In this document: positions 1 to 64,000 of the stretch, in pieces | Numbering within the stretch: position 1 is the stretch's first letter | Layout of the letters: each line of letters begins with the position of its first letter | NCBI GenBank assembly: GCA_016188865.1 | Contig: JACPGX010000001.1 | Coordinates: 77,197 to 141,196 of the forward strand | Length of the DNA: 64,000 nt | Reading direction: 5' to 3' | From: Candidatus Nealsonbacteria bacterium | GTDB taxonomy: Bacteria; Patescibacteriota; Minisyncoccia; Minisyncoccales; MHMH01 | The notes under the pieces: model-generated | What the model was told of the DNA's origin: nothing | What the model saw: the letters and a program-made list of their open reading frames with translations, nothing else | Database searches by the model: none | Position numbers and translations under genes: made by a program

Positions 1-1346
1 TATTCTCTCTTCCCACTTACATTTTCATTGCAACTATACTAGGCCTTTTAATCATCGGCATTATCCGCGTAATATTCGGCATTCTTCCTAAGGCTGCGAT
101 TCTCACCGACGTTACGGCAACCGCCTTGCCCCTGCAAGCATTAAGCTTATTGCTTATTTTGAGAGCTTTCTCTTCTGGTTGCGCCGCTTTAACCGGGATC
201 GAAGCTACTTCCAACGGAGTGCGCGCATTTAAAGAGCCTGAAACTAAAAATGCCGGGAAAATTTTACTTCGGCTCGCCATACTTTTAATATTTATCTTCC
301 TTGGAATAGGTTTTCTGTCCAGCCAAGTAGGCTTGGTACCGGCGCAATCGGAAACAATACTATCGCAGGTGGCTAAAATTGTATTCGGTAAAACTCCATT
401 TTACTTTTTGACGCAGATTGCTACCTTTCTCATCCTTTTCTTAGCGGCAAATACTCCCTACGCCGGTTTCCCCCGAATGGTTGCCCTGCAAGCCCAAGAC
501 GGCTATTGGCCAAAGCAATTTTCTTTATTGGGCTCTCGCTTGGTATTTTCAAATGGTATCGTCGCGCTTTCCATAGTTTCGGCTATTCTACTGCTTTTAT
601 TTAAAGGAAACGTCCATACGCTTATTCCAATGTATGCAGTTGGCGTTTTTCTCGGATTTTCTCTATCCCAGCTCGGCATGATTTTTTATTGGAAAAAACA
701 AGGATTCGGAAAACACCTTAAGAGCGTAATGATTAATTTTATCGGCTTTATTGCTACTGGAACGGTTTTTATGGTGGTCCTCTTTTCAAAATTCATTTAT
801 GGCGCCTGGATTCTTCTGCCCACTATTTTAATCCTTCTTTTTGTAATGAAAAAAATCAAAAAACACTACCAGAATGTGGAAAAAATACTCTCTCTCGAAG
901 AAACTGAATTTTTAAGAGTTCTGCCGGAAAAAATTATGATGATTGTTTTTGTGTCAAAATTAAACCGTCTTGCTATTGAGACGGCTCTATTCGCCAGGGG
1001 TTTTAAACCGGGGGAAATCAAGGCATTCCATATTGCCTTTGACGAAAAAGAGGCAACTGAATTAAAAAATGAATGGGAGATAAGATTTTCCGAAATCCCG
1101 ATGGATATTGTTATAGATGAATTCCGAGAAATAATTCCCCACGCTTTAAACTATATTAGAAATATGGAAAAGCAATGGAAAGAAAGCGGAGGAGAAAAAG
1201 TAATAGCGGTAATCCCCATGGTGGTGCCCACCAGCATATTTGACAATTTTCTGCATAACAAAACAGCTGAAGAATTAGCCAATGCTATCAGGAAAGATCC
1301 GGAAAATAACGCAGAAATCTTAGAAAACTATATTAAAGTGCACTAA
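1..1346 (+). CDS. APC-superfamily amino acid permease, 5'-truncated by window edge
   Basis: Frame 3 is open from nt 3 to the stop at 1344-1346. Consecutive hydrophobic helices are followed by a ~170-aa soluble C-terminal domain. The motif YAGFPRMVALQAQDGYWPKQF resembles APC permeases. Confidence 0.6.
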   Translation, partial: FSLPTYIFIATILGLLIIGIIRVIFGILPKAAILTDVTATALPLQALSLLLILRAFSSGCAALTGIEATSNGVRAFKEPETKNAGKILLRLAILLIFIFLGIGFLSSQVGLVPAQSETILSQVAKIVFGKTPFYFLTQIATFLILFLAANTPYAGFPRMVALQAQDGYWPKQFSLLGSRLVFSNGIVALSIVSAILLLLFKGNVHTLIPMYAVGVFLGFSLSQLGMIFYWKKQGFGKHLKSVMINFIGFIATGTVFMVVLFSKFIYGAWILLPTILILLFVMKKIKKHYQNVEKILSLEETEFLRVLPEKIMMIVFVSKLNRLAIETALFARGFKPGEIKAFHIAFDEKEATELKNEWEIRFSEIPMDIVIDEFREIIPHALNYIRNMEKQWKESGGEKVIAVIPMVVPTSIFDNFLHNKTAEELANAIRKDPENNAEILENYIKVH

Positions 1347-1350
1347 AGGC

Positions 1351-2073
1351 TTATTTAATATAAACTCGGCTGAATCTTAAATCTATATATTCTAAATTCC
1401 TTCTTTTCTCGGGAGGAATTTGTTTTTCTAAAACCAATTTAAGTTCCTGAATCTGCCAATCTAAGTCTCCCTTCAAATTAAAATAAATCTCCCATTTTTC
1501 TGAAGTTTTCATATTTAATCTTTCATCGGAAACAATCATGGCTTGAGTTGTGGTGACTCCCGGGCCTTCTTCTAATTTCGCCTGAATTTCTAAAATCTGG
1601 GAAATTTTTTCTTTATTGAGCATATCTTTCATCCCAGAAATATTGATGAACCCTACGGCGCCGGAAGCATCTCCGAAAATCACGCCTTCTCGATCAATCA
1701 GGAAACACTTTTCCTCACACCAAAGTGCCGCAGCTGACCGCTCAGTCACTAAAATATTCAAAGCATCGGGAAAGCTTCGGCTTATTTTTGCTTCTGCTAT
1801 TTGTGGAAAATTATCTAAAATATCTTTTTCTGTCTTTTTAATATCAACTAAAAATATATTGCTCCCCCCAATAAACGCTTTTATGCTCTCCTCTGAAATA
1901 GTCCCTTGGCCGGTTATTATAATTTTCTCAATTTTGAAAATACCGGAAAAAAATATAAAATACAAAATTCCTCCCGTTATTACCAAAACCAAAATACCCA
2001 GCCTAAAGAATCTGTTTCCCAAAATAGATTTTTTCTTTTTAATTCTATATGGTTTTCTGTATCTATAAGCCAC
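1351..2073 (-). CDS. ftsQ: cell division protein FtsQ (POTRA domain)
   Basis: Basic N-terminus, a single TM helix, then a POTRA-like IIITGQGTISEESIKAFI...LNILVTER. Lies in a murF-femAB-ftsQ cluster. Confidence 0.7.
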   Translation of the reverse strand: MAYRYRKPYRIKKKKSILGNRFFRLGILVLVITGGILYFIFFSGIFKIEKIIITGQGTISEESIKAFIGGSNIFLVDIKKTEKDILDNFPQIAEAKISRSFPDALNILVTERSAAALWCEEKCFLIDREGVIFGDASGAVGFINISGMKDMLNKEKISQILEIQAKLEEGPGVTTTQAMIVSDERLNMKTSEKWEIYFNLKGDLDWQIQELKLVLEKQIPPEKRRNLEYIDLRFSRVYIK

Positions 2074-3106
2074 GTTTTTTACTTCTTAACTTCTCAAAAA
2101 TATATGTTAGCCAATATTTTCTGGAAAGAGGCAAATCCTGGGTTTTGACATATTCATATGCCCTGCCTCCAAAGCCCATCTTAAACAGCGTAGGCCCTGC
2201 CCAAGGATGCCCGGAATACGCCTTTGGGTCAATATAACCCCAAAAATCATACAATTTACAACCGCGCCTTTTGGCTTCTTTTATGGCTTCCCACTGCAAT
2301 AAGTAAGGAATAGAAAATTTAGAGTATTTTGCCAAAGAAGCCGCCTGATGATAAAAGCCGACTCCCGACCAAAAAATCACCAAAGCTCCGGCCGCTACCT
2401 CGCCTTTATACTTTCCTAAAAAAAGCATGGCTTCATTGTCGCTGGAGAAAACCTCAAATTCATTTTTTATAAAATTAGCGGAAAAAGGAGCAAATCTTTG
2501 CCTCCGGCTAACCTCTTGATTTAATCGCTGATAAATCTCCAAATCACTTGGCCTATTACTTTTTTCAATCGCAATGTCGGTATTTTTCTCCGCTTGCTTA
2601 ATAAGATATCGCGTAGTTTTCCGCATATTCGCCAATAATTCTTCTTCCGATGGCGCAATATCAAGCTTCCAGGTCGCCTCATAAGCCGAAGCATGCATCG
2701 ACGCCTCCCTAAACCCCAAATCTTTAAACATCTTTATATTCTCCTCATTTCTCTCCGATAGCGACGCTATCCTAATAAAACTACAACCCTCCTCTTTGGC
2801 AATTCTTTTTAGTTCCGTCAAAATCGTGTTTAGAATTTCTAATTTAGAATTTTGAATTTGTTTCGGATTTATCATATTTGGTCCGTGCTGTACCAACAGG
2901 AAAGTCCCCCGTCTGGCCACCACTTTCACCGCCAAAATAATGGATATCGGACACCCATTATTTTCACACACCTCAAGGCGCCAAATCTTGTGCCCCATCG
3001 CTTTCTGAAGCTCTCCCCAATTCCAACTCTGAAGAAACGTCCTCTCTTTGCATCCCAAAAGAAAATCTTCCCAGATTTTTTTGTCTGTTATTTCTTTGCA
3101 AACCAT
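2063..3106 (-). CDS. FemAB-family peptidoglycan interpeptide-bridge aminoacyltransferase
   Basis: N-terminal FLQSWNWGELQ motif, about 340 aa, C-terminal YDFWG. Typical FemX/FemAB architecture. Confidence 0.7.
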   Translation of the reverse strand: MVCKEITDKKIWEDFLLGCKERTFLQSWNWGELQKAMGHKIWRLEVCENNGCPISIILAVKVVARRGTFLLVQHGPNMINPKQIQNSKLEILNTILTELKRIAKEEGCSFIRIASLSERNEENIKMFKDLGFREASMHASAYEATWKLDIAPSEEELLANMRKTTRYLIKQAEKNTDIAIEKSNRPSDLEIYQRLNQEVSRRQRFAPFSANFIKNEFEVFSSDNEAMLFLGKYKGEVAAGALVIFWSGVGFYHQAASLAKYSKFSIPYLLQWEAIKEAKRRGCKLYDFWGYIDPKAYSGHPWAGPTLFKMGFGGRAYEYVKTQDLPLSRKYWLTYIFEKLRSKKRGL

Positions 3107-3112
3107 AAATAT

Positions 3113-4597
3113 TTATTTCATCAATGAATCTATGAGCTGGCTAGGCACGCGGCTTTCGATGAGAATAATGTCGCCAGACGAACAGAAACTTTTTATTTTT
3201 ATAAAAATCTTTTCGGGATTATCCATAAAAACTGCTTTTAGCCCAGCGGCTTCTTTAATTTCCTTAAATCTGTCTTTGGTGGTGATTATCGCCAAGTCGC
3301 AAACTTCGGCGATTTTTGCTCCGATTCGGTCATGAACTTCCCTTGAAGCCTTGCCTAATTCAATCAAGCAGGGCATAATAATCACTTTTTTCCCCGGCAA
3401 AGTTTTCAGGTACTCCAAGTGGCCGATTACGCTGTCTGGATTGGCAGAGAAAGTAGCATCATAGACTATTAAACCGCCCGCGCCATCTTTTTTTACAATT
3501 CCGGTAAGCTTATTTTCTATTTTCTGCACTGCTCTTGAGATTTCTTCATCGCTCATGCCGAGTTCTCGCGCAACAGCCATAGCCCCAAAAAGATTTTCCT
3601 CTCCAAAAATTTTAGCATCTTGGCCGTAGAGATATTTTTTGATATTAGTCTTTCCATAAAGCTCTCGACAATATTTATTCTTCCCGTTAAAGAAGGCAAC
3701 GCCATTGGCCGGCAAACTCTCAATCAGTTCGTATTTCGTCTTAATGATATTCTCCTGACTGCCAAAGGTTGCCATATGCTGTTCATTAATGCCGGTTATC
3801 ACGCCAATTTTTGGCTTAGCAATATCGCAGAGCAGCTTTATTCCCCCCTTATTATACGCTCCCATTTCTGCAATAAAAATCTGGTGCTCCGGCATTAATT
3901 CGTCCAAAATACATTCAGAAATTCCCACTTCAGAATTTTGATGCTCTTTGGTTTTCAAAACTTTAAATTTTTCTGAAAGAATAGTATATAAAAACTCTTT
4001 CGTTGAAGTTTTACCATAAGAGCCGGTAATTCCGATAACCAGCAAATTCTTAAAATAATCTCTTCTATGCTTGGCTTGTTTTAAAATTCTATTTCTTAAA
4101 AAAACGGCCAAAGGCTGAAAAGACAAAACCAGCGAAGAAAAAACGATCGGAGCCAAAATATCCAGCAACAAAAGGGAGGCCGTGAATTTCGTTAATTTAA
4201 ATTCTAAAAGGAACAAAAAAAATACCAATAAAACTTCGGAAGAAAATCCGGTGCTTAAAATAACCGCTATTTTCTGGGTAAGAACCGGTTTTTTAATGGT
4301 TTTTTGCCAAAATACCTTAAAAGTATATAAAACTTCTGCGAAAAAGATAAGAGCTGTAAGGTAAACTAAATTAAATTTAAATTCTGTTAAACCGTGCCTT
4401 GCTGTGAATATCATGCCGAGGAGAAGCAAAATCTTAATCAGCAATAAATAATTAAAAATCAACCGTTTTCCTTTATATGTGCGAAAATGGTCAATAAATC
4501 TGCCGATGTGATATTCTTTCAACTGCCAAAGATAAACCCAAAAGAGAAGTTTTTTAGTAAAAATAATGAGCCAAAGTAATGAAATTAGATATCGCAT
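3113..4597 (-). CDS. murF: UDP-MurNAc-tripeptide--D-Ala-D-Ala ligase MurF core fused to an N-terminal polytopic membrane domain
   Basis: Mur ligase P-loop GITGSYGKTSTKE at about aa 190. MurF-type DATFSANPDSV near the C-terminus. The first ~185 aa are hydrophobic helices. Confidence 0.75.
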   Translation of the reverse strand: MRYLISLLWLIIFTKKLLFWVYLWQLKEYHIGRFIDHFRTYKGKRLIFNYLLLIKILLLLGMIFTARHGLTEFKFNLVYLTALIFFAEVLYTFKVFWQKTIKKPVLTQKIAVILSTGFSSEVLLVFFLFLLEFKLTKFTASLLLLDILAPIVFSSLVLSFQPLAVFLRNRILKQAKHRRDYFKNLLVIGITGSYGKTSTKEFLYTILSEKFKVLKTKEHQNSEVGISECILDELMPEHQIFIAEMGAYNKGGIKLLCDIAKPKIGVITGINEQHMATFGSQENIIKTKYELIESLPANGVAFFNGKNKYCRELYGKTNIKKYLYGQDAKIFGEENLFGAMAVARELGMSDEEISRAVQKIENKLTGIVKKDGAGGLIVYDATFSANPDSVIGHLEYLKTLPGKKVIIMPCLIELGKASREVHDRIGAKIAEVCDLAIITTKDRFKEIKEAAGLKAVFMDNPEKIFIKIKSFCSSGDIILIESRVPSQLIDSLMK

Positions 4598-4604
4598 AAC
4601 GGAT

Positions 4605-4683
4605 TTCGGGAGGTCCGAAACCGATTTAACACCCGGTGTTTCTCCGTCAACACCGGGTGTTGACGTTCGGTTTCGGACCTCAT
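4605..4683. repeat. nested-hairpin intergenic element, copy A
   Basis: Outer stem 4610-4624 / 4667-4681 (15 bp, perfect). Inner 13-mers AACACCCGGTGTT (4628-4640) and AACACCGGGTGTT (4649-4661). Linkers are TTTAAC and GACGT. Confidence 0.85.
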
Positions 4684-5415
4684 TTAATTAGTTATAAATC
4701 GTATAATTTTTTCTGCTAAAATTTCCGGTTTCTGCAGATTCAATCCATGCTCGCCATCTTCAATAATTTCCAATCTGGCATTGTTTATCTCTTTTTTTGC
4801 AATATACGCCTCCCTTATGGGCGTCATCACGTCTTGCGCTCCCCAAACGATTAAAGTCGGCGATTTAATTTTAGATAAGCAATGAGTCAAATCTTCTTTC
4901 GTTATTTTTTTAAAGGTTTCCTTCATCATAAGCATCCCGTTGATATCTAACTTATGGTAATCCGTAGTGCCGGCAAGCTTATATAAAATTTTCTTTATTT
5001 TTTCTTCCAATGGCCATAATAATATCAAACCGGTAATTGTAAATACGAATTTGCCCAATTTGGTTAAAAATAGAAAAATAATCTGCTTTACAGTTTGCCT
5101 TCTCCTAAGGGCTGGGGAAACTAAAATAAGTTTTGAAACCATTTCCGGATAAGCGCAGGAAAATTTTACCGCAATTCCCCCGCCAAATGAATGACCTATC
5201 AGAAAAAAATGCGGAAGATTATTTTTATCGCAATATCTTCTCGTCCATTCCGTATAATCGTCTACCGACCAAGGTTTTTCCGGCGCTGAATTTTCCCCAA
5301 AACCGGGCAAATCCGGCACGAAAACTTTATACCCTTGATTTTCTAAAAGTTCTTTAACTCTGCTCCAATTTTTAGATGAAGACCCCCAACCGTGAAGAAT
5401 AAGAATGGTGTTCAT
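4684..5415 (-). CDS. alpha/beta-fold hydrolase
   Basis: ILILHGWGSS oxyanion region and nucleophile elbow GHSFGG. Confidence 0.8.
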   Translation of the reverse strand: MNTILILHGWGSSSKNWSRVKELLENQGYKVFVPDLPGFGENSAPEKPWSVDDYTEWTRRYCDKNNLPHFFLIGHSFGGGIAVKFSCAYPEMVSKLILVSPALRRRQTVKQIIFLFLTKLGKFVFTITGLILLWPLEEKIKKILYKLAGTTDYHKLDINGMLMMKETFKKITKEDLTHCLSKIKSPTLIVWGAQDVMTPIREAYIAKKEINNARLEIIEDGEHGLNLQKPEILAEKIIRFITN

Positions 5416-5423
5416 AACGATAT

Positions 5424-5506
5424 TTTCGATGTCCGATTTCCCGTTTAACCTCCGAGGTTAACGCGACAACCTCGGAGGTTGACGTTCGGGAAATCGGACA
5501 TCGAAA
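5424..5506. repeat. nested-hairpin intergenic element, copy B
   Basis: Outer stem 5426-5443 / 5487-5504 (18 bp, perfect). Inner 13-mers AACCTCCGAGGTT (5447-5459) and AACCTCGGAGGTT (5468-5480). Same TTTAAC and GACGT linkers and same 8-nt central loop length as copy A. Confidence 0.85.
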
Positions 5507-5508
5507 TA

Positions 5509-6729
5509 TTACTCGATTTTTTTAAATCCCGTATATTTCTGCAAAACTTTGGGCACCAAAACAGTGCCGTCTTTTTGCTGATAATTTTCGATAATAGCAA
5601 TCAACATCCTGCCTATGGCAAAAGCCGTGCCATTTAGCATATGAACAAACTCCAAGCCATCTTTTGTCTTATAGCGAATATTTAATCTTCTGGCTTGATA
5701 ATCAGTAGTGTTACTGGTGGAATGCGTCTCCCTATACTGCCCTTGCCCGGGAAGCCAGGCCTCAATATCGTATTTAGCAGCGGCCGGATCTCCCAAGTCC
5801 CCAGTGCAAATATTAATAACTCTGTAAGGAAGCTCCAGCAGCTTCATTAATTTTTCTTCCATTTTCAAAAGCAATTGATGCTCTTCTTTTGATTTTTCCG
5901 GATGACAGAAACTGAACATTTCAACCTTGTCGAACTGATGAACACGCAAAATGCCCTTAGTGTCCTTGCCATAGGCGCCAGCCTCCCTCCTGAAACAAGT
6001 GGAAAACCCGGCATATCTTTTTGGCAAATCTTTTTCTTGAAAAGTTTCTCCAGAATGCATTGCGCCGATAGATTGCTCCGAAGTTCCGACTAAATATAAT
6101 TTATCTCTTTCAAGATAATATATCTCTTCTGCTCCCCTTTCAACGTACCCCATCCCCTCCATCATTTCCGGTTTTAACATAACCGGTGGAACAACAGGTA
6201 TAAACTTATCTTTAGATAGAGTTTCCAGAGCCAAATTAACCAAAGCAAATTCAAGCATAGCGGCTCCCCCTTTTATGTATCCAAAACGAGTGCCTGAAAC
6301 CTTAGCTGCTCTTTGAGTATCAATAATATCTAATTTCTCACCAATATCCATATAGTCTTTCGGCTGAAAATCGAATTTTGTCTTTTTACCTTCTTCCCTA
6401 AGCACAATATTTTCACTATCGTCTTTGCCGACAGGAACGGTATCTAGAGGTAAATTAGGAATCTGGCGTAATAAAATTTGCAATTCTTTTTCGGTATTCT
6501 CTAATTCTGGCTCAAGTTTTTTAATTTCTGCTTTTAATCCTTGGGCCTTTGCGATATCGTCTTTTCCAAGCTTATTCTGCTCGGCTCGCATATTTTCTAT
6601 TTTTTGCAGATATTCTCGCTTTTTTTCGTCCAATGCCAAAAGCCGGTCAATATCAACTTTGGCCTGCTTTTTAGCAACGCCTTCTTTCACTTTTTCCGAA
6701 TTTTGACGGATGAATTTAATGTCGAGCAT
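5509..6729 (-). CDS. serS: seryl-tRNA synthetase
   Basis: N-terminal coiled-coil arm beginning MLDIKFIRQN, and a class II core with GTAFAIGR. Confidence 0.95.
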   Translation of the reverse strand: MLDIKFIRQNSEKVKEGVAKKQAKVDIDRLLALDEKKREYLQKIENMRAEQNKLGKDDIAKAQGLKAEIKKLEPELENTEKELQILLRQIPNLPLDTVPVGKDDSENIVLREEGKKTKFDFQPKDYMDIGEKLDIIDTQRAAKVSGTRFGYIKGGAAMLEFALVNLALETLSKDKFIPVVPPVMLKPEMMEGMGYVERGAEEIYYLERDKLYLVGTSEQSIGAMHSGETFQEKDLPKRYAGFSTCFRREAGAYGKDTKGILRVHQFDKVEMFSFCHPEKSKEEHQLLLKMEEKLMKLLELPYRVINICTGDLGDPAAAKYDIEAWLPGQGQYRETHSTSNTTDYQARRLNIRYKTKDGLEFVHMLNGTAFAIGRMLIAIIENYQQKDGTVLVPKVLQKYTGFKKIE

Positions 6730-6741
6730 ATAATAATTTAA

Positions 6742-6790
6742 GGAGAACCGTTCTCCCGATATTACGATTAATTTTGGGAGAACGGTTCTC
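6742..6790. repeat. REP family 1 (GAGAAC-C/G-GTTCTC), inverted pair
   Basis: GGAGAACCGTTCTCC at 6742-6756 and GGAGAACGGTTCTC at 6777-6790. The second copy supplies the last codons (REPFSQN) of rdgB. Confidence 0.8.
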
Positions 6791-7385
6791 TCAAATATTG
6801 CGATAATAGGGGCAACGCTTTTTCTACGGCTTTTTTTCTGTGGGCGATCTTAGCTTCCTCTTCCATGGTGAATTCGCCCAAAACTTTGCTTACTCCCGGA
6901 ACGAAGAATAATGATCTGAAGGGGTACCCGGGAATAATTTTATCTATCGGCTTTTCCATTATAACTCCCCTCAAAATACCTTCAAAAGTGTTTATCTTCC
7001 CAAAAATATTTAAAGCTATGACCGTCTTCAATCGGGCGCCCCTCTGCTCGGCGGGAACGCCTTTAAGTTTGGCTAATGTCAAATCAATCAATTCTTGATC
7101 GGACGCCTCTCTGCCCAGCCAGCGCCTTGTTTTTACTCCCGGCTCGCCATCCAGATAATCTATTTCTAGTCCAGCATCTTCAGCCAATGTCGGAAAATCA
7201 ACGAATTGAGAATAAAATTTAACCTTTTTTATCGCATTTTCCTCAAAAGTTTTGCCGTCTTCTTCCACGCCGTCTTTAATATTTACGTCCTTTAACGTAA
7301 CCAGCTCCAGCGGCAGATTCTTCAAAAGAACCCTATACTCTAAAATCTTTCCCGGATTAGTAGTGGCAACCAATAATTTTTTCAT
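6768..7385 (-). CDS. rdgB: non-canonical purine NTP pyrophosphatase (RdgB/HAM1)
   Basis: N-terminal LLVATTNPGK and a size of about 200 aa. Confidence 0.85.
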   Translation of the reverse strand: MKKLLVATTNPGKILEYRVLLKNLPLELVTLKDVNIKDGVEEDGKTFEENAIKKVKFYSQFVDFPTLAEDAGLEIDYLDGEPGVKTRRWLGREASDQELIDLTLAKLKGVPAEQRGARLKTVIALNIFGKINTFEGILRGVIMEKPIDKIIPGYPFRSLFFVPGVSKVLGEFTMEEEAKIAHRKKAVEKALPLLSQYLREPFSQN

Positions 7386-7397
7386 CGATGAAAGCGA

Positions 7398-7463
7398 GAG
7401 TTCTGGATTTTCTGAAGCGCGTCGGAGCCCTTTAGGGTAAAGCGCGAAGAAAATTCAGAACTC
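7398..7463. repeat. long imperfect intergenic hairpin downstream of lysS
   Basis: GAGTTCTGGATTTTCTGAAGCGCG (7398-7421) pairs imperfectly with GCGCGAAGAAAATTCAGAACTC (7442-7463). Confidence 0.6.
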
Positions 7464-7468
7464 AAGCA

Positions 7469-8785
7469 TTAACGCGGCCTCATTGTTGGGAACAATATTA
7501 CCTCTCTTAAACTGTGGGAGTCGGTCAGTAGGGCAACCAATCTATCAATTCCCATGCCTAAACCAGCGGCAGGTGGCATGCCGTACTGCAGGGCCTCAAG
7601 AAAATCCTTGTCTTTTCTTTCAATTTCAATTTTAGCGGATTTAAATCTTTTTTCCTGTTCTAGAGGATCATTTAATTCGGAAAAACCATTAATTAACTCT
7701 ATCCCCCCTATCACTACTTGAAAACGGTCAGCTTCCTTAGGATTGTTTTCCCTGGCTTTGGATAAAATAGCCATTTTTGCCGGGTGGTCAACCACAAAAG
7801 TAGGCTGAAATATATTCACTTTATCTTTTTCAAAATCCAAATCAGCAAATTTAATTCTTTTCCAAGGGGCTTTAAAATCTATTTCCTTACTTTCATAAAT
7901 AAATTTAGTCTCCCCTTTTATTTTTTTTACCAAATCAATCATACTGCGCTCGATAAAATCCATGAGGCCATCCCTATTTTGATAAGCCCAGTAAAGTTCA
8001 ATCATTGTAAAGTCAGGATTATGATGCTTATCCATTCCTTCATTCCTAAAACAGCGGCCTATTTCGTAAACTTTTTCGAAACCGCCAACTAAAAGCCGTT
8101 TTAAATAAAGTTCCGGCGACACTCTTAAATACAAATCTATTTTCAAGGCATTCAAATGCGTTTTAAATGGTTTAGCCAAAGCTCCTCCGGGAATCGGCTG
8201 CAAAATCGGCGTCTCCACTTCTAAAAATCCTTGTCCATCTAAAATATGTCTTATCTCTTCAATAATTTTTGACCTAACCCTGAATTTTGCCCTTACTTCC
8301 GAGTTCATTACCAAATCCAAATATCTCTTCCTAAATCTTTCTTCCACGTCCTGAAGCCCGTGCCACTTTTCAGGTAGGGGCAGCAATGACTTGGCTAAAA
8401 TGTTGAAATCCGAGGCTTCAATTGTTTTCTCTCCTCTTTTTGTGGTGAATAAAGTGCCGGAAATTTCAATAAAATCTCCGACGTCAAAATTATCCAAAAA
8501 AAATTGATATTTTTTATCGCCCAGTTTATCCTGCCTGAAAAAACCTTGGATTTTGGCCTTTCCATCGTCGATATTGATGAAAGCAGACCCGCCATGCTCC
8601 CTGATAGCCACAAGCCTGCCGGCAAGCGTAACTTCTACCCCCGCTCTAGCGAACTTCTCAAAATCACTCAAAACCTGATCAACAGAGTGAGTTTTTTTAG
8701 TCTTTATCGGGTAAGGATTAATTCCAGCTTTTTTAATAGCTTCGAGTTTTTTCAGCCTTATTTTCTTAATATCTGCAATCGCCAT
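7469..8785 (-). CDS. lysS: lysyl-tRNA synthetase, class II (short form)
   Basis: OB-fold N-terminus and class II motifs FRNEGMDKHHNPDFTMIELY and GMGIDRL. Confidence 0.9.
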   Translation of the reverse strand: MAIADIKKIRLKKLEAIKKAGINPYPIKTKKTHSVDQVLSDFEKFARAGVEVTLAGRLVAIREHGGSAFINIDDGKAKIQGFFRQDKLGDKKYQFFLDNFDVGDFIEISGTLFTTKRGEKTIEASDFNILAKSLLPLPEKWHGLQDVEERFRKRYLDLVMNSEVRAKFRVRSKIIEEIRHILDGQGFLEVETPILQPIPGGALAKPFKTHLNALKIDLYLRVSPELYLKRLLVGGFEKVYEIGRCFRNEGMDKHHNPDFTMIELYWAYQNRDGLMDFIERSMIDLVKKIKGETKFIYESKEIDFKAPWKRIKFADLDFEKDKVNIFQPTFVVDHPAKMAILSKARENNPKEADRFQVVIGGIELINGFSELNDPLEQEKRFKSAKIEIERKDKDFLEALQYGMPPAAGLGMGIDRLVALLTDSHSLREVILFPTMRPR

Positions 8786-8816
8786 ATTTAATTATTTTAC
8801 ATGACTTCTCCCAACT

Positions 8817-8854
8817 CGCCAAGTCTTGACAAAAATACGATTTAGGTGTATTAT
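8817..8854 (+). promoter_or_regulatory. sigma70-type promoter, cassette 1
   Basis: TTGACA 8826-8831, 17-nt spacer, TATTAT 8849-8854. The block CGCCAAGTCTTGACAAAA is repeated at 9383-9400. Confidence 0.65.
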
Positions 8855-8885
8855 TAAAATATAAATAAATAAGGAAAGGGAGGAA

Positions 8886-9176
8886 ATGGGATTGAAAAGG
8901 GACTTTAGTGTAAAGTATGGTAATAGAGAGATTAAAAACCCAGTACTCCGAGGCGCCGTTGTCAGCGGAGCCATAGTCTTCGGAGGAGTTATGGTAATCG
9001 CGCTTATCCCCCTGGTGGTCATTTTAGCAATAGTTCTTTCTCCTATTATGCTCCCCCTTCACTTCATCTTAAAGGCGATGGGGAGAAAGGGATGCTACAG
9101 AAGAACCGAAACAGAAACCGAGTGCAAGATCGAGGTCACTATAGACAGGGAGTCATTCAGTAAAATGGCTCCCTGA
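8886..9176 (+). CDS. hypothetical small membrane protein (96 aa)
   Basis: GGGAGG upstream of the ATG. The central ~45 aa are hydrophobic (two predicted helices). Own promoter and terminator. Confidence 0.5.
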   Translation: MGLKRDFSVKYGNREIKNPVLRGAVVSGAIVFGGVMVIALIPLVVILAIVLSPIMLPLHFILKAMGRKGCYRRTETETECKIEVTIDRESFSKMAP

Positions 9177-9207
9177 GGAGACGATGCGTCAGGAGTGAAT
9201 GTCCAAA

Positions 9208-9241
9208 AGAAAACCCTTGAGATAGCATCAAAGGGGTTTTT
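9208..9241 (+). terminator. intrinsic terminator, cassette 1
   Basis: AAAACCCTTGA ... TCAAAGGGGTTTTT. Homologous to the terminator at 10068-10101. Confidence 0.7.
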
Positions 9242-9274
9242 ATATTGAGTTAAAAAACTAAACTCTGCAAAATA

Positions 9275-9293
9275 TTAAACACCGAGTGTTTAA
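9275..9293. repeat. palindrome TTAAACACCGAGTGTTTAA
   Basis: Related to the inner 13-mer (AACACC-C-GGTGTT) of the nested-hairpin element at 4628-4640. Confidence 0.6.
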
Positions 9294-9327
9294 CATTTGC
9301 TCTATATTTTGAAAATTTTGTATTAAT

Positions 9328-9356
9328 AATAGGGCGAGAACCGTTCTCGCCCTATT
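9328..9356. repeat. REP family 1 copy
   Basis: AATAGGGCGAGAACCGTTCTCGCCCTATT is a 29-nt palindrome around the GAGAACCGTTCTC core. Confidence 0.85.
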
Positions 9357-9382
9357 TTCAATTTACACAATTTTTCTCCCCG

Positions 9383-9420
9383 CGCCAAGTCTTGACAAAA
9401 TAAAAAATTGGGTGTAAGAT
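9383..9420 (+). promoter_or_regulatory. sigma70-type promoter, cassette 2
   Basis: TTGACA 9392-9397, 17-nt spacer, TAAGAT 9415-9420. About 55 nt are homologous to the cassette 1 promoter region. Confidence 0.65.
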
Positions 9421-9450
9421 ATTTTATTAGATGGAACATAGGGAGGAACA

Positions 9451-9630
9451 ATGGAACGGAAAGAAGTTAAATGGTCTTGTCATGCATGCGGCGCTAATGG
9501 AATAATCGAGTATACTCCCCCGGGAAACCCTTACCTTGTTGGCCACGAATGTGAGGAAGCTCATTCAAAAATATCGCCTGATTGCAAGAATCACATGCTG
9601 CGGTTTGATCCTGAAGAACTTGCGAAGTAA
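9451..9630 (+). CDS. hypothetical 59-aa Cys/His-rich protein (below the ORF-track cutoff)
   Basis: My translation: MERKEVKWSCHACGANGIIEYTPPGNPYLVGHECEEAHSKISPDCKNHMLRFDPEELAK. GGGAGG lies 4 nt before the ATG. Contains CxxC plus HxC and C. Confidence 0.5.
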   Translation: MERKEVKWSCHACGANGIIEYTPPGNPYLVGHECEEAHSKISPDCKNHMLRFDPEELAK

Positions 9631-9653
9631 GGGAGGTAAAGGAGGAGAAAACT

Positions 9654-9884
9654 ATGTCTAATGATGGAAAGATTTGGTGTATTTGCCAGAGATGCTCTTC
9701 CGAACTCTTAGGCATCCCGGACACTTCTTGCCCGGGGTGCGAGAAAGGAACCCTCGAGAAACACTGGCCGGAACACGTGAGTATTGAGGACGAGTATCCT
9801 AATGGAACGCACGTCCTAGTAATCCGTAAATCTCGCGGACCGATCAGTGGACATTACTGTACCGTACACAGGATAAAAGAATAG
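9654..9884 (+). CDS. hypothetical 76-aa zinc-ribbon-like protein
   Basis: AAGGAGGAG ribosome-binding site 6 nt upstream. CxCxxC ... CxxC cysteine pattern. GC visibly above flanking genes. Confidence 0.55.
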   Translation: MSNDGKIWCICQRCSSELLGIPDTSCPGCEKGTLEKHWPEHVSIEDEYPNGTHVLVIRKSRGPISGHYCTVHRIKE

Positions 9885-10085
9885 ATGGAAAAAATTATGT
9901 TGACCCCGGGAAGCATGGGGGTTGCTAAACACGCCATTGACCTTTTTGGCATAGAAAGGGTCGAGGTCGGCGCATGGCTGAATCCCGTACGGGTAAATGA
10001 TCTTTCAGAAGATGAAATCAAGTTTGCCGAAGAGTTCTTTCGGGAATATGGCATCGCAGTCACAAAAGAAAACCCCTCGAGATAA
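9885..10085 (+). CDS. hypothetical 66-aa protein
   Basis: The ATG directly abuts the upstream stop (TAGATG). The stop codon lies inside the terminator stem. Confidence 0.5.
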   Translation: MEKIMLTPGSMGVAKHAIDLFGIERVEVGAWLNPVRVNDLSEDEIKFAEEFFREYGIAVTKENPSR

Positions 10086-10101
10086 TATCAAGAGGGGTTT
10101 T
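10068..10101 (+). terminator. intrinsic terminator, cassette 2
   Basis: AAAACCCCTC ... GAGGGGTTTT followed by AT-rich sequence. Confidence 0.7.
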
Positions 10102-10112
10102 ATATTTAATAA

Positions 10113-10143
10113 AAATAGGTCGAGAACCGTTCTCGACCTATTT
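10113..10143. repeat. REP family 1 copy, 3' flank of the RAYT-like gene
   Basis: AAATAGGTCGAGAACCGTTCTCGACCTATTT is a 31-nt palindrome, 3 nt from the stop codon at 10146. Confidence 0.85.
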
Positions 10144-10145
10144 TC

Positions 10146-10868
10146 TTATTCTATGGCTACTTCTTTATAATCTGCTAATTCTTTTTTATGCTGCAGCCAA
10201 TCGTTAACAAATCTTTTAGCCTCTCTTATCTCACCGATTGTTTCTAATAAAAATTCCCTGCTGGTAACCGATGGAAAATTCTTATTTCCTAAATAATCCG
10301 GATAGCTCGACCAGCGATATTGTTCTTCAAGGAATTGTATTACTTTATTTAAATCTTTAATTTTAATTCCTTCTTCTTTCCATTTTGGACAAATAATCGC
10401 TACCGGATTGGTGTGAATATAAACGAAAACCGTTAATAACTGCCTATCATCTTTAACGTGAACAATCCTATATTTTCCTTGAAACAAATGCCCGCTTCTT
10501 TGATATTTCTTATTATAATAACCGCCGTATCCCGCACCGATTTTTCGCATAAATTTACTAATTCCGCCATCTTTGAGCTGTCTCACTAATAAATGCACAT
10601 GATTAGGCATTAAACAAAACGCCAAAATCTCAACTAAAAGCTTCCTCGGCTCTCTCCTTTCCCGCGGTAATGAGTCGAGAACCGTTCTCGACCTATTTAC
10701 GGTATTCCTGAAAGACGATAATACTGAAACTTCGTTATTAAACTCGAATAAATCATGGACCATTCGAAAATTATCTTTCTCCTCTCGAAAAAGTTTTAAA
10801 CCTTCTATGGCGCGGATAACTATATGGTATATTTCTCCGTTAGATAATGGCGGACGTTTTATCGGCAT
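10146..10868 (-). CDS. IS200/IS605-type Y1 HUH transposase-like protein (RAYT-like)
   Basis: YHIVIRA, HUH motif LMPNHVHLLV, catalytic-Tyr region VYIHTNPV. I prefer the ATG at 10868 (MPIKRPP), because the track start at 10898 reads through a REP copy. Confidence 0.7.
   Translation of the reverse strand: MPIKRPPLSNGEIYHIVIRAIEGLKLFREEKDNFRMVHDLFEFNNEVSVLSSFRNTVNRSRTVLDSLPRERREPRKLLVEILAFCLMPNHVHLLVRQLKDGGISKFMRKIGAGYGGYYNKKYQRSGHLFQGKYRIVHVKDDRQLLTVFVYIHTNPVAIICPKWKEEGIKIKDLNKVIQFLEEQYRWSSYPDYLGNKNFPSVTSREFLLETIGEIREAKRFVNDWLQHKKELADYKEVAIE
10672..10698. repeat. REP family 1 copy inside the RAYT-like CDS
   Basis: GAGTCGAGAACCGTTCTCGACCTATTT is the exact reverse complement of the 10872-10896 core. 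It is translated in frame as NRSRTVLDS. Confidence 0.8.
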
Positions 10869-10871
10869 AAT

Positions 10872-10898
10872 ATAGGTCGAGAACGGTTCTCGACTCAT
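10872..10898. repeat. REP family 1 copy, 5' flank of the RAYT-like gene
   Basis: ATAGGTCGAGAACGGTTCTCGACTCAT, in opposite orientation (GG centre) to the 3' flank copy. Confidence 0.85.
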
Positions 10899-10908
10899 TT
10901 CTATTTTA

Positions 10909-10960
10909 CAAAAAAAGCCTGCCTAAAGCAAGCTGGAATAAACGCGGTTAGACCGCGTTT
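10909..10960 (-). terminator. tandem hairpins downstream of greA
   Basis: On the minus strand, AAACGCGGT-cta-ACCGCGTTT is followed by AGCTTGC-tttag-GCAGGCT and a T7 run. Confidence 0.6.
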
Positions 10961-11415
10961 CACTCGATTTTGAGGATTTTATATTGAGCGATGCCTTTGG
11001 GAGTTTTGACTTCAACGACAGCCCCTTTTGATTGATTCAAAAAGGCCTTGCCTAATGGAGAATTAATGGAAATTTTGCCGGCTAAAGGATCGGCTTCTTC
11101 TACTCCGACTATCTTAAACTCCTCTTTTCCCGAGCCAGAGCTGACTAAAACCGTAGAGCCCACTTGGGCATACGATCCATCGCTTCCCTTGGGGGCAACG
11201 ACGGCATTGCGAATTAAATCTTCCAACTCTAAAATTCTACCTTCTACAAAGGCCTGTTCTTCTTTCGTTTCATGATATTCAGCATTCTCAGTCAGATCGC
11301 CAAAAGAAATGCATTTTTCCAAACGCTCGGCAATCTCTTTGCGTTTAATATTCTTTAAATGTCCCAGTTCTTTTTTCAATTTTTCTAAACCTTCAAAGGT
11401 AAGATATTCCCCCAT
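10960..11415 (-). CDS. greA: transcription elongation factor GreA
   Basis: Coiled-coil N-terminus with the acidic tip FGDLTENAEY, and a C-terminal globular domain. 151 aa. Confidence 0.9.
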   Translation of the reverse strand: MGEYLTFEGLEKLKKELGHLKNIKRKEIAERLEKCISFGDLTENAEYHETKEEQAFVEGRILELEDLIRNAVVAPKGSDGSYAQVGSTVLVSSGSGKEEFKIVGVEEADPLAGKISINSPLGKAFLNQSKGAVVEVKTPKGIAQYKILKIE

Positions 11416-11444
11416 AATTATTTAAGATATTATCCAATAATAAT

Positions 11445-13232
11445 CTACTGGGTATCTTTGTCAAGTGTGGAAAAATACCAGTCCAAAACTTCCCTAGCTA
11501 TAGGCAGGGCGGCGGCCCGATCCCCTTCAACTTTCTCAACGAGAATAGTCAGCACTATTTGCGGATCATCGTAAGGAGCAAAAACTGTTACCCAATTGTT
11601 GCGATAATCTCCCCCCACTTCCGCTGTGCCGGTTTTAGCGGCGGCAGGAACCGGCAAAGAATTCAGAATCACGCTGGAAGCGTGCAGACTATTTTTTCCG
11701 GTAACAGCCTGCCGCATTCCTTCCCTGACTATTTGAAGATTTTCAGGATCAATAAAGTTTTCTCTAATAACTTCCGGCTGAAAATTTATTATGATATTTT
11801 TTTGGGAATCAACAATTTGATAGACTGCTTGGGGCTTTAAAAGCTTACCGCCATTAGCTATAGCAGCAAAAGAAGAAGCTACTTCCAACGGAGTGATTAA
11901 TAAATAACCCTGCCCGATTGAAAGGTTGTAGGTATCGCCATCCCACCAATTAATACCTAATGTATTCTTTTTCCATTCTTTATCCGGAATAAATCCCTGA
12001 GATTCTCCGGGCAAATCAATGCCGGTAAACTCCCCCCAGCCGAAAAGTTCCAAATAGTTTTTTATTTTAGTCGGCCCCAAACCCTTTTGTTCTCCATATC
12101 CGCCCCCAACGGTATAGAAATAGACATTGCATGATTCAGCAATAGCTTTTTTGATATTTGACCAGCCATGAACGTCCCAATCTTTTTTAATGGTGGGATT
12201 ATCGGAATCCCACGGATTAGGAATAACAATTTTTCCTCCGCAATAAATTTCTTTTTCCGGATCAATTATTTTTTCCTGTAAAACAGCGGAAGCAACCAAA
12301 GGCTTGATCGTAGAGCCTATCAGGTATCTGCCCGAAATCGCCCGATTATATAAAGGATCTCCGGCATTAGCCTGAAGTTTCTGCCACTGTTCTGCCGACA
12401 AACTCTGACTAAAAAGATTATTATCAAAACTCGGATAACTAAACAGCGCCATCACTCCTCCTGTTTTAGGATTTAAAGCTACGGCCGCTCCGCCTTTAGC
12501 CCCCAATCTCGTAATTGCCGATTCAAGAGAAGCTGCAATTTTCTTCTGCAGCCCGGAATTCAGCCAAAGAATTAAATTATTGCCAGACTCCGGCTCGGAA
12601 GCAACTTTCTGTGAAATAAAATTGCCCCGAGCATCCCTCTCAACCTGTATATTCCCCGCCTTCGACTCAAGAATATTATTATAATATTCCTCAAGGCCGG
12701 CCATTTCGCCCATTTGCCTTTGGTAGCCGATCAAATGGGCGAACAAAAATCCCGAGAGGTACTCTCTCACGGTATTGTCTTCAACTTCACAGCCCGGATA
12801 TTCTTCAGGGCTGGTTTTTAATTTCAGTAAAGTTTGATGGTCTATATTCTCAATCATTAATTTGCCGGAACAGATAAAATTAAAACTGGGTTTGTTAAAA
12901 ACAAGCTGCTCAAAATTTTTATCATAAATAACTCCTCTTTCCGCCCGAATTGTTTTAACTATAAACTTATTTCTTTGCGATAATTCAGTGAAAGTCTTGC
13001 CTTCTATAATTTGCAGTTGGAATGTCCTGCCAAAAAAGATAAAAAATAAAACTACTATCCCGGCCCAAACTATTCGAAAGACTTTTTGAGAAATCGGAGT
13101 TTCTAATTTTTTGCCGGAAATGCCTATTTCTCTTTCTTTTTTCTGCGCTAAAGAATCTAAAAGAACCTCCTGGGGCTCTATTTCTCTCTTAAATTTCTCT
13201 ATTATAAATTTATCAAAAGGCGACTTGGACAT
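11445..13232 (-). CDS. mrdA: penicillin-binding protein 2 (transpeptidase)
   Basis: N-terminal TM helix and active-site-like STIKP with a KTGTA motif. Directly follows mreC-mreD. Confidence 0.85.
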   Translation of the reverse strand: MSKSPFDKFIIEKFKREIEPQEVLLDSLAQKKEREIGISGKKLETPISQKVFRIVWAGIVVLFFIFFGRTFQLQIIEGKTFTELSQRNKFIVKTIRAERGVIYDKNFEQLVFNKPSFNFICSGKLMIENIDHQTLLKLKTSPEEYPGCEVEDNTVREYLSGFLFAHLIGYQRQMGEMAGLEEYYNNILESKAGNIQVERDARGNFISQKVASEPESGNNLILWLNSGLQKKIAASLESAITRLGAKGGAAVALNPKTGGVMALFSYPSFDNNLFSQSLSAEQWQKLQANAGDPLYNRAISGRYLIGSTIKPLVASAVLQEKIIDPEKEIYCGGKIVIPNPWDSDNPTIKKDWDVHGWSNIKKAIAESCNVYFYTVGGGYGEQKGLGPTKIKNYLELFGWGEFTGIDLPGESQGFIPDKEWKKNTLGINWWDGDTYNLSIGQGYLLITPLEVASSFAAIANGGKLLKPQAVYQIVDSQKNIIINFQPEVIRENFIDPENLQIVREGMRQAVTGKNSLHASSVILNSLPVPAAAKTGTAEVGGDYRNNWVTVFAPYDDPQIVLTILVEKVEGDRAAALPIAREVLDWYFSTLDKDTQ

Positions 13233-13503
13233 ATCTTTTTAAAACCAGCCTTATAAATAATGAAATTCCCAATAAAATCAAAACATTGAATCCGAAAAAA
13301 TAACTTGAGAAAATATCTAAAAAAAATCCTCCGAAAAAAGCTGAAAATACACTCCAAGGCGGCAGAAAAAAAGCTAAAAAAATAACTGCAACAAATATAA
13401 GATTGGGGGTAATTCCGAAAATGCTAAAATGCGGCAAAAAACTAATCTGTAAAAGAGATAAAAAATAAAAAAGAGGGACAATAATAATAGTTTTTGCAAA
13501 CAT
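13213..13503 (-). CDS. mreD: rod shape-determining protein MreD (putative)
   Basis: A 96-aa, entirely hydrophobic protein lying between mreC and PBP2. Confidence 0.5.
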   Translation of the reverse strand: MFAKTIIIVPLFYFLSLLQISFLPHFSIFGITPNLIFVAVIFLAFFLPPWSVFSAFFGGFFLDIFSSYFFGFNVLILLGISLFIRLVLKRYVQVAF

Positions 13504-13504
13504 T

Positions 13505-14269
13505 TTAAAAATTTAAAACGACAAATGCTTTGTCCAGATTCGAAATATCAAAAAACGGAGAAACTTCAGCCCGTTGGAAGGGGCTGACATCTATTCTCTT
13601 AATTCCTTTCACTATTCCCACTAAAAATCCTCGAAAAGCAACTAAATCCCCCTCTTTAATTTCGCTTTCTTTGGGGATAAGATCGATAAAAACTTTAAAA
13701 TCGCCAGAACCCTTCAACAGCCCGGCAGCATTCCTGCCGGATATTGCAACTTCAAGCTGGCTTTTTTTATCGGAGATAAGTAAAACTCTTGAATAGTGCT
13801 GATAAATCTCTACAACATTGCCAATCAAAACCTTCTGTGAAGTAATCAAGGGCATTCCCTTGGCAATTCCATCTCCCAGCCCCTTATCTACCAAGATAAC
13901 ATCATTGTTAACCTCTTTGCCGATTATTTCAGCTAATTCCAGCTTAAATTCTTTTTGCAGCCCGATACCCATAGCCTCTCTAAGGTGCTTGTTTTCTTTT
14001 TCTAATTCCTGAAAAGAATTTTGCAAAAATAACAAGTCCTGAATTTTAAAATTCAATTCTTTATTTTCTTTCTCCAAATTTCTCGCATTCAAAAATGACC
14101 CGAAAAAATCAGCTGTTTTACCGCCGGTTTGCCAAAACATTTTCGAGAAAGGCTGAGAGCTGGAATAAAAAAATCCCTTCGCTTCTTTCTGGAAAAAATT
14201 TAAGGTTAAAATAACGGCTGTCCCAATAATTATGAATATTGCTATTCTTTTTGCAGCTGTAAACTTCAT
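13505..14269 (-). CDS. mreC: rod shape-determining protein MreC
   Basis: TM helix, coiled coil (ENKELNFKIQDL...LEKENKHL), then beta-rich domains. Consistent gene context. Confidence 0.8.
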   Translation of the reverse strand: MKFTAAKRIAIFIIIGTAVILTLNFFQKEAKGFFYSSSQPFSKMFWQTGGKTADFFGSFLNARNLEKENKELNFKIQDLLFLQNSFQELEKENKHLREAMGIGLQKEFKLELAEIIGKEVNNDVILVDKGLGDGIAKGMPLITSQKVLIGNVVEIYQHYSRVLLISDKKSQLEVAISGRNAAGLLKGSGDFKVFIDLIPKESEIKEGDLVAFRGFLVGIVKGIKRIDVSPFQRAEVSPFFDISNLDKAFVVLNF

Positions 14270-14315
14270 ACTTAAACCATTTTACTCCGAATGTTTGCAA
14301 AATAAAAGAGGCGGA

Positions 14316-14540
14316 TTATTTCCGTCTCTTTTTTCTTTCTTTCAGCCAAGCTTCAATTTCTTCTTTGCCGGTTATCCACTTTTCTCCTATTTTGAGCTCC
14401 GGCCTCACTTTGCCGCTCGATTCTACTACCTTAAACGGCACTTTGTTTTTTCGGAGCAACTCTACAACATACTGACTCTCCGAAGTCAGGCTTCCGTTGC
14501 TCCTGCGATCCACATACAATTCATACGACTCTTCTGGCAT
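14316..14540 (-). CDS. hypothetical 74-aa protein (glutaredoxin-like layout without cysteines)
   Basis: AAGGGAGGT ribosome-binding site and its own consensus promoter. The fold assignment is a guess. Confidence 0.45.
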   Translation of the reverse strand: MPEESYELYVDRRSNGSLTSESQYVVELLRKNKVPFKVVESSGKVRPELKIGEKWITGKEEIEAWLKERKKRRK

Positions 14541-14570
14541 GCCTTTACCTCCCTTTTAACTTACTAAGAA

Positions 14571-14599
14571 AGTATACTCTAAAAAGAAAATTTTGTCAA
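14571..14599 (-). promoter_or_regulatory. sigma70-type promoter for the 74-aa gene
   Basis: Minus strand TTGACA (14599-14594), 17-nt spacer, TATACT (14576-14571). Confidence 0.65.
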
Positions 14600-14609
14600 T
14601 ATAAAAGGC

Positions 14610-14729
14610 GCTTTGGTGGCAGCTACCTACTTTCGCCCATAAAGGACTATCATCGGCCTTAAGCTATTTCACTTCCGTGTTCGAAATGGGAACGGGTGGG
14701 ACAAGCTCAGTATAGCCGCCACCAAAACG
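14610..14729 (-). rRNA. rrf: 5S rRNA
   Basis: The reverse complement reads ...GGUGGCGGCUAUACUGAGC...CCCACCCGUUCCCAUUUCGAACACGGAAGUGAAA...GUAGGUAGCUGCCACC. Ends are +/- 5 nt. Confidence 0.9.
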
Positions 14730-14732
14730 CCT

Positions 14733-14767
14733 AATAACGCAATCAATAATTGCCAGCTAATTTGTAG
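14733..14767 (-). other. 3' strand of the 23S processing stem
   Basis: AATAACGCAATCAATAATTGCCAGCTAATTTGTAG is complementary, with a few mismatches, to 19210-19242. Confidence 0.7.
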
Positions 14768-15029
14768 ATAAAAAGCTTTACCTATTAGTACTCCTCGGCT
14801 TAACCCATTGCTGGGCTTACACCTAGAGCCTATCAACCCTGTCATCTACAGGGGGTTAATGAATCCTAATCTTGGGGTGGGCTTCGAGCTTAGATGCTTT
14901 CAGCTCTTATCCCTTCCCGACTTAGCTACCCAGCAATGCTCCTGGCGGAACAGCTGGTACACCAGAGGTCAGTTCCTCGAGGTCCTCTCGTACTGTCGAG
15001 GACTCCCCTCAAGATTCGACGCCTGCGGT

Positions 15030-15060
<31 letters not shown>

Positions 15061-15141
15061 GAACCCAGCTCACGTACCTCTTTAACATCGAGGTGCCGAA
15101 CAGGGCCGTTGATATGGACTCGCGGGCCCTACTAGCCTGTT

Positions 15142-16024
15142 CATAGTTAATTTTAGTTAACCATAGACTATATCTTCACCCGCCTAAATATAAATTTTTG
15201 GCGGGGGCGGCGTATGAACTAAATTTTAATTTTAGTTCTCACCCATTTAAGGGATCAGTCGTTACGGGGTCAAGAAGAAATTTTATAATTAAATGTTGGC
15301 AGAATAAATGATCGTATTGTTTGGTGCAACTTAATGGTTTCTTTTGGCGAAAAATAAAGAGCGAATCCTTTTTGTTTTTTATCTAATATTCTGCACAAAA
15401 CATGAAAATTATTTTCAATTGCTGTTTTGGCAATTTCGGCCTCTTTTTCTTGAACTCTCCCTAAATATAGATAGCTTACTTTATCGCGATGATAATAATA
15501 GCCATCATCCATATACCAAACGGCTAAAGCTAAAGAATCTTTTAAGAGATTGCTAAGCTGTTCTGGTATGCGTTTTTTTCCTTCTTTGTAAAATATTGCT
15601 CGCCATTTTCCCAATTCCGGAGTGGAATTGGACTGGTGGCGCCAATATTTATATAACTTGCCGCTTATGGGATGTTTTCGTTCAAGATATTTTGGCTCGC
15701 CTTGGAATAATTTTGGAAATTTGTTTATTTTCCAGAAAAGATAATCTTTTTGATTATCGCCATGTTCAAAACGCAAACGTGAATTTTTCTCTCCAGTTTT
15801 CTGCAAATAAGCATCTCCCAAAATTGTTCCTATAAGAATTGATTTTTGCTCTCTATTAAACTTCACAAATTTTTCTTCTGACTTCCCACGGTGTTGAAAG
15901 AACTCAAAACCTTTTTGTCAAAGGAAGACCAGTTCTTGTTTCACCGTTATAAGCCACTTTAAACTATATCTTATTACTAAGACATAGAGACAACAACCTC
16001 TGTGATTATTATATCACGAGGTTC
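15142..16024 (-). mobile_element. group I intron at 23S position equivalent to E. coli 2449
   Basis: The exons read CCGGGGAU | AACAGGCU. The 5' exon ends in U and the intron ends in G. Core elements include GAAGAUAUAGUC (S-like). Contains a homing endonuclease ORF. Confidence 0.8.
15270..15866 (-). CDS. LAGLIDADG homing endonuclease, two-motif (monomeric type)
   Basis: Motifs LIGTILGDAYL and LAVWYMDDGYY. GTG start. Intron-encoded. Confidence 0.85.
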   Translation of the reverse strand: MKFNREQKSILIGTILGDAYLQKTGEKNSRLRFEHGDNQKDYLFWKINKFPKLFQGEPKYLERKHPISGKLYKYWRHQSNSTPELGKWRAIFYKEGKKRIPEQLSNLLKDSLALAVWYMDDGYYYHRDKVSYLYLGRVQEKEAEIAKTAIENNFHVLCRILDKKQKGFALYFSPKETIKLHQTIRSFILPTFNYKISS

Positions 16025-16532
16025 ATCCCCGGGGTAACTTTTGGTTGATGATCTTCTGCGGTTCTACGAACCACAGTCGGTTCACTAAGTTCGAGTTTCC
16101 TCTCTGCGCGGCATATCCGCCTTGCAGTCAAGCCGGCTTGCGCCTTTACGCTATCAGTCCGATTTCCATCCGGACCTAGCCGACCTTATAAACTTCTCCG
16201 TTACTTTTTAGGAGAAAAGCGCCCCACTTAAACTGCCCACCAGACACTGTCTCCCCTTGCGGGGGTTAGGATGATGGATTCAAAAGACGGGTGTTTCATT
16301 GTTGGCTCCATGCCTCCCGAAAGAAGCACTTCAAAGCCTACCCGCTACACTACGCATTCAAAACCAAAATTCAATATCTAGCTACAGTAAAGCTCCCGGG
16401 GTCTTTCCGTCTAGCCGCAGGTAACCGGCATCTTTACCGGTATTGCATTTTCACCGGGCAACTCCTGGAGACAGTTCCCAAGTCGTTAAACCTTTCATGC
16501 GGGCCAGAACTTACCTGGCAAGGGGTTACGCT

Positions 16533-17249
16533 CAATCTGTTATATCCACAATACATTTGTGGAATTCTTTATGTCGCCATAAAGTTCGGACTATATCTTC
16601 CCGCCCAAATATTCAATTTTCGGCGGGTTCGGCGTATAGTCTCTGAGGATTCTTTAATTTATCGGAATTTTCTATTATTCATCTCTCTCACCATCAATCT
16701 TATTTTAGCCAATCCTTCCTCTCGGAGATGTCTTCCTTTTCCCATCATTTTTACAATTTTAGTAAAAATATGGAAATCTTTTTTCTTGGCAGATAATAAT
16801 TGATATTTTTCGAAAAATGGAATAATTTTCGTGAGTAAATCTACACGATTACGTACTACGTATTTTAGAAGATGTTCGTGATGGTTATCGTGTCTTTTAT
16901 TCAGATAGATTGCTCCGCAATTAAAGAAATTTTTAATTTTCTCTATTGCGGCTTTACTTTTCATTTCTTGCGTAATTACAAACTCTGGAAATACTTGCCA
17001 TTTTAGGCGCAATCTTGATTTGGGATGTTTAAAGAAACTTACAGTAAAACATCCTTCTCCATCAACAAACCCAACTATCCATCCAATAAATTTAAGCCTT
17101 TCCTGCTGATTGTCTGCACCGGATGATTTTTTACTTAACATAATGGATGGTAAGGTATATTACTACCTTACTCTATTATATCAAAGTAGCACCGGATACA
17201 CCAGATTTTCCAGCATATAGCCGAATTTTACTAAAGCAGTGCGTTATCT
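16533..17249 (-). mobile_element. group I intron at 23S position equivalent to E. coli 1931
   Basis: The exons read ...UAACUAUAACUGUGUUAAAGU | AGCGUAACCCCUUGCC. The intron ends in G. Core elements are CAGAGACUAUACGCC (R-like) and GGGAAGAUAUAGUCCGAAC (S). Confidence 0.8.
16659..17141 (-). CDS. LAGLIDADG homing endonuclease, single-motif (homodimer type)
   Basis: Motif WIVGFVDGEGCF. 160 aa. Intron-encoded. Confidence 0.85.
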   Translation of the reverse strand: MLSKKSSGADNQQERLKFIGWIVGFVDGEGCFTVSFFKHPKSRLRLKWQVFPEFVITQEMKSKAAIEKIKNFFNCGAIYLNKRHDNHHEHLLKYVVRNRVDLLTKIIPFFEKYQLLSAKKKDFHIFTKIVKMMGKGRHLREEGLAKIRLMVREMNNRKFR

Positions 17250-19209
17250 ACTTTAACACAGTTATAGTTACTGCGGACGTTCACTGGCGCTTAGGACGCT
17301 CAGCTCACACCTTGCGGCATGAACCGGCATCTTTAACGTTCCAGCACTGGTCAGGTTTCGGCCCCTATACATCCTCTTGCGAGTTGAGCAGGGACCTGTG
17401 TTTTTGATAAACAGTCGCTTGGGATACTTTTGTTGCAGCCTCAAATCCTTGCGGACTGAGGCAGGCCTTATCGCGAACTTACGGCCACTTTTTTGCCGAG
17501 TTCCTTCAGGAGCTTTCACCCGTTCACCTTGGCGCATTTACGCCTGCCTACCTGTGTCGGTTTGCGGTACGGAACCAGTTAAATAGTATACTTAAAACTT
17601 TTCTTGGCAATCTTATTTTTAAGACTTCCGCTTGCGCGGAATAAAAATCCAATAATTTTCTCAAAAATTTTGACTGCGTCATCTTAAGATTATTTAACCG
17701 GTGGGCCGGAATATTAACCGGCTATCCATCTCTCGCTACCATTGGTAACAAAATTAGGACCGCCTAACCCTTGGCTGAATGTCATTGCCAAGGAAACCTC
17801 AGGCTTACGGTGTCCCGCGCTTTCAGCGGGATTGTGGTTACTCAAGCCAATATTCTCACTTCATAACGCTCCATGGTTGGTCACCCTTCCACTTCACAGC
17901 ATTATGAACGCTCCCCTACCCCGAGCATTCAATAAATTGAATACTCAGTCTTATCTTCGGTGCTGAGCTTAGTCCCGTATATCTTCGACGCGGGATCCCT
18001 TAGTTAGTAAGCTATTACGCACTTTTTAAAGGATAGCTGCTTCTAAGCTAACCTCCTAACTATCAAAGGAACCCCACTTCCTTGTAAACACTTAGCTCAT
18101 CTTAGGGACCTTAGATTAAGATCTGGGCTGTTTCCCTCATGACCTCGAAGCTTAGCCCTCGAAGTCTTACTATCCGCCTAAATTTTCTGGCATTCGGAGT
18201 TTAGTAGGAATACCTGGAGAAACTCCAAGATATTCCTTCTAGTGCTCTACCTCCAAAAAATAATGATGGCGGACGCTAGCCCTAAAGCTATTTCGGGGAG
18301 AACCAGCTATTACCAAGCTCGTTTAGGTTTTCTCTTCTTACCACAACTCATCCAAGAGTATTGCACGGCTCACTGGTTCGGACCTCCCCTCGCATTTCTG
18401 CGAAGTTCATCCTGGTTATGGTAAGCTCGCTTGGCTTCGGGTCTTACGCGCGCTCCTAATCGGGCTATTAACCCTTGCTTTCACTTTGCCTTCCTCCGTT
18501 TAACGGAGTTAGACTTGGAGCACACATAAACTCGTTGGCTCGTTCTGCAAAAAGCACGACGTCACCCTAAACCCTTGCGGGTCGCGGGCTCCGTCTCGTT
18601 GTGGGTAAAACGGTTTCAGGTTCTATTTCACCGCCCTTAACGGGCTACTTTTCACCTTTCCCTCACGGTACTGGTTCACTATCGGAGATATCGTAGTATT
18701 TAGCCTTGGCCGAGTAGTTCGGCCGGATTCCTTCAAAGCTTTCGTGCTTCGAAGTACTTAAGAAAAGTATCAAGGAGCATAAAGCCGTTTTCGCTTACGG
18801 GACTATTACCCTCTATGGTTGTCCTTTCCAGGAACATTCAACTAACGAAGCTTCACCTAAATGTTCTCCCTCCGGATTGCTCCGGACAATACTCCCTTGC
18901 AACACCACTCAATGCTTCTTGCGAAGCATAAAATGGTTTAGGCTGTTGCCCTTTCGCTCGCCGCTACTAAGGCAATAAAATTATTTTTCTTTTCCTCTGG
19001 GTACTATGATGTTTCGCTTCCCCAGGTTCGCCCCAGATACAATACTGCATCTGGCGGCCGAGTTTTAGCTCGGCCCTGTTTCCAGATTCGGAAATTCCCG
19101 GATCAAAGGTTGAGAGTCACCTCCCCGAGACTTATCGCAGACTCCCCACGTCCTTCATCGCCTCGATATCCCAAGGCATCCACCGTTTACCCTTAAATGC
19201 AATTTTTAC

Positions 19210-19242
19210 CTACATTAGCTAGCAATTAATAATTGCGTTATT
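19210..19242 (-). other. 5' strand of the 23S processing stem
   Basis: CTACATTAGCTAGCAATTAATAATTGCGTTATT pairs with 14733-14767. Confidence 0.7.
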
Positions 19243-19386
19243 AATTGTTATATTCAATTTTTAATGTCCATCATAATAAAAATAAAAAACCGCTTGCGAA
19301 GCGGTTCCACAAGGTAAAATAAAGCCCCTGGAGTCACCCGCTTCTTTTGTAAGTAATGGTTTTTATATTTATCATGGTCAAGTCCA

Positions 19387-19414
19387 ATTATAGCAAAGCA
19401 AAAACCCCTGTCAA
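19387..19414 (-). promoter_or_regulatory. candidate 23S-5S promoter
   Basis: Minus strand TTGACA (19414-19409), 16-nt spacer, TATAAT (19392-19387). The -35 box lies in the loop of the upstream terminator. Confidence 0.55.
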
Positions 19415-19428
19415 TAGACGGGGTTTTT
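19400..19428 (-). terminator. intrinsic terminator overlapping the stop codon of the 170-aa gene
   Basis: Minus strand AAAAACCCC-GTCTATTGACA-GGGGTTTTT. Confidence 0.65.
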
Positions 19429-19923
19429 AATAACTTCTTTCCTGGGAATTACTTCATCAATATGGCGAATCTCCCAGGGATACAATGTGTTACAATATTT
19501 CAAGTTCGCGAATTCCATGACATCTTCCTGGCGGGTGAAATAAAGATATGACACTTCAGATCTAGGATTCAAACCTATGGGCCCGTCAGCTACAATCTCC
19601 CAATTTCCTTTTGCCTCATAAGAAAGGATGCCCATATCTTTCAGAAGAGAATGCAATCTTTCTCGCTGACCATAAAATTCCCCTGTATTAAAATGTTCTC
19701 TATAACGCTGCCAATTTACTTTGGGCTTGCCGTCAACCACTTCAATAAATTCCTTGGCGTCTCGCTCAAAACCTTCTATCCACTCCGCTTTGGCGCACTC
19801 ATTACATAATCCGCTCCATTTAAAAATCTTTATTTGCATACCCAGATGAACGAATGAAAAATCTGCGCCTTTTCCGCTGACTTTATTTTTCTTGCACTTG
19901 TAACACAAGTCTACTTTCTCCAT
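19411..19923 (-). CDS. hypothetical 170-aa protein with an N-terminal CxxC...CxxC zinc ribbon
   Basis: AAAGGAGGAATTA ribosome-binding site. CYKC...CNEC cysteine pairs. No family recognised. Confidence 0.5.
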   Translation of the reverse strand: MEKVDLCYKCKKNKVSGKGADFSFVHLGMQIKIFKWSGLCNECAKAEWIEGFERDAKEFIEVVDGKPKVNWQRYREHFNTGEFYGQRERLHSLLKDMGILSYEAKGNWEIVADGPIGLNPRSEVSYLYFTRQEDVMEFANLKYCNTLYPWEIRHIDEVIPRKEVIKNPVY

Positions 19924-19987
19924 TAATTCCTCCTTTTGTTAAAGATCTACATTTAGATTATAAAGTTTTCCAAATAAAGTCGATAGT

Positions 19988-20410
19988 TTAAAAAAGCGTT
20001 TGAGTTTTAGCTTTGTTATCCAGGATTTCATTGACGAGCCGGTCGGCTTGCTTGTTTTTTTCGCGAGGAATAAGAATAAATTTAACTTTGCCGAAATCTA
20101 TTTTTAAATTCCAAACTTCAATGAAAAGTTGTTGAATCCTCGGTTCAGAAATTTTATATTCACCGTTTAATTGTCTTACCAAAAGTTCGGAATCAGACCT
20201 TAATTCCACTTCTGCTTCTTTTATTCTCTCTTTACCAAAAAGCGCTTTTGATTTCTTTAGGGCAAAAATTACGGCTTTATATTCTGCCTCGTTGTTTGTG
20301 CCATCGCCAATAAACTCTGCGTATCCCCTGCCATTTATAATCGCTCCGATTGCCGAGGGTCCGGGATTGCCTCTAGACCCGCCGTCAGTGTAAACAATTA
20401 TTTTATCCAT
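19988..20410 (-). CDS. rnhA: ribonuclease HI
   Basis: VYTDGGSRGNPG, NNEAEY, SDSELLV and KNKQADRL contain the DEDD catalytic residues in order. Confidence 0.85.
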   Translation of the reverse strand: MDKIIVYTDGGSRGNPGPSAIGAIINGRGYAEFIGDGTNNEAEYKAVIFALKKSKALFGKERIKEAEVELRSDSELLVRQLNGEYKISEPRIQQLFIEVWNLKIDFGKVKFILIPREKNKQADRLVNEILDNKAKTQTLF

Positions 20411-20543
20411 ATTTTTATTCTACCCTTCGACGCGGCTCAGAGCAAGTCCAAATTTGAAAGCCGCTGCTTTTGCAAAGGCGAAATTTGATTTTATTTTAAT
20501 ATTAAATTAAAATAATGATAGCTCTTTTAAAAAGAGGTGGAAA

Positions 20544-21734
20544 ATGCCTACGCATGATACTGCCGAATTGCTGGGTTTTTCTGAAAAGAATCCTTACACG
20601 GCCGTAAGAACGCAAGTTAACCTTGATGAAATCATCTTACTTCCCCAGCCGAGGAAAACCTTTGAAGAAATTCCCGAACTGGGAATGAGCATTTTATTCA
20701 ACAAACTGATTTACTTGCCAGTATTGGCTTACTTTAACAAAGAACAATTTAAAAGATATTTATCAATACTGAGCGAGCTGTGGCGCGTTCCGCTTTCAAT
20801 AGAAAATTATCTGTTTTTTGGCGTTCACGATATAGAAAAAGGGGAAATTTATTACAAAGTCCTAATAGACGGTGAACGCAGAGTAAGGGCTTGCCGCTAT
20901 TATCAGCAGCACGGCTGCGATGAGCACGCTGATGTAAGGGGCTGCTATAAACTCCACTTTGGCAATGAAAAAGTTGAAGCGACTCTTTGCCTCAACATTT
21001 CTCCGATCAAGGCGCTAGGATTGCAAAGCACGGCCAACAGCCACAACCGCGTCCCAGCCCACGAAGATGCCGTATTTTTGGATCAATTTTTTAGAATGAT
21101 TCTAATATGCGACCAGAAATACCCCATAACAAGATTTGCTAAGTTAGTCGGAAGAAGCCCGGAAACCATCAGAAATGCCATAAAGTTTTGCCTGCTCCCC
21201 GAAGAAATTAGAAATATGGTGCCCGCGGAAATTCCTTACGGTATTGCTTGCGAAGTGGCCCGCCTTCACAATTTCGGAGTTTCAGAAGCAGAGCTAAAAG
21301 GCTGGGTGATGATGACGATCGTACAAAAACAAAAAATACCAGATTTCAGAAAAGTGGTGAATGATTTTATGAGGCAGCAGCAATCCGGACAGACAACTCT
21401 TTTCGATCTATTCTCTGATAAACAAAGAGCAGAACTTGAAAAACGCGGCTATAAGTTGATTGTTTCCCGCCACATGATTAATGCCGTCTGGCAGTGGATA
21501 AATTATTTTGATACTCTTTTGTGTTTATTCGAAGAAGGCAAATTGGGTAAGGAAGATTCTCCTTTCTCAATTAAAAGCCCCCTGAAAGTTTTCAAAACTT
21601 TGATTGAAAAAGAGAAAAAACTCCTTCCTCATTTAGAATGCTTATTGCCGGAAAAAAAATATAAAGAAGCAAAAATTACGCTGGAAAAAGCAGAATCTCT
21701 GATTATCCGACTCGAATCAATATCACAACAATAA
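20544..21734 (+). CDS. divergent ParB/Srx-domain protein (ParB-like, no parA neighbour)
   Basis: LIDGERRVRA arginine-finger box, and an HTH-like GRSPETIRNAIKFCLLPEEIRNMV. The Cys/His cluster CRYYQQHGCDEHADVRGC follows immediately after the arginine-finger box. Confidence 0.6.
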   Translation: MPTHDTAELLGFSEKNPYTAVRTQVNLDEIILLPQPRKTFEEIPELGMSILFNKLIYLPVLAYFNKEQFKRYLSILSELWRVPLSIENYLFFGVHDIEKGEIYYKVLIDGERRVRACRYYQQHGCDEHADVRGCYKLHFGNEKVEATLCLNISPIKALGLQSTANSHNRVPAHEDAVFLDQFFRMILICDQKYPITRFAKLVGRSPETIRNAIKFCLLPEEIRNMVPAEIPYGIACEVARLHNFGVSEAELKGWVMMTIVQKQKIPDFRKVVNDFMRQQQSGQTTLFDLFSDKQRAELEKRGYKLIVSRHMINAVWQWINYFDTLLCLFEEGKLGKEDSPFSIKSPLKVFKTLIEKEKKLLPHLECLLPEKKYKEAKITLEKAESLIIRLESISQQ

Positions 21735-21760
21735 AAAAGGACGAAAACTCGTCCTTTTTC
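21734..21760 (+). terminator. intrinsic terminator after the ParB-like gene
   Basis: AAAAAGGACGA-aaac-TCGTCCTTTTT. Confidence 0.7.
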
Positions 21761-21798
21761 TATCTAGTGATTATCAGACTTTCGGCCTCAAGAAGGTT

Positions 21799-21828
21799 CC
21801 TGGCACCTTTTCCGTGTGACCAGGTTTT
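21799..21828 (+). terminator. second hairpin plus T-run
   Basis: CCTGG-n16-CCAGGTTTT. Confidence 0.4.
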
Positions 21829-21829
21829 A

Positions 21830-21870
21830 AAATAAAAACCCCCTACTCATAAACGAGCATGGGGGTTTTG
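21830..21870 (-). terminator. intrinsic terminator of the NAD-salvage operon
   Basis: Minus strand AAAACCCCC-n17-GGGGGTTTTTATTTT. Confidence 0.7.
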
Positions 21871-21884
21871 CAACAAAGAACAGA

Positions 21885-22781
21885 TTAACCTTGATAATAA
21901 CGGGTAAAAAGCTGATTCATCACTTCATGAAAAGAAACTTCGGGGAAAATATCTTTGGCGTATATCTGCATAACTGCGTATTGTCGGGCAATTTTTCTTA
22001 AATGTAGCCGTTCCCGTTCGCTGCCTGGTTCAAATTGAGTATTCCAGTAAAGCGGTGCTTTTCGGCCGACCATACCCCAGCGGAATTCAAAATTATATTC
22101 GTCGTGTTCATATTCAAGGAGACTTAGCATCATGTGGAAATCTTCCATGCCAGCAACTGGCGTTTCACCGAAACCCTCTACAGGAATCGTTCGACCAGTT
22201 CCGTTGCATGCCGGCGAGAAACCACCAACGACATTAACGTTAAATATTTCTCTTTTCCATAAAGCCGCAGTGTTTTGGATGACATTCCATTGGGGCCGTT
22301 CCCACCAGTTCTCACGCAGGAAGCCGACCGCTGAAAGGTTATATTTTTCGGCGTGGGCGAGCCCTTGGGCGACACGGTAGCCGTCCATTTCTATTTCTGG
22401 CGACCAATTGAGTACCCATTCGAAAGATATTTTTTCAGCTATTTCTCGAAATCCTTGGTTTAATGCCGTGGCGCTCCCTGGATTTGGTCCCCATTTATGG
22501 TCTAGAACAAGGAGGAGACGTTTCTCCTCTATTTCTTTTGAGAAGGTTTCTTGAAGGGCGATCATTGTTGGGGTCAGGCCGGCGCTATTTGGGATTTCCG
22601 CTAAAGGATTGCCGGATTCGCCGTTGATGACTACCACGATAGTTTGAACGACCTCGTCGAATTTCAGCAATCGCCTTAAGGGACGCACCAGTCCATTTTC
22701 GAAAATTTCTCCATTAAATGGTTTGCCACCTTCACCCGTTCCGCTTTGAAAAGACCTAGTAATCACGACAACTTTTTCCAT
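21885..22781 (-). CDS. hypothetical protein with a GT-A (GT2-like) glycosyl/nucleotidyl-transferase motif pattern
   Basis: VVVITRS, IVVVINGES, GPNPGSATALNQG, a WSPEIEMD acidic patch and WKREIF..VGGF. AAGGAGGT ribosome-binding site 20 nt after pncB. GC is higher than in its neighbours. Confidence 0.4.
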   Translation of the reverse strand: MEKVVVITRSFQSGTGEGGKPFNGEIFENGLVRPLRRLLKFDEVVQTIVVVINGESGNPLAEIPNSAGLTPTMIALQETFSKEIEEKRLLLVLDHKWGPNPGSATALNQGFREIAEKISFEWVLNWSPEIEMDGYRVAQGLAHAEKYNLSAVGFLRENWWERPQWNVIQNTAALWKREIFNVNVVGGFSPACNGTGRTIPVEGFGETPVAGMEDFHMMLSLLEYEHDEYNFEFRWGMVGRKAPLYWNTQFEPGSERERLHLRKIARQYAVMQIYAKDIFPEVSFHEVMNQLFTRYYQG

Positions 22782-22801
22782 CTTTTACCTCCTTTTTCTA
22801 T

Positions 22802-24208
22802 TTAGTGTTCTAATATCAGTTTTTGTTTTAACTGCGAGAGTTGTTCTGTCAAACCCACCCAATAGTATTCCGGATTCAAAAGGCGTTTGTATTCCGGCTC
22901 CAGCATATCTACTTGGGAAAACATTGTCTTTTGAATCTCTGGTAAAAACGGCGGCTTATAAACAAATTCTCCTTCAAGAAAAATTGGTTCTAGAACCTCG
23001 CGGAAAGCACCTCGAAGCGCTTTCTTTTTATACGGAAAAACCTGATCAAAAGTCGTAATCGGCAAACTAATTTTTTCTTCCTCTAGTGCCAGAAAATCTC
23101 CGGCCAATTTTCCATTTTCTCCCAAAACCCTGACTATCTTTTTTATTCCCGGATTCGTCATTTTTTCAACATTGCTGGAAATCTTTATTTTCGGCAAAAC
23201 TCTGCCTTCTTTTTCAATGGCAACAAGTTTATAAACCACGCCTAGAGACGGGACATCTTTGGATGTGATCAGATGCGTGCCGACGCCGAAAATATCAACC
23301 CTGGCTCCTTGCGCAATCAAATCCTTAACTATCCATTCATCTAATTCATTGGAGGCGACAATTTTTACTTCAGATAATCCTGCCTCATCAAGAAGACGCC
23401 TGGCCTCGATGCTTAACTTTTTGATATCCCCGCTATCAAGTCTAATCCCTGATAATTGCAAGCCGAGTTTTTTTAACGACAAGCCCACTCTTATTGCTTT
23501 CTTAACGCCTTCAATGGTCTCGTAAGTGTCAACTAACAAAAGCGTGCTCTTTGGAAAAATTTCAGCATAATTCATGAAAGCTTCAATTTCTGAATCAAAT
23601 GACTGAATCCAGCTATGGGCCATGGTGCCTCTCACCGGAATGCCATACTCTCTGCCAGCTAAAACATTGGAGGTGCTGGCGCATCCGCCAATGAAAGCTG
23701 CTCTGGCGCCGCAAAGAGCGCCATTCGGTCCTTGAGCGCGTCTCGCTCCAAATTCTATTACTTCCCGGCCATCCGCAGCAAGACAGATTCTGTTAGCTTT
23801 AGTAGCTACTAAAGTCGGATAGCCCACTAAATTAAGCAGGGCTGTTTCTAAAAACTGAGCTTCAAGCAGAGGAGCAGCCACTCGAATTAACGGCTCGTTG
23901 GGAAAAATCAAAGATCCCTCTGGCACAGCGTAAATATCGCCAGTAAAATGAAAGTCTTTTAAATATTTCAAAAAATCTTCTGAAAAAAGCTCCAAAGATC
24001 TAAGATATCCAATGTCTTTCTTGGTAAAACGGAGATTCTGCACATATTTAATCGCATCTTCCAAGCCCGCAGCTATGCAATAACCGCCTTGAGAAGGAAT
24101 TTTTCTGAAATAAAGGTCGAAAGTGGCTCGTTCTTTGGTTTTCCTTAATTCAAAATATCCAGCCAGCATGGTCAACTCATAGAGATCTGTCAGTAAAGTT
24201 AAATTCAT
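22802..24208 (-). CDS. pncB: nicotinate phosphoribosyltransferase
   Basis: N-terminal LLTDLYELTMLAGYF and GTMAHSWI. Confidence 0.9.
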   Translation of the reverse strand: MNLTLLTDLYELTMLAGYFELRKTKERATFDLYFRKIPSQGGYCIAAGLEDAIKYVQNLRFTKKDIGYLRSLELFSEDFLKYLKDFHFTGDIYAVPEGSLIFPNEPLIRVAAPLLEAQFLETALLNLVGYPTLVATKANRICLAADGREVIEFGARRAQGPNGALCGARAAFIGGCASTSNVLAGREYGIPVRGTMAHSWIQSFDSEIEAFMNYAEIFPKSTLLLVDTYETIEGVKKAIRVGLSLKKLGLQLSGIRLDSGDIKKLSIEARRLLDEAGLSEVKIVASNELDEWIVKDLIAQGARVDIFGVGTHLITSKDVPSLGVVYKLVAIEKEGRVLPKIKISSNVEKMTNPGIKKIVRVLGENGKLAGDFLALEEEKISLPITTFDQVFPYKKKALRGAFREVLEPIFLEGEFVYKPPFLPEIQKTMFSQVDMLEPEYKRLLNPEYYWVGLTEQLSQLKQKLILEH

Positions 24209-24209
24209 C

Positions 24210-24968
24210 TTACGCCTCCTGCACTTTCATTATTTTTTTTACTAGTCTGGCGGTAAAATCCTCGTCTTCCAAAAAAGCTAACTTTAGCTTTTGTTTTGCT
24301 TTCTTGATTCTTATTTCTTTAAAATACGGCAGCTCAAGGCTATCATACCAGCCTCTTACTTCATCGGGCGGACTTAAAAGAGTAATTTCCAATACGCTAT
24401 CAAGAGGAAAAATCATGGGCATAATCTGGAAAGGCGTATTGCGCACTACTGGCGCAAAACAAATCACTGACAGCTTGGGGTGGATAGCCGAACCGCCGGC
24501 AGGTGCGAAATACCCGTTAGCGCCCAAAGCGCTAGCAATAACAATGCCGTCTCCAGCAATTCTTTCGTCAATAACCGTTCCGTCAACGATTACTTTTGTT
24601 TTGCAAGTTTTACCGCTAATCCTGTTAAAGTAAACATCCAAAGCTGGACTTTTCCAATTGCCTGCCTTAATTTCCAATAAAGGAAATTTATGAATATCGA
24701 ATCTCTTATTAGCTATTCCGTCAATTGAGCTGACATTGTTCATCAAAAATCCCTTATGGCCGCAATTGATGCCCAAAAATACCGGTTTAAAATCGTAACG
24801 GTGGAAAGCCTCAAGCATCGTCCCGTCCCCGCCAACTACCGCCACCAGTTTCTCTGCCGTTTTTAAACTCAAACGGGGTATGCCGGTCATTAATGAAACG
24901 AAAGTCTTAGCCCTTTCTGATGTTTCGTCAAAAAAAACATCAAAGCCATCTCTTTCTATGATTTTCAT
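24210..24968 (-). CDS. nadK: NAD kinase
   Basis: The VVGGDGTMLEA motif. Confidence 0.85.
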   Translation of the reverse strand: MKIIERDGFDVFFDETSERAKTFVSLMTGIPRLSLKTAEKLVAVVGGDGTMLEAFHRYDFKPVFLGINCGHKGFLMNNVSSIDGIANKRFDIHKFPLLEIKAGNWKSPALDVYFNRISGKTCKTKVIVDGTVIDERIAGDGIVIASALGANGYFAPAGGSAIHPKLSVICFAPVVRNTPFQIMPMIFPLDSVLEITLLSPPDEVRGWYDSLELPYFKEIRIKKAKQKLKLAFLEDEDFTARLVKKIMKVQEA

Positions 24969-25076
24969 TTTTTTCTCCTTATTAAATTTTCAAGTTTCTA
25001 TTTCTGGAGAGATAAAATGTTTTATCTTCCCGGAAATAGGGCCGTCCTTCGCTTCGCTCGGGACAGCCTTATATAT

Positions 25077-25643
25077 TTAAACTTCTCTTGAAATAATGAT
25101 TTGAATACCGGCTTTCTTCATTTCCTTGATCGCTCGGGCTACGTCTCCATGCTTTGCATTCACACCCCGACAAGCATCGATAATAACATAAGTCTCAAAT
25201 CCTACTTTCTTTGCGTCAAGCGCCGTTTCCTTCACGCAATAATCAGTGGCTAAGCCGCAGACATAAACTCTTTTAACGCCGTTTTCTTTCAACAATTTCT
25301 CTAAGTCAGTTCCGTCAAAACCGGAATATGCTTCTTTGTTCGGATCGGTGCCTTTTTCTATCATCATAACGCGGATTTTCGACGGCAAACTCAATTCCGG
25401 ATGGAATTTTGCACCATCAGTATTTTTCACGCCATGTTTCGGCCAAATACCGCCATACTCCTTAAATGAGCAGTGGTTTTCAGGATGCCCCTCTTTCGTA
25501 AAAATGATGATGTCGAAGGCATTCTCTATGCGGTTAATGACCGGCACCACATCATCGCCATGCGGCACTGGTAGGGCCCCTCCAGGACAAAAACACTTCT
25601 GGACATCCACCACTATCAAGGCGCTTATTTTCTTGTCCGCCAT
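25077..25643 (-). CDS. pncA: nicotinamidase/pyrazinamidase (isochorismatase family)
   Basis: ALIVVDVQKCFCPGGALPV and the catalytic Cys context VCGLATDYCV. Confidence 0.85.
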   Translation of the reverse strand: MADKKISALIVVDVQKCFCPGGALPVPHGDDVVPVINRIENAFDIIIFTKEGHPENHCSFKEYGGIWPKHGVKNTDGAKFHPELSLPSKIRVMMIEKGTDPNKEAYSGFDGTDLEKLLKENGVKRVYVCGLATDYCVKETALDAKKVGFETYVIIDACRGVNAKHGDVARAIKEMKKAGIQIIISREV

Positions 25644-25657
25644 TCAACCTCCTTTTT

Positions 25658-26245
25658 TTATTTCCACTCAGATTTTAGAATCGACATTCTCAAAAGGTCA
25701 ATATATCGGCCACCTTCTACCCTGTATTCGTCGCGCATTACGCCTTCTCGCTTAAAGCCAAACTTCTCATATATATGAATTGCCAAATCGTTATCTGCTC
25801 TGGCTGTCAGATAAACTTTATTCATTCCAAGCTTACCAAAGGCAAATCCCAGAAGAAGATTTAAAGATGATGTCCCGTAGCCCTGCCTCCAGTAATTTTT
25901 GTTGAAAATTATGATGCCTATCCTCAAGTTATTGTTTACCCAGTCAATATCGTGCAAGCCGCAAGTCCCCAAAAATTCGCCAGACTTAAATCCTATGACG
26001 AATATATGATCATTTCGGCTTTCAATAATTTTACAAAAATATTCTAACTGGCGGTCAAGCGTTGCTCCATTATGGAAAAAAGAAAAATATCTTAAGGCAT
26101 CCCTGACATCTGAATCGCCCGCCCACTTCACGACATTCTCCGCATCCTGCGCGATACTTTTCCAGCTAATCGGCCTAAGATTTATATTTTCGTTGCTTAT
26201 GATTTCGGGCAGCCATGCTTTCTCCATCAGACCCTCCTTAGACAA
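25658..26245 (-). CDS. GNAT-family N-acetyltransferase (RimJ/RimL-like)
   Basis: An acetyl-CoA motif region WRQGYGTSSL and ARADNDLAIHIYEKFGF. Confidence 0.75.
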   Translation of the reverse strand: MSKEGLMEKAWLPEIISNENINLRPISWKSIAQDAENVVKWAGDSDVRDALRYFSFFHNGATLDRQLEYFCKIIESRNDHIFVIGFKSGEFLGTCGLHDIDWVNNNLRIGIIIFNKNYWRQGYGTSSLNLLLGFAFGKLGMNKVYLTARADNDLAIHIYEKFGFKREGVMRDEYRVEGGRYIDLLRMSILKSEWK

Positions 26246-26302
26246 ATATAAAAAGAGCGGTATTTTTTATTACGTTGTATTATATACCTCTTTACAAAAA
26301 AG

Positions 26303-27454
26303 TCAAATCTTAAAATATTTTAACAGGCACTTTTGAAATTTTCCCAAGTTTTTATTTTTAATGCGGAAGCCGGCTGCTTGCGGATGCCCTCCGTATGTTT
26401 CAAGATATTTTGAGCAATAAATCATGGGTTTTACCCCGTCAATACCCTTAGGGGTTCTGACAGCTCCTTGAGAGTCATTTTTTCTCTGGCTATATAAAAA
26501 AGTTGGTTTTTTATAAGTGTTGCATATTCGGGAAGCGGCGGGAGCGGCTATTAAAATAGGCCAATCTTTATCTCCCTCAAAAATAATCGGCTCTTCTATT
26601 TTCTTTAGAGCTCTCTTTTCAACCTCCTCCGTTGCTACTTTAATCCTTTGCTGGCGGATATAAGATTTCTCTGAAAGTTCGACTGCCAAAGATTCTGCTC
26701 CTTCTAACGAAGGCGAAGTTAGAAGAAAATATGCTTCATTAATATGCTCTTTCGTTTCACCGGCATGGCAAGCAGAAATTATCTTTTGCGCCATAGGTCG
26801 AGAACCGTTCTCGCCCTCTTTTGCGAAGACTTGGAGGCCGGGACGGAAGGTACTTTTTAAAGAAGCTAATCCTTCGGTTATAATTTTTATATTATCTTCT
26901 TCCTCTATCATCATATCGGCTATGGTAGCTAAAGCTGCCAGCTCTAAAAAATTACCTCTCAAGGCTGGGGTCATTTTTTTATCCAAAAGAGCTTCGGATA
27001 ATTTAAAAACAACTCCGGCTGCGGCAAATTCCTTGAAAGGATACTTATCTCCTTTTTGTTTCGGATTTACTATAATTTTTGCATCTGGCAGTTTATTTAA
27101 AACCTTATGGTGGTCAACAACCATCACTTCAAAACCAAGTTTTTTGGCTAATTTTATTTCCTTAAAATTTCCTATACCCAAATCTACGGTAATGAATAAA
27201 GCCGGAGAATATTTTTTCAAATAATTTAAAGCGTCTTCATTCACGCCGTAGCCTTCTGTCTCCCTATCCGGAAAATATATTGCCGATACCTTGCCGCCAA
27301 GATTGATAATGGCTTCTTTTAAAATAATAACCGAACTAACGCCGTCCATGTCGGCGTCTCCATAGAGAATAATTCTCTCTTTTTTCTTTATGGCTTTTTT
27401 TATCCTCTCTGCCGCTTTTTTTAGATTTTTGATTTGGGACTTGACAGATTTCAT
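26303..27454 (-). CDS. DHH-family phosphoesterase, RecJ-like (short)
   Basis: GDADMDGVSS, DRETEGYG, VVDHH and GGHPQAAG motifs. Confidence 0.75.
   Translation of the reverse strand: MKSVKSQIKNLKKAAERIKKAIKKKERIILYGDADMDGVSSVIILKEAIINLGGKVSAIYFPDRETEGYGVNEDALNYLKKYSPALFITVDLGIGNFKEIKLAKKLGFEVMVVDHHKVLNKLPDAKIIVNPKQKGDKYPFKEFAAAGVVFKLSEALLDKKMTPALRGNFLELAALATIADMMIEEEDNIKIITEGLASLKSTFRPGLQVFAKEGENGSRPMAQKIISACHAGETKEHINEAYFLLTSPSLEGAESLAVELSEKSYIRQQRIKVATEEVEKRALKKIEEPIIFEGDKDWPILIAAPAASRICNTYKKPTFLYSQRKNDSQGAVRTPKGIDGVKPMIYCSKYLETYGGHPQAAGFRIKNKNLGKFQKCLLKYFKI
26794..26817. repeat. REP family 1 copy inside the RecJ-like CDS
   Basis: ATAGGTCGAGAACCGTTCTCGCCC, translated in frame as EGENGSRPM. 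Confidence 0.8.
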
Positions 27455-27468
27455 AGATATGCTATACT
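27440..27468 (+). promoter_or_regulatory. consensus extended -10 promoter of ncRNA-1
   Basis: CTTGACAGATTTCATAGATATGCTATACT: TTGACA 27441-46, 16-nt spacer, TGc TATACT 27463-68. Identical 29-mer at 28140-28168. Overlaps the first codons of the RecJ-like gene on the other strand. Confidence 0.75.
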
Positions 27469-27474
27469 TATAAT

Positions 27475-27609
27475 TGTTGGGGGCGGGCTAGGTTTATCAG
27501 ACCCGGTCACGAGAAGCGCCTCGCAACGTTAATTTGAGCCGGGGGAGATGCCTTCTCCTACCGGCCGCGAGATTCAAGGTGCAACCCAAACGGGAAGCGC
27601 CTTTTTTTA
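27475..27609 (+). ncRNA. unclassified structured RNA, paralog 1 (~135 nt)
   Basis: No plus-strand CDS follows the promoter. P1 pairs 27476-84 with 27518-27. Hairpin at 27539-64. Conserved ATTCAAGGTGCAAC at 27572-85. T7 run at 27602-08. Confidence 0.6.
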
Positions 27610-27870
27610 TCTATAAATATCTTTTCTGTGACCTATTCCAATTAATTTAATTTTGTCTGGATTTAAAAAATGAAATATCGCCCGCCAGTCACGCGTAATT
27701 CTAAAAGAATAAAAACCAGCCAAGGGGCCGGTAAGTGATTTAGTGCGAAGTTTGGAGTGGAAGGGATTATGCTGAAGAATCTCTAAGAGTTTACTAAGTT
27801 TATTTTGTTGCTCTTTTGGCAGTTTTCCAGAAGATTTTAAAAAAGAATCGGTATAAACAATGGAAATCAT
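27607..27870 (-). CDS. RelE/ParE-family type II toxin
   Basis: 87 aa, with FRITRDWRAIF and a C-terminal GHRKDIY. Starts 4 nt after the upstream small gene. Confidence 0.75.
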   Translation of the reverse strand: MISIVYTDSFLKSSGKLPKEQQNKLSKLLEILQHNPFHSKLRTKSLTGPLAGFYSFRITRDWRAIFHFLNPDKIKLIGIGHRKDIYR

Positions 27871-27873
27871 AAT

Positions 27874-28089
27874 TTATTTTCTTTGAAGTTCGGAAAGAAA
27901 ATGCCTTGCGCCCCTAAAGACGAACCTCTCTTTTTCTCTGGCTGATTTAAGAATTTTTTTAACAAATTCTTGACGGTAGTTTCCTTCTTTATCTTTTCCG
28001 GTTATTCCAATCACAAAAGAACGAAGAAGATTAATTTCTTCCTGCAATTTACTGATACTTATATTTTTATCATTTATAGCAGTAGCCAT
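27874..28089 (-). CDS. putative antitoxin (71 aa)
   Basis: A small gene immediately upstream of the RelE-like toxin with a 3-nt gap. No family recognised. Confidence 0.55.
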   Translation of the reverse strand: MATAINDKNISISKLQEEINLLRSFVIGITGKDKEGNYRQEFVKKILKSAREKERFVFRGARHFLSELQRK

Positions 28090-28139
28090 ATTTTTTTATA
28101 ATATCAAAACTTATAAAGTATGTCAAAATTTCTAAGGAC

Positions 28140-28168
28140 CTTGACAGATTTCATAGATATGCTATACT
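28140..28168 (+). promoter_or_regulatory. consensus extended -10 promoter of ncRNA-2
   Basis: The same 29-mer as 27440-27468: TTGACA 28141-46 and TATACT 28163-68. Confidence 0.75.
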
Positions 28169-28174
28169 ATTAAA

Positions 28175-28375
28175 TGTTGGCGGGTGGCTCGGTATGCTCT
28201 GTTGCCTCCCGGCGGGAACGCTAAATGTCGGCCGACGCGTGTCGCGTATCCGGCTCGGTGGCCTGTTGAGCCAGCCAACGTTTATGAGTCCGAAGGAGGT
28301 CCCATGTGGTTGGTCCTCCTCCGGCGCAAAATTCAAGGTGCAACACACAACTTCGTGTTGCCCTTTTATTTTTAT
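28175..28375 (+). ncRNA. unclassified structured RNA, paralog 2 (~200 nt)
   Basis: P1 pairs 28176-81 and 28185-90 with 28268-79. Hairpin at 28290-324. Conserved ATTCAAGGTGCAAC at 28331-44. Terminator GCAACAC-n8-GTGTTGC plus a T-run, overlapping the pgk stop codon. Confidence 0.6.
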
Positions 28376-29370
28376 TCCAAAACTTTGATGCCCGACAGTT
28401 CTTTACCGCTTAAAAATTCCAGCATGGCGCCTCCGCCGGTGGATAAATAGCTGAACTTATCGCCAAGGCCGAGCTGATTAACGAATTCTACCGTCTCTCC
28501 TCCCCCAATTATAGAATATGCGCCAGAATCAATAATTGCTTTAGCCAATTCTTCCGTTCCGACAGAAAATTCTTTTTCCTCTATTTTACCTAAGGGACCA
28601 TTCCAAAAAACAGTTTTTGCTCGTAAAATTTCTCCTCTGAAAAGTTTGATGGTTTCCGACCCGACGTCTTTGCCGCCGCCCACCTCATCAACTGGGCCGA
28701 TTATTTTTTCCGAATATTTAAATTGAATATTTTTATCTTGAATTTCTTTTTGAATAAGTCCTGAAATTAATACAAAATCAGCCACTTCAGAAATTTTATC
28801 TATAACCATGGATTTCTCTTCCACTTTTTTCCCTCCGATAATCGCCACCAACGGCTTTTCCGGGCTATTGCTTAACTTAGTTAAGCAACGCACTTCTTGT
28901 TCGAGCAAAAGGCCGGCGGCAGAAGGTAAAAATTTTGCAATACCGACGATTGAAGTATGAGCTCGGTGAGATGCGCCGAAAGCATCGTTAATATAAATAT
29001 CTCCTAATTTTGCAAGCTCTTTGGCAAAATTTTCATCGTTTTCTTCTTCCTCTTTATGGAATCTTAAATTTTCCAAAAGAACTAATTCTCCATCTGCGGC
29101 AAATGCCACTTTTTTGTTCAATAATTCTTCCAATCTTTTGGCAACTGGCTTCAAGCTGAATTCTTCCATAGTTTTTCCGTCGGGGCGGCCAAGGTGACTC
29201 ATCAAAATTATTTTTTGGGCTCCTTTTTCTATTAAATACTCAATAGTGGGTATGGTTTTCTTAATTCTAAAGTCATCTAAAATTTCCCCGGTTTCGCTTA
29301 GGGGAACATTGAAATCGCAACGGACCAAAATTCGCTTATTGGCAACATTAAAATCTCTTATGGTGCGCAT
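28372..29370 (-). CDS. pgk: phosphoglycerate kinase (shortened, 332 aa)
   Basis: ILVRCDFNVPL, LLENLRFHKEEE, NDAFGASHRAH, FWNGPLG and STGGGA. Confidence 0.9.
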   Translation of the reverse strand: MRTIRDFNVANKRILVRCDFNVPLSETGEILDDFRIKKTIPTIEYLIEKGAQKIILMSHLGRPDGKTMEEFSLKPVAKRLEELLNKKVAFAADGELVLLENLRFHKEEEENDENFAKELAKLGDIYINDAFGASHRAHTSIVGIAKFLPSAAGLLLEQEVRCLTKLSNSPEKPLVAIIGGKKVEEKSMVIDKISEVADFVLISGLIQKEIQDKNIQFKYSEKIIGPVDEVGGGKDVGSETIKLFRGEILRAKTVFWNGPLGKIEEKEFSVGTEELAKAIIDSGAYSIIGGGETVEFVNQLGLGDKFSYLSTGGGAMLEFLSGKELSGIKVLE

Positions 29371-29378
29371 AATTCGTT

Positions 29379-29420
29379 GAGGTCCGATCTCCCGTCATAT
29401 TTGTCGGGAGGTCGGACCTC
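29379..29420. repeat. REP family 2 hairpin (GAGGTCCGA...)
   Basis: GAGGTCCGATCTCCCG (29379-94) pairs with CGGGAGGTCGGACCTC (29405-20), with one T/G mismatch. Confidence 0.8.
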
Positions 29421-29429
29421 CTAATATCG

Positions 29430-31205
29430 TTAAAACTTAACCGTTTCTCCCGGCCCAATGACTCCTTCTTTAGCTTTAGCAGGGGCGGATGGTTTCGCTT
29501 CTTCCAATGCTTGTTTCAACTCTGATAGATTGATTTCCTTTCTTTGGAGCTTTGGACCTTCTTCTCTGCGCCTCGAAGCAGAAAAAGGAACAACCGCGGG
29601 TCTTTCTATTATTTCTGGCGCCTTCGGCCAAGATGGCGCCTCTGCTTTTGACTGTTCAATATCGCTCACCGCAGGTGGTTCGACATGGCTCACCACGGGC
29701 GGTTCAACGCGACTCTCTGCGGCTGGTTCAGAAAACTCCTCTTTTTTTTCTGGCTCAGGAGACGCTGGTTTTTTAGGACCTATACCTAGCTTGGCTCTGC
29801 ACGCCTTGCAATAAACCGGCCTTTTGCCATCGGGTAAAAAAGGCACTTTGGTGTCTTTGCCGCACATTGAACAACGGGCATCGTAAAGCGTAGGCCCGGC
29901 TGAGTTGGGTTGCAAAGTTGCCGGCATTTCTAAGAGGCCGGTCCATTTGGCAATCTTTTCATCTACTTCTTGACGAGGGGTTCCGTATCTCTCTCTGGCA
30001 ACATTAATAATCTTTTCCCTGTTTGATTTTTCCGGCCCGGGAAATGGCGCCAGCGTTCTAGCAGAAAATGGACGGCCGGCAACGCCGTCAATCATTAATT
30101 TTAAATAAATATTGTATTTAGCTAAATTCACTAAATCCGTTGCTAAAAATTCTGGAGTAAATTCTTTTTCGAGCCATTCGGCGTCTTCTGCCCCTACCCT
30201 GAAAGAAACTATCGTGCCTACGTTTCCAAAAACCGCATCCCTAACTTCTTCTTCCATTTGAGTAATGTATTGATGCCCCAAGATTAAAGCCAATCTGTAT
30301 TTTCTAGCTTCAGAAAGTATGCTGACAAAAGACTCTGTAGCGAAATTTTGAAACTCGTCAATATAGAGGAAAAAATCTTTTCTTTTTTCTTCTGGGATAT
30401 CAACTCTCTGCATGGCAGCTAACTGTAATTTGGTAATCATTAAAGCTCCCAGTAAACGCGAGTTGTCTTCGCCGATTCTGCCCTTAGAAAGATCCATTAT
30501 CAAAATCTTTTCTTCATCCATAATTTTTCTCATATCGATTGATGATTTGACCTGGCCAATGATATTCCTGATTATTGGAGCTGAAACAAATTGTCCTACC
30601 TTATTTTGAATGGCAGCTGTGGCCTCTACCTCATATCTCTGGGTATATCTCGAATACTCTTGCACCCAAAAAGCCTTGATAACTGGATCGGTGACTCTCT
30701 CAACTACTTTTTTGCGGTATTCAACGTCAGACAACATTCTGTTAACTCCCAAAAGAGTCGCATCAGGATACTCCAACAAAGCCAAAATGCAATTATTCAA
30801 AATATACTCCATGCGGGCAGACCAGACATCCGGCCAAATTTTCTTGAAAACGCCCATAAGCCCGCCTGCCACCAAATGCCTGTGGCTGACATCCACTTTT
30901 TCCATAATATTAAAAGAAATGGGATATTCTAAATCAGCCGGATTGAAATAAATTACGTCATTAATCCTATTTGCCGGAATAAAATCCAATAACTCTTCGG
31001 CAGCTTCTCCGTGAGGATCAACAAATCCTATGCCATGGCCATTTTGAATATCTTGAATCGCCATATTTTTTATCATGACGGTTTTGCCCATGCCTGTTTT
31101 CCCAATAACATAAAAGTGCCGACGCCTGTCGTCGATCTTTATGCCAAACTTCCTGTTGGCATTTCGATAAGTTGTTTCAGCAAAAAAATTAATTTCACCA
31201 GCCAT
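29430..31205 (-). CDS. T4SS coupling-protein-like (VirD4/TraD/TraG-type) P-loop ATPase with a C-terminal zinc ribbon and a repeat tail
   Basis: Walker A GKTGMGKT, Walker B-like FFLYIDEFQNF, and ARKYRLALILGHQY. CSMCGK...CKAC ribbon. Tandem VEPPVVSH/VEPPAVSD. No N-terminal TM segment. Confidence 0.6.
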   Translation of the reverse strand: MAGEINFFAETTYRNANRKFGIKIDDRRRHFYVIGKTGMGKTVMIKNMAIQDIQNGHGIGFVDPHGEAAEELLDFIPANRINDVIYFNPADLEYPISFNIMEKVDVSHRHLVAGGLMGVFKKIWPDVWSARMEYILNNCILALLEYPDATLLGVNRMLSDVEYRKKVVERVTDPVIKAFWVQEYSRYTQRYEVEATAAIQNKVGQFVSAPIIRNIIGQVKSSIDMRKIMDEEKILIMDLSKGRIGEDNSRLLGALMITKLQLAAMQRVDIPEEKRKDFFLYIDEFQNFATESFVSILSEARKYRLALILGHQYITQMEEEVRDAVFGNVGTIVSFRVGAEDAEWLEKEFTPEFLATDLVNLAKYNIYLKLMIDGVAGRPFSARTLAPFPGPEKSNREKIINVARERYGTPRQEVDEKIAKWTGLLEMPATLQPNSAGPTLYDARCSMCGKDTKVPFLPDGKRPVYCKACRAKLGIGPKKPASPEPEKKEEFSEPAAESRVEPPVVSHVEPPAVSDIEQSKAEAPSWPKAPEIIERPAVVPFSASRRREEGPKLQRKEINLSELKQALEEAKPSAPAKAKEGVIGPGETVKF

Positions 31206-31214
31206 AAATATAAT

Positions 31215-32564
31215 TTATTCCTCCATCGGTAAACCGGGAGGAGCTTCTCCTCTTTTCGATTCTACTCGAGAAACAAAAGGAGCTGGAGCCACCATTCTGC
31301 CGGGAAAGTGAAAAATAGTTGCCAATTCTTCGGTGTTTAGAATAAAACTAGTCTTGCCCGATGACTTTGGAAATAATGGAGGGAATCTTTTGATGTAACG
31401 AAAAAATAATTTTCTTTTCCTGACGAAAAGCCGGCGCAACCTGAACGGACTAATGGGAATTGGCAGATTGATAAAAGTAATATAATGCTTAATTTTAGTT
31501 AAAGTTTGGGGGTATGGCCTTGGAGAATTTAAATTTTCAGTAGCGAACTGATTAAAGAAACCAAAGGGAATAGCCTTAGCTCCGCCAAAATAAACGTCTC
31601 TTTTGGCTAAATAAATAAACCTTGCAAAACACATAAAACAACGCTTGGCAACCTTATTTTCTACAGCTTCAACGACATCTTTTTCGCCGGGAGTAAGCCG
31701 CAATTCTGCCGGGAAAATTTCTACTTTTTTTTCTTCTGGACCGGGCGCTTTACCGTAAACTACTTCTTCAAATATTTCGGTTAAAATAGGCTTCTGTTTT
31801 GGCGCAGCTTCCCTTTTGGCCAACTTATCGGCAACTTTTCTACCCTCTTTTACAAAATCATAAGTACCGCCGGCTTTAATATCGGTAACGCTAAGAACCG
31901 GCGATGCCGCAATCTGAATCCATAACTGTTCACCGGGACCCAATTTTGCCATTCCTTCCAATAAAGTAGCTAAGGGGTCGACTCTTTTCTCTTCGTCAAT
32001 TGATTCTTGTTCTTCAAAAAATTTAGAATAAGTTTTTATCGGAAAGACATCGGACTTTTGCAATATGTAATCTGTGCCCCACATTTCCCAATCTTTATTC
32101 GGCAGATCTTGGGGAACATACTTTATATAATCATCGGCTTGCAAAATCTCAGCTTCCGGATACTGAGAATAAATTGACGCCTCGATAGCGTTTCTGCGGC
32201 CCTCGCTGCACCTGACAAAAAGATGCGGCTCCCCGCCCAAACTTACCATTTCTAACTGAACGCTATCTAGATCTTTGCCCTCAAACCAGTATTCATACCA
32301 ATCTGGAGGATCAAAAGTATTTCCCCAGATAGCCGAAAAAACCTGCTCCATTGCTTTCAGGGGCTTTAATACTTCTTTTGGCATTTTAATTTCCAGCAGA
32401 ACTTTTTTTTGCGCGAACATCCACGTTTCCATTCTCCACCACCGCCAAAAAAATAAAAAAGGGCGCCAAAGCACAAATGGCATAGGCACCCACCACCAAA
32501 GCTCAATGAAATTCCAAACTTTCCCAAGCGCAGAAGCAATAAATATGGGTATTGTCTGTTCCAT
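31215..32564 (-). CDS. hypothetical membrane protein (two N-terminal TM helices, W-rich), partner of the ATPase
   Basis: 9-nt gap to the ATPase gene. No family recognised. Confidence 0.5.
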   Translation of the reverse strand: MEQTIPIFIASALGKVWNFIELWWWVPMPFVLWRPFLFFWRWWRMETWMFAQKKVLLEIKMPKEVLKPLKAMEQVFSAIWGNTFDPPDWYEYWFEGKDLDSVQLEMVSLGGEPHLFVRCSEGRRNAIEASIYSQYPEAEILQADDYIKYVPQDLPNKDWEMWGTDYILQKSDVFPIKTYSKFFEEQESIDEEKRVDPLATLLEGMAKLGPGEQLWIQIAASPVLSVTDIKAGGTYDFVKEGRKVADKLAKREAAPKQKPILTEIFEEVVYGKAPGPEEKKVEIFPAELRLTPGEKDVVEAVENKVAKRCFMCFARFIYLAKRDVYFGGAKAIPFGFFNQFATENLNSPRPYPQTLTKIKHYITFINLPIPISPFRLRRLFVRKRKLFFRYIKRFPPLFPKSSGKTSFILNTEELATIFHFPGRMVAPAPFVSRVESKRGEAPPGLPMEE

Positions 32565-32583
32565 TTATATATTATATCCTATT

Positions 32584-33540
32584 CTACGCTTTTCTGATAG
32601 TATATTTACCTTCTGAATTTTTAAGGAAATATTTGGTATTTTGCAAATTCAATAAAATAGTGCTCGGCTGAACCTGCCTCTGTTTTAAAACCTCTTTGAC
32701 CACGGCATCTTTATCAATCGGGCCCAAAGAATTGCTCACTACCCTTGCTATTACTTCTTTTACAAAGCCGGGCTCATAACCCCACTCCTTAAGAGCATAA
32801 AGTCCTCTGCCCACTAAAACAAACCTCTGGTCTTTTATTAGTTCATTATGAACCGTTTGCACTAAAGCGTCTTTGCCTATAAGCCTGGCGACTTCTGTGA
32901 AATGAAGCGGCTTTTGTTCTTGCTTTATTACCAAATAGGCCCTATCTTTAACGCCTCGCGGATTTACTTCGGGCCAATGTTTTAAGCCGTAGAGCCCTTG
33001 AGAATTTTTTAAGATATTTTTGGAAATCTCAACATAAGACAAGGGAACATCTTTTGGCAAGGGCAATAATTGTTTTTGCGCTTCCAAATGATTGGTAAGG
33101 TCATTAATGGCTTTTTGGGCCATGTTAAAAGCATTTTGGTCAATATTCCAAAAACTATAAAAGTTTTGAGAATCAGCGCATCTTTGAAAGGGTTTAGCCA
33201 AAGTTAAAAGGAAAAAAACATGATTTTTAAATTTTTGCCCGCCCAAGTCGGAAAGCGCCAAGTCTTCCCTTTTTAAAGAATACGATTTTTTAAAATAATT
33301 GGTAAAATCTTGTAAAACTCTCTGGTAAACAGGAGATTCAAACTTTTCTTCCAGCTTATCGAAGGCGTCGTTTTCAATTTGGCGAACTCTTTCTCTGGTA
33401 ACTCCAAAACTCCGGCCAATAGCTTCAAGGGTTTCTTTATCTCCTTGCAGACCAAAACGCCTAACTATCACCTCTTTGTGCCTAGCAGGCAAGTCCTTTA
33501 ATAAATTACTATGACAAATTGTTTGGTAATTGTATGCCAT
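32584..33540 (-). CDS. sigma-70 region-4 HTH protein with a C-terminal HARE-HTH-like domain
   Basis: ETLEAIGRSFGVTRERVRQIENDAFDKL matches sigma region 4.2. The C-terminal FTEVARLI...FVLVGRGLYALKEW is winged-helix-like. Confidence 0.55.
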   Translation of the reverse strand: MAYNYQTICHSNLLKDLPARHKEVIVRRFGLQGDKETLEAIGRSFGVTRERVRQIENDAFDKLEEKFESPVYQRVLQDFTNYFKKSYSLKREDLALSDLGGQKFKNHVFFLLTLAKPFQRCADSQNFYSFWNIDQNAFNMAQKAINDLTNHLEAQKQLLPLPKDVPLSYVEISKNILKNSQGLYGLKHWPEVNPRGVKDRAYLVIKQEQKPLHFTEVARLIGKDALVQTVHNELIKDQRFVLVGRGLYALKEWGYEPGFVKEVIARVVSNSLGPIDKDAVVKEVLKQRQVQPSTILLNLQNTKYFLKNSEGKYTIRKA

Positions 33541-33551
33541 TACATTGACAT

Positions 33552-34430
33552 TTAAGCATATCTTCTAAATATTGTCAAGAGGGGGGCTGCCAGAAAAATG
33601 GAAGAATAAGTGCCGGCAGTAACTCCAATAATTAAAGCCAAAGAGAAGTATTGCAGAGTTACTCCTCCAAAAAAGAAAATTGCCAGTAATACCAATAGCG
33701 TCGTTAAAGAAGTATTAAGGCACCTGGTAAAAGTTTGAGCCAAACTTTTATTTAGGGTTTCCCCGAAAGTCGGGCTTGCGCCTCTCATCAGATTTTCTCT
33801 GATCCTATCGAAAACCACAACAACATTATTAATGGCATAGCCCACAACGGTCAAAAGAGCAGCCACTACTGGTATAGTAATTTGGACTCCATAAAATTTA
33901 CCGAGAATAGAAAAAACGCCGATAGGTATTGCTAAGTCATGGGCCAAAACAACTAAAGAAACTAACCCATATTGCCATGAGGGAATCGGTCTTCTGATTT
34001 TCCTGAATGCTAAAACAATATACACAACGATAGCAAAAACAGCCAAAATTATAAGAGTTACGGTTTTTTCTTTGAGCTCTTTGCCAATAACCGGCCCCAA
34101 TGAATCAAAACGCTTTTCTTCAAATTGGCTCTCGGCGCTTAATTTTTCAATAAGCAACCTGTGAGTTTCCTCCGGGATATCTTTCATCCTGATAAGAACC
34201 CCCTTCTCATTGCTCGGCTGAATATAAATTTCTCCCAAATCAAAATCAGCAACGCTTTCTCTTATCGATTGATTTGACGGCCTTTCGTCTTTATATTCAA
34301 GCTCCAAAATGCTGCCGCCAGTAAAATCAATCCCCGGATTTAAACCAAAAATAAATAAGCTGACTAAACTGCTTAAAACTAAAATTCCGGAAAAAACAAA
34401 ATAGATATTTTTATAACGAAGAAAATCCAT
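33552..34430 (-). CDS. secF: protein translocase subunit SecF
   Basis: GIDFTGGS and a six-TM layout. Confidence 0.85.
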   Translation of the reverse strand: MDFLRYKNIYFVFSGILVLSSLVSLFIFGLNPGIDFTGGSILELEYKDERPSNQSIRESVADFDLGEIYIQPSNEKGVLIRMKDIPEETHRLLIEKLSAESQFEEKRFDSLGPVIGKELKEKTVTLIILAVFAIVVYIVLAFRKIRRPIPSWQYGLVSLVVLAHDLAIPIGVFSILGKFYGVQITIPVVAALLTVVGYAINNVVVVFDRIRENLMRGASPTFGETLNKSLAQTFTRCLNTSLTTLLVLLAIFFFGGVTLQYFSLALIIGVTAGTYSSIFLAAPLLTIFRRYA

Positions 34431-34440
34431 CTGATTTTAA

Positions 34441-34482
34441 GAGGTCCGACCTCCTCTCAAATTTGAGTGGAGGTCGGACCTC
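34441..34482. repeat. REP family 2 hairpin
   Basis: GAGGTCCGACCTCC-T-CTCAAA|TTTGAG-T-GGAGGTCGGACCTC is a 42-nt palindrome. Confidence 0.85.
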
Positions 34483-34488
34483 CAAATA

Positions 34489-35649
34489 TTATAGGTATTT
34501 GCGTAACTCATCTACCTTATTCGTCTTCTCCCACGTAAAGTCCGGGTCATTTCTGCCAAAATGACCGTAAGATGCTGTTTTTTGATAAATTGGCCTCTTT
34601 AAATTTAAATGCTCAATAATTTGCTTTGGCCTGAAATCAAAAACTTTTTTGACTATTTCTGCAATTTCATCGTCGGGAATTTTTCCCGTGCCTTCAGTAT
34701 TAACAAAAATTGAAACTGGTTTGGCTATACCGATAGAATAAGCAACTTGCAATTCGCATTTATCGGCTAAACCAGCCGCTACCACGTTTTTAGCTGCGTA
34801 GCGGGCCATATAAGCGCCTGACCTATCCACTTTAGTAACGCATTTGCCGGAAAAACATCCGCCGCCATGAGCTCCCACTCCGCCGTAAGTATCTACGATA
34901 ATTTTCCTGCCGGTTAGACCAGTATCGGCCGGAGGGCCGCCAAAAACAAATCTGCCTGTTGAATTGATAAAATATTTAGTGTTTTCGTCTACTAAATTAC
35001 CGACAATTGGCATAATAACATGCTGCTTTATATCGGCTCTAAGCTTCTCTATGTCAACATCAGCTGAATGGTGAGCGGCAATTACCACTGCTTCTATCCT
35101 CTTTGGCTTGCCGTTTTCGAATTCTACGGTGACCTGCGATTTCCCGTCTGGCCTCAAATAAGATAGAGTTTTATTTTTTCTCACTTCAGCCAATCGCTTG
35201 GTTAATTTATGGGCAAGCACCAATGTTAGGGGCATCAGTTCTTCGGTTTCATTTGTCGCATAACCGAACATCAAACCCTGATCTCCAGCGCCCTGCTCTT
35301 TATCCTTATCTTTACTTTCATCAACGCCTTGAGCAATATCAGGGGACTGTTCATGCAAAGTAACGATTACTCCGATATCATCTGCGCAAAAGCCGTACTC
35401 TTGTTTATTATAGCCTATTTCCCTAAGCACTCTTCTGACTGTATCTTGAATATTCACATAGGCCTTCGTCCTTGCCTCGCCTCCGACTACCACCAAGCCC
35501 GTGGTGGCGAAGCATTCTACGCCAGCGTGGCTATCCGGATCCTGCTTCAACATCTCATCGTAAACAGCATCAGAAATCTGATCGCACACCTTGTCAGGGT
35601 GTCCTTCGGTAACCGACTCTGAAGTGAATAAATATTTTTTTATTGCCAT
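34489..35649 (-). CDS. metK: S-adenosylmethionine synthetase
   Basis: [19 protein letters not shown] and GGGAFSGKD-like (GGGCFSGKC) motifs. Confidence 0.95.
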
Positions 35650-36956
35650 AGCAAAGTAAGCTTTTCGAGTTTTGTGCCAACAAATACCCGAAGAAAGTTT
35701 TTAGTTATAAAAATAGCCGAAAACATACTTATTATAATACCAATACTTAAAGTTAAAGCAAATCCCTTTACAAAGCTAGTTCCAAAACTAAACAAGATAG
35801 CAGCCACAATCAAGGTGGTAAGATTGCCGTCCCTGATTGCCGGCCAAGCCCGCCTAAACCCCTCTTCCACCGCTGCGGGGAAAGGCCTTGCCGCCTTTAA
35901 TTCCTCTCTCATTCTTGAAAAAATTAAAACATTAGCGTCAACAGCCATGCCGATAGAAAGAATTACTCCTCCGATGCCAGCTAAAGTTAAAGTAATCGGT
36001 ATTAACTTGAATAAAGACAAAATTAAAACTACGTAAATAAGCAACGCCAAAGAAGCAAGAAATCCCGGAAGCTTGTAAAATAAAATCATAAATACCGCTA
36101 TGGCTAAAAATCCCCAAATTCCGGCTTTTAAGCTTTGTTCCAAAGATACTTTTCCTAAAGTAGGCCCTACAGACTGCTGGGAAATTAAACTGATGGGTAG
36201 AGGCAGGGCGCCGGCATTTAAACTGCGGACCAGGGCTTTCGCCTCTTCAACTGTAAAACGTCCGGTAATTTGAGCTTTTCCGCCAGAAATTTTTTCCTGA
36301 ACTGTCGGCACAGAAATAGGAATGCCATCTATATATATTGCCAAAGGTTTGCCAATATTTTTTTCCGTAAGATCTCCAAAAATTTTAGCTCCATCATCGT
36401 CAAATTGGAGCGATACCTGCGGCGAATACGTTGTTTGATCAAAACTCAATTCGGCCCTTTTTAAATATTTACCCGTTAAAGAAGTAATCCGAAAGGGATC
36501 CTCATATTCTCCGGAACCCGCTTCTGCTATTTTTTTATTGCTTTCTAGAATTTCCTGATAATTTTCTTTCTGCTCTTTAAATTCCAAATAAGGAGTCTGG
36601 CCTATCATATCAATGGCTTGCCCAGGATCGAGAACCCCCGCTAATTCAACGATTAATCTATGGTGGTCGCCCTGCTCCTGAACCTGCACTACCGGCTCTT
36701 TTACGCCAAAAATGTTGATTCGCCTTTCGATGACGTCCCGCAGCCCCTGCATAGAAGAACCGTAATCAACCTTAGCAATACCAGATAAATCAGCCTCGTA
36801 AATTAAATGAGTCCCCCCCTGCAAATCAAGCCCCAGCTTGAAAGGAATATTCGGCAGATATCTTAAATTCAAAAATTGCGGGTAATCTAAATTGCCAGCC
36901 AAGAAAGTTAAAATAAAAATAACCGCGATAGTAATATAAACTTTATTTTTTGGCAT
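35640..36956 (-). CDS. secD: protein translocase subunit SecD
   Basis: LGLDLQGG, a periplasmic domain and a C-terminal six-TM block. Confidence 0.85.
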
Positions 36957-36957
36957 C

Positions 36958-37614
36958 TTATTTCATTCTAAGGCCTTTAATCGTCTGGTAAAAAATCTCT
37001 TTATATTTTATCCACGATTCTTCAAGGGTATTAAAAGAAAAGGCCCAAGCGGTGTTTTCCTGACCCGCGACTAAAGCTACGAAAGTGCCGAATTTTAAAT
37101 TTTTCTGAACGCTCTTTATTTCCATAAAATATGCTTCTTTATCACCCGCTAAAGTCTGCTCCTCTTTAATTATCTCTATAATGGGAATACTGTTTATTAA
37201 ACTAATTTTTACTGCTTCAAAATAATCTTTTAGTGAATTTTCTCCTAATTCAGTCCATTTAATAGAAAGATTGGTTCGGAAATCAATTTCCCTGGCCTTT
37301 TCATCCAAAACCGCCTCTTTAGAATCGACTATCGTTATAGGTAAAGTATTATCTTCGGATGTCATCTCCCACCCCGATGGAAGAGTTAAGGCAAAATAAT
37401 CTGTATCCAAATTCATATATTGCGGCTGTATGACTTCTTTATGCGGCTGCGTTACAGGATTATTTATGGCTTGTTCATTCGGATTTTTTAATTCTAAGCC
37501 TGGCTCAGAGGTCGAAGTAAATGAACTGCCCTTTTTGCCTAAAAAAACTAAAAAAACTATTATAGTCGATAAGATTATTATAAAAATAAACGTAAAAATA
37601 ATTTTATTTTTCAT
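36958..37614 (-). CDS. hypothetical membrane-anchored exported protein
   Basis: N-terminal hydrophobic anchor. Translationally coupled to secD. Confidence 0.45.
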   Translation of the reverse strand: MKNKIIFTFIFIIILSTIIVFLVFLGKKGSSFTSTSEPGLELKNPNEQAINNPVTQPHKEVIQPQYMNLDTDYFALTLPSGWEMTSEDNTLPITIVDSKEAVLDEKAREIDFRTNLSIKWTELGENSLKDYFEAVKISLINSIPIIEIIKEEQTLAGDKEAYFMEIKSVQKNLKFGTFVALVAGQENTAWAFSFNTLEESWIKYKEIFYQTIKGLRMK

Positions 37615-37710
37615 TTATCTATTATTGCAAATTATATAAAAATAATCAATATGCCGCCAAATGAAATGGCGCTGATGTCTTGCGACACCAGCGCCTTTCT
37701 TGTCTAGTCC

Positions 37711-38181
37711 TTAAACTTGGACAAACTTTGCCGGGAGAGTGGCAGTGGCAGAGTAAACGTGAATACCTTCACCCCAATCTTCCACGGCGAAACTATAGCC
37801 ATCTTCTGCCTTATAAACAGAATAGATGACTTCCAGCTCCTCCATTCCCCTATTGGTGGCGCTGATCATCTTGGCCTTCTGCCGGTATTCGCTGGGGAAA
37901 ATTTTGGTGCCAAGAATGGGGTCCTTCATAAAACGAGGGTGGCCCTTCAGTCTTGCGGCCAACTTCCTCTCGTGCTCTGCCTCAGACCAGAGCACGAGAT
38001 TGCCTCCCTCGATTTCCAAGGCAAACTCTGCTCCATGAGCGTGAAATACCAGGCATCTCCATCGCTCGCCGTCTTTCTCATAGACGGCCACCTCGTCAAC
38101 AAGATGAGTGGAACCCATAACTGTTATGCTGTCGCCCGGCTCTACTTCTTCCAGCGCCCTCAAAAGCTCCCTCTTTCTCAT
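37711..38181 (-). CDS. hypothetical 156-aa protein on a GC-rich single-gene island
   Basis: GAGGAGG ribosome-binding site, its own perfect promoter and a downstream hairpin. GC is about 50% against ~35% in the flanks. Confidence 0.55.
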   Translation of the reverse strand: MRKRELLRALEEVEPGDSITVMGSTHLVDEVAVYEKDGERWRCLVFHAHGAEFALEIEGGNLVLWSEAEHERKLAARLKGHPRFMKDPILGTKIFPSEYRQKAKMISATNRGMEELEVIYSVYKAEDGYSFAVEDWGEGIHVYSATATLPAKFVQV

Positions 38182-38220
38182 TTTGAAACGAACCTCCTCT
38201 CTATATTTTTGTACTTTATA

Positions 38221-38249
38221 ATTATAGCACGTCTTCTCAATCTTGTCAA
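38221..38249 (-). promoter_or_regulatory. perfect consensus sigma70 promoter
   Basis: Minus strand TTGACA (38249-44), 17-nt spacer ending in TGc, TATAAT (38226-21). Confidence 0.7.
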
Positions 38250-38261
38250 ATAAAATTTTCC

Positions 38262-38756
38262 TTAATTAAACCGCTGCCATTCGGATTTTTGGCCGCTTCT
38301 TTTGTTAGTGACCATCGCCAGTTCGTCGTATATCCCATCAAGAAGTTCATAATTTTTTGACTCCTCCAAGCTTACCCATGCATACTGATCTGATTCGTCT
38401 TCTTTAAGTTTTACGTCTCCGCCAATATACTCTGCCATGCAAGATATTACGAGTGATGGACTTCCATCTGCGTGAACAGTCGCCAAGCTTGTCACATATT
38501 CAATATTATCTATATTAATTCCCACTTCTTCTACTACTTCTCTGCGTAAAGTTCTTTCGAGCACATTGTACCAATAAAACTCGGTGTCTTTGGGCAGCTG
38601 CAGATAATCGTTTGTTTCCATTTTACCGCCGGGCACCGTCCACTTGCCCGGAAATCTTTTTTTGTTAGGCGAACGCCGCGTAATCAAAAACTTACCATCT
38701 TTCACAATGATGGCGGTGATTGCTACTTCGTGTAAATATTGATTGTTATTTTCCAT
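38262..38756 (-). CDS. NUDIX hydrolase
   Basis: Nudix box GGKMETN...TLRREVVEEVGI. Confidence 0.8.
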   Translation of the reverse strand: MENNNQYLHEVAITAIIVKDGKFLITRRSPNKKRFPGKWTVPGGKMETNDYLQLPKDTEFYWYNVLERTLRREVVEEVGINIDNIEYVTSLATVHADGSPSLVISCMAEYIGGDVKLKEDESDQYAWVSLEESKNYELLDGIYDELAMVTNKRSGQKSEWQRFN

Positions 38757-38787
38757 TGTACTTCTTATTACTTAGGAACTTAGTTCC

Positions 38788-39120
38788 TTAAATCGCTGTT
38801 TCTAATGGATAGATGTCCATAGCGATTTCTTCGTAAGGATGAACTTTTTTTATCGCCCTTAAAACTTTTTTCAATTTGCTCCTCTCGCATCTGGCCTCTA
38901 TTCTTTCTTCGAAAACCTGTTCCAATTTACCCGCCCTGCCGATTGCCGGCTTGGCTCCTTTTTTGGGCAGAAACCTGCCCTTTCCTTTGGCCGAAAAACT
39001 ACAAAATGAATAGTTCCCTATTTTCCCGGCTCCAGCTTTTCCCAGCGCCTTTCTCACCGCATCAGCATGCGTCTCAGGCGTAAATACTACAATTTTTACA
39101 AATTTATATTTATTTTCCAT
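38788..39120 (-). CDS. NIF3-insert/YqfO-C-terminal-like small protein (COG3323-type)
   Basis: FVKIVVFTPETHADAVRKAL..AGAGKIGNY..C.F and HPYEEIAMDIYPL. I prefer the ATG at 39120, because the longer track ORF overlaps secA by about 125 nt. Confidence 0.55.
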   Translation of the reverse strand: MENKYKFVKIVVFTPETHADAVRKALGKAGAGKIGNYSFCSFSAKGKGRFLPKKGAKPAIGRAGKLEQVFEERIEARCERSKLKKVLRAIKKVHPYEEIAMDIYPLETAI

Positions 39121-41470
39121 GACACCTTTTATATTTTTTCCCTGAACCGCACGGACAAGGGTCGTTTCTGCCCGCCTTTTGACTGTTGGACTTACGAAAT
39201 CCAACGGTACCGTTGGATTTCGTAAGTCCAACATCTTGCGGCTTAAGAGAAACTCGTAAAATTGTTTCGGCTATATTGGATTCAATGGTATCCAATAATG
39301 TTTTAAACATTCTGTGACCTTCGGTTTTGTATTCAACTAAGGGATCGCGTTGGCCGTAAGCCCGAAGGCGGACGGAATCGCGCAAGGCCTCCATCTCTTC
39401 CAAATGATTCATCCAAAGCATATCTAATGTCCTCAAAGCGACTATTTTAGCGACTTGATTAAAATTTTCGCCTAATTCTTTTACTTTTTCTTCGCAACCT
39501 TTAAGTTTTTCTTTCCAATCTTCTACTCGAAGAAACTCTTTTCTTTTTTTATAAATAACTTCTCGGTGTTTATTCAAAACATCGTCGTAATCCAAAAGGT
39601 GTTTTCTTAAATCAAAATTCAGACCTTCAATTTTTGACTGGGCCGATTCTATAGCGCCGGAAATCATACCCGCCTCAATGGGCTGATCTTCAGGGATTTT
39701 TAAAACATTCATCAATGATTTTATTTTCTCTCCCCCGAAAATCCGCATAACATCATCTTCTAGAGAAATGAAAAACTGGGAAGAACCCGGGTCTCCCTGC
39801 CTGCCCGATCTGCCGCGAAGCTGATTATCAATGCGCCTTGCTTCATGGCGCTCGGTGCCAATAACATGAAGGCCTCCCGATTCTCTGACCATTCGACTTC
39901 GCTCGGGGTTATCTTCGGGGTTGCCTCCGAGTATAATATCCACTCCTCGGCCTGCCATATTTGTGGCAATAGTTACGGCCCCTAATTTTCCTGCTTGAGC
40001 GATAATTTCTCCTTCTTTTTCATGATTTTTAGCATTCAAAATCTGGTGAGATACTCCTTCTATGTTTAAAAGCTTTCCCAAGTATTCATTTTTTTCAATC
40101 GAAGTAGTGCCCACCAAAACCGGCTGGCCATTTTCGTGCCTTTCTTTTATTGCTCTGACTACTGCCTTAAACTTTCCTTCTTCTGTTTTGTAAATTCTGT
40201 CGGGCAATTCTTTTCTAATCATCGGCTTATTGGTAGGAACTGCGATAAGATCCAGGTTATAAACTTTATCAAATTCTTCAGCCGAAGTAGCGGCAGTGCC
40301 GGTCATGCCAGCCAATTTCTTATACATCCTGAAATAATTCTGAAAAGTAATAGAGGCTAAGGTTAAAGATTCCGGCTGAACCGCAACCCCCTCTTTCGCC
40401 TCGACTGCCTGATGCAGCCCGCCCGACCATCGACGACCGGGCATTAGTCTGCCCGTAAACTCGTCAACAATAATCACCTCTCCGCTCTGGACCACGTAAT
40501 CCCTGTCCTTTTTGAACATCACTTCCGCCCTTAGGGCCTGCTCCAAATGATGAACGTATTTTATGCCTTTTTCTTCATATATATTTTCTTGACCCAAAAT
40601 CTTTTCTATCTTGCCAATCCCTTGCTCGGTTAAAGTAACTGCTTTCATTTTCTCGTCAATCTCGTAATCAGTTTTAGAATCTAATTTAGGAATAATTTTA
40701 GAAAATTCCTGATACCATTTTGATGATTCCGTGTCGGGAGCCGAAATTATCAACGGAGTTCTGGCCTCATCGATTAAAATAGAATCAACCTCGTCAACGA
40801 TTGCATAATTAAACCCGCGCTGGACCTGCTGATTTAAATCATAAGCCATATTGTCTCTTAAATAATCAAACCCGAACTCGTTATTGGTGCCGTAAGTAAT
40901 ATCAGCCGCATATGCATCTTTCCTGGAGCATGGCCTCAAATAATCATCAATAACTTTGAATCCGCCAAGCGCATCTCTTTCTTTGTCCTTATTGGAGTCA
41001 GGGTCATACACATATGAAGCATCATGGATGATACAGCCCGTTGATAATCCTAATGCATGATAAATTTGTCCCATCCAGACAGCGTCTCTTTTAGCTAAAT
41101 AATCGTTAACGGTAACAACATGTACTCCCTCGCCTCCCAGGGCATTCAAATAAATAGGCAAAGTTGCTGTTAGAGTTTTCCCTTCTCCAGTTTTCATTTC
41201 AGCAATCTTGCCTTCGTGCAAAACCATTCCGCCAATTAACTGCACATCAAAATGCCGCTGATTGAGCGTTCTTTTTGCCGCCTCCCTTACAAGCGCAAAC
41301 GCCCTCTCTAAGTTAATCGCTTGACGAAGTTTATCGGTCTCCCCTTTAAGCTGCTCAGCGGAAAAACCTTCAAATTCTTTTTCGAAGCTGTTTATCCTAT
41401 CAACCGCCGGCTGAAGTTTTTTCACATATTTTTCATTGGCATCGCCAAAAATTTTATTTAAAATTGGCAT
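39110..41470 (-). CDS. secA: preprotein translocase ATPase SecA
   Basis: DEAD-like motor motifs and a C-terminal zinc finger CPCGSGKKYKRCHG. Confidence 0.95.
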   Translation of the reverse strand: MPILNKIFGDANEKYVKKLQPAVDRINSFEKEFEGFSAEQLKGETDKLRQAINLERAFALVREAAKRTLNQRHFDVQLIGGMVLHEGKIAEMKTGEGKTLTATLPIYLNALGGEGVHVVTVNDYLAKRDAVWMGQIYHALGLSTGCIIHDASYVYDPDSNKDKERDALGGFKVIDDYLRPCSRKDAYAADITYGTNNEFGFDYLRDNMAYDLNQQVQRGFNYAIVDEVDSILIDEARTPLIISAPDTESSKWYQEFSKIIPKLDSKTDYEIDEKMKAVTLTEQGIGKIEKILGQENIYEEKGIKYVHHLEQALRAEVMFKKDRDYVVQSGEVIIVDEFTGRLMPGRRWSGGLHQAVEAKEGVAVQPESLTLASITFQNYFRMYKKLAGMTGTAATSAEEFDKVYNLDLIAVPTNKPMIRKELPDRIYKTEEGKFKAVVRAIKERHENGQPVLVGTTSIEKNEYLGKLLNIEGVSHQILNAKNHEKEGEIIAQAGKLGAVTIATNMAGRGVDIILGGNPEDNPERSRMVRESGGLHVIGTERHEARRIDNQLRGRSGRQGDPGSSQFFISLEDDVMRIFGGEKIKSLMNVLKIPEDQPIEAGMISGAIESAQSKIEGLNFDLRKHLLDYDDVLNKHREVIYKKRKEFLRVEDWKEKLKGCEEKVKELGENFNQVAKIVALRTLDMLWMNHLEEMEALRDSVRLRAYGQRDPLVEYKTEGHRMFKTLLDTIESNIAETILRVSLKPQDVGLTKSNGTVGFRKSNSQKAGRNDPCPCGSGKKYKRCHGK

Positions 41471-42617
41471 ATATATTCTTCTTTACTTCGTCATATATTT
41501 TTTTAATAGGGACTAATTTTTTAATTGCGGCATTCTTACAATCTTCGTACTCTGGCGAAATGGTTTTAATTTTCCCTTTATATTTTCCGACTTTGACATT
41601 AATCGGGCCGTATCTAGTTATAATTTTTTTAAATTTTCTGTCTAGGCAAACCCTAGAAATTCTATTAACTCTTACTCCGAAAGTAGTGGTTTCGTCAAAA
41701 ATTATTTCAATTAATTTGTTTTTTATTTTCTCCTCGCAAATTGCTGTCAATAGGGTTCCTAAACGATTTTTTTTCATTATTATGGGTTGAATAAAAGCTT
41801 CTCTGGCTCCCGCTTTAATCAATCTATCAATAACAAAAGCATAGAATTGCGGATTCATATCGTCTATATTTGTTTCTAAAATCATTAATTTATCTTTTTC
41901 CATCTTGGTGGTTCCAAGTATAATTTCTAAAACATTGGGTATCTTTAAATTTCTTTTACCGGCTCCGTAGCCTTTTTTAATTACTTTAATATCTATGTCA
42001 TCTACAAATTCATCGACGATAGTTTTAAGTATAGCTGCGCCGGTCGGAGTAATCAACTCTTTATTTATATTCAAAACAGTTATCGGAACTTCCCCTGTCA
42101 ACTCCCTAACGGCCGGGACCGGCAGTGAAGTAACGCCATGCGAAAACTTAATTATTCCCCTGCCTTCGCTTAATCTAGAAGCATATATTTTAAGCGGTTT
42201 TAATTTATTTATTAAAATAGCGCTTGAAACAATATCTATAATTGAATCGATGGCTCCCACTTCATGAAAATGAATTTCCCTAATGCCGATTTTATGGACT
42301 TTTGCTTCTGCCTTTGCTAAATTTAAAAATATTTTTTGGCTAAGCTGTTTTATTTCTCGGCTTAAAAAGCTCTGGCCAATAATTTTATAAATATCATCAA
42401 GCGTCCTTTCTCTTTTCTCCTTTTTAGCATTAACAATAAATCTAAGAGCGCTTATCCCATTTTTATTAATTCTTTTAATCTCAATCCGATGATTTTTCAA
42501 TCCTAACTTATCCAACTCCTTAATGAACCAACTTTTATCAGTCCATAAATCCAGCAAAGCAGCGACAATCATGTCTCCCGCGGCTCCGGATTGACAATTA
42601 AAATAAAGAACTCGCAT
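41454..42617 (-). CDS. larC: LarC-family nickel insertion protein (DUF111)
   Basis: MRVLYFNCQSGAAGDM N-terminus. I prefer the ATG at 42617, directly after the larB stop. Confidence 0.75.
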   Translation of the reverse strand: MRVLYFNCQSGAAGDMIVAALLDLWTDKSWFIKELDKLGLKNHRIEIKRINKNGISALRFIVNAKKEKRERTLDDIYKIIGQSFLSREIKQLSQKIFLNLAKAEAKVHKIGIREIHFHEVGAIDSIIDIVSSAILINKLKPLKIYASRLSEGRGIIKFSHGVTSLPVPAVRELTGEVPITVLNINKELITPTGAAILKTIVDEFVDDIDIKVIKKGYGAGKRNLKIPNVLEIILGTTKMEKDKLMILETNIDDMNPQFYAFVIDRLIKAGAREAFIQPIIMKKNRLGTLLTAICEEKIKNKLIEIIFDETTTFGVRVNRISRVCLDRKFKKIITRYGPINVKVGKYKGKIKTISPEYEDCKNAAIKKLVPIKKIYDEVKKNIYANFK

Positions 42618-42618
42618 T

Positions 42619-43359
42619 CTATTTATTGATGAGGCTAGCCAAGTAGCCTGCTCCGAAACCATTATCAATATTTACTACTGCCACTCCCGGAGAACAGCTA
42701 TTAAGCATGGCTAAAAGAGGGGTAATACCTTCAAAGCTTGCTCCATAACCACAACTTGTGGGAACGGCAATAACGGCCTTGTCGGTTAAGCCAGCTACTA
42801 CGCTGGGCAAAGCTCCTTCCATGCCCGCAACAACGATTATTACGGAACTTTTAGAAATTTTATCTAAATTAGCAAAAAGTCTATGGATTCCGGCGACCCC
42901 CACATCGTAGACATTCTCAACTTTATTGCCAAATAATTCTGCAGTTACCGCCGCCTCTTCAGCCACCGGAATATCGGATGTGCCAGCTGCCAAAATGAGA
43001 ATTTTCCCTTTTCTTGTTTTTATTACCCCGTTTTTAATAACAATGGTCTTAGCCAGCTTGTTATAATAACTTTTAGGATATTTTTCTTTGATTGCCTTAA
43101 AAACGTCTTCGCTGGTTTTGGTAATTAAAACATTACCGTATCTGGCCATTTCTTCTGAAATTTTTAAAATCTGGTCTTTAGTTTTCCCTTTGCCAAAAAT
43201 AGTTTCAGGAAAACCCCGCCTCAAAGCCCGATGATGATCTATCTTTGCAAAGCTTAAATCCTTAAAGGGCAAAGATTTTAAATATCGAAAAACTTCTTTT
43301 TCGGAAATTTCCCCCGCCCTAAAATCTTTTAAAATTTTTTTAATTGCTTTTGGAGTCAT
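42619..43359 (-). CDS. larB: LarB (PurE-like NaAD carboxylase/hydrolase)
   Basis: An AIR-carboxylase-like C-terminal half, ILAAGTSD...VAGMEGALPSVV. Confidence 0.75.
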   Translation of the reverse strand: MTPKAIKKILKDFRAGEISEKEVFRYLKSLPFKDLSFAKIDHHRALRRGFPETIFGKGKTKDQILKISEEMARYGNVLITKTSEDVFKAIKEKYPKSYYNKLAKTIVIKNGVIKTRKGKILILAAGTSDIPVAEEAAVTAELFGNKVENVYDVGVAGIHRLFANLDKISKSSVIIVVAGMEGALPSVVAGLTDKAVIAVPTSCGYGASFEGITPLLAMLNSCSPGVAVVNIDNGFGAGYLASLINK

Positions 43360-44158
43360 TGTTTAAAACTTCGTTAAGAGAGCCAGTTCTGTAGCCGCCC
43401 AAATCCACGGTTACAAAAGTAAACCCCAGGCCTTTAAGTTTTTTGTTTATTTCCTGCGAATGTTTTATAACCAAGGGCAGATATTCGGGGACAGTTTCGA
43501 TCCTGGCAATTTCTTTATGATTTCTCACTCTCAAAATATTAATTCCCAATTTTTTTAAAAACACCTCTGCCTCGGCAACTTTTTTTAATTCTTTTTCCGT
43601 AATTTCAATTCCGTAAGGAATCCTGGAAGCCAAACAAGCCTGCGACGGCTTTGACCACGTGGGAAGTCCTAGTTTTTTAGAAAATAATCTAATTTCTTCT
43701 TTAGTGAGACCAACTTCAGCCAAAGGAGATTTTACGCCCAATTCCTTAGCTGCTTTTCGTCCCGGCCTATAATCTTTTAAATCATCAAAATTAGATGCAT
43801 CTAAAACATATCTAATTTTTTTGTTTTCTGCTATTTTTTTTAACTCTGAAAACAGCTCTCCTTTGCAGAAATAACAGCGAATCGGAGGATTTTTATAAAA
43901 ATTTTTCTTTTTAAGTTCTTGGGTCGCAATAATTTGGTGATTAACTCCGATCATTTTTGCCAAACTTTTTGCTTCTTTTAATTCGCTTTCCGGGTAAGTT
44001 TCCGAAGTGGCGGTAACCGCCAAAACCCTGCTGCCCAGCACGTCATAAGCTACTTTAACCAAAAAAGTGCTGTCTACCCCACCCGAAAAAGCAATGGCTG
44101 CCGAACCCATTGCTTTTAAATTATTTTTTAAATTCTCAAGTTTCTGATCAGACGACAT
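43340..44158 (-). CDS. larE: LarE (PP-loop ATP-dependent sulfur transferase)
   Basis: PP-loop AFSGGVDS. Confidence 0.75.
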   Translation of the reverse strand: MSSDQKLENLKNNLKAMGSAAIAFSGGVDSTFLVKVAYDVLGSRVLAVTATSETYPESELKEAKSLAKMIGVNHQIIATQELKKKNFYKNPPIRCYFCKGELFSELKKIAENKKIRYVLDASNFDDLKDYRPGRKAAKELGVKSPLAEVGLTKEEIRLFSKKLGLPTWSKPSQACLASRIPYGIEITEKELKKVAEAEVFLKKLGINILRVRNHKEIARIETVPEYLPLVIKHSQEINKKLKGLGFTFVTVDLGGYRTGSLNEVLNNDSKSN

Positions 44159-45014
44159 AACTTATTATTTTATAAACTAATTTAGCGGCTAAAAAGTCAG
44201 GCGCATGCAGGCCGGCAGTGGGAGCCAGCTCAACCACATCGGCTCCAATAATTCTCCTTTTCTTAGACAGTTGCTTAATTAAACCAAGCACATCGTACCA
44301 GCCGAGGCCGCCGGGCTCAGGTGTCCCGACCGAAGGCATAATTGAGGGGTCTAGGCCGTCTAAATCAATGGTTAAATAAACATTCTTTTTAAGAGTAGCA
44401 ATAATTTTATTTATAGGCAATTCGGGGGCTGGAAAAATTGTTTTAATCTTTGCCTTTTTAACATAATTTGCATCTTCTTCGGAAATGCTTCTCAAGCCGA
44501 CCTGCGTAACGGGAATACCCAATTCTCTAATCCGTCTCATAACTGAACCATGGTGATATTCAGAATTCTCATACAAATTTCTTAAGTCGGCATGGGCGTC
44601 TATCTGCAAAACCGAAAAATCAGCAAAGTTATTCTTGAAGCTCATAACCGACCCCAGTGTAATGGAATGCTCGCCGCCTAACATCATTAAAAACTTTTTG
44701 TCTTTTAGTATCTTATCAACAACTTTTTTTATCCTAAAAACAGTTTCTTTTGGAGAATCTTTTGACGGCTCTAACGGCTCTAATGTAAAAATGCCTTTTT
44801 TTGAGGGATCTTTGCCGCTTTCAATATCGTAGAGCTCCATGTGGCGAGAGGCCTCAATTATGGCTTGCGGTCCCTCATTAGTCCCAGTTTTCCAGCAAGT
44901 GGTGGAACTGTAAGGTACGGGGAAAACAACCACTTTGGCAATTTTATAATTCTGTTCGTCAAGCCCCATAAAATTAAAGGGCTCCAATTTTGGATAATGA
45001 AAAAAATCTTGCAT
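44148..45014 (-). CDS. speB: agmatinase (arginase family)
   Basis: GGEHSIT, DAHADL and DLDGLDPS metal ligand motifs. Confidence 0.85.
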   Translation of the reverse strand: MQDFFHYPKLEPFNFMGLDEQNYKIAKVVVFPVPYSSTTCWKTGTNEGPQAIIEASRHMELYDIESGKDPSKKGIFTLEPLEPSKDSPKETVFRIKKVVDKILKDKKFLMMLGGEHSITLGSVMSFKNNFADFSVLQIDAHADLRNLYENSEYHHGSVMRRIRELGIPVTQVGLRSISEEDANYVKKAKIKTIFPAPELPINKIIATLKKNVYLTIDLDGLDPSIMPSVGTPEPGGLGWYDVLGLIKQLSKKRRIIGADVVELAPTAGLHAPDFLAAKLVYKIISYVV

Positions 45015-45032
45015 AGATATTTACGATATTTG

Positions 45033-45047
45033 GGAGGTCGGACCTCC
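45033..45047. repeat. REP family 2 core palindrome
   Basis: GGAGGTCGGACCTCC with partially palindromic flanks. Confidence 0.7.
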
Positions 45048-45075
45048 AGATATTATCGAATTTCGGAAATCATTA

Positions 45076-46206
45076 TTACTCTTGATGTTTTTTATAAAGT
45101 TCGTCGGCTGTCCAAGTAATCGGCTTTTTCTGGGCTTCTTTTTTTAAATCATTCATTAATTTCTCACGCCTCAAATAAAGATTTTTCTGCTTGCGCATTT
45201 TTGCTTTCTCTAAAGCATAACTGAATAAAATTGGCACAGCTAAAGTAATGTCCGAATAAACCACTACGGTATTTTTTAATTCATTGGGATTGATTTTGCC
45301 CCACGATACAGCCTCCTGCGGAGTAGCTCCCGAAAGCCCACCCCACTGGGGACTGTCCATTGTGATTTGTATGAAATAATCGTGGCCGCCTTTTTCAACT
45401 CCCAGGCATTCCCACAAGAATGGCTGTGTCTGCATATAGAAATTTTTAGGAGAACCGCCGCCCAAAAGTATGGCGCCATTTTGCTTGGCTCCCATAACTA
45501 TAGCTGTCGTTTCCAAAACATCTAAATTAGGATTTATATGCAAATTTATCGAACCCAGTCTTTTTAAATCAGTGCTGAAATTGGCCAAATCCATGCCGTA
45601 AGTGCTGTCTCCGGGCGAAGAAGTATAAACGGGAATATTATATTTTGCTGCCTGCGCCAAAATGGAAATTTCCGGATTGGGAGCGTCTCTCAAAAGACAC
45701 CTGCCTATATAATTATGAAATTCCGCGGAAGAAATAGCTCCCCTGGGCGCTGATTTCGCAAGCAATATCTTTTGGGTGAATTTATCGGTGCTTAATAAAG
45801 TATCAGCAGTCAAAAATACATCGTAGATCCTCACGACCCCATGTTTATATAGGGTGGTATCGTCAATTTGATGCGTGCCTTTATGCAGGGGAAAATTTAA
45901 AGCAAAATGGGTGTCGTGATAAAGATTGGCTCCCGTGGCAATAATAAAGTCAATAAAACCTCTTTCCATCATTGAAACTATTTGTCCCGACATTCCGGCA
46001 GGGGTTATCGCGCCTGCTAAAGTAATACCAATAGTTACATCATTTTGGGGGGACAGCATTTTTTCAACTAAAAGCCGGCAAGCTTCGCTTAGTCTTGCCG
46101 AATTATATGCCTGATAGTAATTCTCAACTAATTCAGAAACTTTTAATCCCTTTTTTAATTTACCGGCGAAAATCTTTTTGCCGGAAAGAAATCTATTTTT
46201 CATCAT
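45076..46206 (-). CDS. deoxyhypusine synthase-like protein
   Basis: LGGGSPKNF and PQEAVSWGKI match the DHS family. I prefer the ATG at 46206, 2 nt after the pdaD stop. Confidence 0.75.
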   Translation of the reverse strand: MMKNRFLSGKKIFAGKLKKGLKVSELVENYYQAYNSARLSEACRLLVEKMLSPQNDVTIGITLAGAITPAGMSGQIVSMMERGFIDFIIATGANLYHDTHFALNFPLHKGTHQIDDTTLYKHGVVRIYDVFLTADTLLSTDKFTQKILLAKSAPRGAISSAEFHNYIGRCLLRDAPNPEISILAQAAKYNIPVYTSSPGDSTYGMDLANFSTDLKRLGSINLHINPNLDVLETTAIVMGAKQNGAILLGGGSPKNFYMQTQPFLWECLGVEKGGHDYFIQITMDSPQWGGLSGATPQEAVSWGKINPNELKNTVVVYSDITLAVPILFSYALEKAKMRKQKNLYLRREKLMNDLKKEAQKKPITWTADELYKKHQE

Positions 46207-46208
46207 AC

Positions 46209-46751
46209 TTATGGTACAAACACGGCGGCTGCTACCACCGAAGTCCAACGGCCGTCTTTATTCCCTCTGGCTGTTTGCGTAACATTAGTAGTGCGAACTA
46301 TTTTACCAGATAATCTAAATGCCTGACGCCTCGAGTCCCATGCTTCTTCCGTGTTGAATTTCAAACCTAAAGTAGTGGCCAGCATCGAAGCTGCCAAATC
46401 TTCCGCGTAATCCCCAGCTTTCTCTCTAGTCTCTCCCATCGGATGATGCTCAGAAAGATAACCATATCGTTTGTTATTTGCCGGCACTGCGCAGCCGATA
46501 GAAGCTGCAATTAATCTATTCGGCTCATCGGTATGATTTCTTGCCAAAACCACGAAAACAATTTCACCTGGTTTCAACAACTCTAATCCTTTTTGCCAGG
46601 TAATTTTTTTACAACTGGGCGGCAAAATGCTGGATACGGAAACTAAATTAAAGGGGGCCAAACCTGCATCCCTTAAAGCCGCCTCAAACGAAGACAATTG
46701 ATCTTTATGAACCCCCACTCCCGAAGTGAGGAAAAATTTTGTCGGAATCAT
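46209..46751 (-). CDS. pdaD: pyruvoyl-dependent arginine decarboxylase
   Basis: FFLTSGVG and the self-cleavage region LVSVSSILP. Confidence 0.8.
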   Translation of the reverse strand: MIPTKFFLTSGVGVHKDQLSSFEAALRDAGLAPFNLVSVSSILPPSCKKITWQKGLELLKPGEIVFVVLARNHTDEPNRLIAASIGCAVPANNKRYGYLSEHHPMGETREKAGDYAEDLAASMLATTLGLKFNTEEAWDSRRQAFRLSGKIVRTTNVTQTARGNKDGRWTSVVAAAVFVP

Positions 46752-46788
46752 AATAATTATTTTATTATTTCATTATAAAAAAACAGTG

Positions 46789-47676
46789 TCAAGATAAAAT
46801 TTGAATTTCTTCCTCAATTTCAATTCTGAATTTATTTTTAACTTCTTTTTTTACCAGATCAATTAATTTTAAAACATCTTTTGCTTTAGCCCCGCCAAGA
46901 TTAACAATAAAATTAGCATGCTGTTCGGAAATCTGCGCCTTGCCTATTATTTTCCCCTTAAGACTGGCTTTTTCAATTAAATCGCGGGCTCTTGCGTTTT
47001 CTAAATTTTTAAAGATACTGCCAGCCGAAGAATACTTAGGATGACTGCTTCTCCTGTAATTCAAAATTTCTTTTACTTTATTTTTAATTTCCTCTTTATC
47101 GCCTTTTTTAAATTCCAATTCCGCAGAAAGAATTATTAAATTAGAATTTTTCTTAAAAATACTATCTCTGTAGCCAAACTGGCAGTCTTCATTATTGAAT
47201 TTTCGAATTTCGAATTTCGAATTTCGAATTTCCAAAACTGTTACAGTTTTGGTGATATCTTTCATTTCTGTCCCAAAGGCTCCGGCATTTCCCCTAATCG
47301 CCCCTCCCACTGTTGCTCCCGGAATGCCAGTAGCCCACTCCATGCCCGAAAGACTAGCGTTAGCAGTAGCACTCACTAATTTAGCCAAAGTTACCCCGGC
47401 GCCAGCGATTACTTTGCAAATTTTTCCTGCCTGCCGGCGGGCAGAAATTTTTAATTTACAATTTTCAATTTTTATAACTAACCCATTATAGCCATTGTCA
47501 GAAACCAACAAATTGCTTCCACCGCCTAAAATAAAAAAGGTGGTTTTGTTTTTTTGGGCAAAATTGATTGCCTTAATTAAATCTTCTTTACTTTTCGCAA
47601 TACAAAAATATTCAGCCGGCCCACCAATTCGAAAAGTTGTGTAGTTTTTCAGCAAAACATTCTTCTGAATTTTCAT
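46789..47676 (-). CDS. murB: UDP-N-acetylenolpyruvoylglucosamine reductase
   Basis: TTFRIGGPA, GGGSNLL, GIPGATVGGAIRGNAGA and YRDS. Confidence 0.9.
   Translation of the reverse strand: MKIQKNVLLKNYTTFRIGGPAEYFCIAKSKEDLIKAINFAQKNKTTFFILGGGSNLLVSDNGYNGLVIKIENCKLKISARRQAGKICKVIAGAGVTLAKLVSATANASLSGMEWATGIPGATVGGAIRGNAGAFGTEMKDITKTVTVLEIRNSKFEIRKFNNEDCQFGYRDSIFKKNSNLIILSAELEFKKGDKEEIKNKVKEILNYRRSSHPKYSSAGSIFKNLENARARDLIEKASLKGKIIGKAQISEQHANFIVNLGGAKAKDVLKLIDLVKKEVKNKFRIEIEEEIQILS
47197..47232. repeat. heptanucleotide tandem repeat inside murB
   Basis: Four perfect CGAATTT units (47204-47231) plus one 8-nt variant. 36 nt in total, translated as EIRNSKFEIRKF. Confidence 0.9.
47426..47444. repeat. 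GC-rich palindrome family 3 copy inside murB
   Basis: CCTGCCTGCCGGCGGGCAG shares GCCGGCAGGCAGG (minus strand) with 60630-60649. Translated as SARRQAG. Confidence 0.7.
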
Positions 47677-47774
47677 GATTAAAAGGAATTTAAATGGGCG
47701 GGAAAAAACTCCAATTCAAAGAATTTAGTGAGTATCCCGCCCAATTACTATAATACCATACGTAAAAAAATAAA

Positions 47775-47806
47775 GCAAAAGGCCTCGCTCGAGGGAGGCC
47801 TGTTGC
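47775..47806 (-). terminator. intrinsic terminator after the HExxH protein gene
   Basis: Minus strand AGGCCTCC-ctcga-GCGAGGCCT followed by TTTTGCTTTATTTTTTT. Confidence 0.65.
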
Positions 47807-47833
47807 CGAATTGGAGTTTGCACTAAACTCTAT

Positions 47834-49312
47834 TTACATATTAGCAGAGGGGGCTAGTTCTGTCAAGAGTAATTGAATCAACTGTTTTAACAGTTCAATG
47901 ATCTTCAATTGTATGGCGGTAATCTGATTTTTTAATTCAGCGATCGCTTTTTCTTTTCCCATATCTGCTTTCGGTTCTTCTCTTATAACCTGCGCTTGAT
48001 TAGTCTTAGTAGCGGCTGACCAAAAGAAAGAATACGACGGTTGAATCCCGTTAAAGCCGGAAATCTTATTTTGAGCGATGGGAATAATTGTTAAAGAAGC
48101 ATACTGGATACCGAAATTTTCCAGGGTAATTCTTCCGGTTCCATTAGTATCAAGAATTAAATTATTAACCGAAAGGTTTCCCTGCGAATCTTCGATAATG
48201 TAGGGTACTTTAAATTGGCTATTGCCGTTAACTTTGAATTCAATCTCCAGCCTCCCTCTGCCACCGATAAATCTATGCCAATTACCGGACCAATCTTTGG
48301 TGGTATTATTAACCGATAAAACACTGTCGCCGACAAATGGAAGATAATTGACTAACGGAACAAGCCTAAAATCTTTTAAATTTTGATTATAATAACAATA
48401 TTTTTCTGAAACTTGGCAGTTATTAAGTAAAACAGCAATAGCCCAATTATTAAAAATCTGAACGAAATCTTCTTTAAAGCCCTGGCGGACTAAAATAGCA
48501 TTTAAGCTTTCAATTCCTGTTTTTCTTAATTTTATAGAATCTGCCAGAATACTGACGCCATAATGATCAACTAGATATTGTGTAAATAAATTCACGACTC
48601 CGTAATCTCCTGCGGTTTCTCTCCATTCGGTCAAAGAATCAGACGACCTATCAAGAAAATCCTTTACCCTCCCCTGAAGATTGCTGCCTTCATACTTTTT
48701 ATCATAGCCCAAGAGGGTTGAAGAAAAATCTGCCCTGGCTTCATTTAGCCAAACATCTTCAGAAACATTATTAATTTTATCTTTTTGATTAAAAGTGACC
48801 AAATGAACAAATTCATGGGCCAGGAAAACCTTAATATCAGGGGTATTAATATATTGGGAACTCAAGTAAATCATTTCTCTCTCATTGGATTCTGGAGCCT
48901 GAACTTTTGGATATTCATTCGCTAAATTAATATAGCCGCCACTTTCTTTTTTCATGGGATGAATCAAAATAGTGATTCTCGTATCTTTATCGATACCGGG
49001 AGTCCACTCAAGGCCGAAAGTTCTTGTTAAAATAGGGTAAATATCGTCCTCGAATTCTAAGATTAGAGAATCAAGAGATTCCCCTGTAATTTTTTGCTCT
49101 TCAGTACCCAATGATTTCCACCAAGCGCTATCGGCAAGCCAATAAGCTCTGGGGGAAATCTTTATTAAAACAGCGGTCAGGGAATCTCTCCCGGAAAAAT
49201 CGTAAGATGATTCAATGTTAAAAAATATTTCCTGGCCAATAATATCTTGGGCCTTAATAAAAATTGGCGAAAATAGAGTTATCAGAATAACAGATATAAA
49301 AATTCTTTTCAT
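47834..49312 (-). CDS. secreted protein with an HExxH zinc-metallopeptidase motif and a C-terminal coiled coil
   Basis: Signal-peptide-like N-terminus and FLAHEFVHLV. The family is not recognised. Confidence 0.45.
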   Translation of the reverse strand: MKRIFISVILITLFSPIFIKAQDIIGQEIFFNIESSYDFSGRDSLTAVLIKISPRAYWLADSAWWKSLGTEEQKITGESLDSLILEFEDDIYPILTRTFGLEWTPGIDKDTRITILIHPMKKESGGYINLANEYPKVQAPESNEREMIYLSSQYINTPDIKVFLAHEFVHLVTFNQKDKINNVSEDVWLNEARADFSSTLLGYDKKYEGSNLQGRVKDFLDRSSDSLTEWRETAGDYGVVNLFTQYLVDHYGVSILADSIKLRKTGIESLNAILVRQGFKEDFVQIFNNWAIAVLLNNCQVSEKYCYYNQNLKDFRLVPLVNYLPFVGDSVLSVNNTTKDWSGNWHRFIGGRGRLEIEFKVNGNSQFKVPYIIEDSQGNLSVNNLILDTNGTGRITLENFGIQYASLTIIPIAQNKISGFNGIQPSYSFFWSAATKTNQAQVIREEPKADMGKEKAIAELKNQITAIQLKIIELLKQLIQLLLTELAPSANM

Positions 49313-49314
49313 TT

Positions 49315-51561
49315 TTATTTAGGCAGTTGTTTTAAAAATTTTTCAACCTCCGGAAGCAAACTTTCATCTATCTTAGCTGCCCTATCGGCTGCCTCTTCGG
49401 CTTTTTGATAATCTCTTATATTGGCATAACTAGCAGCCAAAGCTGCCCAAAGCTTGGCATCGTCGGGAGCGCGTTCTAATGCTTCTAGAAGAAGGGGGAT
49501 CAACCTCTCATCTTCGCCCAAAAGCCGATAAATATCCATCACTCTCCGCAGGTTATCTAAATCAGTCTTCCAATCAAAGTTATATTTTTCCGCCTCAAGA
49601 ACTTCTGCTTTGGCTAACTTGTATTGACCGGCTATCTGGTAAGCCATGGCCAAATACCAATGCGAATTACCCAGTCGGGGTTCAAGATCTACGGCCTTTC
49701 TCAACAGGGTAATTCCCTCTTCAATTCTTCCTTGAGTAACCCTTGTTTCGGCTAGTTGCCAATAGCCCTGCTGATTAGTCGGACTCAACTCTATGGCCTT
49801 TTCCAATACGTTTTGGGCCCTCTTTATTTTCTCCTGATCATTGCTGAAACGATGGGAGTTCAAATATAACTCTCCTAAAAATAGGTGCTGGCGGAAATCC
49901 AGGGAATTTTCCATAATATTTTTTTCCATCTCCATTTCGGTTAATTCAATGGTCTTCTGAAGAGTCGGTCGCATGTCTTCGGATGTTTCCCGACGAATCG
50001 CCCCGCCTATCCTTTGAGAAAAATTTTCTCTGGCTTCGTATTTATTCATTGAAGTTGACAGGGATTTTCCAAAAAATGAATAGGTCTGATCGATATATTG
50101 GCTGCTTAGCGCTTTAATGAGATAGTAATTAGCGATCATTGGCTTGATATTCCCCCACCAGAGCGCGGGTAATATAGCCAAAATAATAACTATGGCTAAA
50201 AGCGGATTAAACCGTTTAACTGCCATTTCTCCTGAAGAATCATTTGATTTTTGAGTTAAGAAATTAATAAAACCCAGGCTTAGAAAAAATACTAAATAAG
50301 AGTTTATCATATCGAAAACCAGCAAATTCTGTAAAAAATAGACTATCAAAAGAATAGCAAGGCCTAGAAGGAGAAACAGATTTTTTCTTTCTATAACCCT
50401 TGAGGCAGCCACCAATAATTTGTAGATTGCAATTCCAAAAATAAATAAATAAGCTACCAATCCAGCCACTCCGGTAGTTACCAAAGTGTCAAAAACAATA
50501 TTATGAACTCTATCAAACCAAATTTCTCCGCCATAAGTCGATAAAAAGACGCGCGGATTAAAATATTTTGTAAAAACAACATTAAAATTTTCCGGGCCCC
50601 ATCCCAAAATCGGCCTTTCCAGGAAACCCTTAAGGCCATTCTCCCAAACTACGAATCTGGCTTGCATTACATCAAGCGAATGTTGCACAAAATCTTTAAC
50701 AAAAGCGGGCTGAAAAATAATAAGTATTGCCCCAAAAATTACAGTAGTTAGAATAATCGCCCAAGCTAATCTTTTGAAAATCTTTTCTTTAGAGAATATA
50801 AAATAACCTAAAGTCAGCAAATACAGCCCTAGAAAAAAAGAAACGATAGCTCCTTGAGCGGTGGAAGTAAGCAACACTGGCAACAAAATAAGCAAACAAA
50901 CGCCAGAGAAAATCTGCCAAAATCCTCTTTTGGATAAAAACAAAATTAAAGCAAAAAATACATCAAAAAGCAGATAAGCTGCCATAAAAGAAGTGTTGCC
51001 AATGGTGCCGCCCCCTCTAGTGGAGGCCTGATTTCCCATCAAAACATATAAACTCAAAAAAACTCCGGCAATGATAGAAACGCCTAAAAATTTATCCCAA
51101 TCGTCTTTCTTCTTAAAGCAGTTGCTTAAAATAATAAAAAAGGCGTAGAGATGCAGCATCGTCCAAATGCCAGTCATTCTCTCATAAGTTGACCAAAAAG
51201 ATCTTGCTAAGTTAACGCCAGTAAAAGAGGCTAAAATAAACACTGCCAAAAAAAGAGTAATAGCGAGAGTTAGGGCATTAATTCTAGGGCGATATTTTCC
51301 GGCATTTGAAATGACCAAAAATATGTAAGCGGCTAAAACTATTTCAACGATTATCCTGAAAAAAGTTGTTTTAGGCGCGACAAAAGGAAAGAAAAATTTA
51401 GTATTTATAATCAAGGGGGTAAACATTATCAAGTAAATTCCCCACCTAATAATAAAAATGCAGGTCCTTTCCAGACCGGTTTGAAATTGTAATTTTGGTC
51501 TTTCCCACCCGCCTTCGCCAATGCTTCGGCGGGCGAGTTTTTCTCTTGATTGCTTACCCAT
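49315..51561 (-). CDS. O-antigen ligase-like (Wzy_C) polytopic membrane protein with C-terminal TPR repeats
   Basis: About 12 TM helices followed by TPR-like repeats (YWQLAE..., HWYLAMAYQ...). The exact start is uncertain. Confidence 0.65.
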   Translation of the reverse strand: MGKQSREKLARRSIGEGGWERPKLQFQTGLERTCIFIIRWGIYLIMFTPLIINTKFFFPFVAPKTTFFRIIVEIVLAAYIFLVISNAGKYRPRINALTLAITLFLAVFILASFTGVNLARSFWSTYERMTGIWTMLHLYAFFIILSNCFKKKDDWDKFLGVSIIAGVFLSLYVLMGNQASTRGGGTIGNTSFMAAYLLFDVFFALILFLSKRGFWQIFSGVCLLILLPVLLTSTAQGAIVSFFLGLYLLTLGYFIFSKEKIFKRLAWAIILTTVIFGAILIIFQPAFVKDFVQHSLDVMQARFVVWENGLKGFLERPILGWGPENFNVVFTKYFNPRVFLSTYGGEIWFDRVHNIVFDTLVTTGVAGLVAYLFIFGIAIYKLLVAASRVIERKNLFLLLGLAILLIVYFLQNLLVFDMINSYLVFFLSLGFINFLTQKSNDSSGEMAVKRFNPLLAIVIILAILPALWWGNIKPMIANYYLIKALSSQYIDQTYSFFGKSLSTSMNKYEARENFSQRIGGAIRRETSEDMRPTLQKTIELTEMEMEKNIMENSLDFRQHLFLGELYLNSHRFSNDQEKIKRAQNVLEKAIELSPTNQQGYWQLAETRVTQGRIEEGITLLRKAVDLEPRLGNSHWYLAMAYQIAGQYKLAKAEVLEAEKYNFDWKTDLDNLRRVMDIYRLLGEDERLIPLLLEALERAPDDAKLWAALAASYANIRDYQKAEEAADRAAKIDESLLPEVEKFLKQLPK

Positions 51562-51618
51562 TAAAACTATTTTAACTAATCATTGAAATTTAAGCAAGCT
51601 TAGAGTACAATTAAACTG

Positions 51619-52935
51619 ATGCTGAATACTCTAAACCTCAGAAGATTTCTTCTAATAACTTCTGATATTATTCTCTTATATTTTTCGCTGATAGTCGTAG
51701 TATTTTGGGATTTCCGAGAAAAGCATTTCCTAAAAACCCTGGATGAGCACTTGGTCCCCTTCTCTATCCTTTATTTTTTTTGGCTGATTATTTTTTATAT
51801 CTTTGGCTTGTATGATCTCAGCCTAATCAGAATTAAAGAAACTTTTCGCGCAAGAATGCCGGGGGCCCTGTCTACTGCATTAATATTGGGATTAATATTT
51901 TTCTATCTTTTTCCATTTTTTGAGCTCACCCCTAAAACTAATCTAGTTTTAAATGTTTTAATTTTTACGGTATTACAATATTTTTGGCGTAAAATATTCT
52001 TAACCTTATTTTCTTCCAAATTCCTAACCAAAATAGTAATTGTCGGCCAAGCCCAGAAAGCTTCGGAATTAGCCGAAGAAATAAATGCCAGGCCTCATTT
52101 GGGTTATAGGCTCATCGAATTAAAAAATGATAAAGATCTAATGAGCCAGATTAAAGAACAAAAAATTGATACGATATTAGTGCCTCCAGATTTGGCTTTT
52201 AATTCTGAACTAATTAAAAATCTTTATCAATGTTTGCCGGCCAGAGTGAAATTTTTAGATTGGACCAGCGCCTATGAAATAATCACCGGGAAAATACCCG
52301 TTTTATCCATCAACCATATATGGTTTCTGCAAAACCTTAAGGGGGGAAAAAAAATATTTTACGATATGATAAAAAGGGCTTTAGATGTTATCTGGGCTGG
52401 GATTATCTTTATATTAACTATGCCAATTTGGTTAATAATAATGATATTAATCAAACTGGAAGACGGGGGTCCCGTCATTTACACTCAGGAAAGAATAGGC
52501 AAAGATAAAAGACCATTTCTGCTTTTCAAATTCCGCTCAATGAAGCCTGAGGCTGAAAAATTAACCGGTCCGCTTTGGGCAGAAGCTCGAGACTATAGGG
52601 CCACTAAAGTCGGAGCTATTTTGAGGAAAATTCACCTTGATGAACTTCCTCAAATGATTAATGCGCTTAAAGGCGAAATCAGCTTAGTGGGCCCCAGACC
52701 GGAAAGGCCGGAGTTTGTTTGGCAATTAGAGAAAGAAATTCCGCACTATCATCTTCGCCACTTAATCAAGCCCGGTTTCACCGGCTGGGCCCAGCTGAAA
52801 TTCAGATATGGAAGGTCGATAATGGATGCCAAGGAAAAATTCCAGTATGACCTTTATTATATTAAAAATAGGTCATTATTTTTGGACTTAGGTATTTTGC
52901 TAAAAACCTTTCAATTATTTTTCAAAAAAGAGTGA
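51619..52935 (+). CDS. polyprenyl-phosphate glycosylphosphotransferase (WbaP/bacterial sugar transferase)
   Basis: KRALDV...GGPVIYTQERIGKDKRPFLLFKFRSM and DELPQMINALKGEISLVGPRP. Confidence 0.85.
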   Translation: MLNTLNLRRFLLITSDIILLYFSLIVVVFWDFREKHFLKTLDEHLVPFSILYFFWLIIFYIFGLYDLSLIRIKETFRARMPGALSTALILGLIFFYLFPFFELTPKTNLVLNVLIFTVLQYFWRKIFLTLFSSKFLTKIVIVGQAQKASELAEEINARPHLGYRLIELKNDKDLMSQIKEQKIDTILVPPDLAFNSELIKNLYQCLPARVKFLDWTSAYEIITGKIPVLSINHIWFLQNLKGGKKIFYDMIKRALDVIWAGIIFILTMPIWLIIMILIKLEDGGPVIYTQERIGKDKRPFLLFKFRSMKPEAEKLTGPLWAEARDYRATKVGAILRKIHLDELPQMINALKGEISLVGPRPERPEFVWQLEKEIPHYHLRHLIKPGFTGWAQLKFRYGRSIMDAKEKFQYDLYYIKNRSLFLDLGILLKTFQLFFKKE

Positions 52936-54206
52936 TAACAAATTACCTTAAAAATAAAATATACAGGTTTTTACGCCTGGCTCAAAAATACACAGGCACG
53001 GACAATGTTTATTTGGCTAAAGGAGGATTTTGGCTGTCTTCGAGCCAAATTTTTTCAATGGCCATTGCTTTTTTTTCGGCCGTGGCCTTTGCCAACTTGC
53101 TAAACCCGGCAACATATGGAAACTATAAATATATTTTATCTCTGGCAGAAATTTTGGAAATTACGTCTTTAGCGGGAGTGGGGGCCGCCGTAACTCAAGC
53201 CGTAGCCCGCAATTTGGAAGGTTCTTTTTATTCGGGCTTCAAAACCAAATTAAAATGGGGGCTTATTGGAAGCCTAGCGGCCATGATAGCTGTTATTTAT
53301 TATTGGTTAAGAGGCAATGAGACCCTATCTTTACCGCTTATTGTTGCGGCTGTTTTTCTGCCGATTTTAAACGCCTCGCATATTTACACTGCTTTTTTAG
53401 GTGGAAGAAAATTATTTAATTACCAAGTCAAATACACGATCGTCAGCCAAATTATTTCAGTGGGAGCGATCATTGCCGCTCTTTTCCTAACCAAAAACCT
53501 TTTATGGCTGATTATCGTGTATTTTACCTCAAACTCTTTCACAAACTTTTTTTTCTACTTCTTGACCAAGTTTAAATTCCGGCCAAATAAAAAAGAAGAT
53601 CCCCAAACCATCTCTTACGGCAAACATTTAAGCTTAATGGGAGTCGTTTCTGGGATAGCCAGTCGTTTGGACAAACTGCTTCTTTTTAATTCAATCGGAG
53701 CCGCTCCGTTGGCAATTTATTCTTTTGCCACAATTATTCCGGAGCAGATTGAAAGAATTTTGGGAAATGTTGAATCCCTCGCTTTCCCCAAATTAGCTTC
53801 AAAATCAGAAAAATATATCAGGGTGAATCTAATGCAAAAATTTTGGAAACTATCCATTCTAACGGGCATGGCTATGGTTGTTTCTATCGCAATTATCCCG
53901 TTTTTTTATAAAATATTTTTCCCGCGATATCTTGATTCCATAATCTATTCTCAGGCATTCGTGCTCACTTTTGTTTCCATTCCAATAAGCTTGTTGGGCA
54001 CGACTTTCAAGGCCAAGATGATGAAAAAAGAACTTTACTTAATTAAAGTGGGCTCTTTTATCAAAATATGCCTCATGGCAATATTGATTCCCATTTACGG
54101 TATCTGGGGAGCTATAGTGGCCGCCATTGGAGCTGAAATTTTCAAAAGCGGATTGGTCTTGTTTTTATTTTTCAGAAAATTTAAAGATGGGCCTGCCTCC
54201 TTCTGA
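52932..54206 (+). CDS. Wzx-like polysaccharide flippase (MOP superfamily)
   Basis: About 12 TM helices. ATGA overlap with the sugar transferase gene. Confidence 0.65.
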   Translation: MITNYLKNKIYRFLRLAQKYTGTDNVYLAKGGFWLSSSQIFSMAIAFFSAVAFANLLNPATYGNYKYILSLAEILEITSLAGVGAAVTQAVARNLEGSFYSGFKTKLKWGLIGSLAAMIAVIYYWLRGNETLSLPLIVAAVFLPILNASHIYTAFLGGRKLFNYQVKYTIVSQIISVGAIIAALFLTKNLLWLIIVYFTSNSFTNFFFYFLTKFKFRPNKKEDPQTISYGKHLSLMGVVSGIASRLDKLLLFNSIGAAPLAIYSFATIIPEQIERILGNVESLAFPKLASKSEKYIRVNLMQKFWKLSILTGMAMVVSIAIIPFFYKIFFPRYLDSIIYSQAFVLTFVSIPISLLGTTFKAKMMKKELYLIKVGSFIKICLMAILIPIYGIWGAIVAAIGAEIFKSGLVLFLFFRKFKDGPASF

Positions 54207-54917
54207 TTTGCCAACAAACTCAACTTTCTTAAAGCAGGAGTTTTGAATTATAAAATCAACGAATTGCTCCGGAGTGTAATTTTTATAAAAAATTTTACCG
54301 CCGAATTCACGGGGTAAATGCGGTTCAAAAAATAATTCTTTGGCCTCAAGGCGCTTTAAAAAAATGATCAAATTAAAATAAGCTTCTTTACTTTTTAAAA
54401 AATGATGGAAGACGCTTAAAGCCAATACTACATCAAAAACCAACTTTTCATTTTTTTTATAATTAAAAATTGACTGCGGAATCACTTTAAAGCTTTTATT
54501 AGCCGCTTTTTTTAATTTTTCTATAAAATAACTCAACATTCTATTTTCCTCCAAAGCGCAACAATCGAACCCCTCATCCTCAAATTTATGGCAGAAATAT
54601 CCCAAATTGGCTCCAATATCCAATAAGGTCCCTTTTCTTGCGGTAAGATTTTCCTTAATTATCTTAAAACGATCATCGCTATTTCTTAAAAAGGGAACGT
54701 CTTCGAAGCCGCGACCCGCGAAAGACTGATAGGGTCGGTCTTTTCCGTAAAAAAGAAGAAGCTCTTTTTTGAGCTGGTTTTCGCCAGACATGAAATAGGC
54801 CCTTAATTGCAAAATATTTTTTTCTATCTCAAATTTAATGCCATCGAAAACTTTCCAGATAATCGCCAGATGCATATCAAAAATAATTTTTTTGACAGCG
54901 ATAACAACCATTGTCAT
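54165..54917 (-). CDS. class I SAM-dependent methyltransferase
   Basis: Motif I LLDIGANLGYF. Confidence 0.65.
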   Translation of the reverse strand: MTMVVIAVKKIIFDMHLAIIWKVFDGIKFEIEKNILQLRAYFMSGENQLKKELLLFYGKDRPYQSFAGRGFEDVPFLRNSDDRFKIIKENLTARKGTLLDIGANLGYFCHKFEDEGFDCCALEENRMLSYFIEKLKKAANKSFKVIPQSIFNYKKNEKLVFDVVLALSVFHHFLKSKEAYFNLIIFLKRLEAKELFFEPHLPREFGGKIFYKNYTPEQFVDFIIQNSCFKKVEFVGKSEGGRPIFKFSEK

Positions 54918-56431
54918 ATAATAATTTCTTTTATAACTTTGCCGTCCATATCTTCCGGAATCGACACATTAAACATAGATAGAATGGTAGGAGTTAGATC
55001 TAGAACGTTCAATTCTCCGATATCGCCTGCGTTTTTTATGTTAGGACCGAAGGCAAGAAAAATACCTTCTCTTATTATCATGTGGCCGCCGCGAGCAACT
55101 TTCGCTACCCGCGTTATCGATCTTTTTCTAGTAAGGGAAAAGGGCAAAAAACCGGTCGGCAAAAATTTGCTGTTTGGCAAATAGGCAATGTCCGGAAATT
55201 TTTCTACGCCCTCGCCGCTGAATATCTCTTCTCTCTTCCAAACATATTTAATGATTTTTTCGCCATTTTTGTCTTTCAACTCTCTCATTTTTTTCATTAT
55301 TTCCGACCTCACTTCTTCGTAATCTCTTTTTAAATTCTCTTTGAATATCTTAATCCCCCAAAAATCGTGATTGCTTGCCACGGTTTTTGACCAATCAACC
55401 CCCATTGCCTTTGACTCGGAAGAATGCTTTTTAAGACGCCAGCTTCGATCAATCTTAAAGGGCTGGTTTACTTCTTTTTTATTTTTTTTATTAATTATGC
55501 TTTTAATGCTGTCCAATAAGTAATAGAGAAATCCGAGATAGCGATACCTGTAAGCTCCGGGTATTTTTATTAAAAAATTATTTATTGCCTGCACTATCCA
55601 CTGTTGGATTATATTGCCTTTCAACTTCAAGTAGCCTTCTTTTTTCAGCCATGATTTTGGATAAAACTCGTAAATCGGCACTGCGTCAAAGCCGTGGTCG
55701 CTCATAATAATGATATTCGCATCGGGATTATTTTCCATAACATCATTAAGGTTTTTATCTATTTCCTTAAAAAATCTTGAAAGATATTCTTCCTCCCCCC
55801 AAAAATCATGTTGTATGGCATCCGATTCGTCTACCCAAAATAGAACAAAATCAAAGGCGGCATCCTTAATGACGTTCCTAATGATTTGGTATTTTTGTTT
55901 AGCGCTTTCAAGAAAAAAGTTGAACAACTCTTTTTCGCCTTCCATTGTCTTTTCGCCCGAAATTAATTTCAGAAATGTCTCTCTACCCAGATGGAATCCC
56001 CTCACTCTCTCTTTAAATTCTTTAGGATAAGTATATTCATCTTTTTCTGAAACAGAAAAGCCGGAAAGCATAACTCCCTCAACTGGAGTAGGCGGATGGG
56101 TGGTCGGCAAATTTAAAATGGCTGATTTAAGGCCGTAATTTCCTAAAATCTCCCAGATAGCCGGATTATTGATTCTTATTTTGTCGTATCTTGTCACATC
56201 GCAATCAAAACATGAAAAATCAAGACTCCCCCATTTCGCGGGATTTTTTCCCGTATAAAAAGAAATTATTGCAGTGCTGCTTCTGCAGGGAATAGAACTC
56301 ATCAGAGTGCCATGGGATCCCTTATCCAATATTTTTTTAAACGCAGGCAAAAGCCCTTTTTCTGCCAAAGGCTTTAATGATATCCATGTGCCTCCATCTA
56401 TGCCAAAAACTATTGTTTTATGTTTTTCCAT
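54914..56431 (-). CDS. alkaline-phosphatase-superfamily enzyme (type I phosphodiesterase/nucleotide pyrophosphatase-like), soluble
   Basis: N-terminal FGIDGGTW metal site region and SDHGF. Confidence 0.6.
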   Translation of the reverse strand: MEKHKTIVFGIDGGTWISLKPLAEKGLLPAFKKILDKGSHGTLMSSIPCRSSTAIISFYTGKNPAKWGSLDFSCFDCDVTRYDKIRINNPAIWEILGNYGLKSAILNLPTTHPPTPVEGVMLSGFSVSEKDEYTYPKEFKERVRGFHLGRETFLKLISGEKTMEGEKELFNFFLESAKQKYQIIRNVIKDAAFDFVLFWVDESDAIQHDFWGEEEYLSRFFKEIDKNLNDVMENNPDANIIIMSDHGFDAVPIYEFYPKSWLKKEGYLKLKGNIIQQWIVQAINNFLIKIPGAYRYRYLGFLYYLLDSIKSIINKKNKKEVNQPFKIDRSWRLKKHSSESKAMGVDWSKTVASNHDFWGIKIFKENLKRDYEEVRSEIMKKMRELKDKNGEKIIKYVWKREEIFSGEGVEKFPDIAYLPNSKFLPTGFLPFSLTRKRSITRVAKVARGGHMIIREGIFLAFGPNIKNAGDIGELNVLDLTPTILSMFNVSIPEDMDGKVIKEIII

Positions 56432-58085
56432 ATTTTAACGATTCTTCAACTGCCCATTTCGCTCCATTTTTGCGGGGGTCTCCAAAGAAGCGTTCCTGCA
56501 GCTGCTTTAAATATTCTTTTGAAATCTCACGGCTCTTTTTTATGCAATTTATTAATTCTATAGGATTTTCAGCAAAAAAACAATTGCGCTTCTCGAGGGA
56601 TTTTATGTCAAAATAATCTCCCCATTTTTTAGTCCTAAAAAAAATAAAAGGCTTCAACTGCAATAACGACTCAAGAACAGCTGTGCTGTGAGAACCGACA
56701 GCCATATCTGATTGCGAAATGGCCTCTTCCATAGTGCCGTGGAAATTTTTTATTTTCTCTGTAATTTTTTTATAGACCTCGGGGCGATTATCCTTCAGCC
56801 ACAACTCAAAAGCGTCTTTATAGGGACGGAATTTAATATGCATATCAAATTCTTTTATTTCCAAAAGCGTTGAAAGATAGGGCATAACTTCTTCGGGGGC
56901 TGCCAATCCCTCCGAGATAAAAAGCACCTTCAGGCGACCCTTTGAGGTCGAACCTCTCGCGAAAGGGAGAGGTTCGACCTCTCCAACTCCTTTCGTCAGC
57001 GGACGCATGGGGCCGGAAACATAAAATTGTTCCGGTTTATAGGCGTTGCTATTTCTGATGTAATAATCCAGCCACCAATCGGACCAAAGGCCGTATTTAT
57101 CAACCGAAAGATAATTTTTACTGTTAAATCCCGGCATAAAATCGGAAATAAGATAGTATTTGGAAGCAGCTCCGTGCTGTATGCCGACCGTTTTTATCCC
57201 AGTCATTTTGCAGGCTATAACTTCGTGGAAACTACGGTTGCTGGCAGTCGGCACTATGGCTGATTTCGCCCCTACCCATTGCCAGATGAATTTCATCACT
57301 TCAATGGACCAAACTGTCCCCCTGATATTGCGAAGATAATGAGTGGCAACCAAAAACCAAAATTTCTCATTCGGATTTCCGGCTGACTGAAATCTTTTTT
57401 CACCGAAGAAACCGGCTAAATAATGCACAAATCCAACGATTGCCGTAGAATAAATCACCGGCCTTCTTCTTCGCCAAGCATGCTTTAAAATTATTCTCCA
57501 TGATTCCAGGCTTCTGATAAATTCAACAAAATTAATCTTTCTTTGCCTCAATTCCTGGTAAATAAATTTGTATCTGAAATCAAAATCATCCTGCCCGCTG
57601 AATCTGTCGCTAGTTTCAAGCAATAATTTTGGTCGGGCTATTTTCAACCAAAATAAAAATATGAAAGAAAGGAAAAGCTGAAGCAATATACCGAAAGGAG
57701 GCAAAAATATCCTCTTTTTATAAATTAGACAACGGCAACTTTGAGTTTCTAAAAAATAGCGGAAGAGAGATGAAAAAGGCGGACGATAAAGATGAACCTC
57801 TCCAAAATTTTTTAGGTAATCAAGTAAATCGCGATATTGAGTATAGGGCAAACAAAACTGATAATAAATATCGTCATGATGAATCCACCACAGTTCATAT
57901 CCCTTATAAACGATGCTTGGCCTGGGAAGCCGGCAAAATAGCTGATAGGCCTCCTGAACGCTGCCCGGAGTTATGAAATCATCTAATTTTGGGAAACTCA
58001 ATACTTCATCAAATTGTTCAAACCAGGATTTCTTCTTTTTGGGGTAATTTTTCCCGAAAATCACTAGGATAGATTTATTTTTCAT
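56418..58085 (-). CDS. hypothetical protein, possibly a GT-B-like glycosyl/glycerophospho-transferase
   Basis: Central TM-like segments and a C-terminal Rossmann-like half. Operon context only. Confidence 0.35.
   Translation of the reverse strand: MKNKSILVIFGKNYPKKKKSWFEQFDEVLSFPKLDDFITPGSVQEAYQLFCRLPRPSIVYKGYELWWIHHDDIYYQFCLPYTQYRDLLDYLKNFGEVHLYRPPFSSLFRYFLETQSCRCLIYKKRIFLPPFGILLQLFLSFIFLFWLKIARPKLLLETSDRFSGQDDFDFRYKFIYQELRQRKINFVEFIRSLESWRIILKHAWRRRRPVIYSTAIVGFVHYLAGFFGEKRFQSAGNPNEKFWFLVATHYLRNIRGTVWSIEVMKFIWQWVGAKSAIVPTASNRSFHEVIACKMTGIKTVGIQHGAASKYYLISDFMPGFNSKNYLSVDKYGLWSDWWLDYYIRNSNAYKPEQFYVSGPMRPLTKGVGEVEPLPFARGSTSKGRLKVLFISEGLAAPEEVMPYLSTLLEIKEFDMHIKFRPYKDAFELWLKDNRPEVYKKITEKIKNFHGTMEEAISQSDMAVGSHSTAVLESLLQLKPFIFFRTKKWGDYFDIKSLEKRNCFFAENPIELINCIKKSREISKEYLKQLQERFFGDPRKNGAKWAVEESLKYGKT
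56944..56981. repeat. perfect 15-bp hairpin (REP family 2-like) inside a CDS
   Basis: GAGGTCGAACCTCTC-GCGAAAGG-GAGAGGTTCGACCTC, translated in frame as EVEPLPFARGSTS. Confidence 0.85.
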
Positions 58086-59659
58086 GCCAATTGTTTTTCT
58101 AATTCATCCCAATTGATGACTGATGCGGCTTTTTGGAATTGATCGCCGGAAAAGTAAACCTTTTGATAGATTTCTTTAAGTTTAGTGAAAATTTTTTGCC
58201 CCTCCGGGGTGGATTTTTCTGCCTTTTCAATATGCGGCCACCATTTTTTGGGAAAGCCGACATACATAGCAAAAGTTTTCATTAGGCCATCGATCGCTTC
58301 TCTGCTTAATTGGGGCATATTTAAAAGAGAGGAAGCGGTAGTGTGGGTGGTCATCGCCTCTGGGTCAAGGTATCCTTTTTGGATAGCTTCCTCCCTTAAT
58401 TTGCTGCCATGATATGGAGTAAAAATGCTGACAGTCAAACTGTCGTAACCTGATAATTGACGATTGAAATCAATGGTTTCGAAAATCAGCTCTCTGGTTT
58501 CGTCCGGAAACCCAATCATATTATTGATGCTGAAGGGAATTCTGCTTTTCTTAAGAATTTCCATGCTCCTCAAAATTTCTTCGTTGGAACCAAAACGTTT
58601 CAGTTTGTTCTTCCTGAATTCTTCGTTACCGCACTCTACGCCAATAGACATTCTGTAGCAGTTCATTTTTTTTAATAAATCAGCTTTTTCTTCGGTAATC
58701 GTTTCCGGCCTTGTATTCATCCAAAAAGGTATGTTGAATTCCTGATATTTTTCGGCAAATTCTTTAAGTTCCTCCATGGGTCTGGCTAAAAATGTGTCAT
58801 CGATAATATAAAGCAGTTCCGGACTGTATTCTCTGACAAAATATCTTATTTCCTCCATTAATCTGCCGATGCTTTTTCTTCTTAAAAAAATTTCTCCTTT
58901 GCTATCGCGGTAAACTTTGCTCCACATCGGCGAATCGCAAAAAGTGCACTGATACGGGCAGCCTCGAGCTGTTTCCAACGGCACGGTTTTTAAAATTTTA
59001 CCGCCCATTGGCCGATAAAAACGAACTTTTTCAAATAAACTAAAATCCGGCATAAATTCATTAATATCTACTAAAGAAGCTATGGGATTTTTAATAATTG
59101 CGCCGTCTTCTTTTTTAACCCAAGTATTGAGAACATTCTGAATATCTTCGTAACGTTCGCCGTTCCTCATCCTCTGGGCCAGCTCAAGCGCCGTTTTTTC
59201 GCCCTCCCCCCAGCCAATCATTTTAATTTGGGGGTAAGAAATGGCCTTTTCCGGAGCAGCTGTAATAAAAACGCCGCCGACAATATGCGGTATATTCTTT
59301 TCTTTAATTGCGTTCAGCAATCTGATGCCCTGCAAAAAAGCATCCTCCAGCGCGGAAACTAGCAATAAATCCGGCTTAAAAGATTCGACTTTTTTTACAA
59401 AACTTCCAATAAGGTCTTTTCTCATTTCGAAACCAAGATCTTTTGCGTAAGAAAACTTACGGGCCTGCAAATATTCCACTCTTTTTAACGGAGAAATAGG
59501 AGCATTCTCTTCGTACAAAGTAGCGTCAAACAAATCGAGTTCAAAGCCTTCATTTTTGAGAATGGATGTAAAAAGGCCTATGGCGCCGGGCAAAACAAGC
59601 ATGCCCGGTATGTTCGGATAAACCAAAAGTATTTTAAACTTTTTATTGTTTTCTTCCAT
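58082..59659 (-). CDS. B12-binding-domain radical SAM enzyme, paralog B
   Basis: N-terminal Rossmann/B12-like domain and the CPYQCTFC cluster. Confidence 0.8.
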   Translation of the reverse strand: MEENNKKFKILLVYPNIPGMLVLPGAIGLFTSILKNEGFELDLFDATLYEENAPISPLKRVEYLQARKFSYAKDLGFEMRKDLIGSFVKKVESFKPDLLLVSALEDAFLQGIRLLNAIKEKNIPHIVGGVFITAAPEKAISYPQIKMIGWGEGEKTALELAQRMRNGERYEDIQNVLNTWVKKEDGAIIKNPIASLVDINEFMPDFSLFEKVRFYRPMGGKILKTVPLETARGCPYQCTFCDSPMWSKVYRDSKGEIFLRRKSIGRLMEEIRYFVREYSPELLYIIDDTFLARPMEELKEFAEKYQEFNIPFWMNTRPETITEEKADLLKKMNCYRMSIGVECGNEEFRKNKLKRFGSNEEILRSMEILKKSRIPFSINNMIGFPDETRELIFETIDFNRQLSGYDSLTVSIFTPYHGSKLREEAIQKGYLDPEAMTTHTTASSLLNMPQLSREAIDGLMKTFAMYVGFPKKWWPHIEKAEKSTPEGQKIFTKLKEIYQKVYFSGDQFQKAASVINWDELEKQLA

Positions 59660-59667
59660 AATTACTT

Positions 59668-61170
59668 TTAAAAATATTTTTCCCGATAAATCTTTTTATA
59701 TTCTTCAAAAATCCCGTTGCCTTCTTCATCAAATTTTTCGGCAATTTTTATCCTTGGCCATTCTGATTTCGGGAACCTGATATAAAGAGAAAATGTTCTT
59801 TGAAGGCCTTTTAATTCTTCGTAGCTTATTGAGGCCATTTTTAATCTAACGCCATCTGTAACGTTATGGACTTTAGCATTCTCGTCAAGGTATCCTTTCT
59901 CAAGGCAGTATTCTCGCAAAGGCGTACCCCTGTAAGGAACAAACATGCTGCAGTTAATGGTCCGGGGATTCAATTGGCGGTTCAGCTCAATGGTGTCAAA
60001 AATCAAGTCTCTCGTTTCTTCTGGAAACCCGATAATATTATTGGCGGTATAAGGAATTTGGTATTTTTCAACCAGCCTGATGCCGCGCACTATTTGTTCG
60101 TTTGAACCGTAGCGATGCAAAACTCTGCCCCTAAATTCTTCATTGCCATGCTCAATGCCAAAATTCATGGAATCTACGCCCATTTCTTTTAAAATTTCTA
60201 GCTTTTGTTCGGTAATGGTTTCCGGCCTTGTTTGCGCCCAAAATGGCAAATGAATCCTCTTTTTATATTCTCCGGCAAACTCTTTTAATTCTTCTATGGG
60301 TTTTGCCAGAAATGTTTCTGAATTAAAATTGATATAATCCGGCCGGTATTTTTTTGCCAAATATTCAAGTTCCGCCATTACCCGGGGAATTTTTTTTCTC
60401 CTATAATAAGAGCCGCATCCTTCTTTTATGAAAAAATTGCTTAAAACCGGGGCTGCGCAGTAAGCGCATTGATTGGGACAACCCCTGTCTATTTCAACGT
60501 GAATCATTGTGTAAATTTTACCGAACATCGGTCTGCCAAGGCGTTCTCTGCCCCAAATTTCGTAATCAATATACGGCAAAGCATCGATATTCTGCAGCCC
60601 TCTTAAGGGATTTTTGACAATTTTACCGCCCTGCCTGCCGGCAGGCAGGTCTTTTTTAATCCAAATGTTCTTAATATTGGAATAATCTTCGCCTCTTTCA
60701 ATTTTTTGGCAAAGTTCAATCAAGGTTTCTTCTCCCTCGCCAAGGCAAACCATATCAATATCTGGATGAGAAATAATTTCCTCCGGGGCGGCTGTCACTA
60801 ACACGCCGCCGGCAATAACCGGAATATCAAAATCTTTTGCAACGCTCAGCAAAGATTTGGCTAATTCCCAAGTATCCTCTACGAGAGTAAAACCTATTAA
60901 ATCAGGCTGAAATTTAGAAATCTTTTTTCTTAAATCGTCGTAAATATTATTTTTTTTCAGTTCCAATCCTTTATCGATCAAATTAAAGGGTTTTATTTGC
61001 AGTAATTCCACTCTTTTTTGTTCAGAACTAACTTCCTCGGTTTTATAAAAAGTGGTGTCAAATAAATCAACTTCAAAGCCTTTTTCTTTCAGACAAGCAG
61101 AAAGTTGAGATAAGTTAATCGGCACCAAAGTCGAAGCCATGGTATTGGGATAAATAAATAATACTTTCAT
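59668..61170 (-). CDS. B12-binding-domain radical SAM enzyme, paralog A
   Basis: CPNQCAYC cluster. Collinear with paralog B. Confidence 0.8.
   Translation of the reverse strand: MKVLFIYPNTMASTLVPINLSQLSACLKEKGFEVDLFDTTFYKTEEVSSEQKRVELLQIKPFNLIDKGLELKKNNIYDDLRKKISKFQPDLIGFTLVEDTWELAKSLLSVAKDFDIPVIAGGVLVTAAPEEIISHPDIDMVCLGEGEETLIELCQKIERGEDYSNIKNIWIKKDLPAGRQGGKIVKNPLRGLQNIDALPYIDYEIWGRERLGRPMFGKIYTMIHVEIDRGCPNQCAYCAAPVLSNFFIKEGCGSYYRRKKIPRVMAELEYLAKKYRPDYINFNSETFLAKPIEELKEFAGEYKKRIHLPFWAQTRPETITEQKLEILKEMGVDSMNFGIEHGNEEFRGRVLHRYGSNEQIVRGIRLVEKYQIPYTANNIIGFPEETRDLIFDTIELNRQLNPRTINCSMFVPYRGTPLREYCLEKGYLDENAKVHNVTDGVRLKMASISYEELKGLQRTFSLYIRFPKSEWPRIKIAEKFDEEGNGIFEEYKKIYREKYF
60630..60649. repeat. 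perfect 20-nt GC-rich palindrome (family 3) inside radical SAM paralog A
   Basis: CCTGCCTGCCGGCAGGCAGG, translated as LPAGRQG. This segment is absent from paralog B. Confidence 0.9.
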
Positions 61171-61946
61171 TATTGCTTGTATTGAGTTATCAGTTTATCT
61201 TTCTCCATTAATTCTTCAACTTTAGCTAAATCTGCGGGCGTATCCACGCACTGAGTTTCATAATCCTCCAAAACCATCTTAACCTTGTACCCGTGTTCTA
61301 AAAACCTATTCATGTCGATTGATTCAACTTTTTCTAAGGGAGTGGGCTCCAATTGATTGAATTTTAAAAGACCCTCCCGACTGAACGGCATAATGCAAAC
61401 TTGCTTCAACTTCGGTATGTCTTCTTCTTTGGCTCCTTTTTTCCTGGAAGGAATTGGCTCTCTGGAGAAATAAAGCGCGAAATTTTCTCGGTCCACCACC
61501 ACCTTGGGACAATTCGGGTCGTTGTGCTCTTCAATGCTCTTAATGGGAGCCATCAAGTTGACCGAGACGATGGCAGAATCGGCCAGTATCGGCTTGATTG
61601 CCATATCAATCATTTCCGGAAAAACCATTGGCTCATCGCCTTGGACCATGACTATTGCGTCAACCTTTTTGCCAGTTTGTTCTTCAATTTTAAACATGGC
61701 TTCAGCTGTCCTATCGGAAGCCCTCTCGTGGGTGTCCTTGGTCATAATGCAGGGAGCGCTAATTGATTTGGCATAGTCTTCAATTTCTTTATCGCACGTA
61801 GCAATATAAACCTCATTCAAGGTTTTAGCCATCTTACTGCGGAAATAAACGTGGCCGACCATGGGTATGCCCAAAATCTTGGCTAAGGGCTTGCCCGGAA
61901 ATCTGCTTGACCCCATCCGGGCCGGAATAATAGCGATAATGTTCAT
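61170..61946 (-). CDS. CMP-sugar synthetase (KdsB/NeuA-type cytidylyltransferase)
   Basis: N-terminal AIIPARMGSSRFPGKPL. Confidence 0.75.
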   Translation of the reverse strand: MNIIAIIPARMGSSRFPGKPLAKILGIPMVGHVYFRSKMAKTLNEVYIATCDKEIEDYAKSISAPCIMTKDTHERASDRTAEAMFKIEEQTGKKVDAIVMVQGDEPMVFPEMIDMAIKPILADSAIVSVNLMAPIKSIEEHNDPNCPKVVVDRENFALYFSREPIPSRKKGAKEEDIPKLKQVCIMPFSREGLLKFNQLEPTPLEKVESIDMNRFLEHGYKVKMVLEDYETQCVDTPADLAKVEELMEKDKLITQYKQ

Positions 61947-61970
61947 ATTTTTAATTTAAAGGTTTATATT

Positions 61971-62900
61971 TTAATTACTATGTTTCTCTAATTCATCGAT
62001 GGCATTTTTAATAGTGTTTTCATGCACCATTTTCCAAGCAACTGCGCCGGCATTGGCATTGTGCGGAGACAGAATGACATTGGACATTTTCTTCAGGGGG
62101 TTATCTTCTGCCAACGGCTCATCTTCAAAAACGTCAAGTCCGGCACCGGCTATCTTTTTATTCTCCAGCGCTTCAATCAAAGCTTTCTCGTCAACCACCG
62201 GTCCACGAGAAGTATTTATTAAATAAGCGGTCGATTTCATTAACACCAATCTTTCTTTATTAATCAAATGGCGACTCGTTGGATTAAGATCGCAATTTAA
62301 GCTGACAAAATCAGATTCTTTGAGTAGCTGCTCCAGAGGAACAAGGTCGTACTCTGGCACTTCTTTAATATCATTAGCTAGCACTCTCATGCCAAACGCT
62401 TGCGCTCTTTTAATTACGGCCTTGCCGACATTCCCCACCCCGATGACTCCGATAGTCAGTTCGTTCAAGGCATGGCCGAGTTGTTTTGACCAAATCCCCT
62501 GCTTCATTTCTTTATCCAGTTCCAAAATTTTTCGAGTAAAACAAAGCATAATGCCGAAAACAGTATCAGCCACGGGGTCGGTAAAAGCATTTGGGGTATT
62601 CCTAACTGCAATACCGAGTCTGGCAGCAGCTGTTTTATCAATGGCGTCTATGCCGGTACCCCATTTTGAAACTACTTTTAACTTTGGAGCCGCCAACAAA
62701 ACCTTTTCGGTAATTTCGTCGTTTCCGGCAATGATTCCATCAATATCTTTCACGTATTGCAAAAGTTCGCTCTCAGAGAGTCTTTCTTTCAGGGGCGGAA
62801 CAATGGTTTCAATCTGGTGTGAATTAAAAATTTCCCGATATTCTTCAATTATCGGCTGTAAATATGGGGCTGTCACTAAAACTTTGTACTTATAACTCAT
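61971..62900 (-). CDS. D-isomer-specific 2-hydroxyacid dehydrogenase (PGDH-like)
   Basis: GVIGVGNVGKAV NAD motif and the RG...D...H catalytic region. Confidence 0.8.
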   Translation of the reverse strand: MSYKYKVLVTAPYLQPIIEEYREIFNSHQIETIVPPLKERLSESELLQYVKDIDGIIAGNDEITEKVLLAAPKLKVVSKWGTGIDAIDKTAAARLGIAVRNTPNAFTDPVADTVFGIMLCFTRKILELDKEMKQGIWSKQLGHALNELTIGVIGVGNVGKAVIKRAQAFGMRVLANDIKEVPEYDLVPLEQLLKESDFVSLNCDLNPTSRHLINKERLVLMKSTAYLINTSRGPVVDEKALIEALENKKIAGAGLDVFEDEPLAEDNPLKKMSNVILSPHNANAGAVAWKMVHENTIKNAIDELEKHSN

Positions 62901-63529
62901 AGTTTTATTAACACTGCTCTGGCTGGGGAAGCTTCTGTGCCTATTATTTTAATAGGCAGACAAATTAATTGATAAATGCCGGGCTTGACTGCCGACAAAT
63001 TAAGCCCTTCTAAAACTATAACTTTATTCTTAAGAAGAATCTGATGGGTTTCATAAGTTCTGCCGAATGGAGCTATTGATAGGTAATCATTCCCAACCAG
63101 CTTAATTTTATGGTCCACAAGCCATTGGGCAGCATTAGGGGCAAGGGCTACAAACTTTTTTTGAAATACCAGTTTTTTCTTCGCCCAGAAATCTGAATTG
63201 GATGTTTTAAATAATAAACGGCTTGTGCTTTTAGACAGATGAATTTTTTCTAAATCTCCAGCTGTAATAATTTTTACTTTAGGCAAAAAAGCTACAAGTA
63301 CCGGCCCCATCATTGTTTCAATCGCCAGTTTATCCAAAGTAATGCCTCCTTTAATGCAGTGCAGAGGGCTGTCAATATGGGTGCCAGTATGAAGATTCAT
63401 ATTAACTTCCGTTTCAGTCCATAGGTCTCCTTTAGCAAAACCGGAGACCAGTTTAAAATCCGGCCTGATGCTTTTGGACCAGACGGGCATTTTTTCTGCA
63501 ATTGGCACTGAAATATCTATAATTTTCAT
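62897..63529 (-). CDS. cyclase-family protein (kynurenine formamidase-like)
   Basis: HTGTHIDSPLH motif. I prefer the ATG at 63529 (TAATG overlap with the upstream stop). Confidence 0.7.
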   Translation of the reverse strand: MKIIDISVPIAEKMPVWSKSIRPDFKLVSGFAKGDLWTETEVNMNLHTGTHIDSPLHCIKGGITLDKLAIETMMGPVLVAFLPKVKIITAGDLEKIHLSKSTSRLLFKTSNSDFWAKKKLVFQKKFVALAPNAAQWLVDHKIKLVGNDYLSIAPFGRTYETHQILLKNKVIVLEGLNLSAVKPGIYQLICLPIKIIGTEASPARAVLIKL

Positions 63530-64000
63530 TATGGTTTTAATATTATTTTTAGATGCCTTGCTGTTTTTTGCAATTTCCAAGCCTGCGAAAATTCTTCCAG
63601 CGGCATGATTTTCTCGGTAAAAGCTGCCGTATCAATTTTCGGCAGTAAATTAAGGGCCTCATCAAAATCATCCCTATCCCCTCCGACAGAACCGATAATA
63701 AGTTTTTCCTTGCCGGTTAGATCTTCAAAATTATAATTGATATTCCCATAGGGGAAGCCCAGCAGTAAAATAGCGGCATCTGTTTTGGTTTCTCGTAAAA
63801 CCTGCTCTAAAATTTCTCTTGAGCCGGTAGCTTCAATTATCACATCAAACCTCTTGAGGTTGGCGATGTCGCGTGATAAATTTTTAACTTTGCTTTTCAA
63901 AATTTCCAATCTATTTTTATTCTTATCAAAAATCGTTACTTCATAACCTTTATTTGACAATACTTGAGAACACAGATTACCAATGGGACCGGCTCCGATA
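63529..64000 (-). CDS. medium-chain dehydrogenase/reductase, N-terminus beyond the window edge
   Basis: The frame stays open to nt 64000. The reverse complement of 63961-64000 encodes IGAGPIGNLCSQV (Rossmann GxGxxG). Confidence 0.65.
   Translation of the reverse strand, partial: IGAGPIGNLCSQVLSNKGYEVTIFDKNKNRLEILKSKVKNLSRDIANLKRFDVIIEATGSREILEQVLRETKTDAAILLLGFPYGNINYNFEDLTGKEKLIIGSVGGDRDDFDEALNLLPKIDTAAFTEKIMPLEEFSQAWKLQKTARHLKIILKP

Follow-up and report, generated by a model that had tools for sequence, protein, structure and literature searches.

Introduction

The nearest known systems include chromosomal cis-antisense RNAs and "excludon"-type convergent transcription units, with the plasmid copy-control RNAs CopA and RNA I as the model for antisense RNAs that form stable stem-loops and drift in sequence along with their target. 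Here we analyse two structured RNA genes (RNA-1 and RNA-2) located between the genes for a phosphoglycerate kinase (pgk) and a DHH-family phosphoesterase in a 64,000-nucleotide stretch of a Candidatus Nealsonbacteria genome (hereafter the window). As in the cis-antisense systems, these RNAs would lie opposite a sense transcript (i.e., the 3′ end of pgk and the leader of DHH), and they share with them a strong constitutive promoter, compact stable stem-loops, an intrinsic terminator, and free sequence change. Unlike in those systems, a sense transcript that crosses the RNA gene is here a deduction from sequence, and the Nealsonbacteria RNA keeps its 5′ GUUGG and a GCCGGAGG hairpin as sequence; moreover, it comes as tandem paralogs bearing unrelated domains, which cis-antisense systems do not possess.

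Other described RNAs resemble the pair in part. The CsrB/RsmY/RsmZ and Qrr small RNA (sRNA) families likewise consist of paralogs within a genome, each its own sigma-70 unit of ~110-200 nt, with variable length and sequence and an A/U-rich stretch before the intrinsic terminator; in contrast to them, the Nealsonbacteria RNA displays neither a repeated motif for binding nor a conserved seed, no CsrA/Hfq-type partner was found, and all members identified sit at one locus. As with the ompA 5′ hairpin, a helix (P1) lies at the predicted +1 in nearly all members (one base in for L148), as expected for protection from 5′-end-dependent decay; unlike the ompA hairpin, P1 encloses a folded domain of 50-115 nt, and no coding region lies downstream. 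The order of elements (P1-closed domain, linker, and terminator) is that of riboswitches, from which the RNA differs in its lack of a conserved aptamer, antiterminator pairing, regulated downstream gene, or Rfam match.

A literature search for publications on sRNAs in Patescibacteria/CPR found none and, to our knowledge, regulatory RNAs are almost wholly undescribed in these bacteria with tiny genomes. The RNA family presented here is undescribed as well. It occupies a narrow clade and is dispensable in close relatives, and its function is one that we infer; it is thus not a breakthrough. It would, though, be a well-delimited sRNA family, probably expressed at a high level, that combines covariation support with a clear gene model and one fixed position in the genome, and as such a target for metatranscriptomics. 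Its conserved scaffold, fast-changing interior, and antisense site at the operon junction of a glycolysis gene form an unusual combination.

Two RNA genes with identical promoters

As the initial annotation had reported, the 29-bp sequence CTTGACAGATTTCATAGATATGCTATACT is present exactly twice in the window, at 27440-27468 and 28140-28168; no additional sites with up to three mismatches occur in the window, nor do any in shuffled sequence. Each copy combines TTGACA, a 16-nt spacer, and TG-n-TATACT, making it a sigma-70-type promoter with an extended -10 element and an 11/12 match to consensus. Promoters this near consensus number 10 in the window versus 1.8 in shuffles; one of the 10, of the same class (11/12 with TG), precedes the 23S rRNA. 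Both RNA promoters were also correctly said to face sequence free of plus-strand genes: the list of open reading frames (ORFs) holds none downstream, and the next gene is convergent. Orthologous promoters were found at the matching position in 13 related loci, with an intact -10 box in 11 orthologs (TATAAT in 10 and TATAAA in L148). Since both window copies read TATACT instead, the promoter appears to have been homogenised within this genome, i.e., the identical copies would reflect recent duplication or gene conversion.

Both RNAs are GC-rich (58% GC versus 40% in the genome), their bodies standing out as GC islands with 61-63% in 100-nt windows, and their folding energies surpass those of shuffled sequence (Table 1). 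At the sequence level, each gene has the attributes of an independent sRNA gene, with its own promoter, an intrinsic terminator, and no coding potential. A coding role was considered, given an AUG in frame with AUU-CAA-GGU-GCA in both window RNAs, and was rejected, as L052, L054, and L144 share neither an ORF nor a Shine-Dalgarno site with them; across the family members, too, the sequences reveal no conserved ORF and no conserved Shine-Dalgarno site. RNA-1 and RNA-2 are paralogous, independently transcribed structured RNA genes of a real family, for which the transcripts themselves, along with minus-strand read-through across them, are predictions from sequence.

Table 1. Annotated features of the pgk-DHH region; coordinates are those of the window, and RNA helices are taken from predicted folds.
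Feature	Position	Strand	Description
DHH/DHHA1 phosphoesterase gene (RecJ/NrnA-like)	26303..27454	-	ORF; Pfam DHH 6e-19, DHHA1 5e-8
Promoter 1	27441..27468	+	-35 TTGACA 27441-46; 16-nt spacer; TG 27460-61; -10 TATACT 27463-68
RNA-1	27476..27608	+	~133 nt; predicted fold, MFE -54.7 kcal/mol, z -2.7; 58% GC
RNA-1 P1	27476-27485 with 27517-27527	+	One bulged G
RNA-1 inner hairpin	27486-27508	+	
RNA-1 linker	27528-27534	+	A/U
RNA-1 hairpin	27535-27567	+	GCCGG..CCGGC
RNA-1 terminator	27576-27603	+	U-run up to 27608
ParE/RelE-superfamily toxin	27607..27870	-	87 aa; Pfam ParE_toxin 4e-5, 24.5 bits (cutoff 23)
Putative antitoxin, DUF2683-like	27874..28089	-	71 aa; Pfam DUF2683 1e-5, 25.9 bits (below cutoff 27)
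Toxin-antitoxin operon promoter	28098..28126	-	-35 TTGACA; 17-nt spacer; TG-n-TATTAT; set back to back with promoter 2
Promoter 2	28141..28168	+	Identical to promoter 1; contains copy of DHH start (ATGAAATCTGTCAAG, minus strand); derived -10 TATACT
RNA-2	28176..28373	+	~198 nt; predicted fold, MFE -83.3 kcal/mol, z -3.7
RNA-2 P1	28176-28181 with 28274-28279	+	Encloses domain with 4-way junction
RNA-2 linker	28280-28287	+	
RNA-2 hairpin	28288-28327	+	CCG-GGAGG..CCUCC-CGG
RNA-2 terminator	~28335-28365	+	U-run to 28373
pgk (phosphoglycerate kinase)	28372..29370	-	ORF; Pfam PGK 3e-112; convergent with RNA-2

The predicted folds bear out much of the architecture originally proposed. In both RNAs, GUUGG at the 5′ end pairs with an internal strand through a CAAC partner, after which come a linker of the form GUU(A/U)AU..GAG, a CCG..GGAG/CUCC..CGG hairpin, and a terminal hairpin with a U-run; that of RNA-2, whose U-run abuts the pgk stop codon, was also detected by a terminator scan. 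A 14-mer described as conserved and single-stranded does recur exactly (ATTCAAGGTGCAAC, with its two occurrences in the window at 27572 and 28331), but AUUCAAGGUGCAAC belongs to the terminator hairpin, as its 5′ arm, and is hence not single-stranded; AAGGUGC(AAC) forms this arm in the folds of RNA-1 and RNA-2 alike. Other details had to be revised. P1 of RNA-2, given as 28176-90 with 28268-79, amounts to 6 bp in the fold, with G7-G9 paired inside the domain. The domain that P1 encloses spans 104 nt in RNA-2 versus 52 nt in RNA-1 and is multi-helix and different in kind; it is not the RNA-1 domain plus an insertion of ~75 nt. Finally, in place of one layout with gradually diverged bodies, the P1 interior proved to be replaced wholesale among near relatives (see below).

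Comparison with known RNA families

Searched against Rfam 15 at the gathering score, the window yields only 23S and 5S rRNA. At E <= 10, the best match in 27400-28420 attains 21 bits versus a gathering score of 56.8, with all matches being terminator-like and due to chance; the RNA region of 11 homolog loci has no match either. As a positive control, manA RNA was recognised in unrelated loci. The view that the RNAs fit no known family is thus upheld by Rfam. ARAGORN detected no tRNA or tmRNA in the window. By eye, the RNAs resemble Escherichia coli 4.5S RNA, CR-I/CR-V of RNase P RNA, and domain V of group II introns; these likenesses were dropped because no model supports them, the RNAs are too small, and family members do not conserve the motifs.

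A P1-closed domain followed by a linker and a terminator is the classic riboswitch layout, and [GC]CAAC is found in both the P1 3′ strand and the terminator 5′ arm, as might suit an attenuator in which a ligand sets termination versus read-through, the read-through RNA being antisense to pgk in the case of RNA-2 and to the toxin gene in that of RNA-1. We consider such an attenuator highly unlikely. Even close relatives do not conserve the would-be aptamer, their P1-enclosed domains being unrelated in both sequence and fold. The P1 3′ strand (CCAAC) resembles the terminator arm (GCAAC) instead of complementing it, so that no conventional antiterminator can form. Furthermore, Rfam reports no riboswitch match and there is no plus-strand gene downstream to regulate, the adjoining gene being convergent; aptamer and expression platform were both rejected on these grounds.

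Members and distribution of the family

The initial annotation had posited a functional RNA family with homologs elsewhere, and related Nealsonbacteria loci indeed carry members. Relatives were identified in 13 distinct metagenomic/MAG loci, in every case between the DHH start and the end of the convergent pgk; the members are L001, L032, L052, L054, L140, L144, L146 (a tandem pair of RNAs), L147, L148, L149/150, L151/152, and L153, with deletion remnants only in L145. They have in common the promoter, the 5′ GUUGG/CCAAC P1, an A/U-rich linker, and a terminator that often begins AAGG(U/G)GCAAC; the GCCGGAGG...CCUCCGGC hairpin is present in some members and absent in others. In each of the 10 full-length members, the minimum-free-energy fold closes P1 no more than one base from the 5′ end.

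Most homologs were reached via the DHH gene, an anchor that biases the sample toward this locus, and copies at other sites may exist. A locus-blind pattern scan of metagenomes, for which this promoter was required, returned at least 120 rows, mostly unrelated promoters, with ~30 of the listed rows being manA RNA; among the matches listed, only L032, L052, and L054 belong to the family, and all three lie at the pgk/DHH locus. Similar GUUGG...CCAAC hairpins at +1 were seen in unrelated promoter matches. The promoter pattern has 0 matches in a viral contig collection, and when every member was compared by BLAST with the window and with all loci, no copies or targets appeared beyond the members themselves. 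A descriptor search (GTYGG, P1 of at least 7 bp, and a terminator) across 1.16 Mb was too permissive, giving 155 mostly spurious matches. The family has thus been found only in one sub-clade of Candidatus Nealsonbacteria (Patescibacteria/CPR), as judged from these sequence searches.

Covariation of P1 and turnover of the enclosed domain

Because MAFFT mis-registered P1 in 4 of 10 full-length RNAs, P1 was scored on strands that had been picked manually out of the individual folds and stripped of bulges, a procedure that favours pairing. Across the 9-10 sequences so treated, 95% of P1 cells are paired versus 82% in shuffles, with 11 double-sided changes versus 3.5; 0 of 500 shuffles scored as high. 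Double-sided changes affect four of the nine P1 pairs. Position 6, for instance, is C-G, G-U, U-A, or A-U depending on the member, and P1 of L149 reads GUCGG/CCGAC. An internal helix (P2) covaries as well between domain types A and B (GGA/UCC versus CGA/UCG; GC versus CG and CG versus UA), such that the compensatory changes called for in homologous helices occur in both P1 and P2. Alignment of the 3′ module was uninformative about covariation, since the GCCGGAGG hairpin is conserved at the level of sequence. In 7 of 10 members, the predicted fold is better for the plus strand than for the minus strand, and P1 contains G-U pairs that would turn into A-C mismatches if the opposite strand were transcribed; both observations support a plus-strand RNA.

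Within these conserved flanks, the interior is replaced wholesale: it is entirely different between close relatives, even in a pair with 89% identical DHH, and the domain types (~7 sampled) do not track the DHH tree, with type A shared at 58-76% DHH identity. Despite this sequence change, every lineage keeps a GC-rich, folded interior. Given so variable an interior, a covariance model of the family would amount to little more than P1 and a generic terminator.

That structure is retained in all lineages while sequence turns over would suit an RNA acting in trans, in which the 3′ module (linker, GCCGGAGG hairpin, and terminator) serves as a protein-binding handle and the P1 domain as the effector (a protein sponge, a ribonucleoprotein component, or a base-pairing loop), the pgk/DHH site being accidental. 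A P2 - AAAAA - P3 core, with covariation, is common to types A, B, and L148; the 5′ GUUGG and GCCGGAGG hairpin are conserved in sequence and not just in structure; tandem paralogs occur here as in many trans-acting sRNA families; and an RNA of like architecture adjoins the gene gap on a separate contig. A trans-acting role is accordingly possible; a complete difference in domain at 89% DHH identity, however, is hard to square with a single partner. The only single-stranded motif common to all members is the A/U-rich linker, no partner gene was found, and the RNA has been lost several times.

Discordance between domain type and the DHH tree, together with conserved flanks around a replaced interior, could also indicate a hypervariable cassette under diversifying selection, whose domains, exchanged by recombination via the flanks, might serve as a decoy or as an immunity or recognition determinant in a host-dependent symbiont. 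Toxin-antitoxin cassettes have landed in the locus repeatedly, as at a recombination hot spot, and the promoter is homogenised in one genome. However, differential loss from an ancestral tandem array fits this pattern equally and calls for neither exchange nor diversifying selection; the domain types sampled are few, no effector gene is associated, and the viral contig collection contains no match. We deem this cassette unlikely, as we do the specific picture of a fixed promoter/P1/terminator scaffold that shows interchangeable, independently folded domains swapped among Nealsonbacteria lineages under diversifying selection. If true, the latter would parallel, at the level of RNA, the loci that vary for immunity or recognition, with the domains acting, e.g., as phage or host-factor decoys in an obligate symbiont.

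It is similarly improbable that the RNAs are decaying duplicates, or highly divergent versions of SRP RNA, 6S RNA, RNase P RNA, or tmRNA. Loss in several relatives and the internal deletions in L145 are what decay might leave, and the genome reuses promoter and terminator modules at 8815-10145. Against this stand the bodies that stay GC-rich and structured in all lineages, in a genome with 40% GC, the P1 covariation, and the consensus promoter kept in 13 loci; a universal RNA would not be expected to be absent or hypervariable among close relatives, and none was matched by Rfam even at E <= 10.

The pgk-DHH junction and a proposed role in cis

The RNA gene is interlocked with its neighbors. 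The DHH ATG falls inside the RNA promoter spacer, with the -35 box of the RNA-1 promoter and half of the adjoining spacer giving, as their reverse complement, DHH codons 1-5 (MKSVK); the N terminus MK[SLFA]V[KN] recurs among homologs bearing the promoter. Three lineages carry a palindromic insertion at the spacer/DHH ATG with the reading frame from the ATG preserved. At the other end, the RNA-2 terminator lies immediately past the pgk stop codon. No convincing minus-strand promoter was found between the DHH ATG and the RNA.

In L004-L008, L014, L139, and L141, pgk and DHH have no RNA gene between them and lie 0-15 nt apart, abutting or overlapping in an operon-like manner; promoter relics remain in L143 and L003. 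More distant relatives have pgk directly next to DHH, an arrangement that we read as the older one; the RNA gene would therefore be an antisense insertion in an operon junction, and insertion at such a site would account for a promoter that overlaps the DHH start codon and a terminator that follows the pgk stop. This geometry (ATG in the spacer, no convincing minus-strand promoter, and presumed ancestral abutment) would require a sense transcript opposite the RNA. Close relatives manage without the RNA; it is absent, e.g., from L139, with a DHH 78% identical.

Our best guess, a tentative one, is a stable cis-antisense RNA or insulator, with a trans-acting RNA nearly as likely. In the cis-antisense model, the RNA would act mainly in cis, with its strong promoter opposing read-through from pgk to DHH and its long-lived transcript matching the 3′ end of pgk and the leader of DHH by perfect complementarity; DHH expression would thereby be uncoupled from pgk and reduced. 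P1 and the terminator would shield the two RNA ends against nucleases. Cis-antisense complementarity would survive any mutation and, because it is automatic, the P1-enclosed domain would be free to be swapped or lost so long as the RNA still folds.

Antisense action does not obviously need a conserved GUUGG, a GCCGGAGG hairpin, or an ever-kept GC-rich multi-helix domain. The P2 - AAAAA - P3 core resembles a specific fold, which would suit a trans-acting or protein-binding RNA.

The toxin-antitoxin pair

The only genes between RNA-1 and RNA-2 are a toxin-antitoxin pair on the opposite strand. A constant tie between the RNA and RelE/antitoxin genes, which had been raised as a possibility, was not borne out by the homologs: of 14 loci with the RNA or its remnant, 12 lack such a pair. 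The two that have it, i.e., the window and L145, encode toxins 35% identical and unrelated antitoxins, and thus different cassettes; hence the pair is not a family feature, and looks like an incidental, secondary insertion between tandem paralogs.

In both of these loci, the RNA, or else its terminator, is present on either side of the pair, an arrangement that might be expected were the RNAs antisense or antitoxin regulators of the pair, or the attC/MITE-like ends of a mobile toxin-antitoxin cassette. The regulator reading is largely refuted by distribution, and overall we regard these options as very improbable, considering that the two pairs differ and that overlap between RNA and toxin-antitoxin gene is only ~2 nt. 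As for an RNA component of a type I/III system, neither constant toxin association nor tandem repeats were found, and the ORF list has no small hydrophobic (type I toxin) ORF opposite the RNAs. attC sites have the order R″ RYYYAAC ... R′ GTTRRRY, and MITEs occur in many copies with target-site duplications. The GTTGG...CCAAC ends are loosely reminiscent of recombination core sites, but attC and MITE identities were rejected, as the boxes are in reverse order and only two copies, with unrelated interiors, exist in 64 kb. Pfam detected no integrase among ten neighboring genes. The toxin stop codon overlaps the final bases of RNA-1, and the toxin also matches the YoeB, YafQ, and HigB-like models of Pfam, each below cutoff.

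Two RNA genes with a common promoter

RNA-1 (~133 nt) and RNA-2 (~198 nt), the predicted small structured RNAs of the window, which comes from a Candidatus Nealsonbacteria MAG, are preceded by the same 29-bp promoter, CTTGACAGATTTCATAGATATGCTATACT; the exact repeat claimed in the initial annotation was recovered with both copies perfect, and no third copy occurs in the window at ≤3 mismatches (zero in shuffles). Each copy consists of TTGACA, 16 nt, and TG-n-TATACT. Near-consensus promoters are over-represented in the window (10 sites vs 1.8 in dinucleotide shuffles) and one of the 10 lies upstream of the 23S rRNA; the consensus is thus meaningful in this organism. Read in reverse complement, the start codon and first five codons (MKSVK) of a DHH phosphoesterase gene coincide with the -35 box and half of the promoter-1 spacer, so promoter 2 holds a duplicate of this start. 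Both -10 boxes carry the derived TATACT, vs TATAAT (10) or TATAAA (L148) in the 11 orthologs whose -10 is intact, which points to a recent duplication, or to gene conversion, within this genome as the source of the 29-bp identity; this identity is no evidence for exceptional constraint.

Lying 3' of both promoters are GC islands (61-63% vs 40% for the window), with minimum free energies (MFE) of -54.5 kcal/mol for RNA-1 (z = -2.7 vs shuffles) and -83.1 kcal/mol for RNA-2 (z = -3.7), and each RNA ends in a hairpin plus U-run, a predicted terminator. Folding revised three details of the layout first proposed: (i) the conserved AUUCAAGGUGCAAC, taken to be single-stranded, is instead the 5' arm of the terminator hairpin; (ii) P1, the 5' GUUGG/CCAAC helix closing the folded domain, spans 6 bp in RNA-2, differing from the extent originally drawn; and (iii) RNA-2, described as the RNA-1 layout plus an insertion, contains a different 104-nt four-way domain, compared to an interior of 52 nt in RNA-1.

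Coordinates of features in the window and in the compared loci (L-numbers)
Feature	Location	Strand	Remark
Promoter 1	window, from 27440	+	in front of RNA-1
RNA-1	window:27476-27608	+	
Promoter 2	window, from 28140	+	in front of RNA-2
RNA-2	window:28176-28373	+	
DHH/DHHA1 phosphoesterase	window:26303-27454	-	
ParE/RelE-superfamily toxin	window:27607-27870	-	
Putative antitoxin	window:27874-28089	-	DUF2683-like
pgk	window:28372-29370	-	phosphoglycerate kinase
TrwB/VirD4-like coupling protein	window:29430-31205	-	591 aa; C-terminal treble-clef zinc finger
Two adjacent small-gene modules	window:8815-10145	+	
23S rRNA	window:14765-19210	-	4446 nt vs 2925-nt model
ORFs within 23S rRNA	window:15270-15866, 16291-16803, 16659-17141		160-198 aa
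MITE-like insertion	L001:187-265		
MITE-like insertion	L151:1990-2170		L152 identical
Second tandem RNA	L146:1061-1290	-	adjoins pgk
RNA of same architecture	L068:11375-11525	+	separate contig
manA RNA	L092:2291-2479		RF01745
manA RNA	L060:3210-3397		RF01745

A small-RNA family at one locus

Homologs were sought via three routes, namely GTDB-genome loci with a DHH relative, a locus-blind metagenome scan for a promoter-plus-GTTGG pattern, and contigs in which the N-terminus called for a DHH homolog, MK[SLFA]V[KN], reveals the promoter. The RNA is present in L001, L032, L052, L054, L140, L144, L146 (two, in tandem), L147, L148, L149/150, L151/152, and L153. Every member found lies in the interval bounded by the start of DHH and the end of the convergent pgk gene. 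The family promoter reads TTGACA-(G/A)(A/G)TTTCAT...TGC-TATAAT, and the predicted transcript opens with GUUGG, closes P1 with CCAAC, and continues into a common A/U-rich linker; some members carry a GCCGGAGG...CCUCCGGC hairpin, and 7 of the 10 full-length members have a terminator of the form AAGG(U/G)GCAAC. P1 is closed at the 5' end, or ≤1 base from it, in the MFE fold of all 10.

The compensatory changes expected of a structure-preserving family, as initially proposed, were found in P1. Counted over nine positions on hand-extracted strands with two bulges removed, a procedure biased towards pairing, 95% of P1 cells are paired (82% in shuffles) with 11 double-sided changes (3.5 in shuffles); the observed score was reached by 0/500 shuffles, and slid registers fall to 21-49% paired. 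Position 6 is C-G, G-U, U-A, or A-U across members, and P1 of L149 is GUCGG/CCGAC. Domain types A (L001, L140, L052/L151) and B (L144, L146a) also have a core of P1, P2, AAAAA, and P3 in common, with compensatory changes in P2 (GGA/UCC vs CGA/UCG). The G-U pairs in P1, along with better folding of the plus strand than the minus in 7/10 members, point to the plus strand as the one that folds; promoter and terminator orientation are consistent with this.

The second tandem RNA of L146 has its own promoter, TTGACAGTGTCTATTGGTTTTATAAAAT, and appears to occupy the position that RNA-2 has in the window; its closing helix is reversed in polarity (GCCGAC...GUUGGC), while mid hairpin, AAGG, and terminator follow one another as in the other RNAs.

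Origin of the locus

The two flanking genes adjoin each other in operon-like fashion at L004-L008, L014, L139, and L141, with pgk and DHH overlapping or separated by 0-15 nt; these loci come from more distant relatives and also from several close ones. RNA-bearing loci have ~60-81% DHH identity to the window; L143 and L003 retain degenerate promoter relics adjoining pgk, and L145 is reduced to deletion remnants, with the body missing between promoter stub and terminator. In our reading, the RNA gene entered the operon junction as an antisense insertion in one sub-clade and was lost several times later. Directly downstream of pgk, the TrwB/VirD4-like gene is syntenic in L139, L141, and L143, indicating conserved backbone and not a mobile element.

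As the DHH ATG lies inside the RNA promoter spacer, any DHH mRNA must start upstream, within the RNA gene; no convincing minus-strand promoter was found between this ATG and the RNA. A palindromic, MITE-like element with G/C-rich inverted ends (e.g., CCCCCCACC...GGTGGGGGG) interrupts the RNA's -35 box at L001 and L151, flanked by duplicated TTGAC. In three lineages with the palindromic insertion (DHH proteins P0003, P0005, and P0097), the DHH frame from the ATG is kept (411-426 aa gene calls), suggesting that this ATG is really used.

Interior turnover and possible roles

Bacterial small-RNA genes are a known kind; the unusual feature of the Nealsonbacteria family is the turnover of its interior. 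Enclosed by P1 is a domain of 52 to ~115 nt, which comes in at least 7 unrelated types whose distribution is discordant with the DHH tree: L001 and L153 are 89% identical in DHH yet differ in domain, while type A is common to genomes at 58-76% DHH identity and type B to two genomes at 68%. Tandem RNA pairs occur in the window and L146. Rather than gradual divergence, the pattern favours either exchange via the conserved flanks or an ancestral array from which members were differentially lost.

Our preferred reading, held tentatively and at somewhat less than an even chance, is that an abundant, stable cis-antisense RNA and its convergent promoter would insulate pgk from DHH and lower DHH expression, with the terminator working in both directions and P1 and the terminator shielding the two RNA ends. 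Under such a cis model, the interior would be replaceable provided it still folds, since antisense complementarity is automatic. The main rival, a trans-acting or protein-binding RNA, would account for the sequence conservation of GUUGG and of the GCCGGAGG hairpin, as well as for the common P2-AAAAA-P3 core; we consider it only a little less likely than the cis model. Next comes an RNA cassette under diversifying selection, which the domain turnover brings to mind and which we judge improbable.

Comparison with known RNAs

The initial annotation had fitted neither RNA to a known class; consistent with this, 23S and 5S rRNA were the only Rfam 15 matches in the window, positions 27400-28420 gave no credible match at E ≤ 10, and the RNA region was without a match in eleven homolog loci. 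Applied to unrelated metagenome loci, this procedure did pick out manA RNA, indicating that the scan works on such data. ARAGORN found no tRNA or tmRNA, and a search of the published literature turned up nothing on sRNAs of this bacterial group. The core claim of the initial annotation stands: this is a genuine small-RNA gene family, previously undescribed and of narrow phylogenetic range. The P1 covariation and Rfam results disfavour both relic duplicates and a universal RNA that has diverged strongly, a reading that ranks below the diversifying cassette. Lower still is a riboswitch-like attenuator, also disfavoured; the minus strand carries every gene adjoining the RNAs.

Among the promoter-plus-GTTGG matches listed, at least ~30 marine contigs share a manA-type leading sequence, and the two such loci scanned, L092 and L060, are manA RNA (about 190 bits). 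This RNA likewise begins with GUUGG straight after a consensus promoter and is unrelated to the Nealsonbacteria family. Unrelated transcripts in L037, L058, L097, L099, and L126 carry, from +1 onward, a GUUGG...CCAAC hairpin (≥6 bp) before ORFs or tRNAs; a rough estimate among the matches listed is 8 of ~70 distinct sequences vs ~2% expected, an enrichment that is only indicative as the set was selected for TGTTGG. This suggests that 5'-terminal GUUGG...CCAAC hairpins are common after consensus promoters. The L068 RNA, whose neighbour is again a glycolysis gene (gap, encoding GAPDH and transcribed divergently from it), has a consensus promoter, GUUGGUGAG at +1, and a 9-bp P1 enclosing three hairpins, then a short linker and terminator (z = -4.6); it has no Rfam match.

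The toxin-antitoxin pair and other features of the window

The initial annotation framed the RNAs around the toxin-antitoxin pair, which, in the window and L145, is indeed flanked on both sides by a copy of the RNA or of its terminator. Among the RNA loci found, these are the only two with such a pair; their toxins are 35% identical over 57 residues and their antitoxins unrelated. Small cassettes seem to use the locus as a landing site, and the RNAs are not toxin-antitoxin components, the pair being incidental. A regulator or boundary element of the pair is accordingly the lowest ranked of the disfavoured readings.

Elsewhere in the window, both small-gene modules open with the promoter block GCCAAGTCTTGACAAAA and close with the same terminator pair, AAAACCC..GGGGTTTT and GGNCGAGAACCGTTCTCGNCC, bracketing small ORFs, of which two are Cys-rich; this genome thus reuses promoter and terminator modules outside the RNA locus. 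Neither 16S rRNA nor tRNA genes were found within the 64 kb. The 23S rRNA contains ~1.5 kb of insertions, and ORFs lie within the gene; rRNA introns or insertions are typical of CPR bacteria.

Follow-up and report, generated by a model that had tools for sequence, protein, structure and literature searches.

Can short palindromic repeats enter protein-coding genes and be kept there in frame? The question is raised by a groundwater Candidatus Nealsonbacteria genome that carries several short hairpin-forming DNA repeat families, some copies of which lie in translated frame within essential genes. In the 64,000-nt stretch of this genome analysed here (the window), a sequence-only reading had listed six repeat copies inside ORFs and interpreted them as in-frame insertions. 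All six copies are present where they were placed, and each of the ORFs continues through its copy with the peptide predicted. The matches also exceed chance. The REP family 1 (REP1) core occurs at five loci with up to three mismatches (0.00 expected in shuffled sequence), the family 2 unit GGAGGTCGGACCTCC at five sites (0.02 expected), and the 20-mer palindrome of a third element, P, in two copies (0.00 expected in shuffled sequence). The insertion reading holds fully for P. A hairpin in a gene for a 555-aa protein is lineage-specific and lies in a variable linker, as that reading would have it. The copy in the RecJ-like gene is not a clean insertion, and for those in the RAYT-like and rdgB genes insertion is not demonstrable.

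We consider it probable, at roughly 78%, that these are REP-type short selfish hairpin repeats of several families, of which the persisting intragenic copies sit in tolerant sites, in frame and translated. New copies would land or be copied anywhere in the genome, possibly mobilised by Y1 or other nucleases, and those that break genes would be lost. Survivors within genes would be found at places where a protein can accommodate additional flexible residues, namely turns of beta hairpins and interdomain linkers that are hypervariable; they would stay in frame and be translated, which we infer solely from frame preservation. Most copies are intergenic despite a window that is ~85% coding, which fits the strong filtering suggested earlier; selection may be the filter.

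Element P in the radical SAM and murB genes

Two of the copies belong to element P, and their hosts and a paralog are as follows.

59668..61170, minus strand, B12-binding radical SAM paralog A, carrying P (Pfam PF02310 and PF04055)
60629..60649, unstranded, element P: perfect 20-nt palindrome CCTGCCTGCCGGCAGGCAGG plus one G (coding strand), encoding LPAGRQG
58082..59659, minus strand, B12-binding radical SAM paralog B, without P (ORF and Pfam annotation)
46789..47676, minus strand, murB, host of a decayed P (Pfam PF01565 and PF02873)
47425..47445, unstranded, decayed P copy with two mismatches, encoding SARRQAG

In paralog A, P is a clean 21-nt insertion of seven codons. Six had been counted earlier because paralog B happens to have one extra residue; the window has KKD[LPAGRQG]GK against KKD-GK in orthologs, and the DNA comparison with locus L001 gives AAA GAC [21 nt] GGT AAA. 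P is missing in 119 homologs, some of them 89% identical, and the window copy is unique among 120, in agreement with the proposed lineage-specific insertion. In the AlphaFold2 model, residues 175–180, between strands 169–173 and 183–186, form the sole segment with pLDDT below 50.

The murB copy had been described as having one mismatch, which is correct over the 19 nt then quoted; the full 20 nt contain two. Perfect P, read as PACRQAG, is found in the murB relatives P0242, P0243 and P0246, while P0244 and P0245 are without the seven codons. Here too P is lineage-specific: four relatives share it, closer ones do not, and the P-free relatives are 70–72% identical. The site is the loop between strands 75–77 and 86–92, the lowest-confidence part of the model, and solved MurB structures have an alignment gap there. 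A second murB clade (loci like L068) carries P although its sister protein P0292 does not, and the loop has received P twice in addition to other, unrelated insertions. The structural mapping proposed earlier places P, in both paralog A and murB, at turns of beta hairpins that are modelled with low confidence, whereas the models are confident elsewhere.

Judged by its 21 nt and its lack of stop codons in any frame on either strand, P carries an intrinsic tolerance for insertion into ORFs. With exactly seven codons and encoded residues that are small or polar (LPAGRQG, PACRQAG or CLPAGR), such a free-standing palindrome would be pre-adapted to this fate.

Element P in other genomes

The unexpected result is that exact P, as an unchanged 21-base element, occurs in at least ~115 species from ~10 phyla, and also in phages. 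Among relatives it is present or absent, always as 21 nt and in all three frames (paralog A, murB clades 1 and 2, and an L001 gene); this methyltransferase-like gene of L001 carries P where the window ortholog does not. In other phyla P lies inside RmlB, GatB, FtsK and PMT genes, at positions where solved homologs have gaps. Long ORFs contain only ~12% of 123 P copies. No transposase was found associated with P, nor a Y1 partner near it. At P-bearing loci, P lies 20–41 nt upstream of 5 of the 10 small GIY-YIG nuclease ORFs; the link is so far only a statistical association, and the window itself holds no GIY-YIG gene.

The window and most related loci come from metagenome assemblies, in which chimeric reads can create perfect palindromes. 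It is nevertheless hardly credible that the palindromes are hairpin chimeras, adapter remnants or other assembly or sequencing artefacts. Assemblies made independently from different samples share the murB copy, which in the window shows decay (two mismatches), both flanks are contiguous and in frame, and P is found in cultured Bacteroidota isolates on contigs of 0.2–1 Mb. Two composition-matched control palindromes gave 0 hits, against 35 for P.

P copies also occur in tRNA-gene loops, where an RNA-level fate would matter, and very stable hairpins within ORFs could promote ribosome bypass. We nonetheless regard it as quite unlikely that an intron-like mechanism or bypass eliminates the inserts, ahead of translation or in its course, and leaves the proteins unaltered. 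The inserts are 21–50 nt long and have no ribozyme or intein features, and wherever the empty site of a gene-internal copy is known, the copy is stop-free and a multiple of three, which would be needless if it were removed. The LPAGRQ frame, moreover, is the commonest for P in real genes (9 of ~13 cases), a dominance that suggests selection on the peptide.

Family 1, family 2 and further hairpins

The remaining intragenic copies, together with their intergenic counterparts, are listed below.

10146..10868, minus strand, IS200-like Y1 (RAYT-like) transposase gene (Pfam PF01797; HUH motif HVHLL), ORF open to 10898
10669..10698, unstranded, REP1 copy in the Y1 gene with the exact 19-nt core, encoding VNRSRTVLDS
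10093..10144, unstranded, downstream inverted-repeat arm flanking the Y1 gene, with a REP1 copy and a 16-bp stem
10869..10920, unstranded, upstream inverted-repeat arm flanking the Y1 gene, with a REP1 copy in inverted orientation
9328..9356, unstranded, intergenic REP1 variant GGCGAGAACCGTTCTCGCC with a 14-bp stem
6742..6790, unstranded, inverted doublet of short REP1 cores, one (6778–6790) overlapping the last rdgB codons (REPFS) and one (6742–6757) intergenic
26303..27454, minus strand, DHH/DHHA1 family phosphoesterase (RecJ-like) gene, REP1 host (Pfam PF01368 and PF02272)
26793..26820, unstranded, REP1 copy in the RecJ-like gene with one mismatch to the 19-nt core, encoding EGENGSRPM
56418..58085, minus strand, gene for the 555-aa protein, hairpin host, syntenic with orthologs in L001 and L002
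56944..56981, unstranded, hairpin in that gene with a perfect stem of 15 bp and a loop of 8 nt, built from two family-2-like units in inverted orientation (GAGGTCGAACCTC) and encoding EVEPLPFARGSTS
29378..29421, unstranded, intergenic family 2 doublet (GAGGTCCGATCTCC ... GGAGGTCGGACCTCC), from the repeat search
34440..34483, unstranded, intergenic family 2 doublet, from the repeat search
45033..45047, unstranded, intergenic single family 2 unit, from the repeat search
39184..39233, unstranded, perfect 50-nt palindrome in SecA
37968–37999, 12-bp-stem hairpin in a DUF4178 gene

The last two were absent from the earlier list; the SecA palindrome is in frame, in the C-terminal linker directly before the SEC-C zinc motif.

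Family 1 is probably the partner of the Y1 gene that it brackets. Between the two flanking arms, complementarity reaches 81% across 52 nt. Homologs align with the query only from residues 11–14 onward, and the start of the 250-aa RAYT-like ORF is probably its 11th codon, at nt 10868, which would place the REP copy at 10876–10894 upstream of the gene and not inside it. The copy within the gene does lie in a hypervariable linker, ranging from ~20 to ~80 residues among homologs, but insertion is not demonstrable as the closest homolog is just 51% identical. Nor is it demonstrable for rdgB, where the copy put forward as an ORF insertion is an ordinary REP doublet that overlaps the gene's 3′ end; both the Ham1 domain and the alignment with E. 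coli RdgB stop at residue 191–192 of 205. Of the window's seven REP1 copies, six cluster no farther than 4 kb from the Y1 gene, so the RecJ-like copy alone shows that family 1 has dispersed.

That copy is not the clean insertion it was taken for. ENGSR is common to ~20 orthologs, the outcome under which it was to be read as ordinary coding sequence. Five orthologs, 72–81% identical, preserve the core GAGAACGGTTCTCG in DNA and not merely as peptide, while in the outgroup L230 the palindrome is missing and the loop is one codon shorter. On these comparisons, the copy is an old overwrite of a variable loop that added one codon.

The shared ENGSR in close RecJ-like orthologs, and the RAYT-like and rdgB cases, would suit the idea that the palindromes are ordinary coding sequence resembling repeats by chance or convergence, without insertion. 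As a general account this is very improbable. It is already contradicted for P and the 555-aa gene hairpin, and it sits badly with the zero expectation in shuffled sequence, the 119 of 120 radical SAM homologs without P, a 20-mer that breaks up unrelated genes in all three frames and the DNA-level palindrome of the RecJ-like orthologs.

Doublets of AGGTCSGACCT units located downstream of genes make up family 2. The hairpin in the 555-aa gene, a gene whose protein gave no match in a Pfam search and is of unknown family, is located between two conserved motifs, MRPL and KVLF, in a linker that is hypervariable and, as first supposed, is lineage-specific. It is missing in most orthologs, L005 and L006 included. 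The ortholog in L001 keeps the 15-bp stem, with a compensatory change of one pair (A:T to C:G) and a loop of 2 nt instead of 8; the ortholog next in closeness to the window is without it, and a distant clade of ~45% identity has a related doublet, AAGGTCGGACCTT-13 nt-AAGGTCCGACCTT, in the same linker, which on this evidence was hit twice independently.

Neither the RecJ-like copy nor the 555-aa gene hairpin has altered the length of its gene much on balance, so that simple insertion describes neither. Some intragenic hairpins, chiefly these two, could be functional nucleic-acid elements under selection with the peptide as by-product, serving as binding or cleavage sites for Y1 or other proteins, or as mRNA structure (stability, pausing, domain-wise folding). 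We consider this less likely than not; it is compatible with a selfish origin. All six RecJ-like sequences retain GAG-AAC-GGT-TCT-CGN, in rare codons (GAG 30%, AAC 20%, GGT 14%, CGN 6–11% each). Of the 198 residue columns conserved in full, just 24 have a single codon across all six. At identical residues, codon identity is 53/65 in the core versus 2098/4105 in the rest of the gene, and the outer stem pair varies as T:A, G:C and A:T. Such conservation at synonymous sites speaks against the RecJ-like copy being a neutral passenger. The 90-nt segment with the 555-aa gene hairpin has a very stable predicted fold of −40 kcal/mol. The RecJ-like conservation and the compensatory pair both indicate either that the hairpin itself is selected or that copies have been homogenised repeatedly, and gene conversion from other REP copies would yield the same pattern. 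The comparison involves six RecJ-like DNA sequences and two hairpin-bearing lineages of the 555-aa gene, and the gene can dispense with the hairpin in the RecJ outgroup and most 555-aa orthologs.

Comparison with known systems

Yeast mitochondrial GC clusters are mobile GC-rich hairpin elements of an AT-rich organelle genome. Similar elements are the repetitive hairpin-forming elements of sponges (PMC2800124) and the palindromic repeats of Fusarium (PMC7218506). Like the repeats described here, organelle hairpins are small and scattered in AT-rich genomes, also inside genes and structural RNA genes, and non-coding themselves; they are organellar and lineage-specific, whereas P occurs, with identical sequence, in bacteria of different phyla and in viruses. 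T4 SegB, a free-standing GIY-YIG homing endonuclease, offers a parallel in small GIY-YIG ORFs beside or inside tRNA genes, but has no associated palindromic repeat (PMC2330249).

Family 1 resembles the REP/RAYT systems (REPtrons) in being a 20–30-nt palindrome, mostly downstream of genes, with inverted copies on either side of a Y1 HUH transposase gene. Di Nocera et al. (2013; PMC3733652) already reported REPs within ORFs, many of which belong to replication and repair, which fits the copy in the RecJ-like gene. Family 1 differs in having neither a GTAG nor a CGTC tag, in its CPR host, in one copy inside the transposase gene itself and in a RecJ copy conserved across genus-level divergence; P, for its part, has no nearby Y1 partner.

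In-frame palindromic repeats as such are already known, as intragenic REPs and as Rickettsia palindromic elements (RPEs; PMC3733652, PMC10969869). The RPEs are described in these sources as ~100–150 bp long and limited to Rickettsia (Ogata et al., 2000; PMC10969869, PMC3733652). As portrayed there, they share with the present repeats their in-frame position in unrelated housekeeping genes, their absence from orthologs, their fold-compatible sites and an AT-rich, reduced host genome. The elements reported here, in contrast to RPEs as so described, are 21–50 nt long and belong to unrelated sequence families, and P is shared across phyla and phages.

Repeat copies inside genes of the window

Six palindromic repeat copies that the sequence-only reading had described inside protein-coding genes were recovered at the positions listed below when the sequence was re-read, and the ORFs translate through each of them with the peptides originally quoted. 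They comprise copies of a REP-type family (family 1), a hairpin with a 15-bp stem, and copies of P, a GC-rich perfect 20-nt palindrome plus 1 nt. A scan of the window for perfect stems of 8 bp or more found two intragenic hairpins absent from the original list, in SecA and in a DUF4178 gene.

Intragenic repeat copies in the window and their host genes (hosts of the six original copies assigned with Pfam)
6777-6790: family 1 copy at the 3′-end of rdgB, Ham1/RdgB pyrophosphatase
10672-10698: family 1 copy, IS200-like Y1 transposase (RAYT-like)
26794-26817: family 1 copy, DHH/DHHA1 (RecJ-like) phosphoesterase
37968-37999: GC-rich hairpin (12-bp stem, 8-nt loop) inside the DUF4178 gene 37711-38181 (minus strand)
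39184-39233: perfect 50-nt palindrome inside SecA 39110-41470 (minus strand), in frame, in the C-terminal linker directly ahead of the SEC-C zinc motif
47426-47444: decayed P copy, MurB
56944-56981: hairpin in the gene of a 555-aa protein (56418..58085, minus strand), no Pfam family
60630-60649: P in paralog A of two B12-binding radical SAM paralogs

The predicted peptides across inserts include KKDLPAGRQGGK, ISARRQAGK, GEVEPLPFARGSTSK and EGENGSRPM. Each arm of the SecA palindrome is a small hairpin of its own, and the ORF that overlaps the palindrome (38788-39234) is probably spurious.

The window has a G+C content of ~39%, and its repeat matches are far above chance level: the family 1 core occurs at five sites (0.00 expected), the unit of the intergenic hairpin doublets of family 2 at five (0.02 expected), and the GC-rich 20-mer twice (0.00 expected). 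Chance resemblance is therefore an unlikely explanation. Family 1 is a short imperfect palindrome; the 64-kb stretch has seven of its copies or half-copies (0.00 expected), and six of them are found no more than 4 kb from the Y1 gene. The stem scan placed GC-rich hairpins mostly in intergenic regions, with ~85% of the window coding, which agrees with the strong filtering suggested from the sequence. A third hairpin-doublet family, also intergenic (4628-4661 and 5447-5480), has units AACACCCGGTGTT and AACCTCCGAGGTT with 13-bp stems and 8-nt loops.

An Rfam search of the window returned rRNAs and no further matches. The 23S rRNA gene (14765-19210, minus strand) measures 4446 nt against a 2925-nt model and contains two LAGLIDADG endonuclease ORFs (15270-15866 and 16659-17141, both minus strand; PF03161 and PF00961); two introns are therefore probable. 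Introns are common in the rRNA genes of the Candidate Phyla Radiation (CPR). A 54-nt direct repeat (27440-27493 and 28140-28193) has a good TTGACA...TATACT promoter-like core. Downstream of each copy is a GC-rich stretch that lacks a convincing ORF and matches nothing in Rfam, possibly an unannotated small RNA. A ParE/RelE-like toxin ORF (27607-28089, minus strand) adjoins a DUF2683 ORF, and the two look like a toxin-antitoxin pair.

In an alignment of 120 radical SAM homologs, LPAGRQG is confined to the window protein, and relatives at 87-89% identity read KKD-GK at the insert site. The window DNA reads AAA GAC [CTG CCT GCC GGC AGG CAG GGC] GGT AAA, and the ortholog in the related locus L001 reads AAA GAC GGC AAG. 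A clean in-frame insertion had been proposed for paralog A; the insertion itself is borne out, but the DNA of L001 sets its length at 21 nt, or 7 codons, rather than 6. In the window murB, SARRQAG represents a decayed P copy. A perfect palindrome encodes PACRQAG in three MurB relatives (P0242, P0243 and P0246), while two others (P0244 and P0245, 70-72% identity) have exactly 7 codons fewer at this site. In another MurB clade, a 21-nt variant that encodes PACPAGR occupies almost the same loop and is absent from a sister protein. The L001 ortholog of window gene 54165-54917 contains TCLPAGR, and the window gene lacks any counterpart residues.

Four independent presence/absence cases of P were found, each of 21 nt, with all three frames represented; stop codons are absent from every frame of P. 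At the four sites with a known empty state exactly 21 nt were added, with no target-site duplication. Whether the P-bearing MurB alleles form one clade is poorly resolved in a neighbour-joining tree. In other lineages, unrelated insertions of greater length occupy the same MurB loop. Lineage-specific inserts in this beta-hairpin loop, such as VEFCDSRTKRKKKTKSSSH, TEPRRVGARVKMKTKFSSP and GFGGQ (in MurB homologs P0278, P0291, P0309, P0322, P0341, P0310 and P0358), appear to derive from other repeat families.

AlphaFold2 models of the radical SAM protein and MurB (mean pLDDT 92 and 94) placed both inserts in low-pLDDT loops compatible with the fold. Residues 175-180, the radical SAM insert, form the sole segment with pLDDT below 50 and lie between two strands. 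The MurB insert is in loop 78-85, the least confident part of the model, between strands 75-77 and 86-92, and solved MurB structures are gapped at this position in the alignment. An assembly artefact is improbable as the source of the repeats, as is their removal before translation.

The best-supported interpretation is that the repeats are REP-type selfish elements filtered by selection. Under such a filter, intragenic copies would persist solely in loops or linkers and in frame, and P is intrinsically suited to in-frame persistence inside genes.

Family 1 copies and the hairpin of the 555-aa gene

The sequence-only reading held that the palindromes would be ordinary coding sequence if orthologs from genomes lacking the repeats had the same residues. 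Repeat residues are absent from orthologs for P and for the 555-aa hairpin; for the RecJ-like copy they are absent only in comparison with an outgroup. Approximately 20 RecJ-like orthologs (at least 70% identity) share E/D-N-G-S-R and an equal loop length, which on that criterion would class the copy as ordinary coding sequence; the palindrome core GAGAACGGTTCTCG, however, is likewise retained in the DNA of five orthologs. In the related locus L193, 25 of 27 nt match the family 1 consensus. The outgroup L230 reads AAA GAT AAT ATT CGT CAA, which contains no palindrome and is one codon shorter than L193. The copy must therefore be old, and loop sequence was replaced by it and not lengthened.

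The RecJ-like copy has also been preserved at the nucleotide level, through selection or homogenisation. Where residues are identical, the codon is identical too in 53/65 cases in the core versus 2098/4105 in the rest of the gene; the core is written in rare codons, and of the 198 invariant residue columns just 24 use a single codon across six sequences. The first pair beyond the core is T:A, G:C or A:T among the orthologs. Conservation of a REP copy through synonymous sites suggests that some intragenic repeats have gained a function.

Ortholog loci of the 555-aa gene, gathered through synteny and a metagenome scan, place its hairpin in a hypervariable linker with the conserved motifs MRPL and KVLF on either side. 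The L001 ortholog (73% identity) carries GAGGTCGCACCTCTC-GG-GAGAGGTGCGACCTC, a perfect 15-bp stem that differs from the window hairpin by one compensatory pair and by its loop (2 nt versus 8 nt). Two loci as close to the window as L001 (L005 and L006) have no hairpin in this gene. In a clade at ~45% identity the linker is occupied by another doublet, AAGGTCGGACCTT-13 nt-AAGGTCCGACCTT, the core and architecture of which are those of the intergenic family 2 doublets of the window. Net length changes in the linker are small, and it is therefore not a case of simple insertion. These comparisons identify the linker as a permissive site that has been repeatedly colonised. The RecJ-like and 555-aa hairpins could also now be selected as nucleic-acid structures, with the synonymous conservation of the former and the compensatory pair in the latter speaking for this and the hairpin-free genes of L005 and L006 against it; this is a rival that does not exclude selfish elements filtered by selection.

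The Y1 gene (PF01797, with an HVHLL motif) is bracketed by 52-nt inverted arms that are 81% complementary, each containing one family 1 copy (10876-10894 and 10119-10137). The former is upstream of the gene, since homologs begin at codon 11 of the window ORF. The palindrome within the gene falls in a linker that varies from ~20 to ~80 residues among homologs. It had been listed as an insertion, but with the nearest homolog only 51% identical an insertion is not demonstrable. At rdgB, a pair of short cores is arranged as an inverted doublet. The first core overlaps the last codons, past the point where both the Ham1 domain and the alignment with E. coli RdgB stop. The palindrome is thus read at the 3′-end of the gene as described, but this is an ordinary REP placement.

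P in other phyla and its possible association with GIY-YIG genes

An exact search for P, with one genome per species, returned at least 120 stretches, where ~1-6 hits would be expected by chance according to our own estimate. The matches listed include many CPR classes, Bacteroidota (at least seven cultured isolates), Omnitrophota, Planctomycetota, Gammaproteobacteria, Bdellovibrionales, Thermodesulfovibrionales, Chloroflexi, Elusimicrobia and Verrucomicrobia, among others, and the loci among them are mostly AT-rich. In viral contigs P was found in 35 stretches, with six copies on a single 29.5-kb contig; two composition-matched control palindromes had no hits in the same collection. The identical 20-mer is thus found in at least about ten phyla and also in phages, and so wide a distribution would need a mobilising activity that is likewise widespread.

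Flanks of P are not conserved among copies. In the search for a target motif or target-site duplication, nothing emerged beyond a shortage of T at position -1 and slightly raised similarity, both inverted and direct, between the two flanks. Among the matches listed, ~12% of copies are in long ORFs, including those for FtsK, GatB, RmlB, a PMT-family glycosyltransferase and HsdS, at positions that are gaps in solved homologs; LPAGRQ is the prevailing frame inside genes. A literature search for the P sequence gave no match.

All-against-all BLAST of ORFs at most 600 nt away revealed no recurrent neighbour gene of P beyond a small GIY-YIG group. The P-containing loci (1.27 Mb) contain ten small GIY-YIG ORFs. 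An exact P lies 20-41 nt upstream of five of them; of the others, one is preceded by a degenerate P and one has, at the same position, a GC-rich palindrome of another kind. No GIY-YIG gene is near ~95% of the P copies among the matches listed, none was found in the window, and a reverse search from GIY-YIG genes in viral contigs gave two loci. Several of the ORFs are in tRNA genes:

Small GIY-YIG ORFs (PF01541) in tRNA genes, by P-containing locus
L107: 2127-2480
L226: 515-900
L188: 5880-6160
L176: 3709-4061
L147: 2760-3200
L109: 880-1200

The usual order is a duplicated tRNA 5′ fragment with the palindrome, the GIY-YIG ORF, and an intact tRNA. The 5′ part of the tRNA is duplicated in these loci, and P or another GC-rich palindrome is located in the D-loop or anticodon stem of the upstream fragment. 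In L226 (~900-1000), the second tRNA copy is followed by a structured-looking sequence in the anticodon loop, possibly a group I intron.

Two of the P copies in viral contigs belong to related phages. In L219, P (2284-2303) is in the variable loop of a phage tRNA-Met, still called by ARAGORN as a 92-nt tRNA; in L196, P (8616-8635) is accompanied by a 13-nt T-arm deletion. A role of P as a tRNA interrupter was rejected: in-silico deletion of 20-22 nt restored a spanning tRNA call in only two of ~160 loci, namely L219, where tRNA-Met is called with P too, and L100, with an oddly long tRNA-Val (86 nt). The remaining tRNA-like contexts are duplicated 5′ fragments rather than interrupted genes.

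Elsewhere, P in a type I restriction specificity gene (HsdS; L130, 2790-4892) is followed after 41 nt by a GIY-YIG domain, which is in frame and lies between the two target-recognition halves of the gene. Through the frameshift caused by the 20-nt P, the upstream HsdS half is fused to the GIY-YIG reading frame. In a Saccharibacteria MAG, a GIY-YIG ORF is inserted into a 23S rRNA gene (L163, 4821-5021).

Taken together, these observations permit a tentative reading, to which we give roughly a three in ten chance, that P is a previously undescribed cross-phylum 21-nt mini-element with its spread perhaps tied to a family of small, free-standing GIY-YIG endonuclease genes that insert into tRNA genes. 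On this reading P (CCTGCCTGCCGGCAGGCAGG plus 1 nt) can enter protein-coding genes, tRNA-gene loops, intergenic hairpins and phage genomes. P could be a trans-mobilised partner, landing pad or cleavage-site insert of the GIY-YIG endonucleases. If true, this would be a REP/RAYT-like partnership resting on another nuclease, and the apparent association at tRNA genes renders the mobilisation of P testable. What a specialist would find surprising here is the cross-phylum identity of P together with the apparent GIY-YIG association. To our knowledge, P is the shortest element of its kind.

Relation to known repeat systems

Proteins of the CPR often contain short insertions of unexplained origin, and the MurB and 555-aa loops, colonised again and again, provide a concrete source for them. 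For annotation, peptides such as LPAGRQG, PACRQAG and EVEPL...RGSTS mark repeat-derived insertions, not protein families.

Miniature inverted-repeat elements (MITEs), with terminal inverted repeats, target-site duplications and lengths of 70-300 bp, were rejected, as there is no duplication and the elements are at most 50 nt; introns and inteins were rejected on size. Flanking inverted REP copies around a Y1 transposase gene are typical of REPtrons, a layout that the window Y1 gene and family 1 share. REP superfamilies are defined by a GTAG or CGTC tag at one end (PMC3733652), but neither tetranucleotide is in the family 1 consensus TAGGTCGAGAACCGTTCTCGACCTA, and membership of family 1 and P in these superfamilies was rejected on sequence. 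Intragenic GTAG/CGTC REPs are known, many of them within replication and repair genes, and in-frame palindromic repeats are already known as Rickettsia palindromic elements (RPEs; PMC3733652, PMC10969869). P and the 555-aa hairpin resemble RPEs in being repeats in frame inside otherwise intact conserved genes, with the insert lacking in orthologs and placed in a loop or variable linker that the fold can accommodate. RPE families, however, are ~100-150 bp long and belong to Rickettsia, whereas the window elements are 21-50 nt, unrelated in sequence and from another phylum, and they are therefore not RPEs. With them, the known range of selfish DNA within protein-coding genes, hitherto Rickettsia and a few proteobacteria, would come to include the CPR.
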